In this document: positions 1-64,000 of the stretch, piece by piece
How the letters are laid out: each line of letters opens with the position of its first letter
Position numbering within the stretch: the stretch's first letter is position 1
From: Euprymna scolopes
Taxonomy: Eukaryota
Assembly (NCBI GenBank): GCA_053919585.1
Contig: CM132795.1
Direction: 5' to 3' (one strand)
DNA length: 64,000 nucleotides
Notes under the pieces: model-generated
What the model saw: only the letters and a program-made list of their open reading frames with translations
Told to the model about the DNA's origin: nothing
Databases searched by the model: none
Translations under genes and position numbers: made by a program

Positions 1-3000
1 TATTTGCCTATAAACTGACAATTAGGTCGAAAGCTTGTAAGTCTCGATATAATATATCGACAAATAGTAGATATTGGTGGAAATATCATATTTATCACAA
101 ATTGGATAATGTATACTTAATTAAACACATTTGAATATTTTAGAAAAAACTTCAGAAAGATGATAGATGAGGCTTTTAAATAAATCTTTATTATTTTCAA
201 TTAAATATTCCTTAATTTCTAAATTTTAATGAATATTCCTTAACTTCTTGCTCATATTTCATTGTTTTCTCAGCAGAGGAAATACAAGATAGAATTCAGA
301 ATGCCCCTTTTTGAAAAAAAAAATAATACTGCGTTGTACAAGCCAGTGAATAATAAATATAAATAAATCATTATTTCACATTTACCTCTGTACATCTATT
401 GAGATAAGAATGAGCTCAGTATTTTAAATTTTCAAAAACAGAGAAAAATGCTAGCAGTGCAAGAAATATCTAACAGCAATGAAAAGCAATTTATTAAAAA
501 AAAAGCGATATTTATAAATAAACTTATTTTATCTCTTATACAAATTGTAAAATACTTCGCACCATGCTTTAGTGAGATAAAAAAATATAATAGGTTTCAT
601 ATGCATATATGAATACTGCATGTCAATCATATGATGAAAATTAAATTGATTTACCTGTGGATATTATGTTGAAGAGCCCCCTACAGAAATGTCGATTCAT
701 TAAATTATTTGCTGTTGAAACTATAAAGGCGTCTCTTTTGACTTTCCAAACAACTGCTCAGACAGACCCGCCTGGACTTGTCACCATAATATATATCTTC
801 CGTGAAAGCTTGCTAACTTCCCGTAATATACTATACCGAGGTCATTGCATTCAAAATTAGAACACGTGACTGTATTTTTTAAAGGCAAAAAGCATATGAA
901 TATAATCAATAAAAAATGCATTATCTTTACCTTGGGCATAAGTTTAATATAAGCATAAAAGAAAATATAGTTATCATCGGTGAATGTTAAATATTTTATT
1001 TTTATGAAATAATATAAAGTTGAAAAATCAGTAGTACAACAACAGACAGCAAGGTATTTGAATTGAACTCCTGTGCTGAAAAAACGAAAAATGATTTGGA
1101 AATCCTGAATCCTGAAAAGTGTTTCAACGTTACATTATGAATTATTCTTTGGATACATTATTACCTTATATCAGAAATTCCCTAACGATAAGTTGATGTA
1201 AATGGCTACCATGGATGCCAAAATGGTTTAGATTCGATCTGAAATCTCTTTTCTGATATATACATGTAACAATTGTAATGTTCATTCATCTAAGTTGTTG
1301 ACAAAGGATTTCTTACATGTGAAGAATCCATTTTACTCTAGGTTTCTTTTTAATTTTTAGAAGCATAACTAGTTTGGAAATTGGAGTAGCATAATCAGTA
1401 GGATAATATTATAATTTAAACGATTCACTTGCTTCATATTAATTATCCATACTTTTGTTTATTATTTTAACTTGTTAACACTGCTAAAATGCATAGAACG
1501 ACAACAATATTGACAATTTAATTATTTCTAATGCGTATATGTTTCAGATTAAATAAGTATTTGTATGAAATTTGCTCATTGTAACTAATAGCACTTACTT
1601 TAGCAGAAAACAACAAAGTTTCTTACTTCAATTCGATGTTTTAAGATATAGAAATTATTTTTTGTCAAAATAAATAATGAACGACACACGTGGCTAATGG
1701 ATAACATTTCAATTGTAATTAAATGAATTGTCATAATTGAAACGCAAACAAAGTTTTCGTTCGTATTTGCACAAACACATTAAAATACGAGATTAAAAAT
1801 TTTAAATTGCCAAATTTCAGAGTTTTCTGCCACTATTTCGTCTGACAACTGCTCTTGAACAAAACTTGAAAAATCAAAATTATTTAAAACTTTTTAGTTT
1901 TATATATTTTTAATCGATTGTGTTAAGTAAAATCTCCTAACATTTATAAATATTAAAAGTATAAACAAAATATTTCAACAAAATATTTAAACTTAAATAA
2001 ATGGTTGACTCATATAACCTACAGTTTAACCACTTATACTTTCTCAATGCGCTCTATATTAGATGATCTTTTTAATATTTAAAAATGATTAAAAACATGG
2101 ATACTATTTAAAAACAATAATTTTCATTTTGTCACATTTTCATACTTGCATATTCAACGAATTTTTTTAAATATTATGACGTCTCGATTCCCCGCAGTTT
2201 ATATTGTTTAATGTAACTGACTATTTAAAGGGCATTAAGTTGGAGGTTGTAATTTTGTATTTCTAATCTTATCAAAAACGAAATTAACTAAAAAAACATA
2301 TATTTTCTCTTTTTTATTGCGTATTTCAATTAATATTTTCAAACCTATATAGCTGTTGTTAGTTCTAACAATGGCATTGCTTGGGAGTCATTTGTTTAAG
2401 TTGTGTTTAGTAAAAGATTTTGATCGGAAAAGGAAGAAAAGCTAATAGGTGAAGTGAAGAAGTAATTTTATTTTAGTCATGACTAGCAAATAAATAGCGC
2501 AAACAAAAGCCCCCAATTTCTATCACATATACTTTTGCGAATCCTTATGAAAATAATAAGCTTTTCAAGCTTCGTTCAACTTACAAAATATAAAATCAAA
2601 ACATATTTATGAACTAATTGTTAAGTATTTAAGGAAGTGTATCAAACACTGTAAACCTCTTTCATCTAAAATAGTGATTCTTTATAATGTACGTGAATTT
2701 TTCAAACAAGTAATTAACAACTAAATTTTATAAGCTTAGTTACTTCTATTAGAGCCATTTTTATGAGATCATCTAGAAGAGATTAAAAGTAATTATTTTT
2801 TAATTGAACAATTATATTAATAGAAAACGAAAATATTAGTTGGTTTTCAATCCGATCACGGATTAATAAAATGATTTTATTCAGTCGATTTCAACATATG
2901 CAAATAAGATAAGCTAATCTAAATCCTAAGTTGAAGCTCCTTAATTTTTAATTAACCCACTAATATCATAAAGCATAGATTAAGAATAAACGATAAAGAT

Positions 3001-3248
3001 ACAAAATTAATTGCAATTGAATAATTGCTTTTTTAATCTACAGCTCTAGGGGATTATTTCGCTGTAGTTGTTATAGTAACAAAACGGTGTCTCTATATAC
3101 GATTAAGCCGGAATACGTTTTTTTAAAAAAAGATTATAATCATTGTAAAAGACTAATCGAGTATTTTGATAGTGTTTCGGAAATTCGTTGTAAATCTGTT
3201 CAAAATTGCATTTATAAGAAATATATATACGACATAATAACGTTGCCA

Positions 3249-3296
3249 CACCGAAGTTAAGAAACGTCGAGCCTGATCGGAGTCAGATGTGTGACC
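3249..3296 (+). pseudogene. 5S rRNA-derived fragment (internal control region; 5S pseudogene or SINE3-like remnant)
   Basis: CACCGAAGTTAAGAAACGTCGAGCCTGATCGGAGTCAGATGTGTGACC aligns by eye to the animal 5S rRNA segment CACCGAAGTTAAGCAACGTCG..CCTGGTTAGTACTTGGATGGGTGACC (box A to box C). The 5S termini are absent. Confidence 0.6.
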
Positions 3297-4846
3297 ATTA
3301 TGTTAATTCATGCAGAATGACGGCGGTACGTCTCTGCAATAACTGCAGAACTAACATTCTCAAAATTGTCTCTCACTATCGTGATATGTATACGATTGAA
3401 AATCGCTTGTGAATTTAATATTTCAGGTTAAATGGCGCATTAACAAACATTGCGATGCAAAGAATAATTTTACGATATTTTACAAAGGAATTATTCTTAT
3501 ATATATATATGATTGAAATATTTCAGCGATAAACAATGAGTTTCTTATTTTCTATATATTTCCTCATGTTATTCTGTTTCAAATCTGTAATGCGGCCGAC
3601 AATCTAAAGTCTAAAACGGTGTTTTAATGTCAAGATACAATCAACATATTTGCAACCTTTATTGGGGGTACATGAAACTTTATCCATATTGCTATTATGT
3701 CCTATTCATTTATAACTTTAATTGCCGTTAATGACAGTTATTTTATATTCCTTAATTTTGAAATATGGTTACGCCAGTGACATTAAACAATATAAAGTGC
3801 GGTTCATAGGAAAGTTGTGATATTATTACTTATTAAGGGAAAATTATTATAGTTTGTTAATCTGCGTAAGTAGTATTTTTTAAGATGTTGTTAAGTTTTA
3901 AAATTCCTTCATAGGATGTCATAATATTATCTGTATTCAATGCCTGATTAATAAGGCAATATAGGGAGTTACAAAAACAAACAAAAAACAATAAGTTTAT
4001 GATTTTGTCTATGTAACGTGATTTTGTGTGGAGTCACACAAGGCTTCGCATTACGCTCCAAATAAAGTAAGCTGAGATTCTATGTGCCTATGAAATGAAT
4101 AGGTTTTAGTGAAGCAAATATTGCGCAACTTTTCGTTATTGCTCATATCCAGTAGAAAGAGGAAGTGCTATAATAAGTAAAAGAACTGATGCCATTTCTT
4201 TCGTCAAGTCGAGCGTATCCTACGTTTTCGCACGTAGTAAATAAAAAAGAAAAGATGGAAACAATGACTGCATTCTTAACTTTGATAATCGGACAGAAAC
4301 CGTTATTTCCACGTAGTATAACCGTAAGATCCTTAGATGTGTGATGATACCCTTTTTTAAGAATTAATCAAGTATTATGATTTACCTGCTTCCTTATTTG
4401 AGCAAGCTATGATGAAAGTTTGAGTTTATTACGAGATGTAGAGGGTGGCGCCCCATCGACACTCATTGTCAGATAGCGAAAATTATTAAACTCTCCCTAT
4501 CTTCTTTACAAGGGTATCGTGCGACTGGCGATGCGTTTGCCATTTCATCTCTTGCGCAATGAAATCATCTTTTGTTTTGTTTCACATAATACAAAAACTG
4601 CTTCAAGTGCGAAAGAATCTGTTAATATAGATAACGTATACATTGTTTAACAGGAACACTAGAACAGAATAGGAAACCAAAAAAATGTATGAAAATCAAT
4701 GTGAGACAAAAGCATATAATGCTTTTATAATGATGTAACTTTAATCATTCATGACATGAAGAATTAGGAAAAAGCACATCTATTTCATGCACTTATCCAG
4801 ATTAAAGATTTAAACAGTAAAATACGGATTATCACAGTACATTAAT

Positions 4847-4881
<35 letters not shown>

Positions 4882-6089
4882 CCGATTCTGCGTTGTTATA
4901 AAGCAAATATCGATTTTACAAGAGTAATGCATGCTAAACATTAAGTTATTTCAATGTATTTGTGCCTAGATTAGATCGATGTGAATATTATAACGTGTTC
5001 GACAATGTCATCTTCTAAAGTTAATTAATGTTTTATAAATATCGTCGGAAACTTCTGTACAACAAGGATAGTTTCTTCGTAATTACCTCTTGTAAAGCTT
5101 AGTTTATGTACGAAAAATGAAATGAACCGTTTAATTATATTTTAAAGAGCATCTATCAGTTGTTTAAGGGACGATTTCAAACGAGACATTTTTTATAACT
5201 GTCTACATACACCATCAAAAGCAACGGAGATATATTTTAGAATCTAAAATACTTATATTTGGTTAATTCAGTGAATATGCGCATTTGATCCATTTATGTC
5301 TATGTGTTTGCTTATATATAATATTGTAATTCAAAGCCTTCCGGGAAACCGTATTATTCTAGTTTGTCATAAATATTTTAGTAAAGTTAAAAGCCAATTT
5401 AGATATTAATATCATGTGAATTAGAACAGTTAGTAAGGAAATAAGTTCGTAATTATGGTTATTGTCAGTCATCACAATTGATACAAATATATGCATCAGA
5501 CTTACACTCAACTTCTTACTGTCTTTCGCTTTAGTTGCTTACTAACAATAGTTGTTTGATCCAGTGTACTATTTAAGGAAATGACAGCTTTTATTTCTAG
5601 TGAATGGCGGCATTGTTCTTTTTAACAGATCCAGCCCTTACTAATTACAAATGACAAGTTATATGAATGGTTGGTTACACTTCTGCAATACCAGACTAAT
5701 AAATTGTGAAAACTTTAAACATTTAAAGTATAGACCTGCTATCAAATATTAAAAAAAATGTATAAACTAGGGGAACTGTCTACATGCACATCATTTTTCA
5801 TGCTTTCACCATTCAATGAAGACCTTAAGTCCTTATTAATTATAAATCACAATACCATTTTGATAGTAACAGCTAAATGTTCACAATCATGGTTTTAATC
5901 AAATCACAATATAAACACTGAGCGCTGATTTATTTTTGATGATGTATATTTTTAAACTAAATTGATATGTATTAAATAGATTTTAAACAAATGTGAGAAA
6001 TATGAATAATTACTGTCATAATTAAAGTAAATTAAATATTTTATTCATCCTTTCCTATATATATACACACACAAGCAAACTACCATCTA

Positions 6090-6140
<51 letters not shown>

Positions 6141-6141
<1 letters not shown>

Positions 6142-6283
6142 AGTAAGTTATAAATATATATGGCGTTTAGACTACACTGAATATTCCGCGTTTCATCCAC
6201 TTTAGGATTCTTCAGGATTATGAGTGGATGAAACGCGGAATATTCAGTGTAGCTTAAACGCCATATATATTTATAACTTACTA
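6141..6283. repeat. Near-perfect inverted repeat (61-bp arms, 21-nt loop) between two (AT)n tracts
   Basis: Arm 6141-6201 is the reverse complement of arm 6223-6283 with 2 mismatches. Confidence 0.93.
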
Positions 6284-6385
6284 ACTAGCCCTACCTACGT
6301 ATTGATTACTGTTAAAGTAAATACTTAATGATTACTCATAAATTTATAATTTCGTATATCAATTTTATGTGAGTAAATGAAGAAG

Positions 6386-6426
<41 letters not shown>

Positions 6427-9400
6427 ATATTAATTAATAGTTATTTCCTGTATTATTTTACTATATACCAATTATTAGTTAATAGCCTATAGAATATGCT
6501 AATTATTAATATATTTCCTATATAATTTTACAATATGCTAATTATGTTTATATTCCATATGTGGGGCAGCGTTAAAATTCAATTGGCGGTTTTATCAATT
6601 TGATATTACACGCGAGTAATATATGTATCTGCATGAATATGGGAAAATGTAACGAATAATGTTCAATATGCCTGGTTTATTGTACGTTACTGATTGTATT
6701 TTTATGTAACAAAATGGCGACACCGTGTAATTCCGTTAGTCTTCTTTATAAGTAATTACAATTGGTATACTCAAATTCGTATAACGGCACGGTAGAAAAT
6801 GATACCGGGACAATCTGAAAATATTTAATGTAAAGATAATCATTGCAGCTATTTAAATACACCTGGAAGAAATTGAATTATGACAAACAAAGAGTATTGG
6901 CAGTTTAAACCTGAAACCTGGCTGCAAAATATTTTTCGTAAATATTTCAAATTGGAAAGCATTTAATACAAACAAAACGAATTTTTCAAAATTTGCATTA
7001 AGACAAAAATTAAGGTTTTTGTCAATTAACGAAATTACACTAAAAAAGAATACAAGCAACAGTAAAAAAAAAAAAAAAAGTTTGATCAACTTGAATTCTT
7101 ATATGTTGAGACGCTAGCTCAACATGATCCGTTTGTTGAAACCAGCAGCGTATTGAGATCGGACTCTTTGGAGGGGCAATAATGAATCGAAATGCATGAG
7201 GATATTTTTTACAGACGGTAATGAATTTCGACCAAAATTGATTTCAAAGAAACCTCTTGAAGCAGACAGTGATGCGTAAAAAGGTCGGTGTCAGGTGGGG
7301 CAAGCTTTGTGGAGTGATAAGCACGCAAAATTGTAGATTTCCGCTATCAATTTTTGAAAGAGAATGCAAGAAGGATTTTTCTTCATAAAAGGAATCAATA
7401 AAATTTAATATTTTATGTTAACTTAATCACTGACTTACAATTAATTCATTTTTATTTATTTATTTCCTAAGAGTGAAAGTTCATGAGAATAGGTATGAAA
7501 CCATTATTGGAATCTGATTAGAGCTAAAGGAATGAATATTTAAAATACAAAAAGCAAGAGGCAAAATAAGCTTCAATTTAAGAAAATAAATGGCAGCGAC
7601 GAAAAAAAACAAGCATAAATGTAAAATGGAATGAATGATCCTACTAATACTATCTTGCACGCACAGATTATTCATATCGAATTTGAAGACGATTAATGAA
7701 TTCAATATTTTGGCGGTTCTAATTTAATATTCAACATAATAAATGCACATGCTATATATCACTAAGTTTACCAAATAATGCATGTAAATATATTTCCTAA
7801 CAGTGTTTGTGTATAATTGAGCTCAAAATATCTGATAAGATTTGAATCTGACATAGCAAATTTGATAGAATAATCACGCAACCCTTTATAGAATACATAT
7901 CCTATTAGGTAGTATTTTAATAGAACTGGCCATCCCTAAAAAGTATTTTACTATTTTTAATAACAGAAACAATTATTGGTCAGTGTGGAATTAATTTCGA
8001 ACTACCCCTTTCACATACGAAAACGATTTCCATGTTTGTTTCCCTTTGTTTGAATAGTAAAGAAAGGAAGAGGTTGCTTGTTCTAATTGGTGGGCATGTT
8101 TCTCAACGAGATTTAAGTTTTATAGGGGTCGCAGAATATAGGATACAAAACGCCAATTGTTTTAAAGTAAAATATGGTTTTTGCATGCATCCACTGAAAG
8201 CAGTTTAATGAGAATGTTAATGATGTTTTTTTTAGCCGTGCTGCTTTTTTATCAGTGTTCAAGCAAGTTGAAAGTATTCGAAAGTTGGGTATTTTAGTAA
8301 GAGCTTAATTCTTATTCTTGGCCATCGATTAGAAGCAAGCAAGACTAAGATTAGTAAATGAAATCAAACGAAAATCAAATATACAGAAGCGATAACCAAA
8401 AACGCGGGGTCAGAGAAAGAAAAACGTTACGAGATTGATAACTTGGATTGGATGTTTTGCAGTGAAATAGTTTTATTATAACAAGTGCTGCTTACACTGT
8501 TAGCTCCATAGCCCCGCAGCAAAGCCGTGGAGAGATAGAAGGGGAGGTAACTCGATAGTTCGGATCGGTTAAAGGAGGTAATAGACGTGAACTTCACACG
8601 AAACATGCAGAAATACTTTTGTAACAAAACGGTGTTCATACCGGTGCTGATCACTTTTCAATTAAGCCCGGATGTCTTTTACAATTACTTATTAAAGTCA
8701 CAGCCGGTGAAAAGTCAGAGAATGACTTTTTGGAAAGCACGTCAAGATTACTTAAAGGATTTTTAAAAATGTGTGGTTTCGAAGTTTTCGTTACACCTCT
8801 GCTAATATTTATTAATCGTGTTTTCTTTTCGTTCTTTAATTATTTAGATGAAAATAATAATTTTTGTGTTGTAAAGATCTGTAGTTCCTATGAGTTAAGA
8901 TAATTAATGTGAAGTCTTTTTTGCAAAATCTGTAGTAAAATATGGAATACTGTTAAGGCAGATTAATTAAATTATATCACCTTTTTGAACAAATCTTTTA
9001 TTACTTAGGACCATTGTTGATTTAGTTTTTATTTGTTTTTGTTCAATTTTAAGTCTATCTTAAAAACTTATTTATATATAAGAAAAAACTTATTCTTAAT
9101 CTCTCTCTCTCGCTTTCTTTTATTAACTCTTACATTCAATCTGTCTCACTTTCTTTTCCATTGATTCAACTTATATTTACGTTACTATTTTACTCGTTTT
9201 TATCTGTAAATTGTACAAAATATATTTTTTATTTATTTTTGTTTGTTTATTATTTTTAATCTCTATTATTTTAAAAATACTCAGAATTTAAAAGTTAAAA
9301 TTGCTTTCACAACTTTTATTCTGTCCTCCTTTTTGTATGCACTCTTTTGCTTTCTGTATGATCCACATTATATATATATTTCAGGAAGGGCTAAAAGTTT

Positions 9401-10383
9401 AGTTATTTTTTAAAATCCATTCGAAAACATTTGAACAATGAAAAGTCAATAATTGCAAAATCGAGCGGGACATTTTTAGCGTACAAAAGCTGACTGGTTT
9501 GAAGGGGATGGAAATAATGCTTGCGTCATAGCTTACAATAGAAAAACTAAGGAAATTCGTCATAGTGAAATGTTTGAATTTTTATTGCAAGGTGGAGGGC
9601 ATATAGGAAAATTGTTTCGAAAAGTGATAAGATTGTATGGTGAAGTACATTGTTGATATCTCTAACTCGGATGTTTTCGCCAAGCAAAAAAGCAACACGN
9701 NNNNNNNNNNNNNNNNNNNNNNNNNNNNNNNNNNNNNNNNNNNNNNNNNNNNNNNNNNNNNNNNNNNNNNNNNNNNNNNNNNNNNNNNNNNNNNNNNNNN
9801 NNNNNNNNNNNNNNNNNNNNNNNNNNNNNNNNNNNNNNNNNNNNNNNNNNNNNNNNNGACATAAATATACCCAAGTAGCATTGAATTGTTAATTAATGAT
9901 TTATATTTTGATCTATCGAATTTACCTCGCAGTTTCATTCAAATTTTGTTCGCATTGGATAATAATGCCAAGCAGTTATTGGTTGCTTCGGTCGAGTTGT
10001 TATATAAAAAAAGGGAAACAAGTCCCTTTTGCAAACGCAGAATCGCCATTTATAAAAGTAGGCAAAGAAGACTTCCGATCTCTTTTCGTTTTATTACAGG
10101 TGCTTTTATTTTGACCAATTGTTTTCTCTCGTTATAGATAAAAACAATTTGTCATCATACATGTATATATACATATATGTATATATAAATTAATAAGTAC
10201 ATACACATATACATACATGTGCATATTTCAAACTTTATATATATATATATATGCATGCATATGTATGTATACATATATACGCATACAATATATATACATA
10301 TAATATATTCATATAGATATGTATATACTTATGTGTGTATATATGCATATAAATGTATGTATATATGTATATACGTATATATT

Positions 10384-10423
<40 letters not shown>

Positions 10424-10742
10424 TGAGCCTGCGTGTGAGATTTTATTAGCTTAAGTCACATAAAGCTGAACATCTTGCAAGGCTTATGTCGGAAATTGAA
10501 GTTATTATTTATTCCTATACTATTTTTTGTCAGGTCATATGTACTTACGTGTGAAATGCGTCTACATATATATATATTTGTGTGTATGTTTATGTTTTGT
10601 AACTATATATACACAATTGAGAGAGAGAGATATGCGATTATATAGATATGTGTATGCAGATCAACTTAATCAAGGATATTAATCGTCATCACTGACTAAA
10701 ATGAAAAGTCATTTGAATAATAAAATGAGTGTACAATTTTTT

Positions 10743-10763
10743 TTTATTTTTGTCGATTTTATT
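10743..10763 (-). promoter_or_regulatory. Candidate polyadenylation signals for the NF60-type terminal exon
   Basis: Two minus-strand AATAAA hexamers (tttatt at 10743-10748 and 10758-10763), ~370-390 nt downstream of the stop. The AT-rich background makes chance occurrence likely. Confidence 0.35.
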
Positions 10764-11129
10764 GTTTGTAAATTGCGCATATGTTGTTGACTGACATATA
10801 TATATATATGGCATGCAAATATCTACAGTCCCATTGAGAAAAGCGGTATACATTAAACATTTGGTTTTACTAGGTAAAGAAAACTTTTTTTCAGCTTTGG
10901 CAAAATGCTTATAAAGCCTTGCCATTAATTGTTGCATGTTTTTCATTGATTTCGTAAAGTCACTTCAGTTGTTTTTCACATTTTTTTCAATATTTTGTAG
11001 TCGTAATAGCAATAATAAAAGTTGTTGTTTAAGTAAATATTGTCCAGAAGAAATGTTTATATTGGCTGTCATATTTTTCTCTCTCTCTTGCTTTTTTCAG
11101 AATTTGTTTGCCAAATAGTTTTGGGGCCT

Positions 11130-11230
11130 CTAATCCGATGAACCGATGGACTTTTTCTCCTCGCTCACTGTTCGGCGTTCCGAGGAGGACGAAGAGGAGG
11201 AAGAAGAAGTAGTAGTAGTAGTAGTTATTC
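11130..11230 (-). CDS. NF60: Terminal coding exon (NF60-type C-terminus)
   Basis: Not in the ORF track. Acceptor acatatttcAG|GA (phase 1, G|GA = Gly). Encodes ITTTTTTSSSSSSSSSERRTVSEEKKSIGSSD then TAG at 11130-11132, resembling the recalled squid NF60 C-terminus. Confidence 0.88.
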
Positions 11231-12702
11231 CTGAAATATGTAAATTATTTTAGGGTGTCAGAGGAGGAAGTTTACATTGATCTCTTCAAATAGCGAAACA
11301 TAAGTATAAGTAAGTATAAGGCAAAAGTTATGTAATAATAGGAACATTAACATGAGTTACAGGTGAAAGGTCAGTAGAGTAAGTTAGAGATGGATATAGA
11401 TATGTAAGAAAAAGACAAAGAGAAAGAGTGGCGTGCACAAATTTATCCCGAAAAGAAATAGCAGAAGTCATGCGATAAAATTTCGTTGGTTTAATAAAAA
11501 TATATGCATATGTAAAAGAAATAAGCTGTTTCTATTGTAGAAGCCAAATGTGCAAGTAACTACAAATATAAGATTAATATATATATGCATACACACACAC
11601 ATATATATATACACATACACATGTATATACGTTATATATACTGCTGTGTTTAAACTGTATATACATGTATATATAAATATATATGTATATGCATATATAT
11701 CTATGCATCTGGTGATTGCCACTCCTTTACAGAAGAAGACTATAAAGAAAAAGATTCCTAAGTAAATTAGATTTAACTAGATCATGTTTAAATACCGATA
11801 ATACTGTTAATATTAGTACTAAGCACAGATATTGATAGTAAGAAGAATGGCTCAGTAAATTAATATATAAATATATACATATTGGAATAAGTAAATTTAT
11901 AAGAATGAAGACATTTACAATAATGAATATATTTTACAATCAACGTTGCAAATAATAGACAGGGAAATGATGAAATGTGTTTGAATGATTCGTTTAGTAA
12001 ATTCCTTCTTTGTGTAGCTTTCATAGAAATATCACACTGAGAGACAGAGATAGAAAGAGAAAGGTGTTAGTAGATGTTACTTGAATCAGGAGTATACTTT
12101 TTCTTTTGTTCTCCGAACGCCAGGATCTTCGAGTGTTGAATATGTGAAGTCTTGACTATTTCCATCGTAAATAGTGTTATTTCTAATCTGACAATTAGCA
12201 TACACATACACATTGCTATGTATGCATACTGACACGAAGTATATACAAGATAAACATATAAAAAGTACATGCACATATATTGACATATACATTTATAGTT
12301 ATGATTAACTACACGCATACACACATGTATATATTGCCCATATTTTTTGTATATATATATATATATGTATGTATACGTAGACTACATTAAATTATATATC
12401 ACGTGTTTGTTCGCAGGAATATATACACATGATTTACTTGCAAGATTTTTTATATGCTATAAGCCCGTAATCTGTATATGTGCACTTTGGTGCATTTCTA
12501 TTTCAATAGAGTAATAAAATAGTATATAAGCATGTTATATATAAGTATATATGTAATGTATATATGCATGTATTTTGATATCTATCTGGCGTTGTATTCA
12601 GACGTACACTCGATTATAACGATTCATTAGCAGGAACATCGACTTTTGACTTATGGTCGTTAATTTTTGGTTGTTGTATTTTAGTTTTTGTCTAATACGC
12701 AC

Positions 12703-12812
12703 CACCTGTGGCTTCATAGCCGCCCTCCGACCTGGTCAGTATCGTAGACAGCACCTCTGCCTCGTTAGGTCTGGCTCCGACAACTTGTTCCACTATCTGC
12801 TTCATCCCAATT
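12703..12812 (-). CDS. NF60/NF70: Short alternative tail exon (NF60/NF70-type)
   Basis: Not in the ORF track. Acceptor gttgccaacAG|A (phase 2, AG|A = Arg) and donor G|GTGCGT (phase 1). 110 nt, encoding IGMKQIVEQVVGARPNEAEVLSTILTRSEGGYEATG, which matches my recollection of the start of the squid NF60/NF70 tail. Confidence 0.9.
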
Positions 12813-14469
12813 CTGTTGGCAACAAACAAACAATCAAAGAAAAATTATAGGAAATAATTACCCTTCTTTTGATCCCATAGTTGCGCAGGGTAAACGAGTA
12901 ACTATAATCTTATTATTATTATAGTTTATTCGTCGGTATTCAGTATTTCTTCCTTCCTTCCTTTCTTTCACGTTCGTTCTCTATCTCTCCAGAGTAATGG
13001 AAAAAGAAAATGACTTCAAATACCTGAGTTACCTGTGTTTAGTAATTTAGTTTTAAACACCGGTGTCCATTGCTGTTGATGTTCTTGAATATTTTTCGTG
13101 CAATCTGACCTTTTTCTTGTGATATGTTTACCTGTTGGTCATTACTTGTTTCATTTACCTGTTTGGTTCCTTTGCCCGGTGTAGAAAACTTTCAAATATA
13201 CACATGTAGACATTCTATATTTAAACATATAAATGGTACTAACTATCTAAATGAAGAAAACCTTTGCAGGCATGTGGTCTAAGATCATGTAGCAGTTGGA
13301 ATACGGGAGGAGACACACAAGTTGTATGCATATATGTATACGTTAAATTGTTTGATTTGTGTATTGTTTATTGCGTAATACTGATGTGTATATAAATATA
13401 ATTCTTGTAGCTTGGATAATTAAAGTAGAAATATATCATTGTAAATACAGTTTTATAATACGCTTTATTGTTTGCATTTTGCTCTCGAAATATATTCATA
13501 TTTTAAATTAGTTTGATATACTTACGTTCTAAATATAAATACTATATTTTTTATGTCGGCTTTCAACTTAATGTTTATATTTATAAAAGAAACTTGCAAT
13601 TAAAATAAATACTTTATTTCCTTATAATCGTGTAAGTTTATTATTGACACATATATCAGCAACGCATACGACTTTGAAAATATAGAACAATGAAAACGAA
13701 GAATACACTTGAGAACGCCGACGTGGCACATTGATTCATATTAATAGCTATGAGAATAAATTAAACAAAAGTATAATAACTATGATATTGTCTGGATAAA
13801 AGATGTAACTAATCATCTTTTTTATATTCCTATCATATATGTATTTAACTATTTATTATTTATTTAAAAGTAGACTAAAATGAGAACTATTTTAAGAAAC
13901 GTTGAAATACTAGATTCTAAGACTTCCTTTATAAATGAACTCTTTTTAGTGATTAGATAATTTTGAATCAATTAATCAATATTATTTAATTATTATTTCC
14001 TTAACTTATCATTTGCAATAAACAATTCGAATATATGTACTTAATACCTGAATAATATTGTTGCTTCTATAATCCTGAAATACATAATTCATGTCGATAA
14101 AATATCAAACAAGAAATTTATAGACTTACAAACTGATAAAACGAAAAAGAGAAATCAAAATAAGATGAAACAATAAGATAATTTCACATAAAACATTAAG
14201 TTGAGTCTTTCCTTCCATCTGTCTGTTCGTCTACGAAATGAAAGCAAACACCAGATAAATTAGAAAAACGTTTGTTCTTTACAAACGTATGAACGTATCA
14301 AGTCAGTGAAAATATGGGTAATACGAAAATGATTCGTCACGATAATTTATCACGTCAAAAGTTGGAGAGTCAACGTATGTACATGCGTGTGTATGTATAT
14401 GTGTCTGTGAATATGTATATATGATCAAGCTCATATATTCATGCATACAGAAGCATATACATAAACGTA

Positions 14470-14951
14470 CATTATTCAAACACATTTGATTGAACAAGGC
14501 AGTTTTATTCTTTTTCCCCGATTTTACTGGATATCTTTTCGATTCGACGAGCAGTCTTTTTTATTTCAATCGGCATATTGTACAGAATTGCGCCCAAAAG
14601 TTGTTGTTCAGCAATATTCTACTCAAGCGTTTTCTATCGGTGCGTCCGATTATCATCAGGAATGATTGTTGTTGTTGTTGTTGTTTTCTTGTCCTTTTCC
14701 TTGAAGGCTTGGTGTATTTATAGTTGTTGTTTTTTGTTAAAGGTGGGTGCAGGATGGTTAGGGGCGAATTATTTTTAGTTTTAATTTACATTTTTTATTT
14801 ATTGTTTATTTAACTTCTTGTTAGTTATTAAATGCTGTTAGTACATTTGTCCCGGTGTTAAATGAGATCCGGTTAAAATCGATAAGATATCCAGAAAAAT
14901 CGGGAAAAAAGTATAACTCTGTCGTGTTCAATCAGATGTGCTTGAATAATG
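14470..14951. mobile_element. Fold-back/MITE-like element, ~480 bp, with imperfect ~75-bp terminal inverted repeats
   Basis: Left end CATTATTCAAACACATTTGATTGAACAAGGCAG...CCCGATTTTACTGGATATCTTTTCGAT versus reverse complement of the right end CATTATTCAAGCACATCTGATTGAACACGACAG...CCCGATTTTTCTGGATATCTTATCGAT. No clear TSD. Confidence 0.75.
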
Positions 14952-16316
14952 ACTTGCTACCAAAATATAAAAATATAAACGTACATATACAACATAGTTA
15001 CATATTTGTATGTTTACTCATACATATAGATAAATATGTGTACAAAATAAACGTCATATTCCTGATGTCGTACTGATGTATTGCAATTATATTTAAATAT
15101 CCCTATCAATCAATCTTTGTCTCTCTATCGATGCATCTATCATTCGATCTCTATATACAATGAGTTATTTGAAGACTAGCTCATGTAAAGGCACCAAAAA
15201 TAAAACGTACAGTAAAATAATAAGAAAACATTGTATTTGAGGTGAAATACATAGTTACTTTACTAATCAGATAAATGTTGAGCGAACGTGTAATTTTTTT
15301 ATTAATTAATTGCAAAATTATAAATACAACTATTTGTATTCTGACATTGAAAACTTTTTGACGCCATTTTATCATGAACTGATAATTAACTAAGCTCAGT
15401 TTAACGAGATGTAGAAATACTTAGGTTCCTATTAAATAAGTTATAAATAATAATAGAATACATAAACCATCAGAAAATAGTAATATTATGAATATATTTA
15501 CCAATTGCATGGCTATTTACATACCCTCGTTTTTTATCTTGTTATTATGATTGTTTTACTGAGGAGCAGCTAATGTGTTATATTAATTTCACAACACACA
15601 CAACACACACGCATATTTATGTATATATAAGCGATTTATCTAATTATCTAGTCATTTTAATACATTTTATTACATATAAGGATAAAAAACCGTATTAAAT
15701 CCACCAAAAGCATAATCTAAAGTTCCTTATTTGAATATTATAATCGTTTAAATATAAAATATGATTAATCACGAAAGCAAGTAGAGTGATTAAGGCAAAA
15801 TAAAATTGATTTGGGTTTTATCAGAAATTAGTGAAACGTGTTATTGTCTTTTTTATGAGCAACTTGTAACCTCACGTGTTCCAACATCTACGCTGATACA
15901 AATACATAAAAATACGAATACAGCACAAAAAATTGCAGCACCAAAAAAATTAAAAAAAAAACAAAAATTCACAACCAAAGAGAAATAAACAAAAAAAAAA
16001 CTGATTATGCTTCGTTTTTCCTAAATTAAAATTATTTTATGTAAATTATTAAGAGCGCGAAGCTCAAAGTACCTATTAGTGTGCGAAACATTGCCGCCTA
16101 TCCTTGTGTTATGATGAAGGTGCACGGCAGAAAAGCAAGTAAAATAATAAAATAAAAACGTCAATATACTTCACACAAAAGAGATGAAAAAATAAAAAAA
16201 GAAACAATAAACATTGAGAATTTTGCGGGATTCAATGGGGGTATGTGCAAGCGAGAGCAAAACTTGAGAAAATAGCCATGCAAACAAAAAACCTTTCGAT
16301 GCTTTTAATAATCTTC

Positions 16317-19300
16317 TTATACAGTGAAAGCTGGATGCATTTCCAATAGTTTAAACATACCACCCTCCCCATCTGATCTCCTACTTGTAGATAGTTTGGA
16401 TGATTCGCTCGTTTCGGACTTCTCGGAACCTGAAGACTTTAAGGATGTTTTAGTAAATACATCACTTTTGCTTGTAAAGATCTTTGCAGCAGACGATTTC
16501 ATTTCGATCCTGGCATCTGTTGGAACTTCCTTCATCTTTTCTAAGATTTCTTTTTCAAAATTCGATTCGATAGATTTAAATGAAAACCCATCATTAGCTG
16601 TAGCTGCGTCGTCATCGGACAGCTTTTGATTCTTAATTATCTTCATGCTACTTGTGTCGTTAAAGAAATCTTCATGGTTGACACCATTGGTAAGCTGCGA
16701 GACAATTGACTTCGCCAAAAACTTAGTACTCTTACTGCTAGTCTTATGTTCAGAGAGATGAAATTCTTCAACTTCAGTGGCAGTTGACGAATCCTGAACG
16801 CCGTTGTATTCGATATGTCTATTGTTCGACAACTGAGATATCTTAACGCACCCAGTACTCTTCTGCGAGTCAAATGGTGAAGATGAGTCAATGATGTCAA
16901 GATCAGATGGACGATAATCACCATTATTATCGTGATCGCCATTTCTCGAAGACACTGGGAATTTACTAGAATCAGGCGAGCTGGCCTGCCTTTCTGACTC
17001 ATCTTTTTCAGAAAATACAGGGGATTTATCTGATTTGCCATTTTCAGAAGTTACTGGGAACTTACTAGAGCGTGTCGACTTTCCAAAGTTTTCTTGCACA
17101 TCTTTTATCTTAGAAGATTCTAATGTTAAGGATAACTCAGAAGAGTTTTTTAATATTACTGCAGACTTAGCAAAATCTTCTGATTCAGCTTCTTGGTAAA
17201 GTATCGGAAACTTAGCCGATTCTGATGTTTTATGGGACCTAACTGTGTCTTCTCGTTCAACTTCTATGGAAGTCACTAAAGATTTAAAACCTTTTGAAGT
17301 TATTGGAGATTTAGCGGAGGTATCTGAAGAGAGCGAGAATTTAGCATGGTCCAATGTTACTGGAGATTTAGTTAAGGTTTTAGATTCACCTTCTTCGGAA
17401 GATACAGGAGCTTCTGATATTACAGGTGACTGGACGGGCTTTTTTGATTCAGCTTTTTTGGAATGTATGGGGGACTTAGGTAAGTCTGATCTTACTGTAG
17501 ACTGGGCGGATTTTTCTGATTGCGTTTTTTCCGAAATATCAGCAGACATTGCCGGTTTTGATGTAACTGAGGATTGTGTAGATTTTTCGAATTGCAGTTT
17601 TTCAGTAAGTACAGTGGATTTAAATTGTTCTAATGTTACTTGAGATTGGACGGACTTTTCTAATTCGGCTATGTCAGAAGTTACCTGCAACTTGGCCGGA
17701 TCCGATACCATTGAATATCTAGTGAGATTTACAGACTCATCTTTCTCAAAAGGCACAGATGTCTTAGAATGTTTATATGTTATTGAGGATTTAGCACTAT
17801 CTGATTCATACTTTTCGGAATATTTTGCAATCTGAGACGTTTCTGAATTTACTAGGGATTGAATCGACATGTCGGATACAGCTTTTTCATGTGATAGAGA
17901 GAACTGAGACGGTTCTAAGAGTACCGGGGACTTTGCGGACTTTTCTGATTCAGCTTTTTCAGAAGCTACAGGAGATTTAGCGTGTTCGGAAGTTACTGGG
18001 GATTTAACCGACTTTTCTGATTCAGCTTTTTCAGAAGCTACAGGAGATTTAGCCGGTTCTGAAGTTACTGGGGATTTAGTGGGCCTTTCTGATTCAGCCT
18101 TTTCAGAAGCTATGGGGGATTGTGCCGGTTCTGAAGTTACCGGAGATTTAGTGGACTTTTCTGATTCAGCTCTTTCAGAAGCTACGGAAGATTTAGCCGG
18201 TTCTGAAGTTATAGGGGATGTTACGGACTTATCTGATTCAGCTTTCTCAGAAGCTACCGGGGATCGAGCGTGTTCAGAAGTTACTGGGGATTTAGCGGAC
18301 TTTTCTGATTCAGCTTTTTCAGAAGCTATCGGGGATTGAGCCGGTTCTGAAGTTACCGGAGATTTAACGGATTTATCTGATTCAGCTTTTTCATAAGCTA
18401 CGGGGAATTGAGCGGATTCCGAAGTTACCGGAGATTTAGCGGACTTTTCTGATTCAGCTTTTTCAGAGGTTACCGGGGATTGAGCCGGTTCTGAAGTTAC
18501 TGGGGATTTAGCAGACTTTTCAGATTCAGCTTTTTCAGAAGCTACAGGGGATTGAGACGGTTCTGAAGTTACCGGAAATTTATCGGACTTTTCTGATTCA
18601 GCTTTTTCAGAAGCTACAGGGGATTTAACCGGTTCTGAAGTTACTGGGGATTTAGAAGACTTTTCAGATTCAGCTTTTTCAGAACCTACAGGGGATTGAG
18701 ACGGTTCTGAAGTTACTGGGGATTTAGCGGACTTTTCAGATTCAGCTTTTTCGGAGGTTACCGGGAATTGAGCTGGTTCTGAAGTTACCGGAGATTTAGC
18801 CGACTTTTCTGATTCAGCTTTTTCGGAGGTTACCGGGGATTGAGCCGGTTCTGAAGTTATCGGGGATTTATCGGATTTTTCTGATTCAGACCTTCCGGAA
18901 GCTACGGGGGATTGAGCCGGTTCTGAAGTTACCGGAGATTTAGCGGACTTTTCAGATTCAGCTTTTTCAGAAGCTACAGGGGATCGTGCGTGTTCTGAAG
19001 TTACCGGGGATTTAGCGGACTTTTGTGATTCAGGTTTTTCAGATGTTACCGGGGATTGAGCCGGTTCTGAAGTTATCGGGGATTTAGCAGACTTTTCAGA
19101 TTCAGCTCTTTCAGAAGCTACCGGGGATTGAGCCGTTTCTGAAGTTACCGGAGATTTAGCGGACTTTTCAGATTCAGCTTTTTCAGAAGCTACAGGGGAT
19201 TGAACCGGTTCTGAAGTTACTGGTGATTTAGCGGACTTTTCTGATTCAGCTTTTTCAGAGGTTACCGGGGATTGAACCGGTTCTGAAGTTATCGGGAATT

Positions 19301-22300
19301 TAGCGGACATTTCTGATTCAGCTTTTTCAGAAGCTACCGGGGATTGAGCTGGTTCTGAAGTTACTGGGGATTTAGCGGACTTTTCAGATTCAGCTTTTTC
19401 AGAAGCTACCGGGGATTGAGCCGGTTCTGAAGTTACTGGGGATTTAGCAGACTTTTCTGATTCAGCTTTTTCAGAGGCTACGGGGGATTGAGACGGTTCT
19501 GAAGTTACTGGGGATTTAGTGGACTTTTCAGATTCAGCTTTTTCGGAGGTTACCGGGGATTGAGCCGGTTCTGAAGTTATCGGAGATTTAGCGGACTTTT
19601 CTGATTCAGCACTTCCGGAAGCTACGGGGGATTGAGCCGGTTCTGAAGTTACCGGAGATTTAGCGGACTTTTCAGATTCAGCTTTTTCAGAAGCTACAGG
19701 GGATCGTGCGTGTTCTGAAGTTACCGGGGATTTAGCGGATTTTTGTGATTCAGCTTTTTCAGATGTTACCGGGGATTGAGCCGGTTCTGAAGTTATCGGG
19801 GATTTAGCAGACTTTTCAGATTCAGCTCTTTCAGAAGCTACCGGGGATTGAGCCGTTTCTGAAGTTACCGGAGATTTAGCGGACTTTTCAGATTCAGCTT
19901 TTTCAGAAGCTACAGGGGATTGAACCGGTTCTGAAGTTACTGGTGATTTAGCGGACTTTTCTGATTCAGCTTTTTCAGAGGTTACCGGGGATTGAACCGG
20001 TTCTGAAGTTATCGGGAATTTAGCGGACATTTCTGATTCAGCTTTTTCAGAAGCTACCGGGGATTGAGCTGGTTCTGAAGTTACTGGGGATTTAGCGGAC
20101 TTTTCTGATTCAGCTTTTTCAGAAGCTACAGGGGATTGAACCGGTTCTGAAGTTACTGGGGATTTAGCGGACTTTTCAGATTCAGCTTTTTCAGAAGCTA
20201 CCGGGGATTGAGCCGGTTCTGAAGTTACTGGGGATTTAGCAGACTTTTCTGATTCAGCTTTTTCAGAGGCTACGGGGGATTGAGACGGTTCTGAAGTTAC
20301 TGGGGATTTAGTGGACTTTTCAGATTCAGCTTTTTCGGAGGTTACCGGGAATTGAGCTGGTTCTGAAGTTACCGGAGATTTAGCCGACTTTTCTGATTCA
20401 GCTTTTTCGGAGGTTACCGGGGATTGAGCCGGTTCTGAAGTTATCGGAGATTTAGCGGACTTTTCTGATTCAGCACTTCCAGAAGCTACGGGGGATTGAG
20501 CCGGTTCTGAAGTTACCGGAGATTTAGCGGACTTTTCAGATTCAGCTTTTTCAGAAGCTACAGGGGATCGTGCGTGTTCTGAAGTTACCGGGGATTTAGC
20601 GGATTTTTGTGATTCAGCTTTTTCAGATGTTACCGGGGATTGAGCCGGTTCTGAAGTTATCGGGGATTTAGCAGACTTTTCAGATTCAGCTCTTTCAGAA
20701 GCTACCGGGGATTGAGCCGTTTCTGAAGTTACCGGAGATTTAGCGGACTTTTCAGATTCAGCTTTTTCAGAAGCTACAGGGGATTGAACCGGTTCTGAAG
20801 TTACTGGAAATTTAGCGGTCTTTTCTGATTCAGCTTTTTCAGAGGTTACCGGGGATTGAGCTGGTTCTGAAGTTATCGGGGATTTAGCGGACTTTTCTGA
20901 TTCAGCTTTTTCAGAAGCTACCGGGGATTGAGCTGGTTCTGAAGTTACTGGGGATTTAGCGGACTTTTCTGATTCAGCTTTTTCGGAGGTTACCGGGGAT
21001 TGAGCTGGTTCTGAAGTTACTGGGGATTTAGCAGACTTTTCTGATTCAGGTCTTTTGGAGGTTAACGGGGATTGAGCTGGTTCTGAAGTTACTGGGGATT
21101 TAGCGGACTTTTCTGATTCAGCTTTTTCAGAAGCTACGGGTGATTGAGCCGAATCTGAAGTTACCGGAGATTTAGCGGACTTTTCAGATTCAGCTTTTTC
21201 AGAAGCTACAGGGGATAGTGCGTGTTCTGAAGTTTCCGCGGATTTAGCGGACTTTTGTGATTCAGCTTTTTCAGAGGTTAGCGGGGATTGAGCCGGTTCT
21301 GAAGTTATCGGGGATTTAGCGGACTTTTCTGATTCAGCTCTTTCAGAAGCTACCGGGGATTGAGCCGTTTCTGAAGTTACCGGAGATTTAGCGGACTTTT
21401 CTGATTCAGCTTTTTCAGAACCTACAGGGGATTGAACCTGTTCTGAAGTTACTGGTGATTTAGCGGACTTTTCTGATTCAGCTTTTTCAGAGGTTACCGG
21501 GGATTGAGCTGGTTCTGAAGTTATCGGGGATTTAGCGGACTTTTCTGATTCAGCTCTTTCAGAAGCTACAGGGGATTGAACCGGTTCTGAAGTTACCGGA
21601 GATTTAGCGGTTTTTTCTGATTCGGCTTTTTCAGAAGCTATTGGGGATCGTGCGTGTTCTGAAGTTACTGGGGATTTAGCGGACTTTTCTGATTCAGCTC
21701 TTTCAGAGGTTACCGGGGATTTAGCCGGTTCTGAAGTTACCGGGGATTTATCGGACTTTTGGGATTCAGCTTTTTCAGAAACTACGGGGGATTGAGCCGG
21801 TTCTGAAATTAACGGAGATTTAGCGGACTTTTCTGATTCGGCTTTTTCAGAAGCTACGGGGGATTGAGCCGGTTCTGAAGTTACTGGGGATTTAGCGGAC
21901 TTTTCTGATTCAGCTTTTTCAGAAGCTACAGGGGATTGAACCGGTTCTGAAGTTACTGGGAATTTAGCAGACTTTTCAGATTCAGCTTTTTCAGAAGCTA
22001 CGGGGGATTGAGACGGTTCTGAAGTTACCGAAGATTTAGCGGACTTTTCAGATTCAGCTTTTTCAGAAGCTATAGGGGATTGAACCGGTTCTGAAGTTAC
22101 TGGGGATTTAGCGGACTTTTCAGATTCAGGTTTTTCAGACGTTACCGGGGATTGAGCTGGTTCTGAAGTTATCGGGGATTTAGCTGACTTTTGTGATTCA
22201 GCTTTTTCAGAAACTACCTCGGATTGAGCAGGTTCTGAAGTTACCGGGGATGTAGCGTTTTTTTCTGATTCAGCTTTTTCAGAAGCTACGGGGGATTGAG

Positions 22301-25300
22301 ACGGTTCAGAAGTTACCGGAGATTTAGCGGACTTTTCAGATTCAGCTTTTTCAGACGCTACAGGAGATCGTGCGTGTTCTGAAGTTACTGGGGATTTAGC
22401 GGACTGTTCGGATTCAGCTTTTTCAGAGGTTACCGGGGATTGAGCCGGTTCTGAAGTTTTCGGGGATTTAGCGGACTTTTCTGATTCAGCTTTTTCAGAA
22501 GCTACCGGGGATTGAGACGGTTCTGAAGTCACCGGAGATTTAGCGGACTTTTCAGAATTAGTTTTTACAGAAGCTACCGGGGATTGAGCCGGTTCTGAAG
22601 TTATCGGGGATTTAGCGGACTTTTCTGATTCAGCTTTTTCAGAAGTTGTCGGGGATTGAACCGGTTCTGAAGTTATCGGGGAGGTAGCGGACTTTTCTGA
22701 TTCAGAATTTTCAGAAACTGCGGGGGATTGAGGCGGCTCTGAAGTTACCGGAGATTTAGTGGACTTTTCAGCATTAGTTTTTTCAGAAGCTACAGGGGAT
22801 CGAGCGTGTTCTAAAGTTACCGGAGATTTAGCGAATTTTTCTAATTCAGCTTTTTCAGAGCCTACGCGTGACCTAACTAGTTCTAGATTTACTCGATAGT
22901 TAGCGGACAATTCTGATTCAGCTTTTTCAGAAACTACGTTAGACTTAGCTTGTTCTGACGTTACTGGTGATGTATTGGACTTTTCTGTTTCAGCATCCTC
23001 GGGAGTTAAAGGCGACTTTGAAGTTTCTGATAGTACTGCAGACTGTATATTTTTTTCCGGTTTAGCAAGTTCGCAAAGTATTGGGGAATTCGGATGTCTC
23101 GCTGTTTGTGGAGATTTAGCTGCTGTTTCTGATTCAACTTTTTCGATGTCTATAGGGGGCATAGAACTCTCTGTTCTTACTTGGGACTTAGCATTTTTTT
23201 CTAATTCACCTTTTTCGGAAAAAACTGGAGACTTAGCCGGTTTTGGTGATACTTGTGATTTAGATGGTTTTTCTGATTCAAATATTTTCGAGGTTATAGT
23301 GGATTTCGAACCCTCTGGTGTTAGTTGGAACTTAGCAGATGTTTCTGACTCGGCTTTTCTCGATGTTACAGGGTACTTAGCAGATTCTTCTATTAATGGA
23401 GACTTAGCAGATTTTTTGGATTCAGCTTTTTGGGAAGTTATCGGGGACTTTGAACACTTTTTGGATTCGGCCTGTTCTGAAGGATCAGGAGATTTTCTTT
23501 TTTCAGCATGTATTGTAGGGGACTTTTGTTTTTCGGAAGTTGTTAGTGATATTCTTGATATTGATAGTGATACTTCTGGTTTCAATACGGCCTGCCTTTC
23601 TGTCGGCAGAGAATACACATCATGTTGTGAAGTGATAAGAGATATTGTGGCTTTTTCACTGGCCACTTTCTCTTTGGATAGAGAGTAATTACCTTCATAT
23701 GTTGTTCCAGGTGACTTGGCCGTTTGTTTATATTCTTCCTTCTCTGTGGGAACTGGTGACTTGGATTTTTCCGATTCAACTTTTTCAGGTATCTCAGGAG
23801 ATTTAACAGAATGTTCTTGACTCTTGTCACTTTCAGATGCAACAGGAGACTTAGCAGATTTTTCTGATTCAGCCTTTTCAGAAGGTACCGGAGACTTAGC
23901 AGATTTTTCTGATTCAGCCTTTTCAGAAGGTACCGGAGACTTAGCAGACGTTTCTGATTCAGCCTTTTCTGAAGGAACCGGAGACTTAGCAGATTTTTCT
24001 GATTCAGCCTTTTCAGAAGGTACCGGAGACTTAGAAGTTTCTGGTGTTGCTGGAGACTTGGCAGATTTTTCTGATTCAGCCTTTTCTGAGGGTACTGGAG
24101 ATTTAGCAGGTTCTGATATTACAGGAGACTCAGCAGATTTTTCTGATTCAGCCTTTTCCGAAGCGACCGGAGACTTTTCAGGTTCAGATGCTACAGGAGA
24201 TTTAGTAGATTTTTCTGATTCCGCCTTATCCGAAGGAACTGGAGATTTTGCAGGTTCTGATATTGCTGGAGACTTAGCAGATTTTTCTGATTCAGTTTTT
24301 TCTGAAGGTACAGGGGATTTTGCAGGTTCCGATGGTACGGGGGACTTAGCAGATTTTTCTGATTCAGCCTTTTCGGATGGTACAGGGGATTTAGCAGGTT
24401 CAGATGGTACGGGGGACTTATCAGATTTTTCTGATTCAGCTTTTTCTGAAGGTACAGGAGATTTTGCAGGTTCCGATGGTACGGGAGACTTTGCGGATTT
24501 TTCTGATTCAGCCTTTTCAGATGGAACTGGTGATTTAGCAGGTTCCGATGGTACGGGGGACTTCGCGGATTTTTCTGATTCAGCTTTTTCAGATGAAACT
24601 GGTGATTTAGCAGGTTCTGATGGTACGGGGGACTTATCAGATTTTTCTGATTCAGTTTTTTCTGAAGGTACAGGGGATTTAGCAGGTTCAGGTGGTACGG
24701 GGGACTTATCGGATTTTTCTGATTCATCCTTTTCGGATGGTACAGGGGATTTAGCAGGTTCAGATGGTACGGGGGACTTATCAAACTTTTCTGATTCAGC
24801 TTTTTCTGAAGTTACAGGAGATTTAGCAGGTTCCGATGGTACGGGAGACTTTACGGATTTTTCTGATTCAGCCTTTTCGGATGGTGCAGGGGATTTAGCA
24901 GGTTCCGATGGTACGGGGGACTTAGCAGATTTTTCTGATTCAGCCTTTTCGGATGGTGCAGGGGATTTAGCAGGTTCAGATGGTATAGGTGACTTAGCGG
25001 ATTTTTCTGATTCAGCTTTTTCAGAGGGTACTGGGCTTCGAGCAGGAGACTTAGTTGATTGTTCTGACTCTGCTTTCTCGGATGTCATAGGAGACTTTGC
25101 CGATTTTTCGGATTCAGCTTTTTCAGATGTCATAGGAGACGTAGCTGATTTTTCAGATTCGGCTTTTTCAGAAGGCACTGGAGATTTATCATGTTCTGAT
25201 TTTACTGACTCAGCTTTTTCAGAACCTTTATACGATTTTTCAGATTCTGCTTTCTCTGTTGTAACTGGAGATTTCACAGTAGGAGATTCGAGCTCCGACT

Positions 25301-26433
25301 TATCACTTTCAGATTTTACTGGTGATAATTCTTGAGATTTTTCAGACTGGTCCTTTGTAGAAGTTACCGGGGATTTTGCTGGTTCCATAATAGTGGGAGG
25401 TTTTGCTGTAGGTGATGCGGTGCGTTCAGCGTGTATTGGGGATGTTGCAGATTTTTCTGAAGCAGTTGGTGATACAGAGGCATGGGACATTGCGGTTGAA
25501 TGAACAGATTTTTCTGAAAGACCAGGGGATAACGCTCGCTCAGAAGGAACTGGTGATTTTGCTTTCGATCCGGCAGATTTCTCGGATACAGGAGACTTTT
25601 CGACTTCTGATCCAATAGGTGAGGCCGCTTTCTCAAGAGGAGAGGTCTCAGCACCAGATTTAACTGAAGAAACGGGAGAAATTGCAGGTTCGGAAATTAC
25701 AGGGGATTTGATGGTGCCAGAAAGTGTTTCGCTAGGGGCACATTGCAGTGACATGGCGCGTTCAAGCACTACTGATTGTGTTACCTTTTCTTCTTTGACA
25801 AGAGCTGCATCAGCCTCATCCCCATCTTCGGCTCCAGGAGATTTTAGTGACTTGTCTTGTTCGGATTCAGCAGGGGATTTAGCTGATTTTACAGAATCGG
25901 CTTTATCGGATTCTGAAGGAGTTGTAGCTTTGACCGATTCCGCCCTGTCAGATTCAGCCTTTTCAGATTCTTCTCTCTCAGATTCAGCTTTGTCAGATCC
26001 AACATCTTGCGATGTTTGCCTATCATCTTCATCAATCTCAGACTCCGTCTGGTCGTTGTCTTTTTCCTCCTCATCTTCGTCGTTGTCATCGTGATCTTTA
26101 CGCTGAGTTGATTTTAATTTTTCCTCGGATTTCAATACTGATTCCTCCCTGACTTCTTCAAGTCCGGTGCCAGTATCTGCATCCGAGTCTGCTCGGGTTT
26201 CCTCAGCTTCAGCTTCGGTATGCGTGTCTGAATCGGAGTCTTTGCCTTCGTCGTCAGCCTCATCATCTCCACCGTAGCTGTCAGCTACGACTTCGGGGCT
26301 AGTAGATTTCGCACGTACCGTGCCATCTTTTGAACTGTCGTCATCACTTGCTGCTTTTCCATTGGTTTTTATTAGTTCCGGTCTATAGGCTTCTCTGGTC
26401 CGAATCGTCATAGGCAAATGCACAAGCTCGATC
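16317..26433 (-). CDS. NF220: Giant alternative tail exon of the high-molecular-weight neurofilament (NF220-like): acidic segment followed by Lys-Ser-Pro/Gln-Ser-Pro repeat arrays
   Basis: The 3391-aa ORF in the track really begins at the acceptor tctccctcctgcAG|G at 26433. Its phase 2 completes AG|G = Arg, giving EGEESR-IELVHLPMTIRTREAYRP. The frame is open for 3371 codons to TAA at 16317-16319, with an alternative phase-1 donor G|GTATGT at 16361/16360. The sequence is dominated by SEKAESEKSAKSPV(P/T)SEPA(K/Q)SPV(A/T/P) units. Confidence 0.92.
17920..22790 (-). repeat. Coding minisatellite array 2: ~65-70 copies of a 72-bp (24-aa) unit, consensus SEKAESEKSAKSPVTSEPAQSPVA
   Basis: 72-nt periodicity is visible directly, e.g. 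the recurring gattcagctttttcagaagctac...ggttctgaagttac. Copy number estimated as length/72. Confidence 0.95.
23830..25280 (-). repeat. Coding minisatellite array 1: 72-bp units SEKAESEKSAKSPVPSEPAKSPVP plus 45-bp (15-aa) units SEKAESEKSAKSPVP
   Basis: Seen in the translation and the DNA. The 45-bp units lie at ~23830-24030 and ~25020-25190. Confidence 0.93.
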
Positions 26434-28992
26434 CTGCAGGAGGGAGATAAATATCTTTGTCCATCCACCCACGTATAACACAATAGCCCCATAAAAAGGG
26501 TACATCAATAGAAGCAGTAAAGAATTGCTTTAATTAGCTTAGGGGAAATCTTAAAAGGGGCAAATTTTCACCTTACCCATATCTCAGTAGGCACAATAAA
26601 CATAAATGAAAAGAGTTAGATGCAGTTCTTTTCGAATTGTTAAAATAGCAGACGGCAGAAAGGCAGCAGTAACGTTAAATGTTACTTTTCAGAGAAAAAC
26701 TCATGGTGAATTCTAAGTACTTTCAAATGAAAAATGTTTTCTAGTTTAAGAAATGATTTGCAATTTAATTAGCTCGATGTGTTGCCATTGTTCAATGAAA
26801 CTAAAGTTTTTTTTAAACTGTTTTGTTGCATTTAAAATTTCTTACTTTTTTTTTTTACATTTAACAGAAGACAAAGTGCTATTATAAAATTGTGCGGATT
26901 TCGATTAAATAATATCAAGTATTTGTAGAAATGTGAATATAACACCCACGAAGACATTTTTATATTGATTTATATGTTTTATGTGTTATTTTAAGATGTT
27001 TGGGTGGAGAGACCCATATTTATATGAACATTTTATTTTATAAATGAAAATAGAATATAAATAAAAAGATCGAATTAAAAAATAGAATCATTCTAAACAC
27101 ATAAGAATGTAGTTGTTTCACGTTTGGTTAAAGGGCATAGTCAGCATNNNNNNNNNNNNNNNNNNNNNNNNNNNNNNNNNNNNNNNNNNNNNNNNNNNNN
27201 NNNNNNNNNNNNNNNNNNNNNNNNNNNNNNNNNNNNNNNNNNNNNNNNNNNNNNNNNNNNNNNNNNNNNNNNNNNNNNNNNNNNNNNNNNNNNNNNNNNN
27301 NNNNNNNNNACGCCACAAAAAATAACGATAAAAGAAACACATTTGTATAAAACTCGTGTATGGATTTATAGCAATAGAGTAGAGAGTTTAATGGCGAGTA
27401 ATGTTTAACTGATGAACATAAGTAAATTATCTATTATGGTATTAATAATATTAGCACACACTCCAAGATGAGTAATTATTATCATTTATATTATTTCATT
27501 TATTGTCCTAAATTGTTGTCATATTCAAAGTGTTTCGACCGTTTCACTCTTCCGCCTTCTACAGATGCCGGTTTTCTTTTTTTATGAAAGTTCATGTTCC
27601 ATGATTTTTAAATATCTAGTATTAGTTTATTTTGTTTCATTCTTTCATTATGAATATTTTTTTAAAAATTTAGGTAAAATTTTTCTTTGGTCAATATAAT
27701 GTATAATACTAACAATATATACATTAAATATTAAATTAAATTAAATATTAGATATTACATATTAAAAAAGTCGTGGTATGGAAATAATCAGTCTTAAGAA
27801 GATAACGGCCGAAACCCCACGAAGATTCAAGGCATGTATAACAGTGTTAAACATGCAAATAATATCTATAATAAAAGAAAGTGTTTGTAAAATATATGCA
27901 TAAATGAAACAATGAAATGTTATGTAAAGCAATTCTCGTCGATAATACGTCATTTTAGTAAAGCGTTCCATCTACAAGCAAGGTGAAATAAAACATCAGA
28001 ACTCAATGTACACTAAAAAATGTTGATAAATATAAGATAAGAATATACAACATTATTGTGAGGATATTATCTGATGTTATTATATTACAACAATTCAATT
28101 AAATCTAACGTTTATGATGAGTTGAATACTTTCATCTTCTTTTGAGGATGCTCTCCGTTTTAAACTTTCAGAAGATAATTATATTTTCTAATCGATCGAA
28201 GCTAAATGTATATTCATAAATTTAAAGTAAAATCGCAATTTTTCTGTATTCCTTATTTCCTCTTTTCTGTGAACAATTCTTGTAATTCTTTTGCTTCATA
28301 CAGATGGTCAGATTTAATAAACATTCGTGTTCTGTTGGTTTATTTATGTCTTTTTTAAAGTCTTACATTCTAATTTATTATTACACTGAAATATGCAACA
28401 TTTTTACTTTACGCAAAAGCAGAAAAAAATTGTCGCTCTAATTTCATATCGATTACGATCTTTTATTAATCATTTCCCCAAAAAGTAATGATGAAACTGT
28501 ACTTTAAAACGCTAATAAGGCATTTAAAAACGCTAATTTGTTTCCTTTGTAATAAAAAGGAAACATCTGGGTCGATTAAAAAAAAACGGTTTACACCATA
28601 ACAACTACTTTATGTGGATATTATGAGAAAAACACAAAACTGTTAGATTATTTATGGAAATATATAGATTTTGTTCATATTTTTTTTCTCAAAATAAACT
28701 ATTCGTTTTCATTTGTACCGGATGTCAATTTAAACCTTATACAAATAAGTAAATAGGAAACAAATTAATTTCTTTTTAAAATGCGTGAATTGGAAGTACT
28801 TTTCAAGTTCAGCTTTTCCAACATGAATTTACAAACACTTATTGTGAATACTTTTATAAAAGTCTTTTTAAGGTACAAAAATATAAAAAAGCACATATTC
28901 TCATTCTATATATGAGGCGCAATTAATCTTTTACAATATTGAAATATTGATACGACATTAAAAAATTGAAGTAAATAAAAGTATATTCAAAG

Positions 28993-29023
<31 letters not shown>

Positions 29024-29551
29024 GGAAATCTCAAATTATAATTATATTATAGTAAATTCAGAAGTTTCGTGCTCCAAGTTAATATATATGTGATATGATA
29101 TGAAATACTTAATTCTGACTTAAGCTTCAAAGAATAATGGCAAGCAAATCTGTTAGAATCTGCATCTGTAATCTTCAACAAAAGAACAATTAAATAGTAA
29201 ATTTCAGAATGTTTGAGACAAGGGTTGAGGTGTAGATTGCAAAATCCAGCAATAATACCGCACAATTTTCACGGACATGAACGCTTTTTGCCGGCGTCAC
29301 ATATTACAAGAAATTGTTGTCTATCTTCACATGTACGAATCACACTTAAAGCTGACATAGAACAGCTACATTTATTTCAAAGTCATAATTAGAATATACT
29401 TTTTAATTAAGAATGGAAACCCTCCTCTCGTCGCTGTATTATGTTTATTAAATAAAATGCACTGTAAGCACTGTTTTTACATCGTATCGAAACCAGCTTT
29501 AAGGTGACCAACGCAAATTTATTATTAAAATTTAAAGATGATAACATAGCA

Positions 29552-29598
<47 letters not shown>

Positions 29599-29601
29599 TA
29601 T

Positions 29602-29855
29602 ATATTATCAAATAATTTTGATAGGCTAAACACAAAACATCTTGTTTATTGATCGCTTTGGTTGGTGTTTAATATCAAGCTAAAAATAAGTACTGAGGGA
29701 AGCATAATGATGTACTTTCCAATAAAGAAGAGTATATAAATTTCATAATATTCACTTGATCTTAAAAGAGATCAGAGTAAATAACGAATTAAATAAAAGA
29801 CCAACAAACAAAACTTGTTTATGTAAATTTAATCAAAATTGTTTGAATAATAATA
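29602..29855. mobile_element. Degenerate fold-back element whose termini resemble the 14470-14951 element, flanked by (AT)n on both sides
   Basis: ATTATCAAATAATTTTGAT on the left and ATCAAAATTGTTTGAATAAT on the right, with further weak internal complementarity. Confidence 0.45.
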
Positions 29856-29870
29856 TGCTGGCTAAATATT

Positions 29871-29938
<68 letters not shown>

Positions 29939-31369
29939 AAGTAATATACATTTACATATACATACAATTATATTTTTATGTATATGTATACATCTTTATG
30001 CATATCTAAGGCAATATAGGGAACATAGTCGTGGGGAAAAGTATTCATTTCTTGGATTGTTTGTCCATCGTTAAAAATATCACACCAAATAAGTGTTTTA
30101 AACAGATTGATTGAAGAATGTTCCATGTGTTGTTTATATAGAAATATTATTTCTTAATAATTTAAAACCACTAGATGTAATATACTTTCTCCAAAACTAT
30201 TTTCGCAGATATTACTTCTCTGTACATTTTTCAGACCTCAATNNNNNNNNNNNNNNNNNNNNNNNNNNNNNNNNNNNNNNNNNNNNNNNNNNNNNNNNNN
30301 NNNNNNNNNNNNNNNNNNNNNNNNNNNNNNNNNNNNNNNNNNNNNNNNNNNNNNNNNNNNNNNNNNNNNNNNNNNNNNNNNNNNNNNNNNNNNNNNNNTA
30401 AGTACAGCAACGATGCTAACTGCTGAAGGATATGTCTTGTCTTAGTAGTCACCATGGTTGGTTTATATTATAAAACACATCTTGTTCTTTAATCTATAAT
30501 GGACTTGTTTTTTATTTATTTTTCATAATTTTATTTTTAAGAATGAATCTGATGAATTTTTCTTTTTAAATGTAAGGATTATTAAAACGATAAATGATTT
30601 AAAAAGAATTCCTCAAAAATAAGTGGTGACATGGCGTTAATATTATTATATAATTGATTATTTTCTTGGTAGGTATTGCGATGGGAAGTCAGACACAACA
30701 AGAGAAATAAGACGGAGGAAAATAAATATCGAAGTACAGAAGACACAAATACAGAAACGATAGTATACTTGAAAAGCTTAATAAGTTTGACGATTACGAC
30801 ATTATTTTTTTTTAAATCGAAAATAGTTATTTATTTTGGGAAGGAAATAGGTATGGGATATGTGGGTCGTTTAAAATTTAATTAATTTGAGGAATATATC
30901 AAAATATAAGAACATAATACAGAAGTACTTTTCTATTCTTATTTCTGTTGTGTATAACAGTTTTTGACGTACAAATACATTTGTAAAAGTGCAACAAATT
31001 ATTCTGATTGTATGTGTATGTAATTTATAATTTGACCCTGTACATCATTATTTATATACGCTCCAATCTTGTGTACTTAATTTGTAAAAGTAAATATCAC
31101 ATTATTTAAAAGTAAGTAAATGTCTCTTAACGTTTTATTATCCATTACTTTAATTTTTTTATATAAGTAGTCTTGATGGAAATGGTTCTTTGCCATTAAC
31201 TCTATACTATAGGCATTAAGGTTTGCATTAGATAAAGCGATCGTTATCTACACGCCATAAGTTTTTCAAGACTATGATTCCAGTAAAATTTCAATCCTAC
31301 AGTTCGATGATTACGTTATTATATACACTTATGACGAAGATATACAATTAAATAATGTTTCACTTTGTT

Positions 31370-31372
<3 letters not shown>

Positions 31373-31446
<74 letters not shown>

Positions 31447-31526
31447 GCATACATCTAATAAAATAGTGTTATAAATAATGTTATATATAATTGCATACAT
31501 CTAATAAAATAATGTTATAAATAATC
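31373..31526. repeat. (AT)n microsatellite followed by a 46-bp tandem duplication
   Basis: (TA)~35 at 31373-31443, then ATAATTGCATACATCTAATAAAATA.TGTTATAAATAAT twice. Confidence 0.85.
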
Positions 31527-34500
31527 CGTAGAAAAATATATTCATTTTTTTCTTATGAAGAGATTAATATGGAAGTATAATTTCACAGTTATTTATTAAA
31601 ATACAATTTGAATACGATCTAAAAACAGCTATACGGCTCTAATAGAGTGTAACAATTAGAGCACGGCTTCTGAAGTACGAGCAATTAATTCTTTTCGAGG
31701 CATACAAACTATTTTCACAGTTACCTCTTTATATTTTTATTCACAAAAATTATTATTACACCTAATAATTCAACCTTAAATATGTGACATTTTCTATGAT
31801 TGAACATACCAATTATATCATCGACGTCTCTTGTATGTGTGCGAAAACAGCTGAACGCAAAGGACAGCAGAATCAACCATAACAACTTGATCTTAGTCCA
31901 TCGTGTATACACATAGTTTAAATCTATAATACTACTAATTAATATTTTACCATTTATAGCATGAATAAAAGATTTTACCATTTCTATTACTAATGAAACG
32001 TTATCAAATAAAACAATGTTTTTACATCGAAATTCGAAGTGTTACAAATATGTGTCAACTTTTTATGAATATTACACACATAAATCTGTACGCATCAAGG
32101 ATACATTAAATTATATGAATTATCTTTATATATATAAATTATCCTTATGTATATGATATGAACTTATACCAATATACGTAATTCTTTGAAATTACTGTCT
32201 GCATAGCTACCTATCGGTTGATATTAGATTTTTACTATTTTGTACAAAATTAATGGCAATTTTAGTTTATCTTTATATAGCATAAGATAAGGTGTTGCTA
32301 TTGCAGTTTAGCGACAAATGAAGTTGACTGAAAAAGTAGAATCAACGTTGAAAGCCGATGAAAATTAGTAGAAAACAACTACCGATTCTTTTAATTAGAT
32401 TTTAAAATTAATTTTATGATTATTTTATTATTAGACTAATAATTAGTAAGTTTATTCGTTGATAAGAAAATCCGACAAAAAACTAAAGTCCAATAATAAG
32501 TACACATCAAAATAAACCATATATTAGCTATCTTGGCGTTATTTGTGTGCTTGCGTGAATAAAAGATACTTAAGCATTTTTCACGATATACACATACAAC
32601 ATTTAACTAGCAGTAGTATAGTATATATATACATATATAGCTATATAAGTATTGACCTATATGCTTACAATACAACCATCTATAATTATACATATATACG
32701 TGTGAGTGTATCCGTATTCATGATTTTACATGTTTATAAACGCCTGTATACATCTATACACATATGGAAAGGATACATATACAAATACATTTACAAATAC
32801 GGACAAACATTGTTGAATTATAAATTAGCGTCAGTATTATGTCTGCGATGATGATTTCATAATGTTATATTGTTTCGTATTTCACATTTAAAAACAAAAA
32901 CAAATGGTCATTTCAACCGTGTGTTCATTTGTTGTATTCGTGGTTGGATCGACAAACAACTCACGTCTGTTATTATGTTTTGTCGACGTCTATTTTAAAT
33001 CTCCTAAATGTGTGTTCCTTTTTCTTGTGTATAATGCCCGCTTTGTACATTGCACATACTTCGTGTGTGTGCAAAGGTAAATAGTATAATTAAACAATTA
33101 CAAGCGCATATACACATAAAAATACGTATTAATACATTTACATACTATATACATATATATATACATATATATACATATATATATATACATATATATAATA
33201 TGTATATATTACGTGTCTATTTACATAAGATGTTTGCTGTTAGTGAGTATTTAAGCAGACGTTTCTGTATTAGATACCCTAAATCTATGTATAGATGCGT
33301 GTACTTATGTGTGTACTTAGTTATAGTTTTTACGTTTAAATTTGCATTTTCTTTTTTGTTCTTAATTAAACACATTCATCAAATTCATTCTTTTTTGGAA
33401 GGAAAGGAATAAATATGTGACCCCGACGAAGCAAAAGGTCTTCCTAATGCATATAGTTTTTTTACGTCATTTTTTTTCTATTTCGTAAAGAAAGCTGAAT
33501 GAGAGTAGAAGTGAGATGTTCTAAGGAATATATTCCCATGCATTTCAATGAATGTTGTACAACATCATTGTCTCCATTGCCTATTTTAGAAAATAAAATA
33601 GTATTCTGTAAATAGTTTTTCATCAATGCAAAATAATTAATACGCTTTTTTATAATTAATACTTACACTCAACCCGTATAGAAAATGAATACAATTTCAG
33701 CAATAACTCCAGGATATAAAAATAAATAACAAAATATACATTTATTATTTATTTTAAAATATTTAATCAATAAAAACTGTGAATTCATTGTTTTCTATAA
33801 TTTGGATAATCGTTTATTATTATATGTATTAAAAAATTTTCACGCTGGTATTAGATAAATTCTGTAGATTTATATAAATATATCTTAGCCGCACTTTAAT
33901 TTCAGTTAGGTTTCGAAACAATTACAATACGTTTCTTTCTCAGACGAATATTTCTTTTATTTTGGTGGCAAAGCATACAAGTCAGCTGCCGGGCAACAAA
34001 GACATATGATGTTACACAAGGACCGGATATATGTACCATTACCAAGTAATATTTTATGAGATAGTNNNNNNNNNNNNNNNNNNNNNNNNNNNNNNNNNNN
34101 NNNNNNNNNNNNNNNNNNNNNNNNNNNNNNNNNNNNNNNNNNNNNNNNNNNNNNNNNNNNNNNNNNNNNNNNNNNNNNNNNNNNNNNNNNNNNNNNNNNN
34201 NNNNNNNNNNNNNNNNATATCTCTATTTATAAACGTATTATTCAATTCATCATTATTTTTCGTTTTATTTAAAGATCTTTTTAAAATAGTTTATGGTCCG
34301 GGAATAAGCTGACAATTATAAAACGAAGCACCGTTGACTGTCAAAAAGAAATACGGAGTATTAATCGAATCTAAATTAAGCTTTTTTCTAAGTGGTTTTA
34401 TATAATATATACTAATGCATTGATAAAATAATAATATAGAGTTCGATTAATTGAACATTCCGTATTTCTCCTGTGTAAACAATACACCCCTAGTTAGTCA

Positions 34501-36248
34501 CGGCTACTCTCGTTCACTTTCTTTCGTTTTAATACATTTAATTTGTTCAAAAATCAATCTAAAATCAAAGTGAAAATGAACTAACAAAATAAGAACAGTG
34601 TATGAATCAGATTGAGAAATTAGGCCATGTTTCTTTCGCTTTTTCATTTACGTTAATTTTTCGCATGGAAACATATTATCGAATAACATATTTACTTATG
34701 TTTGTATCAAAGGAATTTAAAGACATTTTCTCTCATATATTATAATAGCCATTAAAAATGTACTCTCCAAAATTATATTCGTAAAAAATTCCTCAAAGCA
34801 ATTATTATTTATAAAAATATCATATGATTCTCTGGATGTAAATATATATTGAATACAAATTCTTATTCGTCGCTTATGCATATGCTTTTTTCTGGTAAAT
34901 TAATAAATAAGGTCATTATTATTGACATATTCCGGGAAGGGATATAGTTCTTTAAAGAAGCTTGACTAAAGGAATCGAGTAATATAATCTATTGAATCGC
35001 CTTAAAAATAGTTTGTCTAGTTGTAGCTTGTAATATGTTTAAGCTTCAAGCTTCCGGTGTGTATTTCAACATCTCCACTCATGAAGTCAAACCCTTCTGC
35101 ATTTATGGCTTCATCAGCCAATCATGCTCTTATGTGAATGAACCCAGTTTTGTCATAAATTTTCTTAAAAATCAGGTTTCTGTTGTAGGATTTATTGAAC
35201 TGAATGTGTTTATTTGGTTTGGGAGCACAATCCAATTATAGTAATTTACCTATGCTTTGAAAACAAATCAAAAATGAACATCTGTTTAAGAAAATATATT
35301 TTACCATATAAAATTACTTTGGAGTTTCGCTTCTAACATAAATTAAATTTAGCATTCTTTACAAAAGAAAATAGCCTTATTCTAAACTAATTCTAAGCAT
35401 TTAAAATGCCGAATATCAAGTTAATTCTGGTTGATTTCCAATGTTTGAGAAATAATTTTATTACAATGAATATATACCACAAAATGAAGGAAAACTATTT
35501 GATTTTCTCAGTGTCTAACTATGTAAATAAATAGGAAAATAACTTTAGTATCTCAAATTTTCTATGAGTCCAAATTAAAACTTATTGAACTCAATTTTAT
35601 GGATCAAATGAAATGATAAAACCTTTGCAGTTCAGACCTTGCTAAATACGTTATTCTTTGTGCGAACGCGTTCAACTGATTTGACTTGCTTTATTTTTCT
35701 TGCGCTTCACGTATTCATAATTAAAATACATTGAAATCTTTTGAAGTGGCATGCAATAGATTACTGTTAAATGAACGTATTTAACTATTATAAAAATATG
35801 AAGAGAAAATGTTGTTTTTAATAGTTGTTTATAAAAGCGATTATTTAATATTTTATGGCATAATAATGTATCTTTGTTTTCTCAATTGATAAGGACAACG
35901 TGAAATGAAGAAAATTGCACTGACACATGCCAAACAAAACGTTATTTCTCGTTCCATATTAAATTGAAATGTTTAACGTGTGTTAATTTTACAAGTTAAT
36001 CTGAATAACTTTTAGAACAAAATTCGTATTAAATGTCCATAGTAATAATAATTATCACGAATCAATATTAAAACTTGCACTGCGATGTTGTAATTCTAAA
36101 TGCATAGGATTGAAAAAGATTGAAGCAAACATAACAATAAGTGTCCGAATCTTATTTGAGGGTTGATTTAAGATATTATACTCATTTTCAATAATTACCT
36201 CCAATATATGTATCGATCTATTGATCTATCGATCTATTCATTTCTATC

Positions 36249-36295
<47 letters not shown>

Positions 36296-36539
36296 GTATG
36301 TGTCTGTTTGTGTATGAATTTCGGTGATTATCCCCGTGATTTATTCATTAACCATACCATAATAGACGCCTTAATGCAAACACGAATTTGGTTCGTGATT
36401 TGTTGTATACCAACGGCTCTCATCTGAGGTTTAGAAGTGCGTATTTTTCAAACCATATGCACCTTGTTTAGATGGGAGATCAATCTAGATACCAATCGTA
36501 TTGTACCAATCAGCATCTAGAGAGCTCTATTAATGACTT

Positions 36540-36950
36540 TTGGTCTACGTTTATAGCCAAAAGTTGAAAATTGTCGGAAACTTTGTGCACCAGGACAGCA
36601 CACTATGAATGGCTGATACACTCGTGAGTAAATGCCAAGACTACTTTTGTTAAACTACAGAGACAATTAAGATCAAAGGCTGCAATTTATTCTTGCTATT
36701 CGCTCTTCTTTATATGAAACCTCAAATACAGAAATTAACTTAGACGTTGCCAGCAACAATGCCCAAGGAGAATCCTTGGCGTCCGTTCGCAAACATTTCT
36801 TATTAATGTTAAGGTGTTAGAACAAGTTTGATATCAAAGAATAAAATTGATCATATTTAGCGTATAGATTACAGTGGGGATGGCACATTGTGATAATAGC
36901 CGACGAGCGACTTCTTAAGCAGCTCTTCCATGGCGAAATTATTGAATAAA
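36540..36950 (+). mobile_element. Decayed RTE-clade LINE fragment (end of RT and downstream region)
   Basis: Conceptual translation gives KLKIVGNFVHQDSTL (cf. LEVVDKFVYLGSTL), QQQCPRRILGVRSQ (cf. HQRCLRRILGIRWQ) and LQWGWHIVIIADERLLKQLFHGEI (cf. LRWAGHVVRMDDxRLPKQLFYGEL), in the expected order, with frameshifts. Confidence 0.75.
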
Positions 36951-38955
36951 ATTATCGGGTTCAAAACAAAAGTCTTAACAGGCCTAAAATAGCAACCTTA
37001 ATGCAGCTGCTTAATGTTATCTCATAAATAGTCTAGCAATAACAGTGCTCGAATACGATTTGTAATCACGAGAGAATATTGCTGTTATTCGTCTCAACAG
37101 AAGACCCACTAGAGAAGGTAGTCACGATGCGTACAATATCAAAAATATTCAAACAATATATGAATGTACATTCTCTTTTGAGATAGCCTTTTGCATTTTG
37201 CTACTTTGCCCAATAAAGTTGATGTTCTCGTGTATTGTATTATATCAATAACTGCAGAATTGTGTTCTGACAGCGATTTATAAATACGCGCTTATTTTAA
37301 GGTATATGATTTTCTAATAATTAATAACATGCTCATCATATAATGAACACTTGCATTATAGTAAGAACGTAGTACACGAAAGAGAAGCAATTGTACCTGA
37401 TTAAAAAATCAGTCCGGCTATTTAAAATTCAATCAAAATACATACATACATACATATGCTTATCCCAGGGTATTTTTCGAATATGTGTCATTCCTGCATG
37501 ATTTTCACAATACTCCTTTATGCTAAGTAATTATATAGTATTTGTTAAACATGTTAAATAATACGAAAAGAGAGCACGTGTCAGAGCATTTTTCTATTTA
37601 TATTTTTAACCTTTAACATACAATTTTCAATAACAAATAATGATTCACAAATTAGAAATGCGTTCTTGAATGTCTATTTAAGTTTAAACAAATGATTTTA
37701 ATTTTGAATCTTTTCAGAATAAATAATAAGCTTATGTTGACTTAGCCAAAATTATTATAAAACTGATATCATCTTATTAAGACTTTGATTCTTTTTAACA
37801 TTTGAACTAAATTATAATTATAATTAAATGTTGGCCGTCATAGATTTAGCTTGAAATTTTCAAAAAAACAGCGACTCTTCACAAATAAGTTTTTTTTCAG
37901 ATAATCTGAATTTAAAAATCATCTCTCTGATATAACCGTTTAAAATCGTAATCTTAATCTAATGTTTTAGAGTAACTCCTGTTAGCAAATTAATATTGTA
38001 AATATATTTTTCATAAATATTTTCTATGTGCCGATGAAAAAAAATCCCCTTTTTGGATATATTTTACACCAAGTTTAAAACAGTATTAATAGCACATATA
38101 TAATGAAGAGTAATTTAAAGTATATGAGAATGTATAATTTATATCGGTTAGCAAGTTTCATTTGGTTTGAATACTATTGTTCAATAATCTAGAGAATCAT
38201 AAATTGCTTTTATACTCCAAACAATGAACACAGATACGACATATAATCGTGTATAAGTCGACATGATATGCAATTCGACCTTGTTTTTACAGCCAAACAT
38301 ATATCGGATGCCCAAAACTGTTGAGCTGCTTCTCCTCTTTCGTGGTGCATACTTTGATCAAAACATAATACAACTATTACTCATGTATATGTTGATCACT
38401 TTTCAAGATTTTGACCCGGAAGTTGACTTTCAAAGTACGATGTATACACGAGTATATACGGTTTATATTCCCTTTTAAAATTTCAAACAAAAATTCATTT
38501 GTCGTTAACGAAAAATAGAATGACAAATAAAAAGAAACGTCAATTGAAACATTAAAAAATCTTAAAACATAACGCATATTCAAAATTAGACTTAGGTTAA
38601 AATGTTTTTAAATGAACTGAAAGAAAAAGTTAGAAACATTAAAAAAGAAATGTTTTCATAATTGAAAATTTGTATTACAAAAATGGTTTAGTTATTAGCA
38701 AAATATTTATACAAGATTAGTACTTGAAAATAAAAAGATCTGTAAACAAAATAATCATAAACCTGACTATTAGATACAAAATTAAAATGGAACAAATAAA
38801 ATGAACATAATTTAGTTTGTAAATTCATAATCAATTCTTGTTCGTTGTCCGCGATGCATATCTAGTCGTATCTCTTATTCAGTCGTTATAGAAATTCGCT
38901 CTGATCTTATATATAAGCGTTTATGCGATAAAAAATAACGATCAAAGACATGAAT

Positions 38956-39032
<77 letters not shown>

Positions 39033-39161
39033 TAAGCAAAAATAAATATTTCCTGGTAGACATACTGGAACGCATTTCTGCAACTGAAGATCAATAATTT
39101 CAAAAAATAATTATTTTAATTATTCAAAAGTTGGTTAGCAGATTGAAAAGGAATCTCTTAC

Positions 39162-39382
39162 CTGCTTTCTTCACCTTCTAACAATTTTCTGTAGGCAGCA
39201 ATTTCCAATTCTAGGGACAATTTGATGTCCATCAAATCCTGGAGCTCCTTGAGAATGCTTTCCATTTCACCACGAAGTTTGGTTATTTCTTCTTTGTACT
39301 GGCAGCTCTCAAGTTCATTCTGTCTGTCCTTTTCTTCCAGTTCGCGCAACAAATCTTGATTGGTTCTTTCTAATTGAGCATT
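39162..39382 (-). CDS. NF60/NF70/NF220: Neurofilament rod exon ending with the IF helix-termination motif
   Basis: tttttttAG| acceptor, AG|GTAAGA donor. 221 nt, phase 0-2, NAQLERTNQDLL...LMDIKLSLELEIAAYRKLLEGEES(R), the canonical intermediate-filament signature. Confidence 0.97.
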
Positions 39383-40459
39383 CTAAAAAAACAAACAAAC
39401 AAAAAAACACATCATCAGTTGAAAATTCGATTGTGAATTAAGATTTTACAAAATATATGCAAGGTATAAAAAAGGAAACGGTGGCGCAGAAGTTAACAAC
39501 AACTAATTTTCTAATTAGCTATTAAATTGTCACGTGTGTTTACTGATTTAAAGATTTATTATGTACGTATTTATTATGCCACTTTTACTAAGTGCGCTGT
39601 TCAATATGGACGACACTTTTCCGTGGTTAGTGGCATATTTTAGACTTAAAATATAATAAACAGTTTTGCACTAATCCGATTTACAACTACCATAGGACTT
39701 AGATATTGTGTCAAATCAAAAAAAAATCCTATAGGTTAAATAAGAATGTATTGAACTTATGGTATAGAATAGCTTTAGGATTGGAGTGAAGCAGTTATAA
39801 TTTTAGGCATTACCTCCTCCTTCTTAAGAGGAATTTGGATTATCGCCGCTCAACCAAAATCTTTCACCCATTGATAGAAGAGATGTATATACCACTGTCT
39901 ACTTTTGATGCACTAATAGTAGGTAAATCTTCTCAATGTTGTTCAATGTTACTTTAGTTTCATGCTGCTTTTTAACTCGAAGAAAATGCAGCCTTTATTC
40001 TGATACTAAATTTCAGATTGTCCTAGTAGAACTCATAAACTTATCTTTGATTCAATTCAAGATTCTTTTTTTGGGAGCTTATTTTTCCGACATTCAAACC
40101 GATCTGCTATTTAACTTTGCTCAATGAAGTTGCAAGTAAATATAGACTCTTTTATTGCAAAATAAGTGCGTTGTTTTTTTCTAAATTTCTATATTTCTAA
40201 GTATATTATGTCATCATCAAAATAATATTTTATTTCTTAATAAATTTATGACATGAATGAGATTTTTCAATGCAGAAAATATCATTTTGCATTTTTTATT
40301 ATTTTAATAATAATAAAAATAATTATATGTATTTTAATGTAAGTTTTAGTTGTTCTTGTAAAATATTATTCTTAAGAATGTGTGCGCCTAACTACGTGTA
40401 AATTATGCTAGAAATGCCAGCTTGTATCTATGCTGATTTGTCTGTAAACACATACATAC

Positions 40460-40585
40460 CCTGGCTTCCAAATCTGCAAGACGGTTACGCACTTCGGTCA
40501 TATTGCTCTTCAATTTAATAGTTTCTTCCTTATTACGTGTAACTTCCATATTTTGTTTAGTCGCTCCTGTACGGAATTCTTGAAC
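40460..40585 (-). CDS. NF60/NF70/NF220: Neurofilament rod exon (coil 2)
   Basis: ttttgcAG| acceptor, |GTATGT donor. 126 nt, phase 0-0, VQEFRTGATKQNMEVTRNKEETIKLKSNMTEVRNRLADLEAR. Confidence 0.95.
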
Positions 40586-41059
40586 CTGCAAAAAAGGAAG
40601 GACAATTTTGAGGAAAGAAAAGATTGTGAGGATGAGAAAAAGCATGATAGAAAAGCGCCATATAATTGAACGTGAAGAAATTATACACAGAAACAAAAAT
40701 AAAAATACATTGATCACGACGGCACTGAAAAATTGTCCGTTTTGTGATGATACACTAAGGGGTTGAGTTTGTGACGAACAAACAAATGATTTACTATCGT
40801 CCTCCCACACACACAAAATGGAGGAAATAATTAATGGGAGGACAGCATCATAACAACTAAAAAAATACCACACTATATATATTAAAATAATAAATATCAT
40901 TTCGAATATGCAGGCATACTACACTCCATAGTATTGCCGCCTATACTACACTGACTTCATACTATACATACATAATAATACAATAGTTTTAAATAAAATA
41001 GTGTTTGCATCAGAGTGACAGATATATAATCTTTGTTATTCTCTGTAAAGAAGTGTAGT

Positions 41060-41520
41060 TTTGTCATGTTTTTCACGTTGGCGTGTTGAAGTAAATCAAT
41101 GAAAAAGTTATCCCGTAGCTTTATCAGTCAGTTTATCAAATGTAAGTTTTTTGCATGGGTCTTTTTTTCAAAAATCAATAGGAGCACTTGACATATTTGC
41201 CACAGTCAAACTGCATTCTTTGAAAAAGCTATATACAATCTGCAAAAGTCAACTGAGGTCAATGTTTGAGCTGGCATAAAACCAATGAAGTTGACTTTTT
41301 TTGTTTGGGTCTTGTTGGCGGAACTAGTTCAGGTTGTTGACATTCAGGAATTCAATAGCTTACTTAGCGGCTTTATCGCCAAGAAACAGTAACTCAGATA
41401 CGCTATCCCCTTGAATGATTCTCTTTAAATTTTGACCTCGGGAATTGTGACTGTTGTATTTATGTTGCTGAGAGCCATTGTTGTTTGACCCATTGTAATA
41501 TTGACAGCCATCGTTTTCTC
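41060..41520 (-). mobile_element. Decayed non-LTR retrotransposon RT fragment (R4/Dong-like)
   Basis: With a frameshift, the minus strand reads EVKI.R.IIQGDSVSELLF..AIKPLSKLL (cf. RT motif RGIFQGDSLSPLLF...PLS.LL), followed by LLQIVYSFFKE. Confidence 0.55.
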
Positions 41521-41810
41521 AATTACCGGATTGATCTTATATAATACTATGCACCGAAGCAGCTACCATTAGCGGATTCTATCACTATAATACGCTAAAA
41601 ATAAGTTTCAATTTAACATAGTTGAGCAGGTTAGGTATTTAACTTCTAGCGAAATATGCATAACGTGGAGACATTCATAAACCGATTGTGAATTATTATC
41701 GCAGAACAGATGTATGTAGTCCACTAACTAACCATATATATTTGCTAATGATTGATGTTTTGTCATATGATATCCGATTTTTTAGGAAAATATAAAATCA
41801 AACATCTCAC

Positions 41811-41972
41811 CTTAAGATTGTAGTAAGCCTCGATATCGCCTCTCATCTGATCACATTTAGCGTCATACTCTTGTTGGATGTCACGGATTGCCTGGGCCAG
41901 TTCGTTTCTCCAGAACTCACGGTTTTCGGCAGTTGTGTCGCGATAAGCCAATGCAGCGAGTTCTTTCAGTTC
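41811..41972 (-). CDS. NF60/NF70/NF220: Neurofilament rod exon (linker L12 / coil 2a)
   Basis: cttcatAG| acceptor, |GTGAGA donor. 162 nt, phase 0-0, ELKELAALAYRDTTAENREFWRNELAQAIRDIQQEYDAKCDQMRGDIEAYYNLK. Confidence 0.95.
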
Positions 41973-42577
41973 CTATGAAGGAAAAGACAAAACATGTACT
42001 CAATCAGTAAAGTTCGTTACGATTCTATCTCGAAAGCATAGTGATTTAAGTTGGAAAAATTTTAGAAAAAAGAATTGATCGGCCAATGTAAACATTTAAG
42101 TACAAACAATGCCATTGTTTTTTCGCGTGTGTTTCTTCATTGTGTTTATTATTCTCTCATTATTCAGAAGAGAGAGAGACATTCTACTTTTAAAAGGTGC
42201 AATTAAATTACAAAACAGTTGATTAGTATTCACAAATTACTTAACAACATTTTTGTTAAAAATGCTACATGACGTCATGATTGTTTATAATGAATTTATA
42301 TAATTATATGCTGTTAGTTAAATAATTAATTTATTTATTTTTAAATAGAATTTACTCAACAGGCGTGTGTTTACTTATATAATCAAGTAAGAATAATAAC
42401 ATTGCAGTCAAGGGATTNNNNNNNNNNNNNNNNNNNNNNNNNNNNNNNNNNNNNNNNNNNNNNNNNNNNNNNNNNNNNNNNNNNNNNNNNNNNNNNNNNN
42501 NNNNNNNNNNNNNNNNNNNNNNNNNNNNNNNNNNNNNNNNNNNNNNNNNNNNNNNNNNNNNNNNNNNNNNNACTCAC

Positions 42578-42673
42578 TTGGGCATGCACGTCTTTCTGGA
42601 ATTCAAGTTCTTCCTCAAGTGTTTGTCTACGGTTTTCCGCATCCAAATGATTAATCGTCTCGTTATTCAAGTC
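42578..42673 (-). CDS. NF60/NF70/NF220: Neurofilament rod exon (end of coil 1b)
   Basis: tttcAG| acceptor, |GTGAGT donor. 96 nt, phase 0-0, DLNNETINHLDAENRRQTLEEELEFQKDVHAQ (IF motif LEEELEF). Confidence 0.95.
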
Positions 42674-43566
42674 CTGAAAGAAAAGAACAGAAAGAATTCC
42701 GGATTGAGTAAAATTGTCTTTTAACAAATGAATGCGATAACAGAAAACACAAAATAAAAACAAGTTTCATATCTGTCTAACATCGATTAAAGTATCGGCT
42801 CGAATATATACAAAACAAAGGAGACAAAATAAATTTTCGAAATCTTTCGAATATCATTATCAATTGATATAATTAAAGACAAAAATATATTCATATGTTG
42901 CATATCAGTTACTGTTTGATATGAGAGTAGAAAAGAAGATACTCTGTATATTTTGCTATACACATATACAGAAATATATATTATTATATAAGAAATAAAA
43001 ACAATTACGTCAGTAAGAGGATAGTATATCTTTATTCATAATACATTATAACTTTATTGTAATAAAGCATCGTTACTATTGAAATCAGATGTTACTGTGA
43101 AATTAAACCTGTGACTTTAAAACCACATTAACTCCTGTCTTTAGTAGCATGTCCAAGAAAAGGCTCTGAAAATATAGTATAGATAGCTAATCANNNNNNN
43201 NNNNNNNNNNNNNNNNNNNNNNNNNNNNNNNNNNNNNNNNNNNNNNNNNNNNNNNNNNNNNNNNNNNNNNNNNNNNNNNNNNNNNNNNNNNNNNNNNNNN
43301 NNNNNNNNNNNNNNNNNNNNNNNNNNNNNNNNNNNNNNNNNNNNNNNNNNNNNNGTTGCCCTGGATTGAATGATAATGAACGAGTTTTTCATAGTCCCAT
43401 ATTTTAATCGGTGGAATCGACCATTTTTTCGCTCTAGTTTGTGACCCATTGCGGTGCACCAGGACATGCTTTTTCGAAATGACTTAGTCCACAATAAATT
43501 GCAGTTTACATTGCACTGTAGAAAACCTACTGTTGTATTATATAAAATGAATTTTATAAATAATGG

Positions 43567-43875
43567 CTTGAATTAAAGTTTCAAACGCAAAAGTCAAGCA
43601 TCATGGTTCAGTTGTGATGTAAACAGAAACATTCATTTCGAACGCGCCTCTGTCAAATTAAAGGATTTACTATTAATTTCATATGCTTGGTCTTTTTCTT
43701 GTGCGTTATAATAACTTGAACTTGAGTTTAAAATGAATAAGTTAAGTATCATGGTTCGATTGCGCTTTAATCTGGAACATTCATTTCGAACGCCCTCCTT
43801 TTATATCAAAGAAGCAACTATTTATTTTATGTGTCGGGCCTTTCTCCTTGTGTGGTATGAAACTTAAATGAACTT
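43567..43875. repeat. Diverged tandem duplication, two ~150-bp units
   Basis: Shared blocks ATCATGGTTC, AACATTCATTTCGAACGC, ACTATT and CTTGTG occur in the same order in 43567-43720 and 43721-43875. Confidence 0.75.
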
Positions 43876-45591
43876 GTGATGTTAGGCTGTATAAGTTGTT
43901 AACTTTGGTAAAAAAAACGCCTGCTCCTTCTTTCATTGGATTTTTACAATGCTAAACTTATGTAAGAAAACTGCCATACACATATGCATCTGAGTGACAT
44001 TTCATAAAATCCTTTCGATCGTTTCACTGTCTATATGAAACAAACTCACACTTATATTCACAAAGTTCTTTTTATATGATATTAATATAATGTATATGCA
44101 CACATACGCTAGATAATTTAAATTATGGGGTGCAGTATATATGATAAAAATAAAATCTATACGTTTCTCTCCATTAGACTTATCAGAAAAAAAGTATTAT
44201 GTGTCTCTTCAATCATAACCAGTTTGTTGAATACATTTATCATTCTGTTGTGTCTGCACAATAATTAACAAGAACACGGGAAGTAAAGGTATACAATTAT
44301 ATATTAGAAAGAAAAGTTATATACATATTTACATGTCTTCAGATATACTTCAGTTGGAGATATTCCCGCAGGTGGCGTGTTGTATATCTTACTGGAGGCA
44401 GCATAAGCGTCTTGCCTATTTGACGGTTGTTGCCGGACTCCCAGAGTATTGGTGATTGATACCTTTATATATCTCACTCACCCGCCTATGTTAATTAGTA
44501 GGCGTCTCTACAACACATTCAAAATTAAATTGTCACCAATTCCACAAACTACTACCACTATGTTTGCAATGGATTTTGGAATAAAATATAAAACCGTTTT
44601 CTTTTATTTCTATTGCGCAATGGAAATAAATCACGTGAGAAATAATGAAAGGCGTTATGGATTCCCTTTTTGTGTGCTTTTTTAATATATTTATTTTTCT
44701 ATTATAGTTTGCATGTATCTGGGCAAAGGCAAAATCAATATGATATTCATATAATATTATTTAACCCATCATGTAAATGGTTCGATATTATTTTACTTCA
44801 AAGATAATTATTTTATTGATGCAAAAATTGTTTAAACCTTTTTACTTAAATATTTCATATAATGTAATTATATTAATCCAACTAGAACGCAGAATCCTTA
44901 GTTTTTCTTCCTAATAAAGGTTGCAATTGTATTGAACGAAGACACACGGCTATTTTGAACATGCCAATTGCTAGTCCGATTTCCTTGTTGGATTAAGTAT
45001 ATAAACAGATAGTGTTTGTCAAAATGATTAATTTACAAGAAGTTTTAAAAAATGTATTGATAGCAAAAAATGGGTGTCAATTGCTTATGGATTTGAATCA
45101 TTATTGAAATAAAAAAATAAACTTGATAGATAATGACATGTATTGTTGTATTTTATAATTTTTTAAACATGTTGCATACTGGGAGCAAATAAAGTCGAAA
45201 ATGATTAGAGCATAATAGAAAGGGGGAAAATGTAAATGAATCAATTGACATATTATATTGCCTGTACACGAGTAGGACATGCACGAATATTTATGATGAG
45301 ACTATGGGTTAGGAATATGAAGAAATAAAACATATTCGAATATGGATGATGATGGAATTCGTTTCTATACGTTGATGTTTATATGTATATATATACATGT
45401 ACATCTATATATGTACACACACAAACACACACACAACCATATATATACATATACATATTTAAGGAGAGGATGAAGGAGAAGTGAGAAGATTAACAGCGAG
45501 AGGGAAAAATCGAGAAGTAAATGAAAGGTGATGATCAAAAGAAAAAAGTTAAGATGAAAAAAGAGACAAAAGAGAAGAAGAAGTATTTGCT

Positions 45592-45614
45592 GTTATTGTT
45601 GTTGTTGTTGTTGT

Positions 45615-45677
<63 letters not shown>
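45592..45677. repeat. Compound (TTG)n(ATG)n microsatellite
   Basis: Read directly; it explains the poly-L/poly-M ORF at 45521-45784. Confidence 0.95.
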
Positions 45678-48600
45678 CTAACTGTAGTATCATTTCACTA
45701 CATCATTCAGCTGTAAAATTAACGATGGACAAAAAAAAAAGACAAATCAAGATCAGAGAAGACAAAAACAATTCATTAAGATGACTTTTCTAAATTCACA
45801 AATAAATTCTCAGCTCTAAGAAAGTATTATCTGCTAATGAAGCAAGTGCCGCTTGAATAATTCACTTGTTGTATTCGCACTGTTGTTGTCAATTCGCAGT
45901 TATTGGCGTCTTAAAGCAAAATTTTTCCTGATGTTTTGGTCTCCGTATGGTGTTCGTAGATTATGAAATATGTCGTTGCCAAGCATCTTTAAATCACAGT
46001 AGAATAGACAGAAACACCTGGCCAATACGTATAACAACCAACGAAGACTGGTTGGCTGATTCACTATGTGTGTCGCTTTTTTTTCGTTAGTTTCCTCCTT
46101 CTCTCAGTATATCTCTCTCGTTTTATTACTTCGCACCTCTTATAGATTTGGAAAACAAATACTCAACTTGATCGAGATAAGTCATTTAATTTCCTTTATT
46201 CATCAAAACATAATTTCTTGCAATGGTAAAATCTTTTACTTGTCCCTAAACATCCTAACATGGCCCAAGATAAATTACATACATTATATCACTGATATGC
46301 GATACAGAAAATGGAAGAGCAGAAAGTGAATGAAAGGTAATTATGATTATGATGATGATCTGATAGTTATGACGGCTGATTATTGTGAATGAAAAATGAT
46401 TAGCAACAAAAATGTTTTATGAAATAAAAGCATTTCGTTTCATTTTCACGGGTGTATAAACAAAAAGCCAACAGTCATCAATCAATAGGTAAAGCTGGCA
46501 TGCGTCTTAGTTGAGTCTGAACTTCACGAGAGATAGGAATNNNNNNNNNNNNNNNNNNNNNNNNNNNNNNNNNNNNNNNNNNNNNNNNNNNNNNNNNNNN
46601 NNNNNNNNNNNNNNNNNNNNNNNNNNNNNNNNNNNNNNNNNNNNNNNNNNNNNNNNNNNNNNNNNNNNNNNNNNNNNNNNNNNNNNNNNNNNNNNNNNNN
46701 NNNNNNNNNNNNNNNNNNNNNNNNAATGGTAAGAATGCTATACGGAAATGGCTTTAACATTGTTGGGTTGAATATAAAAACAGTATCAAAAGGGTGAAAT
46801 CCATGCAGAGTAAATAAATAAATCATTCAAAACTTAAACTGCCAAAAATAAAAAGGAAATGTAAACAAAATTTAAAATAATAAAATAATTGAGAAAAATA
46901 AATTTGCAAAAAATAAAACAAAACTAAATTAATTATAATAAAATGAGAAAAGTAAGTAAAAAGCTTAAGTTCTCGTTTTGCTTCCACTCAGTTATTTACA
47001 AATAAAAAATAAATAAAACTACTTAAAGCCACTATTAAAGAAAGGGAATGCCGAAAGTTATAATGGATATCCTATCAGGATTGTTTAAACACGTACTGTA
47101 AAATTGTTATGTTTGTGCTTTTACAACAAAAAGCGAGAAAAGTCAGTTTATATTTTTGGCTTTTGTGAGTTTATTTTGTTGAATTTTAGTGGTGCATTAG
47201 TTATTGTTAATTTCTTGAAACCTACAATGCCTCGACAACTGCATTCAGTTATCTGATACTATATTTTAGACGATGAATCCGTCACAGAGAAGGGTTTAAA
47301 ATTATATGTTTGTTTCCTTTCTTTGAAAAAGACAAACAAAAAATATAATGATTAATGTCATTACATAACCACAGAAAACCATGAAGAATTTGTCTGAGCA
47401 ATTAATTAGAAAGAAAGATAAAAAGCCGGTTAATTTAGTCTATAGAAGAATATAAGAGTGTTAATTACAGATGATGTTTGCAAAAATAACTGTAAACTCA
47501 ACAATGTTCTGAATATAATGAAATCCATTAACTATATGTAATTTTATGGGTTACTGACCCCAAATGCCATAATTTTGAAACATTCACAATTTTGTATAAT
47601 ATTTAGTACAAATAACCATTCTATACCTGTCTTGTCCACAAAGTTTCTCTCATAAATGTTCAATAGTTTTTGTTTTATAGATATTGCAAGCATATTTGGA
47701 TGTTGCAATGCGTCAAATTTGGACTATACTGACCGTTCGAAAACGGTCAGCATAGCTCAAAATTCAGAAATTACTCGGAGATTGTTGAGGTATATATTGT
47801 CGTTAAAATATACTTAGCGATAAAATCGACAGTTTAAGGACCGGTGAGTGTAAAGCCAATTGAGGATTACAACTCCTACTGATGGGATGCACATCAAAGT
47901 TTCCTTGCATATCACTGTATGGTGATAAAACAGCATGTTTTCATGACTGAACGTTGGTGGTAAAATGAGACATTAACTGAAATTTATTTGTGCTTTTGTT
48001 ATAATTTCAAATCAGGTGTCATAGGTGTGCCGGATATTCCTTGGCGAGTGTATATGTTCAAAGGGTCATCTGGCAATGTGCAACTAATTATACAATATAA
48101 TTAATATGGAATGAAAGTGTGATCAATATATAGTAGATAGTTGTTTTGTAAATTTGTGTGACATAGCGAATGATTTGAAATAACAAAGTTTAGGATTTTC
48201 CGTATATGAGTTTCGTGAAGCTAAAACATCAAGTGATATCTGGATTATTAATAGCATGGATTTAAGGATAGTACAACTTGAATCATATTACCTAAATTTG
48301 ATATGACTTAAATTTGTCGCAGATTCCTTCTTCATCAATATATCGATCTCCCTTGAAATGAACAGCTTCACTTGTAGCCATTGTGTTGCATTTTGGTTGT
48401 GATTTTTTTGCGGGAACTTTTATTGGCTGTAACGTTTTATTCTTCTATCGTCCGTCAAAGATGCTTGTACATCAAATCAAATCAAACTTATTGGCAACAA
48501 ATAAAAGAATTTCCGTAATTCCGTGCAGGAAAATGGTAGGACAAAGAAAGGCTCCATACAGGATAGTCTTGAATACGTTTTTGGTTGAATACTGGACTAT

Positions 48601-48681
48601 ATTGTAGGGAAATATGTTCACTCGAGAAGTGATATGGACAGAGCAAGCAGGCTTTGGCATGTTGAAAGACGGCACAAAGTA

Positions 48682-48760
48682 TTCGGTTGGTGCAAAAATA
48701 ATGACGTTTTTTGACACGAAGTTGAACGTTAAAAACGACATTACTTTTGCACCAACCTAA
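48682..48760. mobile_element. 79-bp mariner-derived MITE (MADE1/Hsmar1-like termini) with TA target-site duplication
   Basis: TA|TTCGGTTGGTGCAAAAATAATGACGTTTTTTG...TAAAAACGACATTACTTTTGCACCAACCTAA|TA. The ends are inverted repeats of each other and match the recalled Hsmar1/MADE1 TIR TTAGGTTGGTGCAAAAGTAAT. Confidence 0.85.
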
Positions 48761-49196
48761 TAGTATTGGTTCATATTCATGTCGTGCGTATATTTTTTGT
48801 TTACATTTTCAGAAATCGGCTTCCTTTCAACAACATTATCTCTGATATAAAAATCATCATAGGAAAAAATTCCGCTCAGCTATATTTTAAAATACATAGT
48901 TCACATTAAACACTCATCTTTAACTGTGCTGGTCTCTCCAGTAAGGTTAGCACAGAATCCAGAAATAGCTAAGGAATAGCAATGTAGTATTTTATATCAG
49001 AAGAGGAAATGAACATGATTTGAATTTGAAAATCGACAAATGACGTTTACATAAGATAATATTAAAAACACCGTTCTCTAGCAAATAATGCCGAAATTGA
49101 TGAGAATGTTTTGTGATTATGTAATAACAAAAAATGAACAAAATAATATTTAAAAAAATCACTACTGATTGTTAACAGAGTAGTTCACAACATGAC

Positions 49197-49197
<1 letters not shown>

Positions 49198-49242
<45 letters not shown>
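49198..49242. repeat. (AAT)n microsatellite
   Basis: Read directly. Confidence 0.95.
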
Positions 49243-50146
49243 GCAAGATCGGAATTTTAGGAGGTCTTACATGAGTGACCGTATCCGTTTCCTGTGAGGA
49301 GAAAAGCAAATGAAAATAAGTAACATTGATCAAACAATCAATAAAAGGCGATTGTGATAGAAACAGAAAGAGTAAGAGAGAAAGAAAGAGGGAGGGGGGC
49401 AGAAAGACAGAGCGAAAGGGTTAATAAGAATAAAATATTATAAGAATGAATGAGGAAATAAAACTATTTCTCTTTATGTATTCGAAAAGAACTGTTTTCT
49501 TGATGTATTTTTTATGTTGAAACTGATTCTGCCGCTGCACTAATTTTAGGTGTTCATTAATCGTGCTGAGATCAACACTGAACAGAGAAACAGATTTCCA
49601 CAGTGTCCGTTTGTTTGTATTGCCATGTATTGATTTATATGATGCTATTTTGCGAGCGAATTACGCAAAACATGAATGTGAGCCCCGAATGATATAAATT
49701 AAGTAACAATGACTATTGAAACAGGAACTTTCAACTTTACAACTGAATGAGGAATTCGACCTAATGTTGACCGTCGACATAAGGGCACAGAAACAGAAGC
49801 GTTGTGAATATAAAAGAAATACGAACAATAATCGAAATATGGACGAAAAGGATAACATTTCCCTGTCTAAAAAACCGATGTAGTAATATAAATAAAAATA
49901 AAATAATGAGTTTTTATTATGAAAACGATAATGTCCGTCACAAATGATTTTATGCAGTTTTTTTTTAAATTTAAATCAGTAAAGAAAAAGGGAGTAATTT
50001 AATTACTTTATTAGAAATGAATATTTTTCAGTCATAATCATGACTGTAGTATGAGTTAAACTGTTTCTAGAACAGATACAACACAAAAGATAACTGTGTA
50101 ACCACAGTTCGATTTTGATAGAAATATGAACGATCCAGCAAAGAAA

Positions 50147-50148
<2 letters not shown>

Positions 50149-50232
<84 letters not shown>
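50149..50232. repeat. (AT)n microsatellite; similar tracts at ~4849-4878, 6093-6138, 6387-6423, 10387-10420, 29555-29595, 29874-29936, 36255-36292, 38961-39029 and 54648-54698
   Basis: Read directly; these tracts are the source of the YIYIYI ORFs. Confidence 0.95.
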
Positions 50233-50234
<2 letters not shown>

Positions 50235-50238
<4 letters not shown>

Positions 50239-50682
50239 GATAGGACGATTCCAATTATTTTCCACGATTCCGATAAAATTACCGATTCCGTACTAAATTC
50301 ACGATTCCGATACAATTACCGATTCCGATTTCGATTCTTTATGCATCTCTTAATATTTAACTATAGAGTTGTTATTCTTCCCTTCCCTGATTACTGCAAA
50401 AACGCATGTTAAATGTGGAGATATTTTCCGAGACGAAAATAAAATACACTTGTGGGTGATCATCTATCGATTTTAGTTTTACTAGTAGTTAAAAATCAAT
50501 AAATATTTATTATTTTGTCATAATTATTACCAGCAAAGGAAGATTTTGCTTTAAACACATTAAAATAAAAAGAACAATTAAAATAATCGTTTTGGCATCG
50601 GAAAATATGCACACCTTATTCCGATACGCTCAAATAGTCTGATTTTTCGGATTCCCGATTCCGATTTTTCGTCTCATCACTG
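50235..50682. mobile_element. Probable hAT-like non-autonomous element with subterminal (CCGATTCCGAT) repeats
   Basis: The right end TCGTCTCATCACTG is approximately the inverse of the left TTGTGATAGGACGA. Clustered CGATTCCG motifs at 50245-50337 and 50615-50667. Confidence 0.45.
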
Positions 50683-53600
50683 TATTGTCTTTAAAATCTA
50701 ATTATCCACTGACACGCTTTCGTTATCTCATTAGAGTGGTTGAATCTAGCGAGACTCGAAATCTCTATATATACTTTGATTCATCCTAAACAAAGCACAT
50801 TGCAACTAATACGTTAGTAGCAACTGAGAATTAGTGGCCAGATTTATAGGTGCACCCTAGATGGTTAGTTATGTAACGAGATGTTTTCTCACATAACATT
50901 TAAATTTGTGCATGCTACAGTAAAGTATACAGGAAGCAAGGACAGGTTAAAACTTTTAGAGTAGAAAGCCCTAACACATCAGGGGACCTCAACAGTGAAG
51001 ATATAGAACAAGCTGATGGTCGAGTTCGTCAGGTGTATTTACATTGATGATGCACCAGAGCAACATATTGGTAGGAACACCTTTCATAGAAGTATTTGAT
51101 ACAACACTGGACTGGACGATTGAACAAGGGATGCACTTAATGGACAGTTCAGGGACTATTAAATTAAATTAATTCTTTATTGGGTTGTGTCAAAGAGGGG
51201 AGAGACTCCTAAGTAGTGCTCCAGTCCGGATCTTACAATACTTCAATGGCTAACAGTAGCTGGATAGAGATAGAGGATACTAGCTTGTGCGAGAAATTTT
51301 CTTAGCCGAGAGAGATAATTTTTTATGGCAGCCTTCGCAGTATCTTCAATGTAATTGTCCAATTTTTGTTACCTGTGAACACTAGGAGTCTTAATATTTG
51401 ATTATCACCATGGTAATCGGTGATTAAAAAATATGTACATATTAGATAGATATATTAGATAAATATCTTAGATGGATACATGAACTATACTAATTAGATA
51501 TCTAAAACATAGCAAAGAAAATTGTTACACAAAATAAACAACCAAGTGGATAAATAATTATATATATATATGTATATATATATTTATATATATTTATATA
51601 TATATTTATATATATATATTACATAGATGAAGAGATATAGCAATTGGTTGTTGAATTAAGAGAGATCAGAAGGAAGTTAGATACAGTTGCACAAATAAAT
51701 AAATTTAATGTATATATAGAGAAGTTGGATAGAACAGATTAATANNNNNNNNNNNNNNNNNNNNNNNNNNNNNNNNNNNNNNNNNNNNNNNNNNNNNNNN
51801 NNNNNNNNNNNNNNNNNNNNNNNNNNNNNNNNNNNNNNNNNNNNNNNNNNNNNNNNNNNNNNNNNNNNNNNNNNNGTTATCAATTCATTAACCGAAGGAT
51901 AAACCAATTACTACCAAAATATCGTCAGGCACAGACGGTGTTGGATTAAATGTTAAATGATTGCAATCCACTGAATGTATTGTTACGTTAACAGAAATAA
52001 GACATATTTTAATATTACAGAAAAGTACTGATATATCAATAAATGCATGAGCTTTGGATGTCGTTGAAAACTTATCAATTTATCACATAGAGTAATATTA
52101 GTTTTAGAGAAAAATATATGAAATTGTAAAAAGACAAAACAAAGATCGGCGTCGAGTGCATATAAATGAAAATCATAGAAATGTGAACTTGATGGTCCGT
52201 GACGCAAATAATACAGAACGAATTGATATACACTATCATGAAAAATTAAGCGGCAATCGTAATTCAACATGAAAATATAATTTAACGCCAAATAAAAAAT
52301 GAATAACATTAAAGTGATAATAAAGAGTATCAACATGATGGGAACAGTTTTTGAAAGCTCGAAAATAAGATTTTATCGCAGCAACGAAGGACATTTATTG
52401 GTCTGTCACATAACGACCGGTGAAAGTTTAATACAAAATTCCAGCAGCGATATATCTTTAGATCGGTAAATCCTCATTTAAATTTGAAGGTTTGTCAAAC
52501 CTGGACTCGGATCGAGGAACTTTTGAATGAACTTCTTCAACATTTTCATTTTGAGAAATATTAATGCATTAACAAACATGTTAAGGAAGATTTTTACGAA
52601 CAAAAATATTTACAACCACGTGTTAGAGAAATGGACATATTGAAAACATAATTGAATTCTGGTCCAAGTGAGTAGTGTTGATCGTCCAACCATCACACTC
52701 GATGCGTCACAATCTTAAACAAATTAAGCGATCGGGCGCACCCACAATAATAAAACTATCGTTACAAAATTTGCACCACTGTGAGAGAACTTACGTTTGT
52801 CGGTTTCTGTTCCCAATAAGACGACTTTATTATGAGCATTTTTTATTTTTTTATTACATTTAATTTGAACTTACGTCGTGATAAATAAATATTCCATATG
52901 TCCTTAAGATTGAACAGAGGTAGCATAATCTGTATTGAATTCAGAGAGTTAATATTGTGTTTTGTGACAATCATGTAATTCGGTGTCGCAAGGAAGAGAA
53001 AAGGTAATATTTTATCGCGACTAATGTCGACGAAAACAGCTGCAGAAAAACCTTGCGCATATTGTCTCGTAATCGATTAGTCATCGACAATCGTAGTTAA
53101 TTGGAAAATCTTTTAGAGACGAGGGGTTGCAATCCTAAACATACTTTAGAGCATCAGTTTGCCATACTCATCGTTTTGTCAATTGACAACAACTGAGTGC
53201 ATTTTTTATATGATGTAAATGTCCGTTACACAAAAAAATACCTGTAATTAAAATTTCAATGACGATTCATCGTAGTCAAAAATTAATAGAAAATACGCCA
53301 ATGCTTTTTCGTACATCACTAATTAAATGTTTCTAGTTTTTTTTTAGAGATATTGTTTTGCATACAATGTAAAATTATATTAATTTGTTTGGTTAACGAC
53401 ATTTAAGCTATTTTTAGTTTTTCAAACCACAACACGTATTTTACCGATATCTAACAAGGGAAAACTTATACTATTTCCAAATAAATGTAATAGATATGTT
53501 TCAGCTCTACCATCGTCTTTGCGTCAATTACTGATAACGGTTTTAGTTGAAACAAATACAAACGGTTGGGTATTCTTAATCTAATATGAAAACACCATCG

Positions 53601-53893
53601 ATTAAGTGACATTTTAATTAGACTTGAATAATAAAAGGCAACGTACAAAGCAATATAAAAGTCACAGCATTCGAAAAGAAAAAGTTCCGTTTGCAACTTA
53701 TTTGACTGATGTTAATCGAATGTCCGTTTTCAAAACTTCTATGCCGTCAATTTGCTTCTGCTGTCATTTTGCAATAAGTATTAAGCCTATTACTTGCTCA
53801 CGTGATATTTACAAAGCATTCCTCACGATACCAAATTGAATTGCAATTACCTTTTATTTCAAATCCAAGATTCCACTCCTGTAATTCTATCTC

Positions 53894-53897
<4 letters not shown>

Positions 53898-53927
<30 letters not shown>
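53898..53927. repeat. (TC)n microsatellite
   Basis: Read directly. Confidence 0.9.
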
Positions 53928-53933
<6 letters not shown>

Positions 53934-54646
53934 AACTCGACGTGTGTTACTTTACTTTTCATCGTTCCCACTAATTGTCCATATTATTTCTATCATATAA
54001 ATATATATATACACATATATACATATATAATATCATTTTTACACAATATATAAATAGCTTCATGGATTACACACATACATATATGTGTTTGTAAAAATTA
54101 TGGAAATAATATTATTAACAATAAATTTAAAAGCAAAAACTAAATAAATAATATATAAATCAATGTTTGGTCTTTATTATAAGATGATTCATTTGAATAA
54201 ATAAAATCAAATACCATATTGGAAACGTGCCAAATATATTCAAATATTGCACTGTAATTCAATCATCCTAAGGAAGTCTTGAAGTAACGGTGGAAAGTTG
54301 ATGAATATATAAATAGATTTAGTTTTTATATTCACTTTTACACACACATGTATATATATAGTGTATTTAGTAAGTATACCTTCATTTAGGCAAAACATTG
54401 CTAAAAACGTATAACGTNNNNNNNNNNNNNNNNNNNNNNNNNNNNNNNNNNNNNNNNNNNNNNNNNNNNNNNNNNNNNNNNNNNNNNNNNNNNNNNNNNN
54501 NNNNNNNNNNNNNNNNNNNNNNNNNNNNNNNNNNNNNNNNNNNNNNNNNTGTCATCCATTGAAGTCGGTTTGTATCATTTGAATCGCAGCTAATTTGTTG
54601 CAAAATCAATACAAAATAAAATGTTACAAATTTAACTTTCTGCTCG

Positions 54647-54701
<55 letters not shown>

Positions 54702-57700
54702 TGTATATATGTATATCGTATGTATGTACGTATGTATGTTTAATTCTTTTAATATAAGTCAACCAGCAAACCGAGGAATATTTTCACATGAATTTTGTAT
54801 ATTTAAAATATATCGAAAAATGTCTTAGAAAAATAAATAAACGTTGATTAATTAAGTGTTTTCGAATAAATAAGATGTATAAATTGATATGTCCCAATGA
54901 AAAAGGACACACATTTGTGCCGTTTTGTTACGTTCCCTTCTGAATTTATTTTGATCAGTAGCGTTTACGTATATAGAGCCAAACTTGTCGAAAATATTTT
55001 AATTGCTTAATTCAATTGAACTTTTTAAGGTATGAAATTCAATATAGCACCTCTATTTTACAAACTTCACTTACAAAAAATAGCGACATTAGGAATTAGA
55101 ACTACGTGCATTTAGATTTCATAAACAAGGAGAGGAAAGCGTAAAAGGCCTGCATCTTTTTGAAGCGTACGTTATCTGTGCCGAGTGATTTACTTTAAAA
55201 TATAACAATAGATTAAAAATTTACTTCTCGTCTGTAGTTTTAAGTAGTCATTTTAGTAGACCATTGAATGTTTTGAATGACAATAAATTTGTTAAAACCA
55301 CGTGTGATCCAATACCCTTTCTCAACATTCGACAATTTGGTCGAAGTTTGGGGACTGGGCCAGTTTTTAATTCTCTCTACGTGTTCACGTTGTAATTCTC
55401 TAAACGCCACTAAACTCGATTATTGCACAGTTTACATATCGCTATAATAAGCGAGATATTTGAGTAAAATATCGTTTATTTACAACTAACGACATCTGTT
55501 CAGACATCTGTTCAAACGACTTTCTTACACAATACACATTCATTTGTTCACTTGACTGTTGTCAGTTGTATTTTGTTTTGATCTGAACCATGATTATTGA
55601 CCACAGTAAATTATCGATTATAATATTATCGATGTATTGACAGACCAACAGAGAACATTTGTCATGTGAAAGATCAAACAATGAAAAATTAAATGATATA
55701 TTTAATTCATCAAAAGAAAAAAAAACGGTTTTTAAAGAATAACAACTAAAATTTATCAATTTTTATTTTGGACAGTAGAACGTGTGCATCTTGACGAGTA
55801 TGGTATAAAGATGTCCAGTACTTGTGCATAGGAACAAATATGCATAATCTATTACATTCGAACTAGTTATATCACTAATGGGTTGAGTATTTCAGATCTT
55901 ATGTATGAATGAGTTTATCAATTAATGACCGTTCGCGAGCAAAAATTCAAAACACGGAAAATATCTTCACTGCGAATAATAAAAAGCAACATTATGGCAA
56001 CAATACAAGATTATAATTTTCTTCCAGAGTAAAGCCGGAAATTAGGAAAAAATCGGTGAGTTGATATACAAAAATGAGTTGCATCATTAGCCTTTTCAGA
56101 ATAATATATGTGTATTCGCTTGTAGAACAAATGGATTTACTTTCTTTTCGATTGTATGTAGAGAATTTGAAAACAGCTCACCGGAACTAAACTGGGAGTT
56201 GCTAAGTACATCACCTCTGTCACTATATAATGATAAAGTATTATAAATTGTTTGTAGACGACATAATGTGAGTGCAATTAAACACAAATAGACCATCAGT
56301 TAATTATTGAGTCAGAATTTGTTGTATTAAATATCATTCTCTTCCCTGTCTTTTCTTTCTCTTTTTGCCTTCTCTTTTCCTCACTTCTGAATGATTATTA
56401 TTACGATATATAGGTATNNNNNNNNNNNNNNNNNNNNNNNNNNNNNNNNNNNNNNNNNNNNNNNNNNNNNNNNNNNNNNNNNNNNNNNNNNNNNNNNNNN
56501 NNNNNNNNNNNNNNNNNNNNNNNNNNNNNNNNNNNNNNNNNNNNNCGGACGGGTTGTAGCTTAATAGCGTTATAAATTTCTCTTTGTAAAGTCATCAAGT
56601 GTGCACGATTATAAGATGCAAGCAAGACTTCTTTAATACTGAATTAAATATTTGACGATCCTATGCAGCTCATCTAGAAACGATCCGTGTTACTTCATTC
56701 AAACAATATCCGCTGTTTGTACTGACATAAATTACTTTAAATTATTTTTTGTGATGTCATCGTTCACGATATCACCCCTTTTTGACATCATCGAATTTGC
56801 AGGCGACAAACAAAATAATTAACAGGAGGAAAAAACTAAATTCGCAGAGTAATATATCGATATCGATTCAGTCGTACTCCGCCATGTTAAAAAGCCAAAA
56901 TCGCCATTTACTTTCCAGCTCACGTGACACAATGTCGGTTTTTAATGTGGGGCATTCTTGTTTAGGATAAAAAATGCATTGTCTTGTAAATTAATTCCGA
57001 ACATACTTAAGGTAATGACTATATCCTCTTCATTGATCTGCTCGCATATGTCAGTTGTGTCTATTATGCTGTTAGAATTGCCATCTTTGAACTTTGTTAC
57101 ACACTGAATAAAATAAGGACATCTTTAAACGTGGATCTCACTAAGGCATATAAAACATTATTAATCGGTTTTAGCTCTTTACTTGTACATAATAAATAAA
57201 ACTGGGAAACGGTTAGCTGCTCTGCTGATCATCATTTTATTGTTTAAGGCTGATCATTCATATTTTGCGCGGTAATTGCGATCTCAACGGTTTTGTAGTG
57301 TTGAGATATTTCACTTGAAAGTTTGGCAACTCATAACTTGTTTATAAACCACCAAATACCTTTCTTTAAAATGGATCGTTTTTAATTTTATTCAGTGTCC
57401 CACTGGAGCATTGAGATTAAAAAATATATAGCTCGTGCAGATATGGATTCCAGCACAGGTCTCTGTCCTTTTAATGCTTTTGAACTCCATATTTCCTGAT
57501 GACACGTGCATTACAAAAACATATTTTCCCATTAGAAGTTCAGTAATTTTCCCATGATTTAACCAAGATGCATACATAAAACTTCAGTGTTCATATATAT
57601 CATTATAGATAGAACTGTTTTAATGAGAGGAAATTAATACTCAATTTTCTTTCTGTAAAACCATTTCATATTATTTGAATTATCCAGCTAGTGGCATTTT

Positions 57701-58948
57701 TCACAAGGTTTCAGTTGATGTTACCTACAACATTTTATAGGTATATCTTATCGAACTCGAAAACCTTTCTGTCGAACTCGGGAATCTGCACGAGATTTCG
57801 AACGGAACGCTTTATTTAATCCACTGAAGTAGTATACTCCGTCCTGTTAGCCATGAGCGAGTAGCAGTCCGAAGTAATTCGCAGTTGTATTTTAGGTGTC
57901 ACCAGCCCTGAGGATTGAAGCGTCAGCCTCCAGACTTACAGCTGAATTTTACGTACATTATTCACTGCACTATTGGTCTTTGCTGATTCGGATTATTAAA
58001 CCACATTTGTGTTACTTTTGTTGTTTTTTTCAATGCGTGAACATAAGTGCTCTTTTACACATTAAGCAAAATAATTGCATTTCAACAATCAATTCAATGA
58101 ATTTCAATTTCATTTTATCTTCTGTTATTGATATTTTCATTTAAAATAAAAATATTCAAATCATTTTCCACCCAAACTTTGTTTAAAATAATTATGCTCC
58201 TTAAAGCTCATTTCTGCAATTCGATTCGAAAACGAAATAAGGAATTTAGATTTTGATAGTTTTACACAGATACTTTGAACACACATCATCCCAGCTGAAC
58301 CATTCGGGTTATTTTTTTTTTCAAAAGATTTTAATGCATTACCAAACCAAACCAAAATTTTATAATATGCGCTTGTCATTTTAATAGAAATAATTTTTAT
58401 AAACTTCACGTTAAATTGCCACTTATGTTAATAACGCGATCGAACAATATGCCGTAAAAAGAAAATGAAAAATCATTATAATTACGTGATCAAATTTATA
58501 AGATGATGGAACACAAAATATCTGATATGCTTTCATGACCAATGAAATGACGATATCATTGCATGAACAGATGTGTGTAGAACTTATTCTACATGAATGC
58601 CAATGTGCTTATGAAGTAAATATTAGCAATAGACTAATCAGTCATTACCTTTTCGTTTAATCAAGATTAAAACACATGTTCGATTATAAACAATTCAAAT
58701 AACTCTGTCAAGATTTCAAACAAACACCTGTCAAAGAATAGCCAATAGTCATGCATAGAACGGCAAATGTGATTTTTTAATCATATTTGCTGTTCTATGT
58801 TTTTTATAATAGTTTTACAAAAGAATCAGATATTATGAACATAGCTTTATGCATATGTTTTGATAACTTAGCTTACTAAACTACATTTATAAAGAATAAC
58901 ATAAAATAATTGTAATTATTAAAGTCATTAAATGATTTAAATTAATTG

Positions 58949-59200
58949 CCGGTCCATGTGACATAAAGGTTAGTATCTTTGTCATAATGCTGGAGGCCCA
59001 AGATTTAATGTATGATAGAGTCATAGAAAATACTAAAAATGTACTTGACTCCTTCTTGATGAATACTCAGCAGAATAAGGTAGATGTCTAGGGTAAGTGG
59101 CCCAATCTAGGCAATGAGTTTGTGTTGCATTAATCGACAACTGTTAGTAATAGACAATGATACGGGTGCCTTCGAGTTGAACTCGATGACAATCGATTTA
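58949..59200 (+). mobile_element. Decayed tRNA-derived SINE, full-length copy of a family I recall as abundant in octopus genomes
   Basis: Degenerate pol III-like head, then GAGTCATAGAAAATACTAAAAATGTACTTGACTCCTTCTTGATGAATACTCAGCAGAATAAGGTAGATGTCTAGGGTAAGTGG and the tail CCTTCGAGTTGAACTCGATGAC. Recognised from memory only. Confidence 0.55.
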
Positions 59201-59729
59201 TTTGTTTTTATTATAACTCGTTGATCAGTGTACATAAATCTTGATCATGTTTCGTATTTGCATGTAGTATACGACGTCTACCTAAATGTCTTCTTCGTGA
59301 TTAGTATATCTAAAAGCGGATCAAATTCGTTCGGTTATACAGCATAGAATCTGTTTTAGGTTACGCAATGCCGAAACGCAATGCATACAAGAATAATTAA
59401 TTTAATACCAGTTTCTATATAACCCAGAACTTTGCATGGTTGGTTCATACTTTTTCTCTAGAGCATGGCACGTTATGTGGATATTATACATCCGACTTGA
59501 GTTTAACTCGGTTTAATCGATTTCAGTGTCATGATCGGTATCGATTTTACGTGTACCTCTTAAAAAAACATGTCCAACGAGGTCCATATTGAAATATTTG
59601 AATGTAAAAGTGAAATATGCTAATCGACCTTTGAACTTTTATATAGAAATACTATTAAAGTGATATTCACGTCTCTCTGGACGTTTCTACATTTTATCTT
59701 AAAAACATGATGTGACAGATAATACTTAC

Positions 59730-59916
59730 CATTCTCAGTTTTTCGAGTTCGTCATTCATCTTGGCTAGGATGTTAGATTGTCTCATTTTTTCCTTCTCGA
59801 GCGATTCAATGGATCTGCGGAGCATACTGATCTCGCCTTCCAAGTCAGCAAGCTGCTGATTCTGCCTAGCGATTTGTTCTTGGTCGATTTGGTGGTATTG
59901 ACGGCTTTCTTCGAGG
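59730..59916 (-). CDS. NF60/NF70/NF220: Neurofilament/intermediate filament gene, rod exon (coil 1b including the lamin-like 42-residue extension); first exon visible in the window
   Basis: Acceptor ttttacAG| at 59917-59918 and donor |GTAAGT at 59729. 187 nt = 1 nt + 62 codons (LEESRQYHQIDQEQIARQNQQLADLEGEISMLRRSIESLEKEKMRQSNILAKMNDELEKLRM), with coiled-coil heptads. Recognised from memory as near-identical to the squid neurofilament rod. Confidence 0.95.
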
Positions 59917-60224
59917 CTGTAAAATGGAAAATAAACAGAGAAAAACAATAGAGATGTTTTGTAATGTATTTTCAATCTGAAAATATGAATACAATTGTTA
60001 TCTAGTTGAATAAGTGTAGAGTGAATATGAAAGAGTAAACTTTACAGCAAAGGAAAAGCATATGATGTGATGAATATTTGTTTCATAAGTTCTGAAGTAG
60101 TTACATAAATGTAGCAGTAGTAGTATTAGCAGTATCAGTAGATTATATAATTTCAAAATAAATAAGTTATTTTCATGATTTGGCGTTAAAAATAAATTGA
60201 ATACTGAGTTCAAGATTCATCTGT

Positions 60225-60411
60225 TCAATCGGCATAACAGTTGGAATGTTTGCTAAAAGAATAGAAGACCAGGGTCCAATCCTGGTGATGATTAAGACTA
60301 AGTGAATTAATCTTAAGAAAAAAAGTATGCCACTTTCCTACACTTCGGTATTATTGCTAAATAATATGGAGCATTTAGGTCGCCCTCGACGATGGTTTAC
60401 CACTTTACTTA
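60225..60411 (+). mobile_element. Second, internally deleted copy of the same SINE family
   Basis: B-box-like GACCAGGGTCCAATCCTGG and the tail CCTACACTTCGGTATTATTGCTA...GGTCGCCCTCGACGATGG...CTTTACTT. Confidence 0.5.
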
Positions 60412-63400
60412 ATGTGACAGACAAAAGAATTCTTCTAAGTGAATGTTAGAATCGACATGAAATAAACTAGGAAATCTAAAATATCAGAAAATATTATTAT
60501 CACAGAAAAAAAATCATAATCATATGCAAGCTAATGTTAAAAAAAGCTAATGTTAGCAGGCTTTCTGGTGTTGCCCAGTAGTAAATTACGCTAAAATATA
60601 ATATTTTAATTCATACAAATTTCAAATTTATTATTATAGAGCTAATTTTCTATTGATTATTGTATTGTACACAATATATAATAGTGGTTTCAAAAGAAAA
60701 ACATATGCGTTGACTGCCATCAGCTAAAATAGACACTAAAAATTCAGTCGTTGCTGTTCGAGCTATCGTTAGTTGAATAAGAAATAGTTAACAATTAAAT
60801 GACTTCAACGTATAAATGTATATTTACACAGTGTGAAGAAGACCGTAGGATCAGTTGAAAATATGTGCTTTTGAAAAATTAATTTTTGTTTTTTAAAAGA
60901 CTTTTGTATTCCTACATGCAAGCCCACAGAAAAAATACAGAAAAGATATAACCACCTATATATTTTTCGCGCTGCTCTGTGACTTTGCGTCTCAGTGGAA
61001 ATGCAGNNNNNNNNNNNNNNNNNNNNNNNNNNNNNNNNNNNNNNNNNNNNNNNNNNNNNNNNNNNNNNNNNNNNNNNNNNNNNNNNNNNNNNNNNNNNNN
61101 NNNNNNNNNNNNNNNNNNNNNNNNNNNNNNNNNNNNNNNNNNNNNNNNNNNTTACGAACTAATATTTAGATATAGGAATCATAAGACCATATAAAATTAG
61201 AAGTAAAACTGTCTGAAATGTAAAAAAATAAAATATTTCAATTATAAAATATGTGAAAATCATTAGATTTAACTGATTTGTAAGAGACAATAATAAACTG
61301 AAACCTTCAACATGATTGGTGGGATTTCTAAATATAGAACCCATATTTTACACATATGATTTTACTCAGTAGATGTGATTTGTTTTTCAATTCGCGACGG
61401 TACCCATTACAATGACCATCTACCCATCATAATCATAGACTGATGTAATTTCAGTTCGGTTATGTAATGAATATCGTTAATCATAATTACAGACAGTAAA
61501 TTTAACTTGCGCATTAGGATATGAAATGTTTACAAAAATCATCACGACTTCAGCGTTGTCTTCCTTTTTTTTCAGAATCACATGTGAAGAAAACATCACA
61601 ATGTATCCCAATGTTCTCCCATTTCGGTTTCAGTGATAATCGTTGAAGTCAGCTGATTTAAACTGAACCCGTCTTTTATGTAGACTTAACTCGATGTTGT
61701 CTCTTCTTCTCTCTTTCTAACTGTCTGTCTATCGTTTTTCCTCCGTTTATATATTTATTTGATTAAATGCACAATGATAAAAGTCAGCCAGATGTTCCAC
61801 ACGTTCGATAGTATTCGTTTGTCAGCTGACGGCGTCTGGTCGATAATATTGATTAACGGATGTTGGCTCCCGTTCACGGCAACAGCGAATAAAACGTCCG
61901 ACGTCTGTCAGACTTCTTCACTTTCATGCTGCTCTTTCTTTTTCCCCTCTCTCTTCTTCCCTTTCCATTTCTCTGTCGTTCTATCCCTATCTCCCTGACT
62001 CTCGCTCTCAGAAGTAACTCTCACTTCTCATGAGTATTTCCAATTCTGCATTTCCTTTCCTCTTTGAAACTGCGATCTCACGTTTTCTTCTCCAGTTTTT
62101 ATTTAACAATTCTTTCTCCACACTTTCCCCCCTTCATTTCCTTTGCATATTTGCCGACTAGTTTCTTCGAACGTTTTTTCCAAACGCATTTCGCTGTGCA
62201 AACACAATGTTCTTAATTTCACTTACACACTTCTTCGCCAATTCAGGCACAGTTCCTTTCCTTCTTCCCCTATGCCTACACATATTGCATACCTGCACTT
62301 ACCTATACTCAATGTACTTCTCTTCTACTGCAATCCTATTTACCCTCGTTTCAAGCTTCTATACAATTTTGAAAATTATTTTGATCCTGCTTTCTTTTCC
62401 CATTTTATTTTTATTAACCTATTAAAGTTTCGGATTTCCTCGTTTTTCTTTAATGCTTTTACTCATTCAATCCCCACCACCACCGCACCATCAACATCGC
62501 ATCCACCTCCCCAGGAAAAAAGAAGCACACACAACATACAGCATAAGACTATCTACAAAAAACCTTTGTTCCGTCTATCAATACGACGCACGTTTCTTCT
62601 CTACACAAGCAGACTTTAGCAACTCTGAAAAGAATTGAATATTGATTACTGCGATGGCTGCTTCAATAAAACAGGCAGATGTGTTACTGTTTAAACTTAT
62701 TTGCTACTTTCACACCTGATTATAATTGGCTGGAATCTTACGTAGATGCTTATGCATTATTAGAATCCCGAATGAACTATTTAGGTTCATGTATTAATGG
62801 GTCACATATTATGTAAAATTGTTATACACAAAAATCATTTATATTCATCCCGAAACCATTAGTATAGCGCTATTAGTTCATTTTATTATATTAAAACTTC
62901 AGAAGTGAATTAAAGATGTACAAAAATTACTAGTCATTAAATTAAGTCATTCCTATTTCTGCATGCCCTTATCGATTGATTCACACGAGAGAGGTCGTTT
63001 CTCAATATGGCGAGAATTCAGTTGTCCAAAAAGGTATGGAATTATTACAATAGAGCAAACCAAAACACTTCAAAGCAAAAATCATGCTGACATTGTGAAA
63101 ATTACATAAAAATCACATGATAAAGTTTTTATATGAAGAACGATTGAATTGATTAAGATAAAGAATAAATTACATATCTTTAATGATTTAAAGTTATATA
63201 AGAGAAAGACATGTGTCCGTCTTCTTCTCTTGTGTGTATAAAACGTGAGAAACAATGAAACATCAAAACATTTCTGACTGCAGCGTATCGGTCGAAGAAT
63301 ATTGCGGGGTTGACAGTATTTAGGAAGTGCGTCGCATAATAACGTCTGTACTGGTACACCCACTTCGCTTGTCGTCAGTTATCCAAACCTGTGTAGTACA

Positions 63401-63566
63401 CTGATGTCGACGGTTGAAGTGAAGCCGTCGAGAACATAATGATGGTCATTTGATGTTCACCTGTTTTTAGCTGACGACACGAGCGATTTGGCTAAGGACA
63501 AATTGCATGTAATTTACAAAACGCCTAATCTCGATATGAAAAGAAAAATGAATGATAATAAGAAGA

Positions 63567-63975
63567 AGAACCAACCACATCAAAGCAAGGGTCGACAAGA
63601 CACGCGAAAACAGCAAATACACTCTGTGGACAAAGATACGAAACAATAAACCACATAATAAGCAAATTTAGCAAACTATCTCAAAAAAGAATATAAAAAT
63701 AGATACGATCAAGTGGGGAAGCAGTACACTGGGAATAATGCAAAAAACTGCATATTGAGCACCCAGACAAATAGTACAAGCACAAAACGGCAACGGTAAT
63801 CGAAAATTCACAAAAATCCTATTAGAAATGGATATGCAAAGTAATAAACCCTCTGAAGAAGAAGACTAGATATCGTAATTGTCGAAAAAAAAAGTTCAAC
63901 CAGATTCTAGATTTTGCCGTGCCAGCACACCACAGAGTTGAGATCAAGGAGACAGAAAAAGAATGGGAAAGATTT
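63567..63975 (+). mobile_element. Decayed R4/Dong-like LINE 3' part: CCHC zinc knuckle and REL endonuclease region
   Basis: Translates with frameshifts as RTNHIKARVDKTRENSK..LCGQRYETINHIISKFSKLSQKEYKNRYDQVGK.VHWE.CKK and RRRLDIVIVEKK...QILDFAVPAHHRVEIKETEK, matching the CxxC..ETxxHIxxxC...RHD and RPD...D motifs of REL-type LINEs. Confidence 0.8.
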
Positions 63976-64000
63976 GAAATCAGAGGGACGACTGAGAAGA

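What the first reader, a model, noticed from the sequence alone, without database searches (positions are those of the whole stretch)
11130..39382. Phase-enforced mutually exclusive switch between a 110-nt and a 10,073-nt neurofilament tail exon
Seen: the last rod exon ends in phase 2 (AG|GT at 39162). Both the giant exon (acceptor at 26433) and the small exon (acceptor at 12812) start in phase 2 and restore ...EGEESR-I. Both end in GGTG|GT phase-1 donors (16361 and 12703) that fit the phase-1 terminal exon at 11230 (G|GA = Gly). Joining giant to small reads G|AA TTG GGA TGA, a stop ~100 nt upstream of the last junction. Established: squid NF60/NF70/NF220 come from one gene by alternative processing, and such stops typically trigger NMD. 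Inference: the two exons form a mutually exclusive cassette that changes side-arm length ~90-fold while keeping the same C-terminal peptide, with double inclusion policed by NMD.
Basis: partly seen in the sequence, partly recalled or inferred. Interest (0 to 1): 0.8.

Follow-up and report, generated by a model that had tools for sequence, protein, structure and literature searches.

The report
Neurofilament gene with alternative tail exons
This is the tail end of a mollusc neurofilament gene that makes short-tailed or giant KSP-repeat-tailed proteins by alternative RNA processing, as already known from squid; the proposed "cassette switch policed by NMD" is not borne out, because RNA reads run straight through the giant exon's supposed donor to the exon's own stop codon.

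Summary
These are the rod exon ending KLLEGEESR in phase 2 at 39162, a 10,073-nt open exon (26433-16361), a 110-nt exon (12812-12703), GGTG|GT phase-1 ends on both, and a terminal exon at 11230. The three assembly gaps lie in the intron, not in any exon.

RNA from four public runs supports 39162>12812 and 12703>11230. No run shows a joint at 16361. Contigs from three studies run unbroken through that "donor", through the in-frame stop at 16317, and on for 3.5 kb to the small exon's acceptor. Several of these runs hold almost nothing of the upstream intron.

So the giant exon behaves as an alternative tail with its own stop, not as a cassette sharing the C-terminal peptide. The small exon also has a second downstream partner exon that lies outside the window. 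The result is three alternative tails, the pattern published for squid NF60/NF70/NF220.

The junction 39162>26433 could not be tested. NMD policing is unsupported and unnecessary. This scan had already noted the giant exon on this same stretch (s1-244905). Verdict: an ordinary member of a known arrangement, of modest interest.

The parts
59730..59916 (-). upstream rod exon (coil 1B part), context only
   Evidence: Open segment ...QYHQIDQEQIARQNQQLADLEGEISMLRRSIESLEKEKMRQSNILAKMNDELEKLRM, bounded by acag| and |gtaagt.
41811..41972 (-). upstream rod exon (coil 2 part), context only
   Evidence: Bounded by catag| and |gtgaga. Pfam Filament positions 143-201, E 2.3e-4.
39162..39382 (-). last rod exon, ends KLLEGEESR in phase 2; donor AG|gtaaga
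   Evidence: Its last letters appear as loose ends joined to 12812 in runs X1, X2 and X24.
26434..39161 (-). intron between the rod exon and the giant exon; holds the three assembly gaps
   Evidence: N runs at 27148-27309, 30243-30398 and 34066-34216. The stretch 30399-34065 is held at under 0.05-0.10 of sampled words in most RNA runs that hold 0.7-0.86 of 11100-16500.
   Evidence: No stop and no N. 118 KSP; S/E/K/A/P rich. 72-nt repeat arrays at 17905-22994 (70.7 copies) and 23980-25031 (14.6 copies). Acceptor cag|G at 26433. The junction to 39162 was not tested.
16317..16360 (-). read-through codons (GMFKLLEMHPAFTV) and stop TAA 16319-16317: the likely true end of the giant tail's coding sequence
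   Evidence: RNA contigs X1 record 8, X2 record 16 and X9 record 22 cross it unbroken. A relative's contig also reads through, with its stop 2 codons after GG.
12813..16316 (-). transcribed stretch after the giant exon's stop (3' UTR or retained sequence reaching the small exon's acceptor)
   Evidence: Continuous contig cover at depth about 170-210 (X1) and 18-34 (X2), against 0-9 in intron 12702-11700. X24 reads lie in the sense orientation. At least 260 nt after the stop are 68-81% identical to the relative.
12703..12812 (-). 110-nt small tail exon (R)IGMKQIVEQVVGARPNEAEVLSTILTRSEGGYEATG(G)
   Evidence: Depth 1,086-83,238 (bin means). Joined upstream to the rod exon and downstream to 11230 (X1, X2) or to an exon not in the window (X9, X24).
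11231..12702 (-). intron between the small exon and the 11230 exon
   Evidence: Near-zero depth at 11700-12700 in X1 and X2. One unspliced contig in X9.
10420..11230 (-). alternative 3'-terminal exon: (G)ITTTTTTSSSSSSSSSERRTVSEEKKSIGSSD, stop TAG 11132-11130, 3' UTR, AATAAA at 10447
   Evidence: Depth 950-7,585 in X1/X2. Contigs end about 10412-10421. The 3' end is approximate.

Best explanation
This is the 3' half of a lamin-like mollusc (probably cephalopod) neurofilament gene on the minus strand. After the last rod exon (donor 39162), the transcript takes one of two acceptors. Choosing 12812 gives the 110-nt exon, which is then spliced either to the terminal exon at 11230 (a 69-residue tail) or past it to a further exon outside the window (a longer tail beginning ...GG-DSQISMKMMR). 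Choosing 26433 (inferred, not shown) gives the giant KSP-repeat side-arm. That exon is not spliced at 16361. It is read through for 14 codons to its own TAA at 16317, giving a tail of about 3,371 residues (354 kDa). The RNA then continues at least 3.5 kb, up to the small exon's acceptor. The tails therefore exclude each other at the protein level simply because the giant exon carries its own stop. No shared C-terminal peptide and no NMD policing are involved. It is unresolved whether the giant-tail mRNA is polyadenylated inside 16317-12813, or runs on through the small exon and uses the downstream splice and poly(A) sites. Depth rising towards 12813, and contigs ending exactly at 12812/12813, lean to the second.
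For: Shown: frames, phases and junction sequences. IF rod end by Pfam. Loose ends at 12815/12810 carry the rod exon's last 27+ letters in X1, X2 and X24. Loose ends at 12702 carry the first letters of the 11230 exon in X1 and X2. Six X24 reads and one X9 contig join 12703 to ATTCCCAAATCTCAATG..., which is absent from the window. No joint is listed at 16361 in four runs. X1 record 8 (3,039 nt), X2 record 16 (2,992 nt) and X9 record 22 cross 16361 and 16317 unbroken. By contrast, a real splice branch (the donor at 12703) does break a contig with a 30-nt overlap (X9 record 17 ends at 12732). Depth over 12813-16699 is about 170-210 in X1, against 0-9 in intron 11700-12700. Runs X2, X5, X8, X9, X11 and X12 hold 0.71-0.83 of 11100-16500 but are not listed (holders need 0.05) for intron 30399-34065; X4 holds 0.81 and 0.10. 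So the post-stop stretch is in stable RNA, not merely pre-mRNA or DNA. A relative's contig (L001) also runs through GGTGGTATGTT. Its stop falls 2 codons after GG, so the read-through peptide is not conserved in length. Nucleotide identity stays 68-88% for at least 260 nt past the stop. Established knowledge: squid NF60, NF70 and NF220 share one rod and differ in their tails by alternative RNA processing (Szaro et al. 1991 and Way et al. 1992; titles seen in the reference lists; details from my own knowledge).
Against: Contigs drop rare variants, ten loose ends were not shown, and only 38 raw reads were laid, so minor or tissue-specific use of 16361 is not excluded. GTG|GTATGT is a respectable donor, at least as good as the used GTG|GTGCGT at 12703. 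It is conserved in the relative and sits in exactly the phase of the 11230 exon. GTGGTRNGT occurs only at these two sites on this strand of the window. It is not known whether the relative's contig comes from RNA or DNA. No poly(A) site for the giant form was located.
Confidence: 0.65

Rival explanations
1. The giant and small exons are mutually exclusive internal cassette exons. Both are spliced from GGTG|GT to the 11230 exon and give the same C-terminal peptide. Double inclusion produces a premature stop that is removed by NMD. The read-through RNA seen here would then be a slowly spliced (detained) nuclear precursor.
For: Phases fit exactly, and the double-inclusion stop is real. The donor-like GTG|GTATGT is conserved in a relative. 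The 9-mer GTGGTRNGT is found only at the two exon ends. The read-through peptide is not conserved in length (14 codons against 2), as expected for intron sequence.
Against: No joint at 16361 in four runs, and three contigs are unbroken across it. The post-stop stretch is covered as deeply as the giant exon's own 3' end. The 11230 exon is not the obligate partner even of the small exon. The two exon ends are not homologous beyond the short match: local alignment score 16 against a shuffle mean of 16.5. EJC-type NMD rules are not established for molluscs (my own knowledge).
Confidence: 0.12
2. The giant open frame is not joined to the rod exon at all. It would be a separate nested transcription unit in the intron (the ORF has an upstream ATG at 26492), or a non-functional expanded repeat.
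For: 39162>26433 was not observed here. Neither the N-terminal 400 residues nor the giant protein searched over that same region found any protein homologue.
Against: A 10-kb frame without a stop in 29% GC surroundings cannot be chance. A strong polypyrimidine/AG acceptor sits 20 codons after the last upstream in-frame stop. It is in the one phase that continues EGEESR-I. The KSP-repeat tail on a shared rod is what squid NF220 is (Way et al. 1992, title). The 3' part is transcribed in the sense direction.
Confidence: 0.05
3. The cover of 12813-16360 is only genomic DNA or ordinary pre-mRNA contamination and says nothing about the mature giant-tail mRNA.
For: Run X1 also holds 0.54 of the upstream intron, and X10/X13 hold about 0.7. 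In X9 the depth is tiny compared with the 83,238 of the small exon.
Against: X2, X5, X8, X11 and X12 hold 0.71-0.83 of the 3' stretch but are not listed for the upstream intron. In X1 and X2, intron 11700-12700 of the same gene has depth 0-9, against 170-210 and 18-34 here.
Confidence: 0.1

Closest known systems
Squid (Doryteuthis/Loligo pealeii) neurofilament gene giving NF60, NF70 and NF220 (Szaro et al. 1991 J Biol Chem 266:15035; Way et al. 1992 PNAS 89:6963)
   Same: One lamin-like rod is shared by several proteins that diverge right after the rod end. There are two short tails and one long Lys-Ser-Pro-repeat tail, made by alternative RNA processing. Here there are three alternative continuations after 39162/12703, and the 69-residue tail has about the size expected for an NF60-type tail (my own recollection of protein lengths).
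   Different: Here the genomic layout is visible. The heavy tail is a single exon of more than 10 kb encoding about 3,370 residues (354 kDa). As I remember it, that is several times the NF220 cDNA tail. Orthology to the squid cDNAs could not be tested, because their sequences were not retrievable with the searches left.
Alternative 3'-terminal / composite exons (e.g. immunoglobulin mu secreted vs membrane, calcitonin/CGRP)
   Same: The choice between an upstream block that carries its own stop and downstream exons yields proteins with different C-termini. A potential donor inside the upstream block is read through.
   Different: No poly(A) site of the giant form was located. RNA cover continues to the next exon's acceptor, so the event may instead be a choice between two acceptors 13.6 kb apart.
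Mutually exclusive cassette exons with frame-based NMD surveillance (e.g. vertebrate PKM exons 9/10, FGFR2 IIIb/IIIc)
   Same: The two candidate exons are in the same phases, and double inclusion would create a premature stop.
   Different: The giant exon's donor is not seen in use. The two exons are unrelated in sequence and differ about 90-fold in length. The downstream partner is not shared.
Vertebrate NF-H / NF-M
   Same: KSP-repeat, highly phosphorylatable acidic side-arm on an IF rod.
   Different: In vertebrates these are separate genes for each subunit. Here one gene supplies both the core and the side-arm forms.

Membership tests
Squid-type neurofilament gene (NF60/NF70/NF220 pattern) | Intermediate-filament rod ending in the ...YRKLLEGEE(S/N)R consensus | tested here: met
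   Pfam PF00038 positions 242-312/313, E 2.8e-13, 50.6 bits against a cut-off of 40; sequence.
Squid-type neurofilament gene (NF60/NF70/NF220 pattern) | Lamin-like coil 1B with the 42 extra residues | not tested
   Only three rod exons were located. The full rod was not reconstructed.
Squid-type neurofilament gene (NF60/NF70/NF220 pattern) | Heavy form with a Lys-Ser-Pro repeat tail | tested here: met
   118 KSP in the 3,359-residue translation; 24-residue (72-nt) repeats in about 85 copies.
Squid-type neurofilament gene (NF60/NF70/NF220 pattern) | Several tails joined to one rod by alternative RNA processing | tested here: inconclusive
   39162>12812, 12703>11230 and 12703>another exon are seen in RNA. 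39162>26433 was not testable after the single read-laying run.
Squid-type neurofilament gene (NF60/NF70/NF220 pattern) | Sequence orthology to the published squid cDNAs | not testable with these tools
   Length limits and word competition kept full-length proteins out of all three protein searches. The papers are not held.
Mutually exclusive cassette exons policed by NMD | Both exons internal, each with a donor that is used | tested here: not met
   The 12703 donor is used. No joint at 16361, and contigs cross it unbroken in X1, X2 and X9. A minor form is not excluded.
Mutually exclusive cassette exons policed by NMD | Both exons join the same downstream exon | tested here: not met
   Only the small exon joins 11230, and it also joins a second exon outside the window.
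Mutually exclusive cassette exons policed by NMD | Double inclusion shifts the frame to a premature stop | tested here: met
   ...GEGELG*. This holds at sequence level only.
Mutually exclusive cassette exons policed by NMD | The double-inclusion transcript rises when NMD is blocked | not testable with these tools
   Needs an experiment.
Alternative 3'-terminal (composite) exon | Read-through of the internal donor to an in-frame stop | tested here: met
   Contigs cross 16361 and 16317. The same holds in the relative's contig.
Alternative 3'-terminal (composite) exon | Own poly(A) site downstream of that stop | tested here: inconclusive
   The first AATAAA motifs, at 15671 and 15303, are crossed by contigs. 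Cover continues to 12813, and no pile-up of molecule ends was reported.

The most novel reading that the evidence does not exclude
The giant-tail mRNA is made by choosing an acceptor 13.6 kb upstream of the small exon's acceptor. The 'exon' then runs from 26433 all the way to 12703 and is spliced on to the downstream exons. Its stop at 16317 would lie 3.6 kb upstream of one or more exon junctions, yet the mRNA accumulates. That would be a natural transcript escaping (or regulated by) NMD. It might be linked to the A-to-G changes seen at the first two bases of the small exon (12812/12811), which appear mixed in unspliced RNA and near-complete in spliced RNA.
Probability: 0.3. Interest if true: 0.5.

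Novelty: new member of a known kind. Interest (0 to 1): 0.3.

Why it matters
The locus gives the genomic layout behind a classic observation: squid-type neurofilament core and side-arm proteins come from one gene. It shows that the switch is most simply a choice of acceptor after the rod exon, with the heavy tail carrying its own stop. That removes the need for a frame-policing mechanism. It also corrects the predicted C-terminus of the giant form, which matters for antibody or peptide design and for gene models in cephalopod genomes. The open points could interest people who study RNA processing in cephalopod neurons. They are where the giant mRNA ends, whether it carries spliced junctions in its 3' UTR, and whether the acceptor-adjacent A-to-G changes are editing.

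Tried and rejected
(1) Protein searches with the giant protein over residues 1-400, and with the first 400 residues alone, found nothing. Low-complexity words probably swamped the candidate list, so no annotated or transcript-derived protein could show the 39162>26433 junction.
(2) The exhaustive representative search with the last 347 residues found a single relative, P0001. That is too few to judge constraint on the read-through peptide.
(3) The search with the rod exon returned only genomic single-exon ORFs, with no spliced products.
(4) An exact look-up of the 548-residue product expected from the RNA contig ending at 17964 found nothing on record. The P0002 contig had no DNA available.
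(5) The new partner exon's first 30 letters were searched for in the window with up to 3 mismatches and as 12-16-mers, with no match. No coding-looking ORF lies in 1-9700.
(6) Homology between the two exon ends was tested as a duplicated-cassette idea and rejected: score 16 against a shuffle mean of 16.5.
(7) Folding of the acceptor region around 12812, to look for an editing duplex, was not significant: z = -1.6.
(8) An Rfam scan of the whole window gave 0 matches.
(9) Way et al. 1992 could not be read. Library searches gave only reference-list titles.
(10) The protein-atlas look-up of the rod exon gave only generic IF clusters and no clue to the taxon.
Full report
OBSERVATION

The gene lies on the minus strand.
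- The last rod exon (39382-39162) translates to NAQLERTNQ...LEIAAYRKLLEGEES and ends AG|gtaaga, leaving two bases of a codon. Pfam places it at positions 242-312 of the 313-position Filament model (E 2.8e-13).
- The giant exon begins after ...tatctccctcctgcag at 26433. It is open for 10,073 nt, with no stop and no N, to GGTG|gtatgt at 16361.
- The small exon runs from 12812 (after ...gccaacag) to 12703 (GGTG|gtgcgt), 110 nt.
- Both exons complete the Arg codon and continue with Ile. Both leave one base, which fits G|GA at 11230.
- Joining giant to small gives ...GEGELG-stop.
- The three gaps flagged by the scan's program (27148-27309, 30243-30398, 34066-34216) lie in the intron between 39161 and 26434. 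They do not touch any exon.

One point was underweighted. If 16361 is not spliced, the frame continues for only 14 codons (GMFKLLEMHPAFTV) to TAA at 16319-16317.

WHAT THE GIANT EXON ENCODES

The giant exon encodes 3,359 residues rich in S, E, K, A and P, with 118 KSP motifs. They are organised as 72-nt (24-residue) repeats in two arrays, 17905-22994 (70.7 copies) and 23980-25031 (14.6 copies). With the read-through codons, the tail is 3,371 residues and 354 kDa. GC content is 44% in the exon against 27-29% in the flanking non-coding DNA.

RNA EVIDENCE

Four runs from four studies were used: X1 and X2 (contigs, RNA by their exon/intron depth pattern), X9 (oligo-dT RNA contigs) and X24 (raw single-cell RNA reads).

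(a) 39162>12812 is supported. Loose ends at 12815 and 12810 carry the reverse complement of the rod exon's last letters in X1, X2 and X24 (7 reads).

(b) 12703>11230 is supported in X1 and X2. Loose ends at 12702 read AGTAGTAG...TTATT, the complement of the start of the 11230 exon. The tool's repeat filter masked 11180-11234, which is why this was not listed as a joint.

(c) In X9 and X24 (6 reads), 12703 is joined to different letters, in mRNA sense ATTCCCAAATCTCAATGAAAATGATGCGCG. In frame this gives ...GG-DSQISMKMMR. That sequence is nowhere in the window, so a further downstream exon exists beyond the window's start or in the gap at 9700-9857. In X9 the small exon has a bin-mean depth of 83,238, while the 11230 exon is covered only by one unspliced contig of depth 57. 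There the other partner dominates.

(d) The 11230 exon is a true terminal exon. Depth is 950-7,585 in X1/X2, and contigs end near 10412-10421, just after AATAAA at 10447.

(e) No joint is reported at 16361 in any run. X1 record 8 (3,039 nt) and X2 record 16 (2,992 nt) run from about 17964, the edge of the repeat array, through 16361 and the stop to about 14925-14971. X9 record 22 covers 15549-16545. Where a splice branch really exists, the assembly graph breaks the contig with a 30-letter overlap: X9 record 17 ends at 12732, 30 letters past the donor at 12703. No such break occurs at 16361.

(f) Cover continues beyond the stop to 12813/12812. Depth is about 170-210 in X1 and 18-34 in X2. The next intron of the same gene (11700-12700) has 0-9 in those runs.

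CONTROL FOR PRE-mRNA OR DNA

The second run search used the upstream intron, 30399-34065. X2, X5, X8, X9, X11 and X12 held 0.71-0.83 of the words of 11100-16500. They are not even listed for the intron, where a holder needs 0.05. X4 drops from 0.81 to 0.10 and X1 from 0.86 to 0.54. The stretch after the giant exon's stop is therefore part of a stable RNA in several samples. It is not background.

A RELATIVE

The exhaustive search with the last 347 residues found one protein, P0001 (E 3e-32). It comes from a 987-nt Logan contig of another species (L001).
- It ends ...STSRRSEGEGGML. Its DNA runs through GGTGGTATGTT with TAA two codons after GG.
- The window and the relative are 60-88% identical per 60-column block over the last 300 nt or so of coding sequence, 88% around the exon end, and 68-81% for at least 260 nt after the stop. 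Further upstream, coding identity falls to 37-77%.
- The length of the read-through peptide is thus not conserved, but the nucleotides after it are. That fits a functional 3' UTR. It would also fit regulatory intron sequence, so this point does not decide the issue.
- It is unknown whether that contig comes from RNA or DNA.

INTERPRETATION

The simplest account has several parts.
- After the rod exon, the transcript uses either acceptor 12812 or acceptor 26433.
- The small exon is followed by one of two alternative ends.
- The giant exon is read through to its own stop.

That gives three tails on one rod, which is the published squid pattern. Szaro et al. [quoted passage not shown] Way et al. 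[quoted passage not shown] Both titles were seen, and the details come from my own knowledge. The tails exclude one another because of the stop at 16317. Neither a shared C-terminal peptide nor NMD is needed.

The donor-like GTG|GTATGT is respectable, conserved and in phase. GTGGTRNGT occurs on this strand only at 16363 and 12705.

WHAT REMAINS OPEN

First, 39162>26433 was not observed. It is inferred from four things:
- the phase;
- the acceptor;
- the position of the last upstream in-frame stop, 20 codons before the acceptor;
- the squid precedent.

Second, the 3' end of the giant-tail mRNA is unknown. The first AATAAA motifs after the stop (15671, 15303) are crossed by contigs. Depth rises rather than falls towards 12813. 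Contigs end exactly at 12812 (X2, X9) or 12813 (X1). There is no poly(A) signal in the last 90 nt before the acceptor. This leans towards RNA that continues into the small exon, that is, a choice between two acceptors 13.6 kb apart. The stop would then lie far upstream of later junctions. I rate that reading at about 0.3.

COMPARISON AND VERDICT

This is a new genomic member of a known arrangement. The specific novelty claimed was a phase-enforced mutually exclusive cassette sharing a C-terminus and policed by NMD. It fails two of its defining tests, donor use and a shared downstream exon, as far as they can be tested here. Interest is modest. This scan had already noted the giant exon on this same stretch (s1-244905), and I confirm its frame and its stop at 16317.

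Noticed in passing
window 12811-12812 (minus strand, first two bases of the small exon): RNA differs from the genome: A>G at 12811 (Ile>Val, RIGMKQ>RVGMKQ). This is seen in all spliced contigs of X1, X2 and X9 and in 5 of 6 aligned X24 reads. Three more X24 junction reads have G at both 12812 and 12811. Three states in one sample, and unspliced contigs ending exactly at 12812/12813, suggest A-to-I editing next to the acceptor rather than a SNP. No DNA from the same animals was available. The local fold was not significant.
   Followed up: partly
outside the window (downstream of 10420, or in gap 9700-9857): A third tail. The small exon's donor 12703 is joined in X9 and X24 to an exon starting ATTCCCAAATCTCAATGAAAATGATGCGCG (…GG-DSQISMKMMR), which is absent from the window. 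It is probably the NF70-type continuation. It dominates in the oligo-dT 'mollusc metagenome' run.
   Followed up: partly
window 16080-16316 and L001:740-987: The sequence after the giant exon's stop is 68-81% identical to a relative's contig. That is as conserved as most of the C-terminal coding part and more than the coding sequence further upstream. It may be a conserved 3' UTR element.
   Followed up: partly
window 16320-26432: The predicted tail alone is 354 kDa. With head and rod, the protein would be about 400 kDa. Squid axoplasm has a major phosphorylated neurofilament band above 400 kDa besides the 200-kDa one (abstract of PMC2110134). The giant form might correspond to that band rather than to an aggregate.
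   Followed up: no
window 14738-14919: A short stretch with much higher and composite RNA depth (up to 965 in X1). Many contigs diverge on both sides, and there are odd joints 14620>14738 and 14759>14919. It looks like a dispersed repeat or transposon fragment expressed elsewhere.
   Followed up: no
window 11235-11572: The last 340 nt or so of the intron before the 11230 exon are covered at depth 216 (X1) and 94 (X2), while the rest of that intron is near zero. Possible causes are an upstream alternative acceptor, partial retention, or a start inside the microsatellite at 11573-11706.
   Followed up: no
whole window: There is no Rfam family at gathering score on either strand. Eleven N gaps of 128-184 letters are present.
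   Followed up: yes

What the first reader, a model, noticed from the sequence alone, without database searches (positions are those of the whole stretch)
16317..26433. Exceptionally long neurofilament side-arm: ~3,350-aa tail from a single >10-kb exon
Seen: 3371 uninterrupted codons after the acceptor, despite heavy repeat turnover. Adding head and rod gives roughly 3,800 aa (~400 kDa, my estimate). From memory, squid NF220 is about 1,200 aa and mammalian NF-H about 1,000 aa, so this tail would be several times longer. Inference: a lineage-specific expansion of the phosphorylatable polymer-brush domain, which could set filament spacing and axon calibre in unmyelinated cephalopod axons.
Basis: partly seen in the sequence, partly recalled or inferred. 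Interest (0 to 1): 0.75.

Follow-up and report, generated by a model that had tools for sequence, protein, structure and literature searches.

The report
Giant neurofilament tail exon, expressed
A cephalopod-type nerve-cell filament gene carries one highly expressed 10-kb exon that encodes a roughly 3,360-residue, serine-proline-rich flexible tail, which would give a filament subunit of about 400 kDa, several times larger than the textbook ones.

Summary
On the minus strand, 3,371 codons run without a stop from the acceptor at 26433 to the stop at 16319-16317; the other five frames have 75-430 stops. The exon follows five intermediate-filament rod exons, and its phase fits the last one (ends 39162).

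It encodes a 354-kDa, acidic, disordered chain with 118 KSP and 199 SP sites. It is built on a 24-residue unit, SEKAESEKSAKSPVTSEPAQSPVA: about 71 copies in one array and 15 in another, with no indels.

Small RNA runs hold as much of the exon as the best DNA-type run. In one run, contig depth falls from 1,718 to 12 at the acceptor.

One correction: a donor (G|GTATGT, exon end 16361) lies 42 nt before the stop and is conserved in a relative. It fits a downstream terminal exon (11230-11130) and a 110-nt alternative exon (12812-12703), so this is probably a 10,073-nt cassette, not a terminal exon.

Not shown: "lineage-specific", "several times longer than squid NF-220" and the axon-calibre role. 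Protein searches found one relative, a 211-residue fragment. The same scan flagged this stretch in three other notes.

It is a new, very long member of the squid NF-220 kind. Interest is moderate.

The parts
16361..26433 (-). Giant tail exon as probably spliced (10,073 nt). It runs from the acceptor AG at 26435-26434 to the donor G|GTATGT (GT at 16360-16359).
   Evidence: Searches give the sequence. One search shows the phase fits the terminal exon. One search shows the RNA contig depth step at 26437. One search shows the donor is identical in relative L001.
16317..16360 (-). Read-through end if the donor is not used: 14 codons (the first, GGT, starts at exon base 16361), reading GMFKLLEMHPAFTV, then stop TAA at 16319-16317.
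   Evidence: In relative L001 this frame stops two codons after the matching glycine, so the peptide is not conserved although the DNA is 89% identical.
16304..16309 (-). ATTAAA hexamer followed by a GU-rich stretch. It is a possible alternative poly(A) site just after the stop.
   Evidence: The aligned position in L001 reads AATAAA. Its use was not tested.
25173..26432 (-). Non-repetitive acidic start of the tail (about 420 aa; IELVHLPMTIRTRE..., with D/E-rich stretches).
   Evidence: residues 1-200 have 64 D+E and 28 K+R, and all 31-mers here are unique. RNA contigs cover it.
23831..25172 (-). Array 1. It has 45-bp units (SEKAESEKSAKSPVP) and 72-bp units (SEKAESEKSAKSPVPSEPAKSPVP); both SP sites are KSP.
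   Evidence: TRF (72 bp x 14.6, 45 bp x 4.5 and x 2.9, 0% indels); translation.
22995..23830 (-). Degenerate, decayed repeats between the arrays. The frame is kept and many SP sites are lost.
   Evidence: 0 stops in the coding frame against 12 and 24 in the others.
17905..22994 (-). Array 2: 70.7 copies of a 72-bp unit, consensus SEKAESEKSAKSPVTSEPAQSPVA (one KSP and one QSP per unit).
   Evidence: 86% matches, 0% indels; 66 in-register units, diversity by codon position 0.100/0.086/0.201; higher-order blocks of 10-12 units at 18.6-20.9 kb.
16362..17904 (-). Degenerate repeats followed by the unique C-terminal region.
   Evidence: The last roughly 230 aa are 46-54% identical to P0001 from another species.
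16527..16580 (-). Most conserved block of the C-terminal region (SIESNFEKEILEKMKEVP). It is the most confidently predicted helix in an otherwise disordered model.
   Evidence: invariant columns; helix at residues 161-178, pLDDT 58-69; mean pLDDT 45.8.
39162..39382 (-). Last rod exon (end of coil 2B, ...YRKLLEGEES + AG). Donor GT at 39161-39160.
   Evidence: One search gives the sequence. Pfam Filament E=8.9e-14 at profile positions 242-313 of 313. PDB vimentin 1gk4 E=4.3e-12 and lamin A/C.
40460..40585 (-). Rod exon D (42 aa).
   Evidence: AG/GT boundaries read; open frame.
41811..41972 (-). Rod exon C (54 aa).
   Evidence: Pfam Filament E=2.3e-4, below the Pfam cut-off.
42578..42673 (-). Rod exon B (32 aa). 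The masked N run at 42418-42571 starts just after its donor and is intronic.
59730..59916 (-). Rod exon A (coil 1B part, 62 aa).
   Evidence: Only generic coiled-coil hits in Pfam.
12703..12812 (-). 110-nt alternative tail exon (IGMKQIVEQVVGARPNEAEVLSTILTRSEGGYEATG). It has the same entry and exit phase as the giant exon.
Evidence: Found independently by a phase-aware AG...GT scan: GC 0.55, pyrimidine tract plus AG, donor GTGCGT. Its use in RNA was not tested.
11130..11230 (-). Coding part of the shared terminal exon (G-ITTTTTTSSSSSSSSSERRTVSEEKKSIGSSD, stop TAG at 11132-11130).
   Evidence: The frame stays open only if exactly one of the two middle exons is included. Its use in RNA was not tested.

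Best explanation
This is the alternative heavy tail exon of a cephalopod-type neuronal intermediate-filament (neurofilament) gene with a multi-exon, vimentin/lamin-like rod. It has the same design as squid NF-220, but the repeat region has grown to about 3,360 residues. The last rod exon (ending 39162) splices to 26433. The exon encodes an acidic start, two arrays of a 24-residue unit (SEKAESEKSAKSPV[TP]SEPA[QK]SPV[AP]) and a unique C-terminal region with one conserved short helix. Most likely it then splices from a conserved donor at 16361 to a short shared terminal exon at 11230-11130. A 110-nt exon at 12812-12703 would be the mutually exclusive choice that gives a short-tailed subunit. Inferred mechanism: the rod builds the subunit into the 10-nm filament and the tail projects outward as a disordered side-arm. 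Each unit is near neutral (4 E, 3 K) and has two SP sites. Proline-directed phosphorylation would therefore turn a weakly charged chain (net about -116) into a strongly negative one (about -500 if all 199 SP sites were used). That would swell the side-arm and widen the space each filament claims. Shown here: the ORF, the repeat anatomy, selection on the peptide, phase-compatible splice sites, high RNA abundance and the acceptor boundary. Inferred: the junction partners, donor use, phosphorylation and any effect on spacing or calibre.
For: The ORF and its frame are unique: 0 stops against 75-430 in the other frames, including in the non-repeat parts. Five rod exons lie upstream on the same strand. 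The last rod exon ends ...GAAAGCAG|GT and the giant exon starts with one base that completes AGG.

RNA evidence: oligo-dT RNA runs of only 143-281 million letters hold 0.65-0.67 of the sampled words of the 10-kb exon, the same as the best DNA-type run at 0.65. The holders come from 9 studies. Unique sequence makes up only 36% of the exon, so at least about half of the array words must be present in RNA.

In run X4 the exon contig (25040-26437) has depth 1,717.7 and the overlapping intron contig (26408-27115) has depth 11.7. The exon contig stops 4 nt past the acceptor. That is exactly the GCAG suffix shared by the intron end and the last rod exon, as expected if that exon is the splice partner. 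PolyA run X19 covers exon pieces only.

The peptide is under selection. Diversity among 66 units is 0.100/0.086/0.201 at codon positions 1/2/3, with no indels in about 85 units. Against relative L001 the differences are 26/27/36% by codon position.

Composition: S 22.8, E 14.7, K 12.2, A 10.5, P 10.1%; pI 5.1; 118 KSP and 199 SP. The C-terminal region is predicted disordered except for one conserved helix.

For the donor model: GGTG|GTATGTT is identical in L001, while the read-through frame is not conserved. The phase fits the terminal exon, and the 110-nt exon shares that phase.
Against: No read or contig was seen to span the rod-to-tail junction or the 16361-to-11230 junction; the only reads call covered 25040-27140. 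In oligo-dT run X1 a single contig runs from the exon through the intron, so unspliced RNA or DNA is present there. All laid runs are contigs, so internal splicing inside the arrays cannot be excluded. About one third of the sampled words are in no run; this may reflect repeat multiplicity, polymorphism or local assembly error. A conserved ATTAAA/AATAAA plus GU-rich site just after the stop, and the unspliced L001 contig, fit terminal-exon use at least some of the time. No homology to squid NF-220 could be shown. Head and coil 1A are outside the window. The species is not known.
Confidence: 0.78

Rival explanations
1. The exon is real, but its length in this assembly is wrong: the 72-bp arrays were over- or under-assembled, so the true tail is substantially shorter or longer.
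For: 6.4 kb of the exon is tandem 72-bp repeat, and only 43% of the 31-mers in array 2 are unique. No run holds more than 0.67 of the sampled words. Contigs from X3 and X19 differ from the window by two letters in one repeat unit near 24961-24990.
Against: Units differ by about 14% on average. The longest blocks at or above 97% identity are 617 and 534 bp, and there is no perfect long duplicate, so long reads can anchor uniquely. There are no N runs in the exon. The frame and the 72-bp register hold through about 85 units. Contigs from four runs agree with the window at the edge of array 1.
Confidence: 0.1
2. The exon is transcribed, but mature mRNAs remove most of the array through internal cryptic introns, or it is a rare or retained-intron product. 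The main protein would then have a far shorter tail.
For: Only contigs were available, and they cannot show internal joints in repeats. The X1 contig runs through the upstream intron. PolyA runs X19 and X20 hold only 0.20-0.21 of the words.
Against: Small RNA runs hold as many exon words as the best DNA-type run (0.65-0.67 against 0.65), which requires about half of the array words. Exon depth of 1,718 in a run of 265 million letters shows very high abundance. Selection keeps 10 kb open with third-position-biased variation and no indels, which is unexpected for sequence that is normally spliced out.
Confidence: 0.08
3. The ORF belongs to a separate gene nested downstream of the filament gene, such as a MAP-like repeat protein, and is not joined to the rod.
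For: The junction was not observed directly. An ATG exists at 26492. There is no detectable homology to any neurofilament tail.
Against: RNA depth collapses 147-fold just upstream of 26433, so transcripts do not start at the ATG at 26492; they enter by splicing. The 4-nt overhang of the exon contig matches the GCAG end of the last rod exon (chance about 0.3%; my estimate). Strand and phase fit. No other coding exon was seen between 26.5 and 39.1 kb.
Confidence: 0.04

Closest known systems
Squid NF-220 (Way et al. 1992, PNAS 89:6963; title as cited in PMC4765724) and the squid NF60/NF70 isoforms of the same gene
   Same: By its title, NF-220 is a high-molecular-weight neurofilament protein with a lamin-like rod and a tail with Lys-Ser-Pro repeats. 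From my own knowledge, it is made from one gene by alternative RNA processing that also gives short-tailed subunits. Here too there is a multi-exon, vimentin/lamin-like rod, a KSP/SP repeat tail exon and a candidate short alternative exon.
   Different: The tail here is about 3,360 residues (354 kDa) in one exon. No sequence similarity to any database protein of 550-5,900 aa was detected. Orthology is inferred from architecture only.
Vertebrate NF-H and NF-M (type IV intermediate filaments)
   Same: Long, disordered, Glu/Lys/Ser/Pro-rich C-terminal side-arms with tandem KSP phosphorylation sites. NF-H has 44-51 KSP repeats (PMC2174004 abstract). They are treated as polymer-brush layers around the filament (PMC11151108 and PMC11626179 abstracts).
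   Different: The second half of the rod is split into at least four exons here. Vertebrate type IV genes have only 2-3 introns at their own positions (established knowledge). There are no KSPXK or KSPXXXK motifs: only 2-3 SP sites have K/R at +2 or +3. The tail is about five times longer than the roughly 600-residue NF-H tail (from memory). The resemblance is most likely convergent.
The band above 400 kDa ('HMW') of squid axoplasm neurofilaments
   Same: Pant et al. 1978 (PMC2110134) found that bands at 200 kDa and above 400 kDa carry most of the 32P and co-fractionate with neurofilaments. The isoform predicted here would be a serine-phosphorylatable neurofilament protein of about 400 kDa.
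   Different: Later papers call the HMW band neurofilament aggregates (PMC3680447). No link between that band and a giant exon has been shown, and the species of this window is unknown.
Giant neuron-specific exons of ankyrins (480-kDa ankyrin-G, 440-kDa ankyrin-B, Drosophila Ank2-XL) and Futsch/MAP1B
   Same: From established knowledge, these are single very large alternative exons that add kilobases of extended or disordered polypeptide to an axonal cytoskeletal protein. Large ankyrin isoforms as axonal linkers are mentioned in PMC7337489.
   Different: The protein family is unrelated, there is no KSP repeat logic, and they attach to membrane or microtubules rather than to a 10-nm filament.

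Membership tests
Cytoplasmic intermediate-filament gene (protostome, lamin-like type) | Conserved end of coil 2B (...YRKLLEGEE) and rod-domain homology | tested here: met
   Pfam PF00038 E=8.9e-14, 52.3 bits against a cut-off of 40, profile positions 242-313 of 313. PDB vimentin E=4.3e-12 and lamin A/C E=3.6e-10.
Cytoplasmic intermediate-filament gene (protostome, lamin-like type) | Long (lamin-type) coil 1B with six extra heptads | tested here: inconclusive
   Exons A and B encode 94 residues of coil 1B. The exon with the head, coil 1A and the start of 1B is not in the window, so the length of 1B cannot be measured.
Cephalopod NF-220-type heavy neurofilament isoform | Tail exon joined in frame to the end of the rod of the same gene | tested here: met
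   The phase fits (AG + G = Arg). There is an RNA depth step at the acceptor, and the 4-nt contig overhang equals the GCAG suffix shared with the last rod exon. The junction itself was not read.
Cephalopod NF-220-type heavy neurofilament isoform | Tandem Lys-Ser-Pro repeats in the tail | tested here: met
   118 KSP and 199 SP; the 24-aa unit has two SP sites.
Cephalopod NF-220-type heavy neurofilament isoform | Sequence homology to the published squid NF-220 tail | not testable with these tools
   Word-index searches in the 171-544, 550-1,750 and 1,854-5,899 aa classes were blank. The exhaustive search with the C-terminal 300 aa found only an unnamed 211-aa fragment. The squid sequence and paper were not available.
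Cephalopod NF-220-type heavy neurofilament isoform | Neuronal expression and heavy phosphorylation in axons | not testable with these tools
   The runs are coded and no tissue is given. High abundance is shown, but not cell type or phosphorylation.
Vertebrate type IV neurofilament (NF-L/M/H) | Type IV gene structure (2-3 introns, none at the positions of other IF genes) and a short coil 1B | tested here: not met
   At least five rod exons lie within the window. The type IV intron pattern is from established knowledge. So this works like NF-H but is not a member.
Vertebrate type IV neurofilament (NF-L/M/H) | KSPXK / KSPXXXK motif classes | tested here: not met
   SP..[KR] occurs 3 times and SP.[KR] 2 times among 199 SP sites. 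The sites are KSPV[TP]SE and QSPVASE.

The most novel reading that the evidence does not exclude
The band above 400 kDa ('HMW') that has co-purified with cephalopod neurofilaments since 1978, and is usually treated as aggregated NF-220, may be the primary translation product of a giant tail exon like this one. Cephalopod neurons would then set side-arm length by choosing between a 110-nt and a 10-kb exon. That would make this the longest known intermediate-filament side-arm and a natural test of how brush length relates to filament spacing and axon calibre.
Probability: 0.2. Interest if true: 0.7.

Novelty: new member of a known kind. Interest (0 to 1): 0.5.

Why it matters
Neurofilament side-arms are the standard example of a phosphorylation-tuned protein brush, and how their length and charge relate to filament spacing and axon calibre is still argued; the mouse NF-H tail deletion had no effect on calibre (PMC2174004). 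A natural subunit with a side-arm about five times longer than NF-H (NF-H tail length from memory), about 200 SP sites and a regular 24-residue unit would be an extreme data point for brush models. Because it sits beside a 110-nt alternative exon, it could also act as a switch between bare and very hairy filaments. It also offers a testable genetic explanation for the neurofilament-associated phosphoprotein above 400 kDa in squid axoplasm. In practice, automatic annotation may miss such exons: no protein of comparable length turned up in three word-index searches, although it is not clear that this genome's proteins are in those collections.

Tried and rejected
- Protein searches. The search for homologous proteins with the tail start scored within the whole exon (1,854-5,899 aa class), with the first 1,000 aa (550-1,750 aa) and with the first 311 aa (171-544 aa) were all blank. 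Low complexity and the length filter limit what these blanks mean.
- Exhaustive search with the C-terminal 300 aa gave one hit only, P0001. Its cluster has one unnamed member from one 987-nt Logan contig.
- A JGI metagenome scan with the C-terminal alignment gave 600 pattern matches and no relative.
- Pfam on tail pieces gave nothing real. The zf-Nse hit (E=1.7e-12, 0 passing stretches) sums repeated weak low-complexity matches, and I rejected it.
- Lamin-tail (Ig-like) or other tail exons: I looked by ORF and GC scans at 1-16 kb and 26.5-39 kb. None was seen apart from the 110-nt and terminal exons.
- Head and coil 1A motif: a six-frame regex scan found none in the window.
- Literature: Way et al. 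1992 is not held. No paper in the library combines octopus, neurofilament, squid and tail domain. The accession SRR8281666 appears in no paper.
- The bacterial promoter/terminator scan is irrelevant to a eukaryotic gene and I ignored it.
- The 'goes back 88' joint reported in all four runs is an artefact of the stretch boundary. The 14 intervening letters are the window's own 25026-25039.
- Species identity could not be settled. Notes by other agents call the genome octopus-like, squid or mollusc.
Full report
OBSERVATION. The feature is on the minus strand. The ORF listing reports one ORF, 16317..26492 (-), of 3,391 aa. Translation shows it is open stop-to-stop for 3,395 codons. The sequence at 26440-26433 reads cctgcag|g, so the acceptor AG is at 26435-26434 and the first exon base is 26433. 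From 26432 there are 3,371 codons to TAA at 16319-16317.

Across 16320-26432 the coding frame has 0 stops, while the other five frames have 75-430 and a longest open stretch of 504 codons. A stop-free repeat unit stays open by itself, so I tested the three non-array parts separately. They cover about 1,227 codons and have 0 stops in frame, against 12-67 in the other minus-strand frames. GC rises from 0.25-0.30 in the flanks to 0.42-0.455 in the exon.

ANATOMY OF THE EXON. It encodes 354 kDa with pI 5.1. Composition is S 22.8, E 14.7, K 12.2, A 10.5 and P 10.1%, with 118 KSP and 199 SP sites. From the 5' end the parts are:
- An acidic non-repetitive start, 25173-26432.
- Array 1, 23831-25172, with 45-bp and 72-bp units.
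- An 836-bp stretch of decayed repeats.
- Array 2, 17905-22994, with 70.7 units of 72 bp at 86% matches and 0% indels.
- More decayed repeats, then a unique C-terminal region.

The consensus of 66 in-register units is SEKAESEKSAKSPVTSEPAQSPVA. The two S-P pairs, the acidic residues and the lysines are nearly invariant. Nucleotide diversity among units is 0.100, 0.086 and 0.201 at codon positions 1, 2 and 3. That pattern, and the absence of any indel in about 85 units, shows selection on the peptide.

Higher-order blocks of 10-12 units exist at 18.6-20.9 kb. The longest near-identical pairs are only 617 bp (98.1%) and 534 bp (97.8%). I therefore see no sign of a pasted duplicate or obvious over-assembly, though only long genomic reads can settle the array length.

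GENE CONTEXT. Five rod exons lie upstream on the same strand: 59916-59730, 42673-42578, 41972-41811, 40585-40460 and 39382-39162. The last one matches the end of the Pfam Filament model (E=8.9e-14) and vimentin/lamin coil 2B in the PDB (E=4.3e-12). It ends ...GAA AGC AG|GTAAGA, so its two spare bases plus G at 26433 make AGG. The frame continues ...LLEGEES-R-IELVHLPM.... The head and coil 1A exon is not in the window, so the total of about 3,800 aa remains an estimate.

EXPRESSION. Twenty public runs from nine studies hold the stretch. Three oligo-dT RNA runs of 143-281 million letters hold 0.56-0.67 of the sampled words, and the best DNA-type run holds 0.65. Only 36% of the exon lies outside the arrays, so about half or more of the array words must be present in RNA.

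I used the single reads call on 25040-27140. In X4 one contig of depth 1,717.7 covers 25040-26437. A second contig of depth 11.7 covers 26408-27115. The two overlap by 30 letters, as expected at a branch in a 31-mer assembly graph. The exon contig runs 4 nt past the acceptor. The intron ends ...CCTGCAG and the last rod exon ends ...AAAGCAG, so spliced and unspliced RNA share exactly GCAG before they diverge. This fits the 39162-to-26433 junction; the chance of exactly a 4-nt shared suffix with an unrelated exon is about 0.3% (my estimate).

PolyA run X19 shows exon pieces only. In X1 one contig runs on through the intron, so unspliced RNA or DNA is present there. All of these are contigs. They cannot show transcript ends, strand or internal joints in the repeats.

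CORRECTION TO 'SINGLE TERMINAL EXON'. At 16361|16360 the sequence is GGTG|GTATGT, a good donor 14 codons before the stop.

The only relative I could find is a 987-nt Logan contig from another species (L001, encoding P0001). It has the same SP repeat type and the same C-terminal region (46-54% identity). It keeps GGTGGTATGTT exactly, but the read-through frame there stops two codons after the aligned glycine.

A phase-aware scan found one convincing 110-nt exon, 12812-12703 (GC 0.55, pyrimidine tract plus AG, GTGCGT donor). A terminal exon at 11230-11130 follows it. Both middle exons have length 2 mod 3. Only the inclusion of exactly one keeps the frame into ...G-ITTTTTTSSSSSSSSSERRTVSEEKKSIGSSD*.

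On the other side, an ATTAAA plus GU-rich element sits 10 nt after the stop and aligns with AATAAA in the relative. The 260 nt after the donor are 74-89% identical between the two species. Use as a terminal exon is therefore also possible. I put donor use at about 0.65. Either way the tail is about 3,360-3,390 residues.

C-TERMINAL REGION. AlphaFold2 on the last 233 residues, with a two-sequence alignment, gives mean pLDDT 45.8. The one helix of moderate confidence, residues 161-178, is the invariant block SIESNFEKEILEKMKE. A conserved element at the far end of a 3,000-residue spacer hints at a binding or cross-bridging end-piece rather than a purely repulsive brush. This is inference.

MECHANISM (inferred). 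Each 24-residue unit has 4 Glu, 3 Lys and 2 SP sites. The unmodified tail has a net charge of about -116 (464 K+R against 580 D+E). Full SP phosphorylation would add roughly -400. The tail would then switch from a weak polyampholyte to a strong polyanion and swell, as proposed for NF-M and NF-H brushes (PMC11151108 and PMC11626179 abstracts). The contour length at 0.38 nm per residue is about 1.3 micrometres. A random-coil estimate gives a size about 2.7 times that of the roughly 600-residue NF-H tail (my calculation; tail length from memory).

The sites are not of the vertebrate KSPXK type, since only 2-3 SP sites have K/R at +2 or +3. Whether such a tail sets axon calibre is open. In mice the NF-H tail is dispensable for calibre (PMC2174004).

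COMPARISON AND NOVELTY. The design is that of squid NF-220: a lamin-like rod with an alternative KSP-repeat tail (title cited). I file this as a new, very long member of that kind, not as a vertebrate type IV neurofilament, because the gene structure and motif class are not met.

'Lineage-specific' is untested. Three word-index searches were blank, the exhaustive search gave one fragment and a metagenome scan gave none. The relative shows that the 24-residue unit and the C-terminus predate the split of the two species.

One link is worth testing. Squid axoplasm has phosphoprotein bands at 200 kDa and above 400 kDa that co-fractionate with neurofilaments (PMC2110134). The upper band is now called HMW aggregates (PMC3680447). 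A 400-kDa primary product would be an alternative explanation.

LIMITS. The species is unknown; other agents' notes say octopus-like, squid or mollusc. No junction was read directly. Array length is not verified by long reads. About one third of the sampled words are in no run, close to the 32% of 31-mer positions that are not unique within the exon, and the cause is not resolved. N runs were left untouched. I translated short joined exon ends only inside a script, to check phase.

Noticed in passing
window 16098-16360 (-) and L001 730-987: About 260 nt after the conserved donor are 74-89% identical between the window and the relative's contig, as high as or higher than the coding C-terminus. 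This could be a conserved intronic splicing control region or an alternative 3' UTR. It includes an ATTAAA/AATAAA hexamer with a GU-rich element.
   Followed up: partly
window 12703-12812 and 11130-11230 (-): There is a 110-nt alternative tail exon and a shared terminal exon that ends in a Thr6-Ser9 run. Skipping both middle exons or including both breaks the frame.
   Followed up: partly
L001 1-3: The relative's contig begins with TAA in the frame of the repeat ORF. This may be a contig-end artefact or a real stop in that species' repeat region.
   Followed up: no
window 26433-26453 and 26838-26859 (run X3, record 5): A 487-nt contig of depth 15 shares only the 21 nt at the acceptor and 22 nt further into the intron. 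It has 416 other letters between them and unrelated sequence where the exon should start. It could be a paralogous locus, a repeat or an intron allele.
   Followed up: no
window 25040-27140 (run X1): In an oligo-dT 'metatranscriptomic' run, one 2,214-nt contig crosses the acceptor into the intron without a break. This differs from X4, which has a 147-fold depth step there. It suggests unspliced RNA, internal priming or DNA in that library.
   Followed up: no
window 24961-24990: Contigs of X3 and X19 read GATGATATAAGT (X3) and GATGAT (X19) where the window has GATGGTATAGGT. This is a small allelic or assembly difference inside one unit of array 1.
   Followed up: partly
window 17905-25172: Array 1 has KSP at both SP sites of the unit. 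Array 2 has KSP plus QSP (54 of 66 units), a systematic K-to-Q change at the second site that may alter kinase recognition.
   Followed up: partly
window, whole: There are eleven masked N runs of 128-184 nt, none in the giant exon; the one at 42418-42571 starts 6 nt after the donor of rod exon B. (TA)n microsatellites are very frequent in the introns. GC-rich patches at 61.7-62.65 and 63.2-63.55 kb show no obvious coding frame.
   Followed up: no
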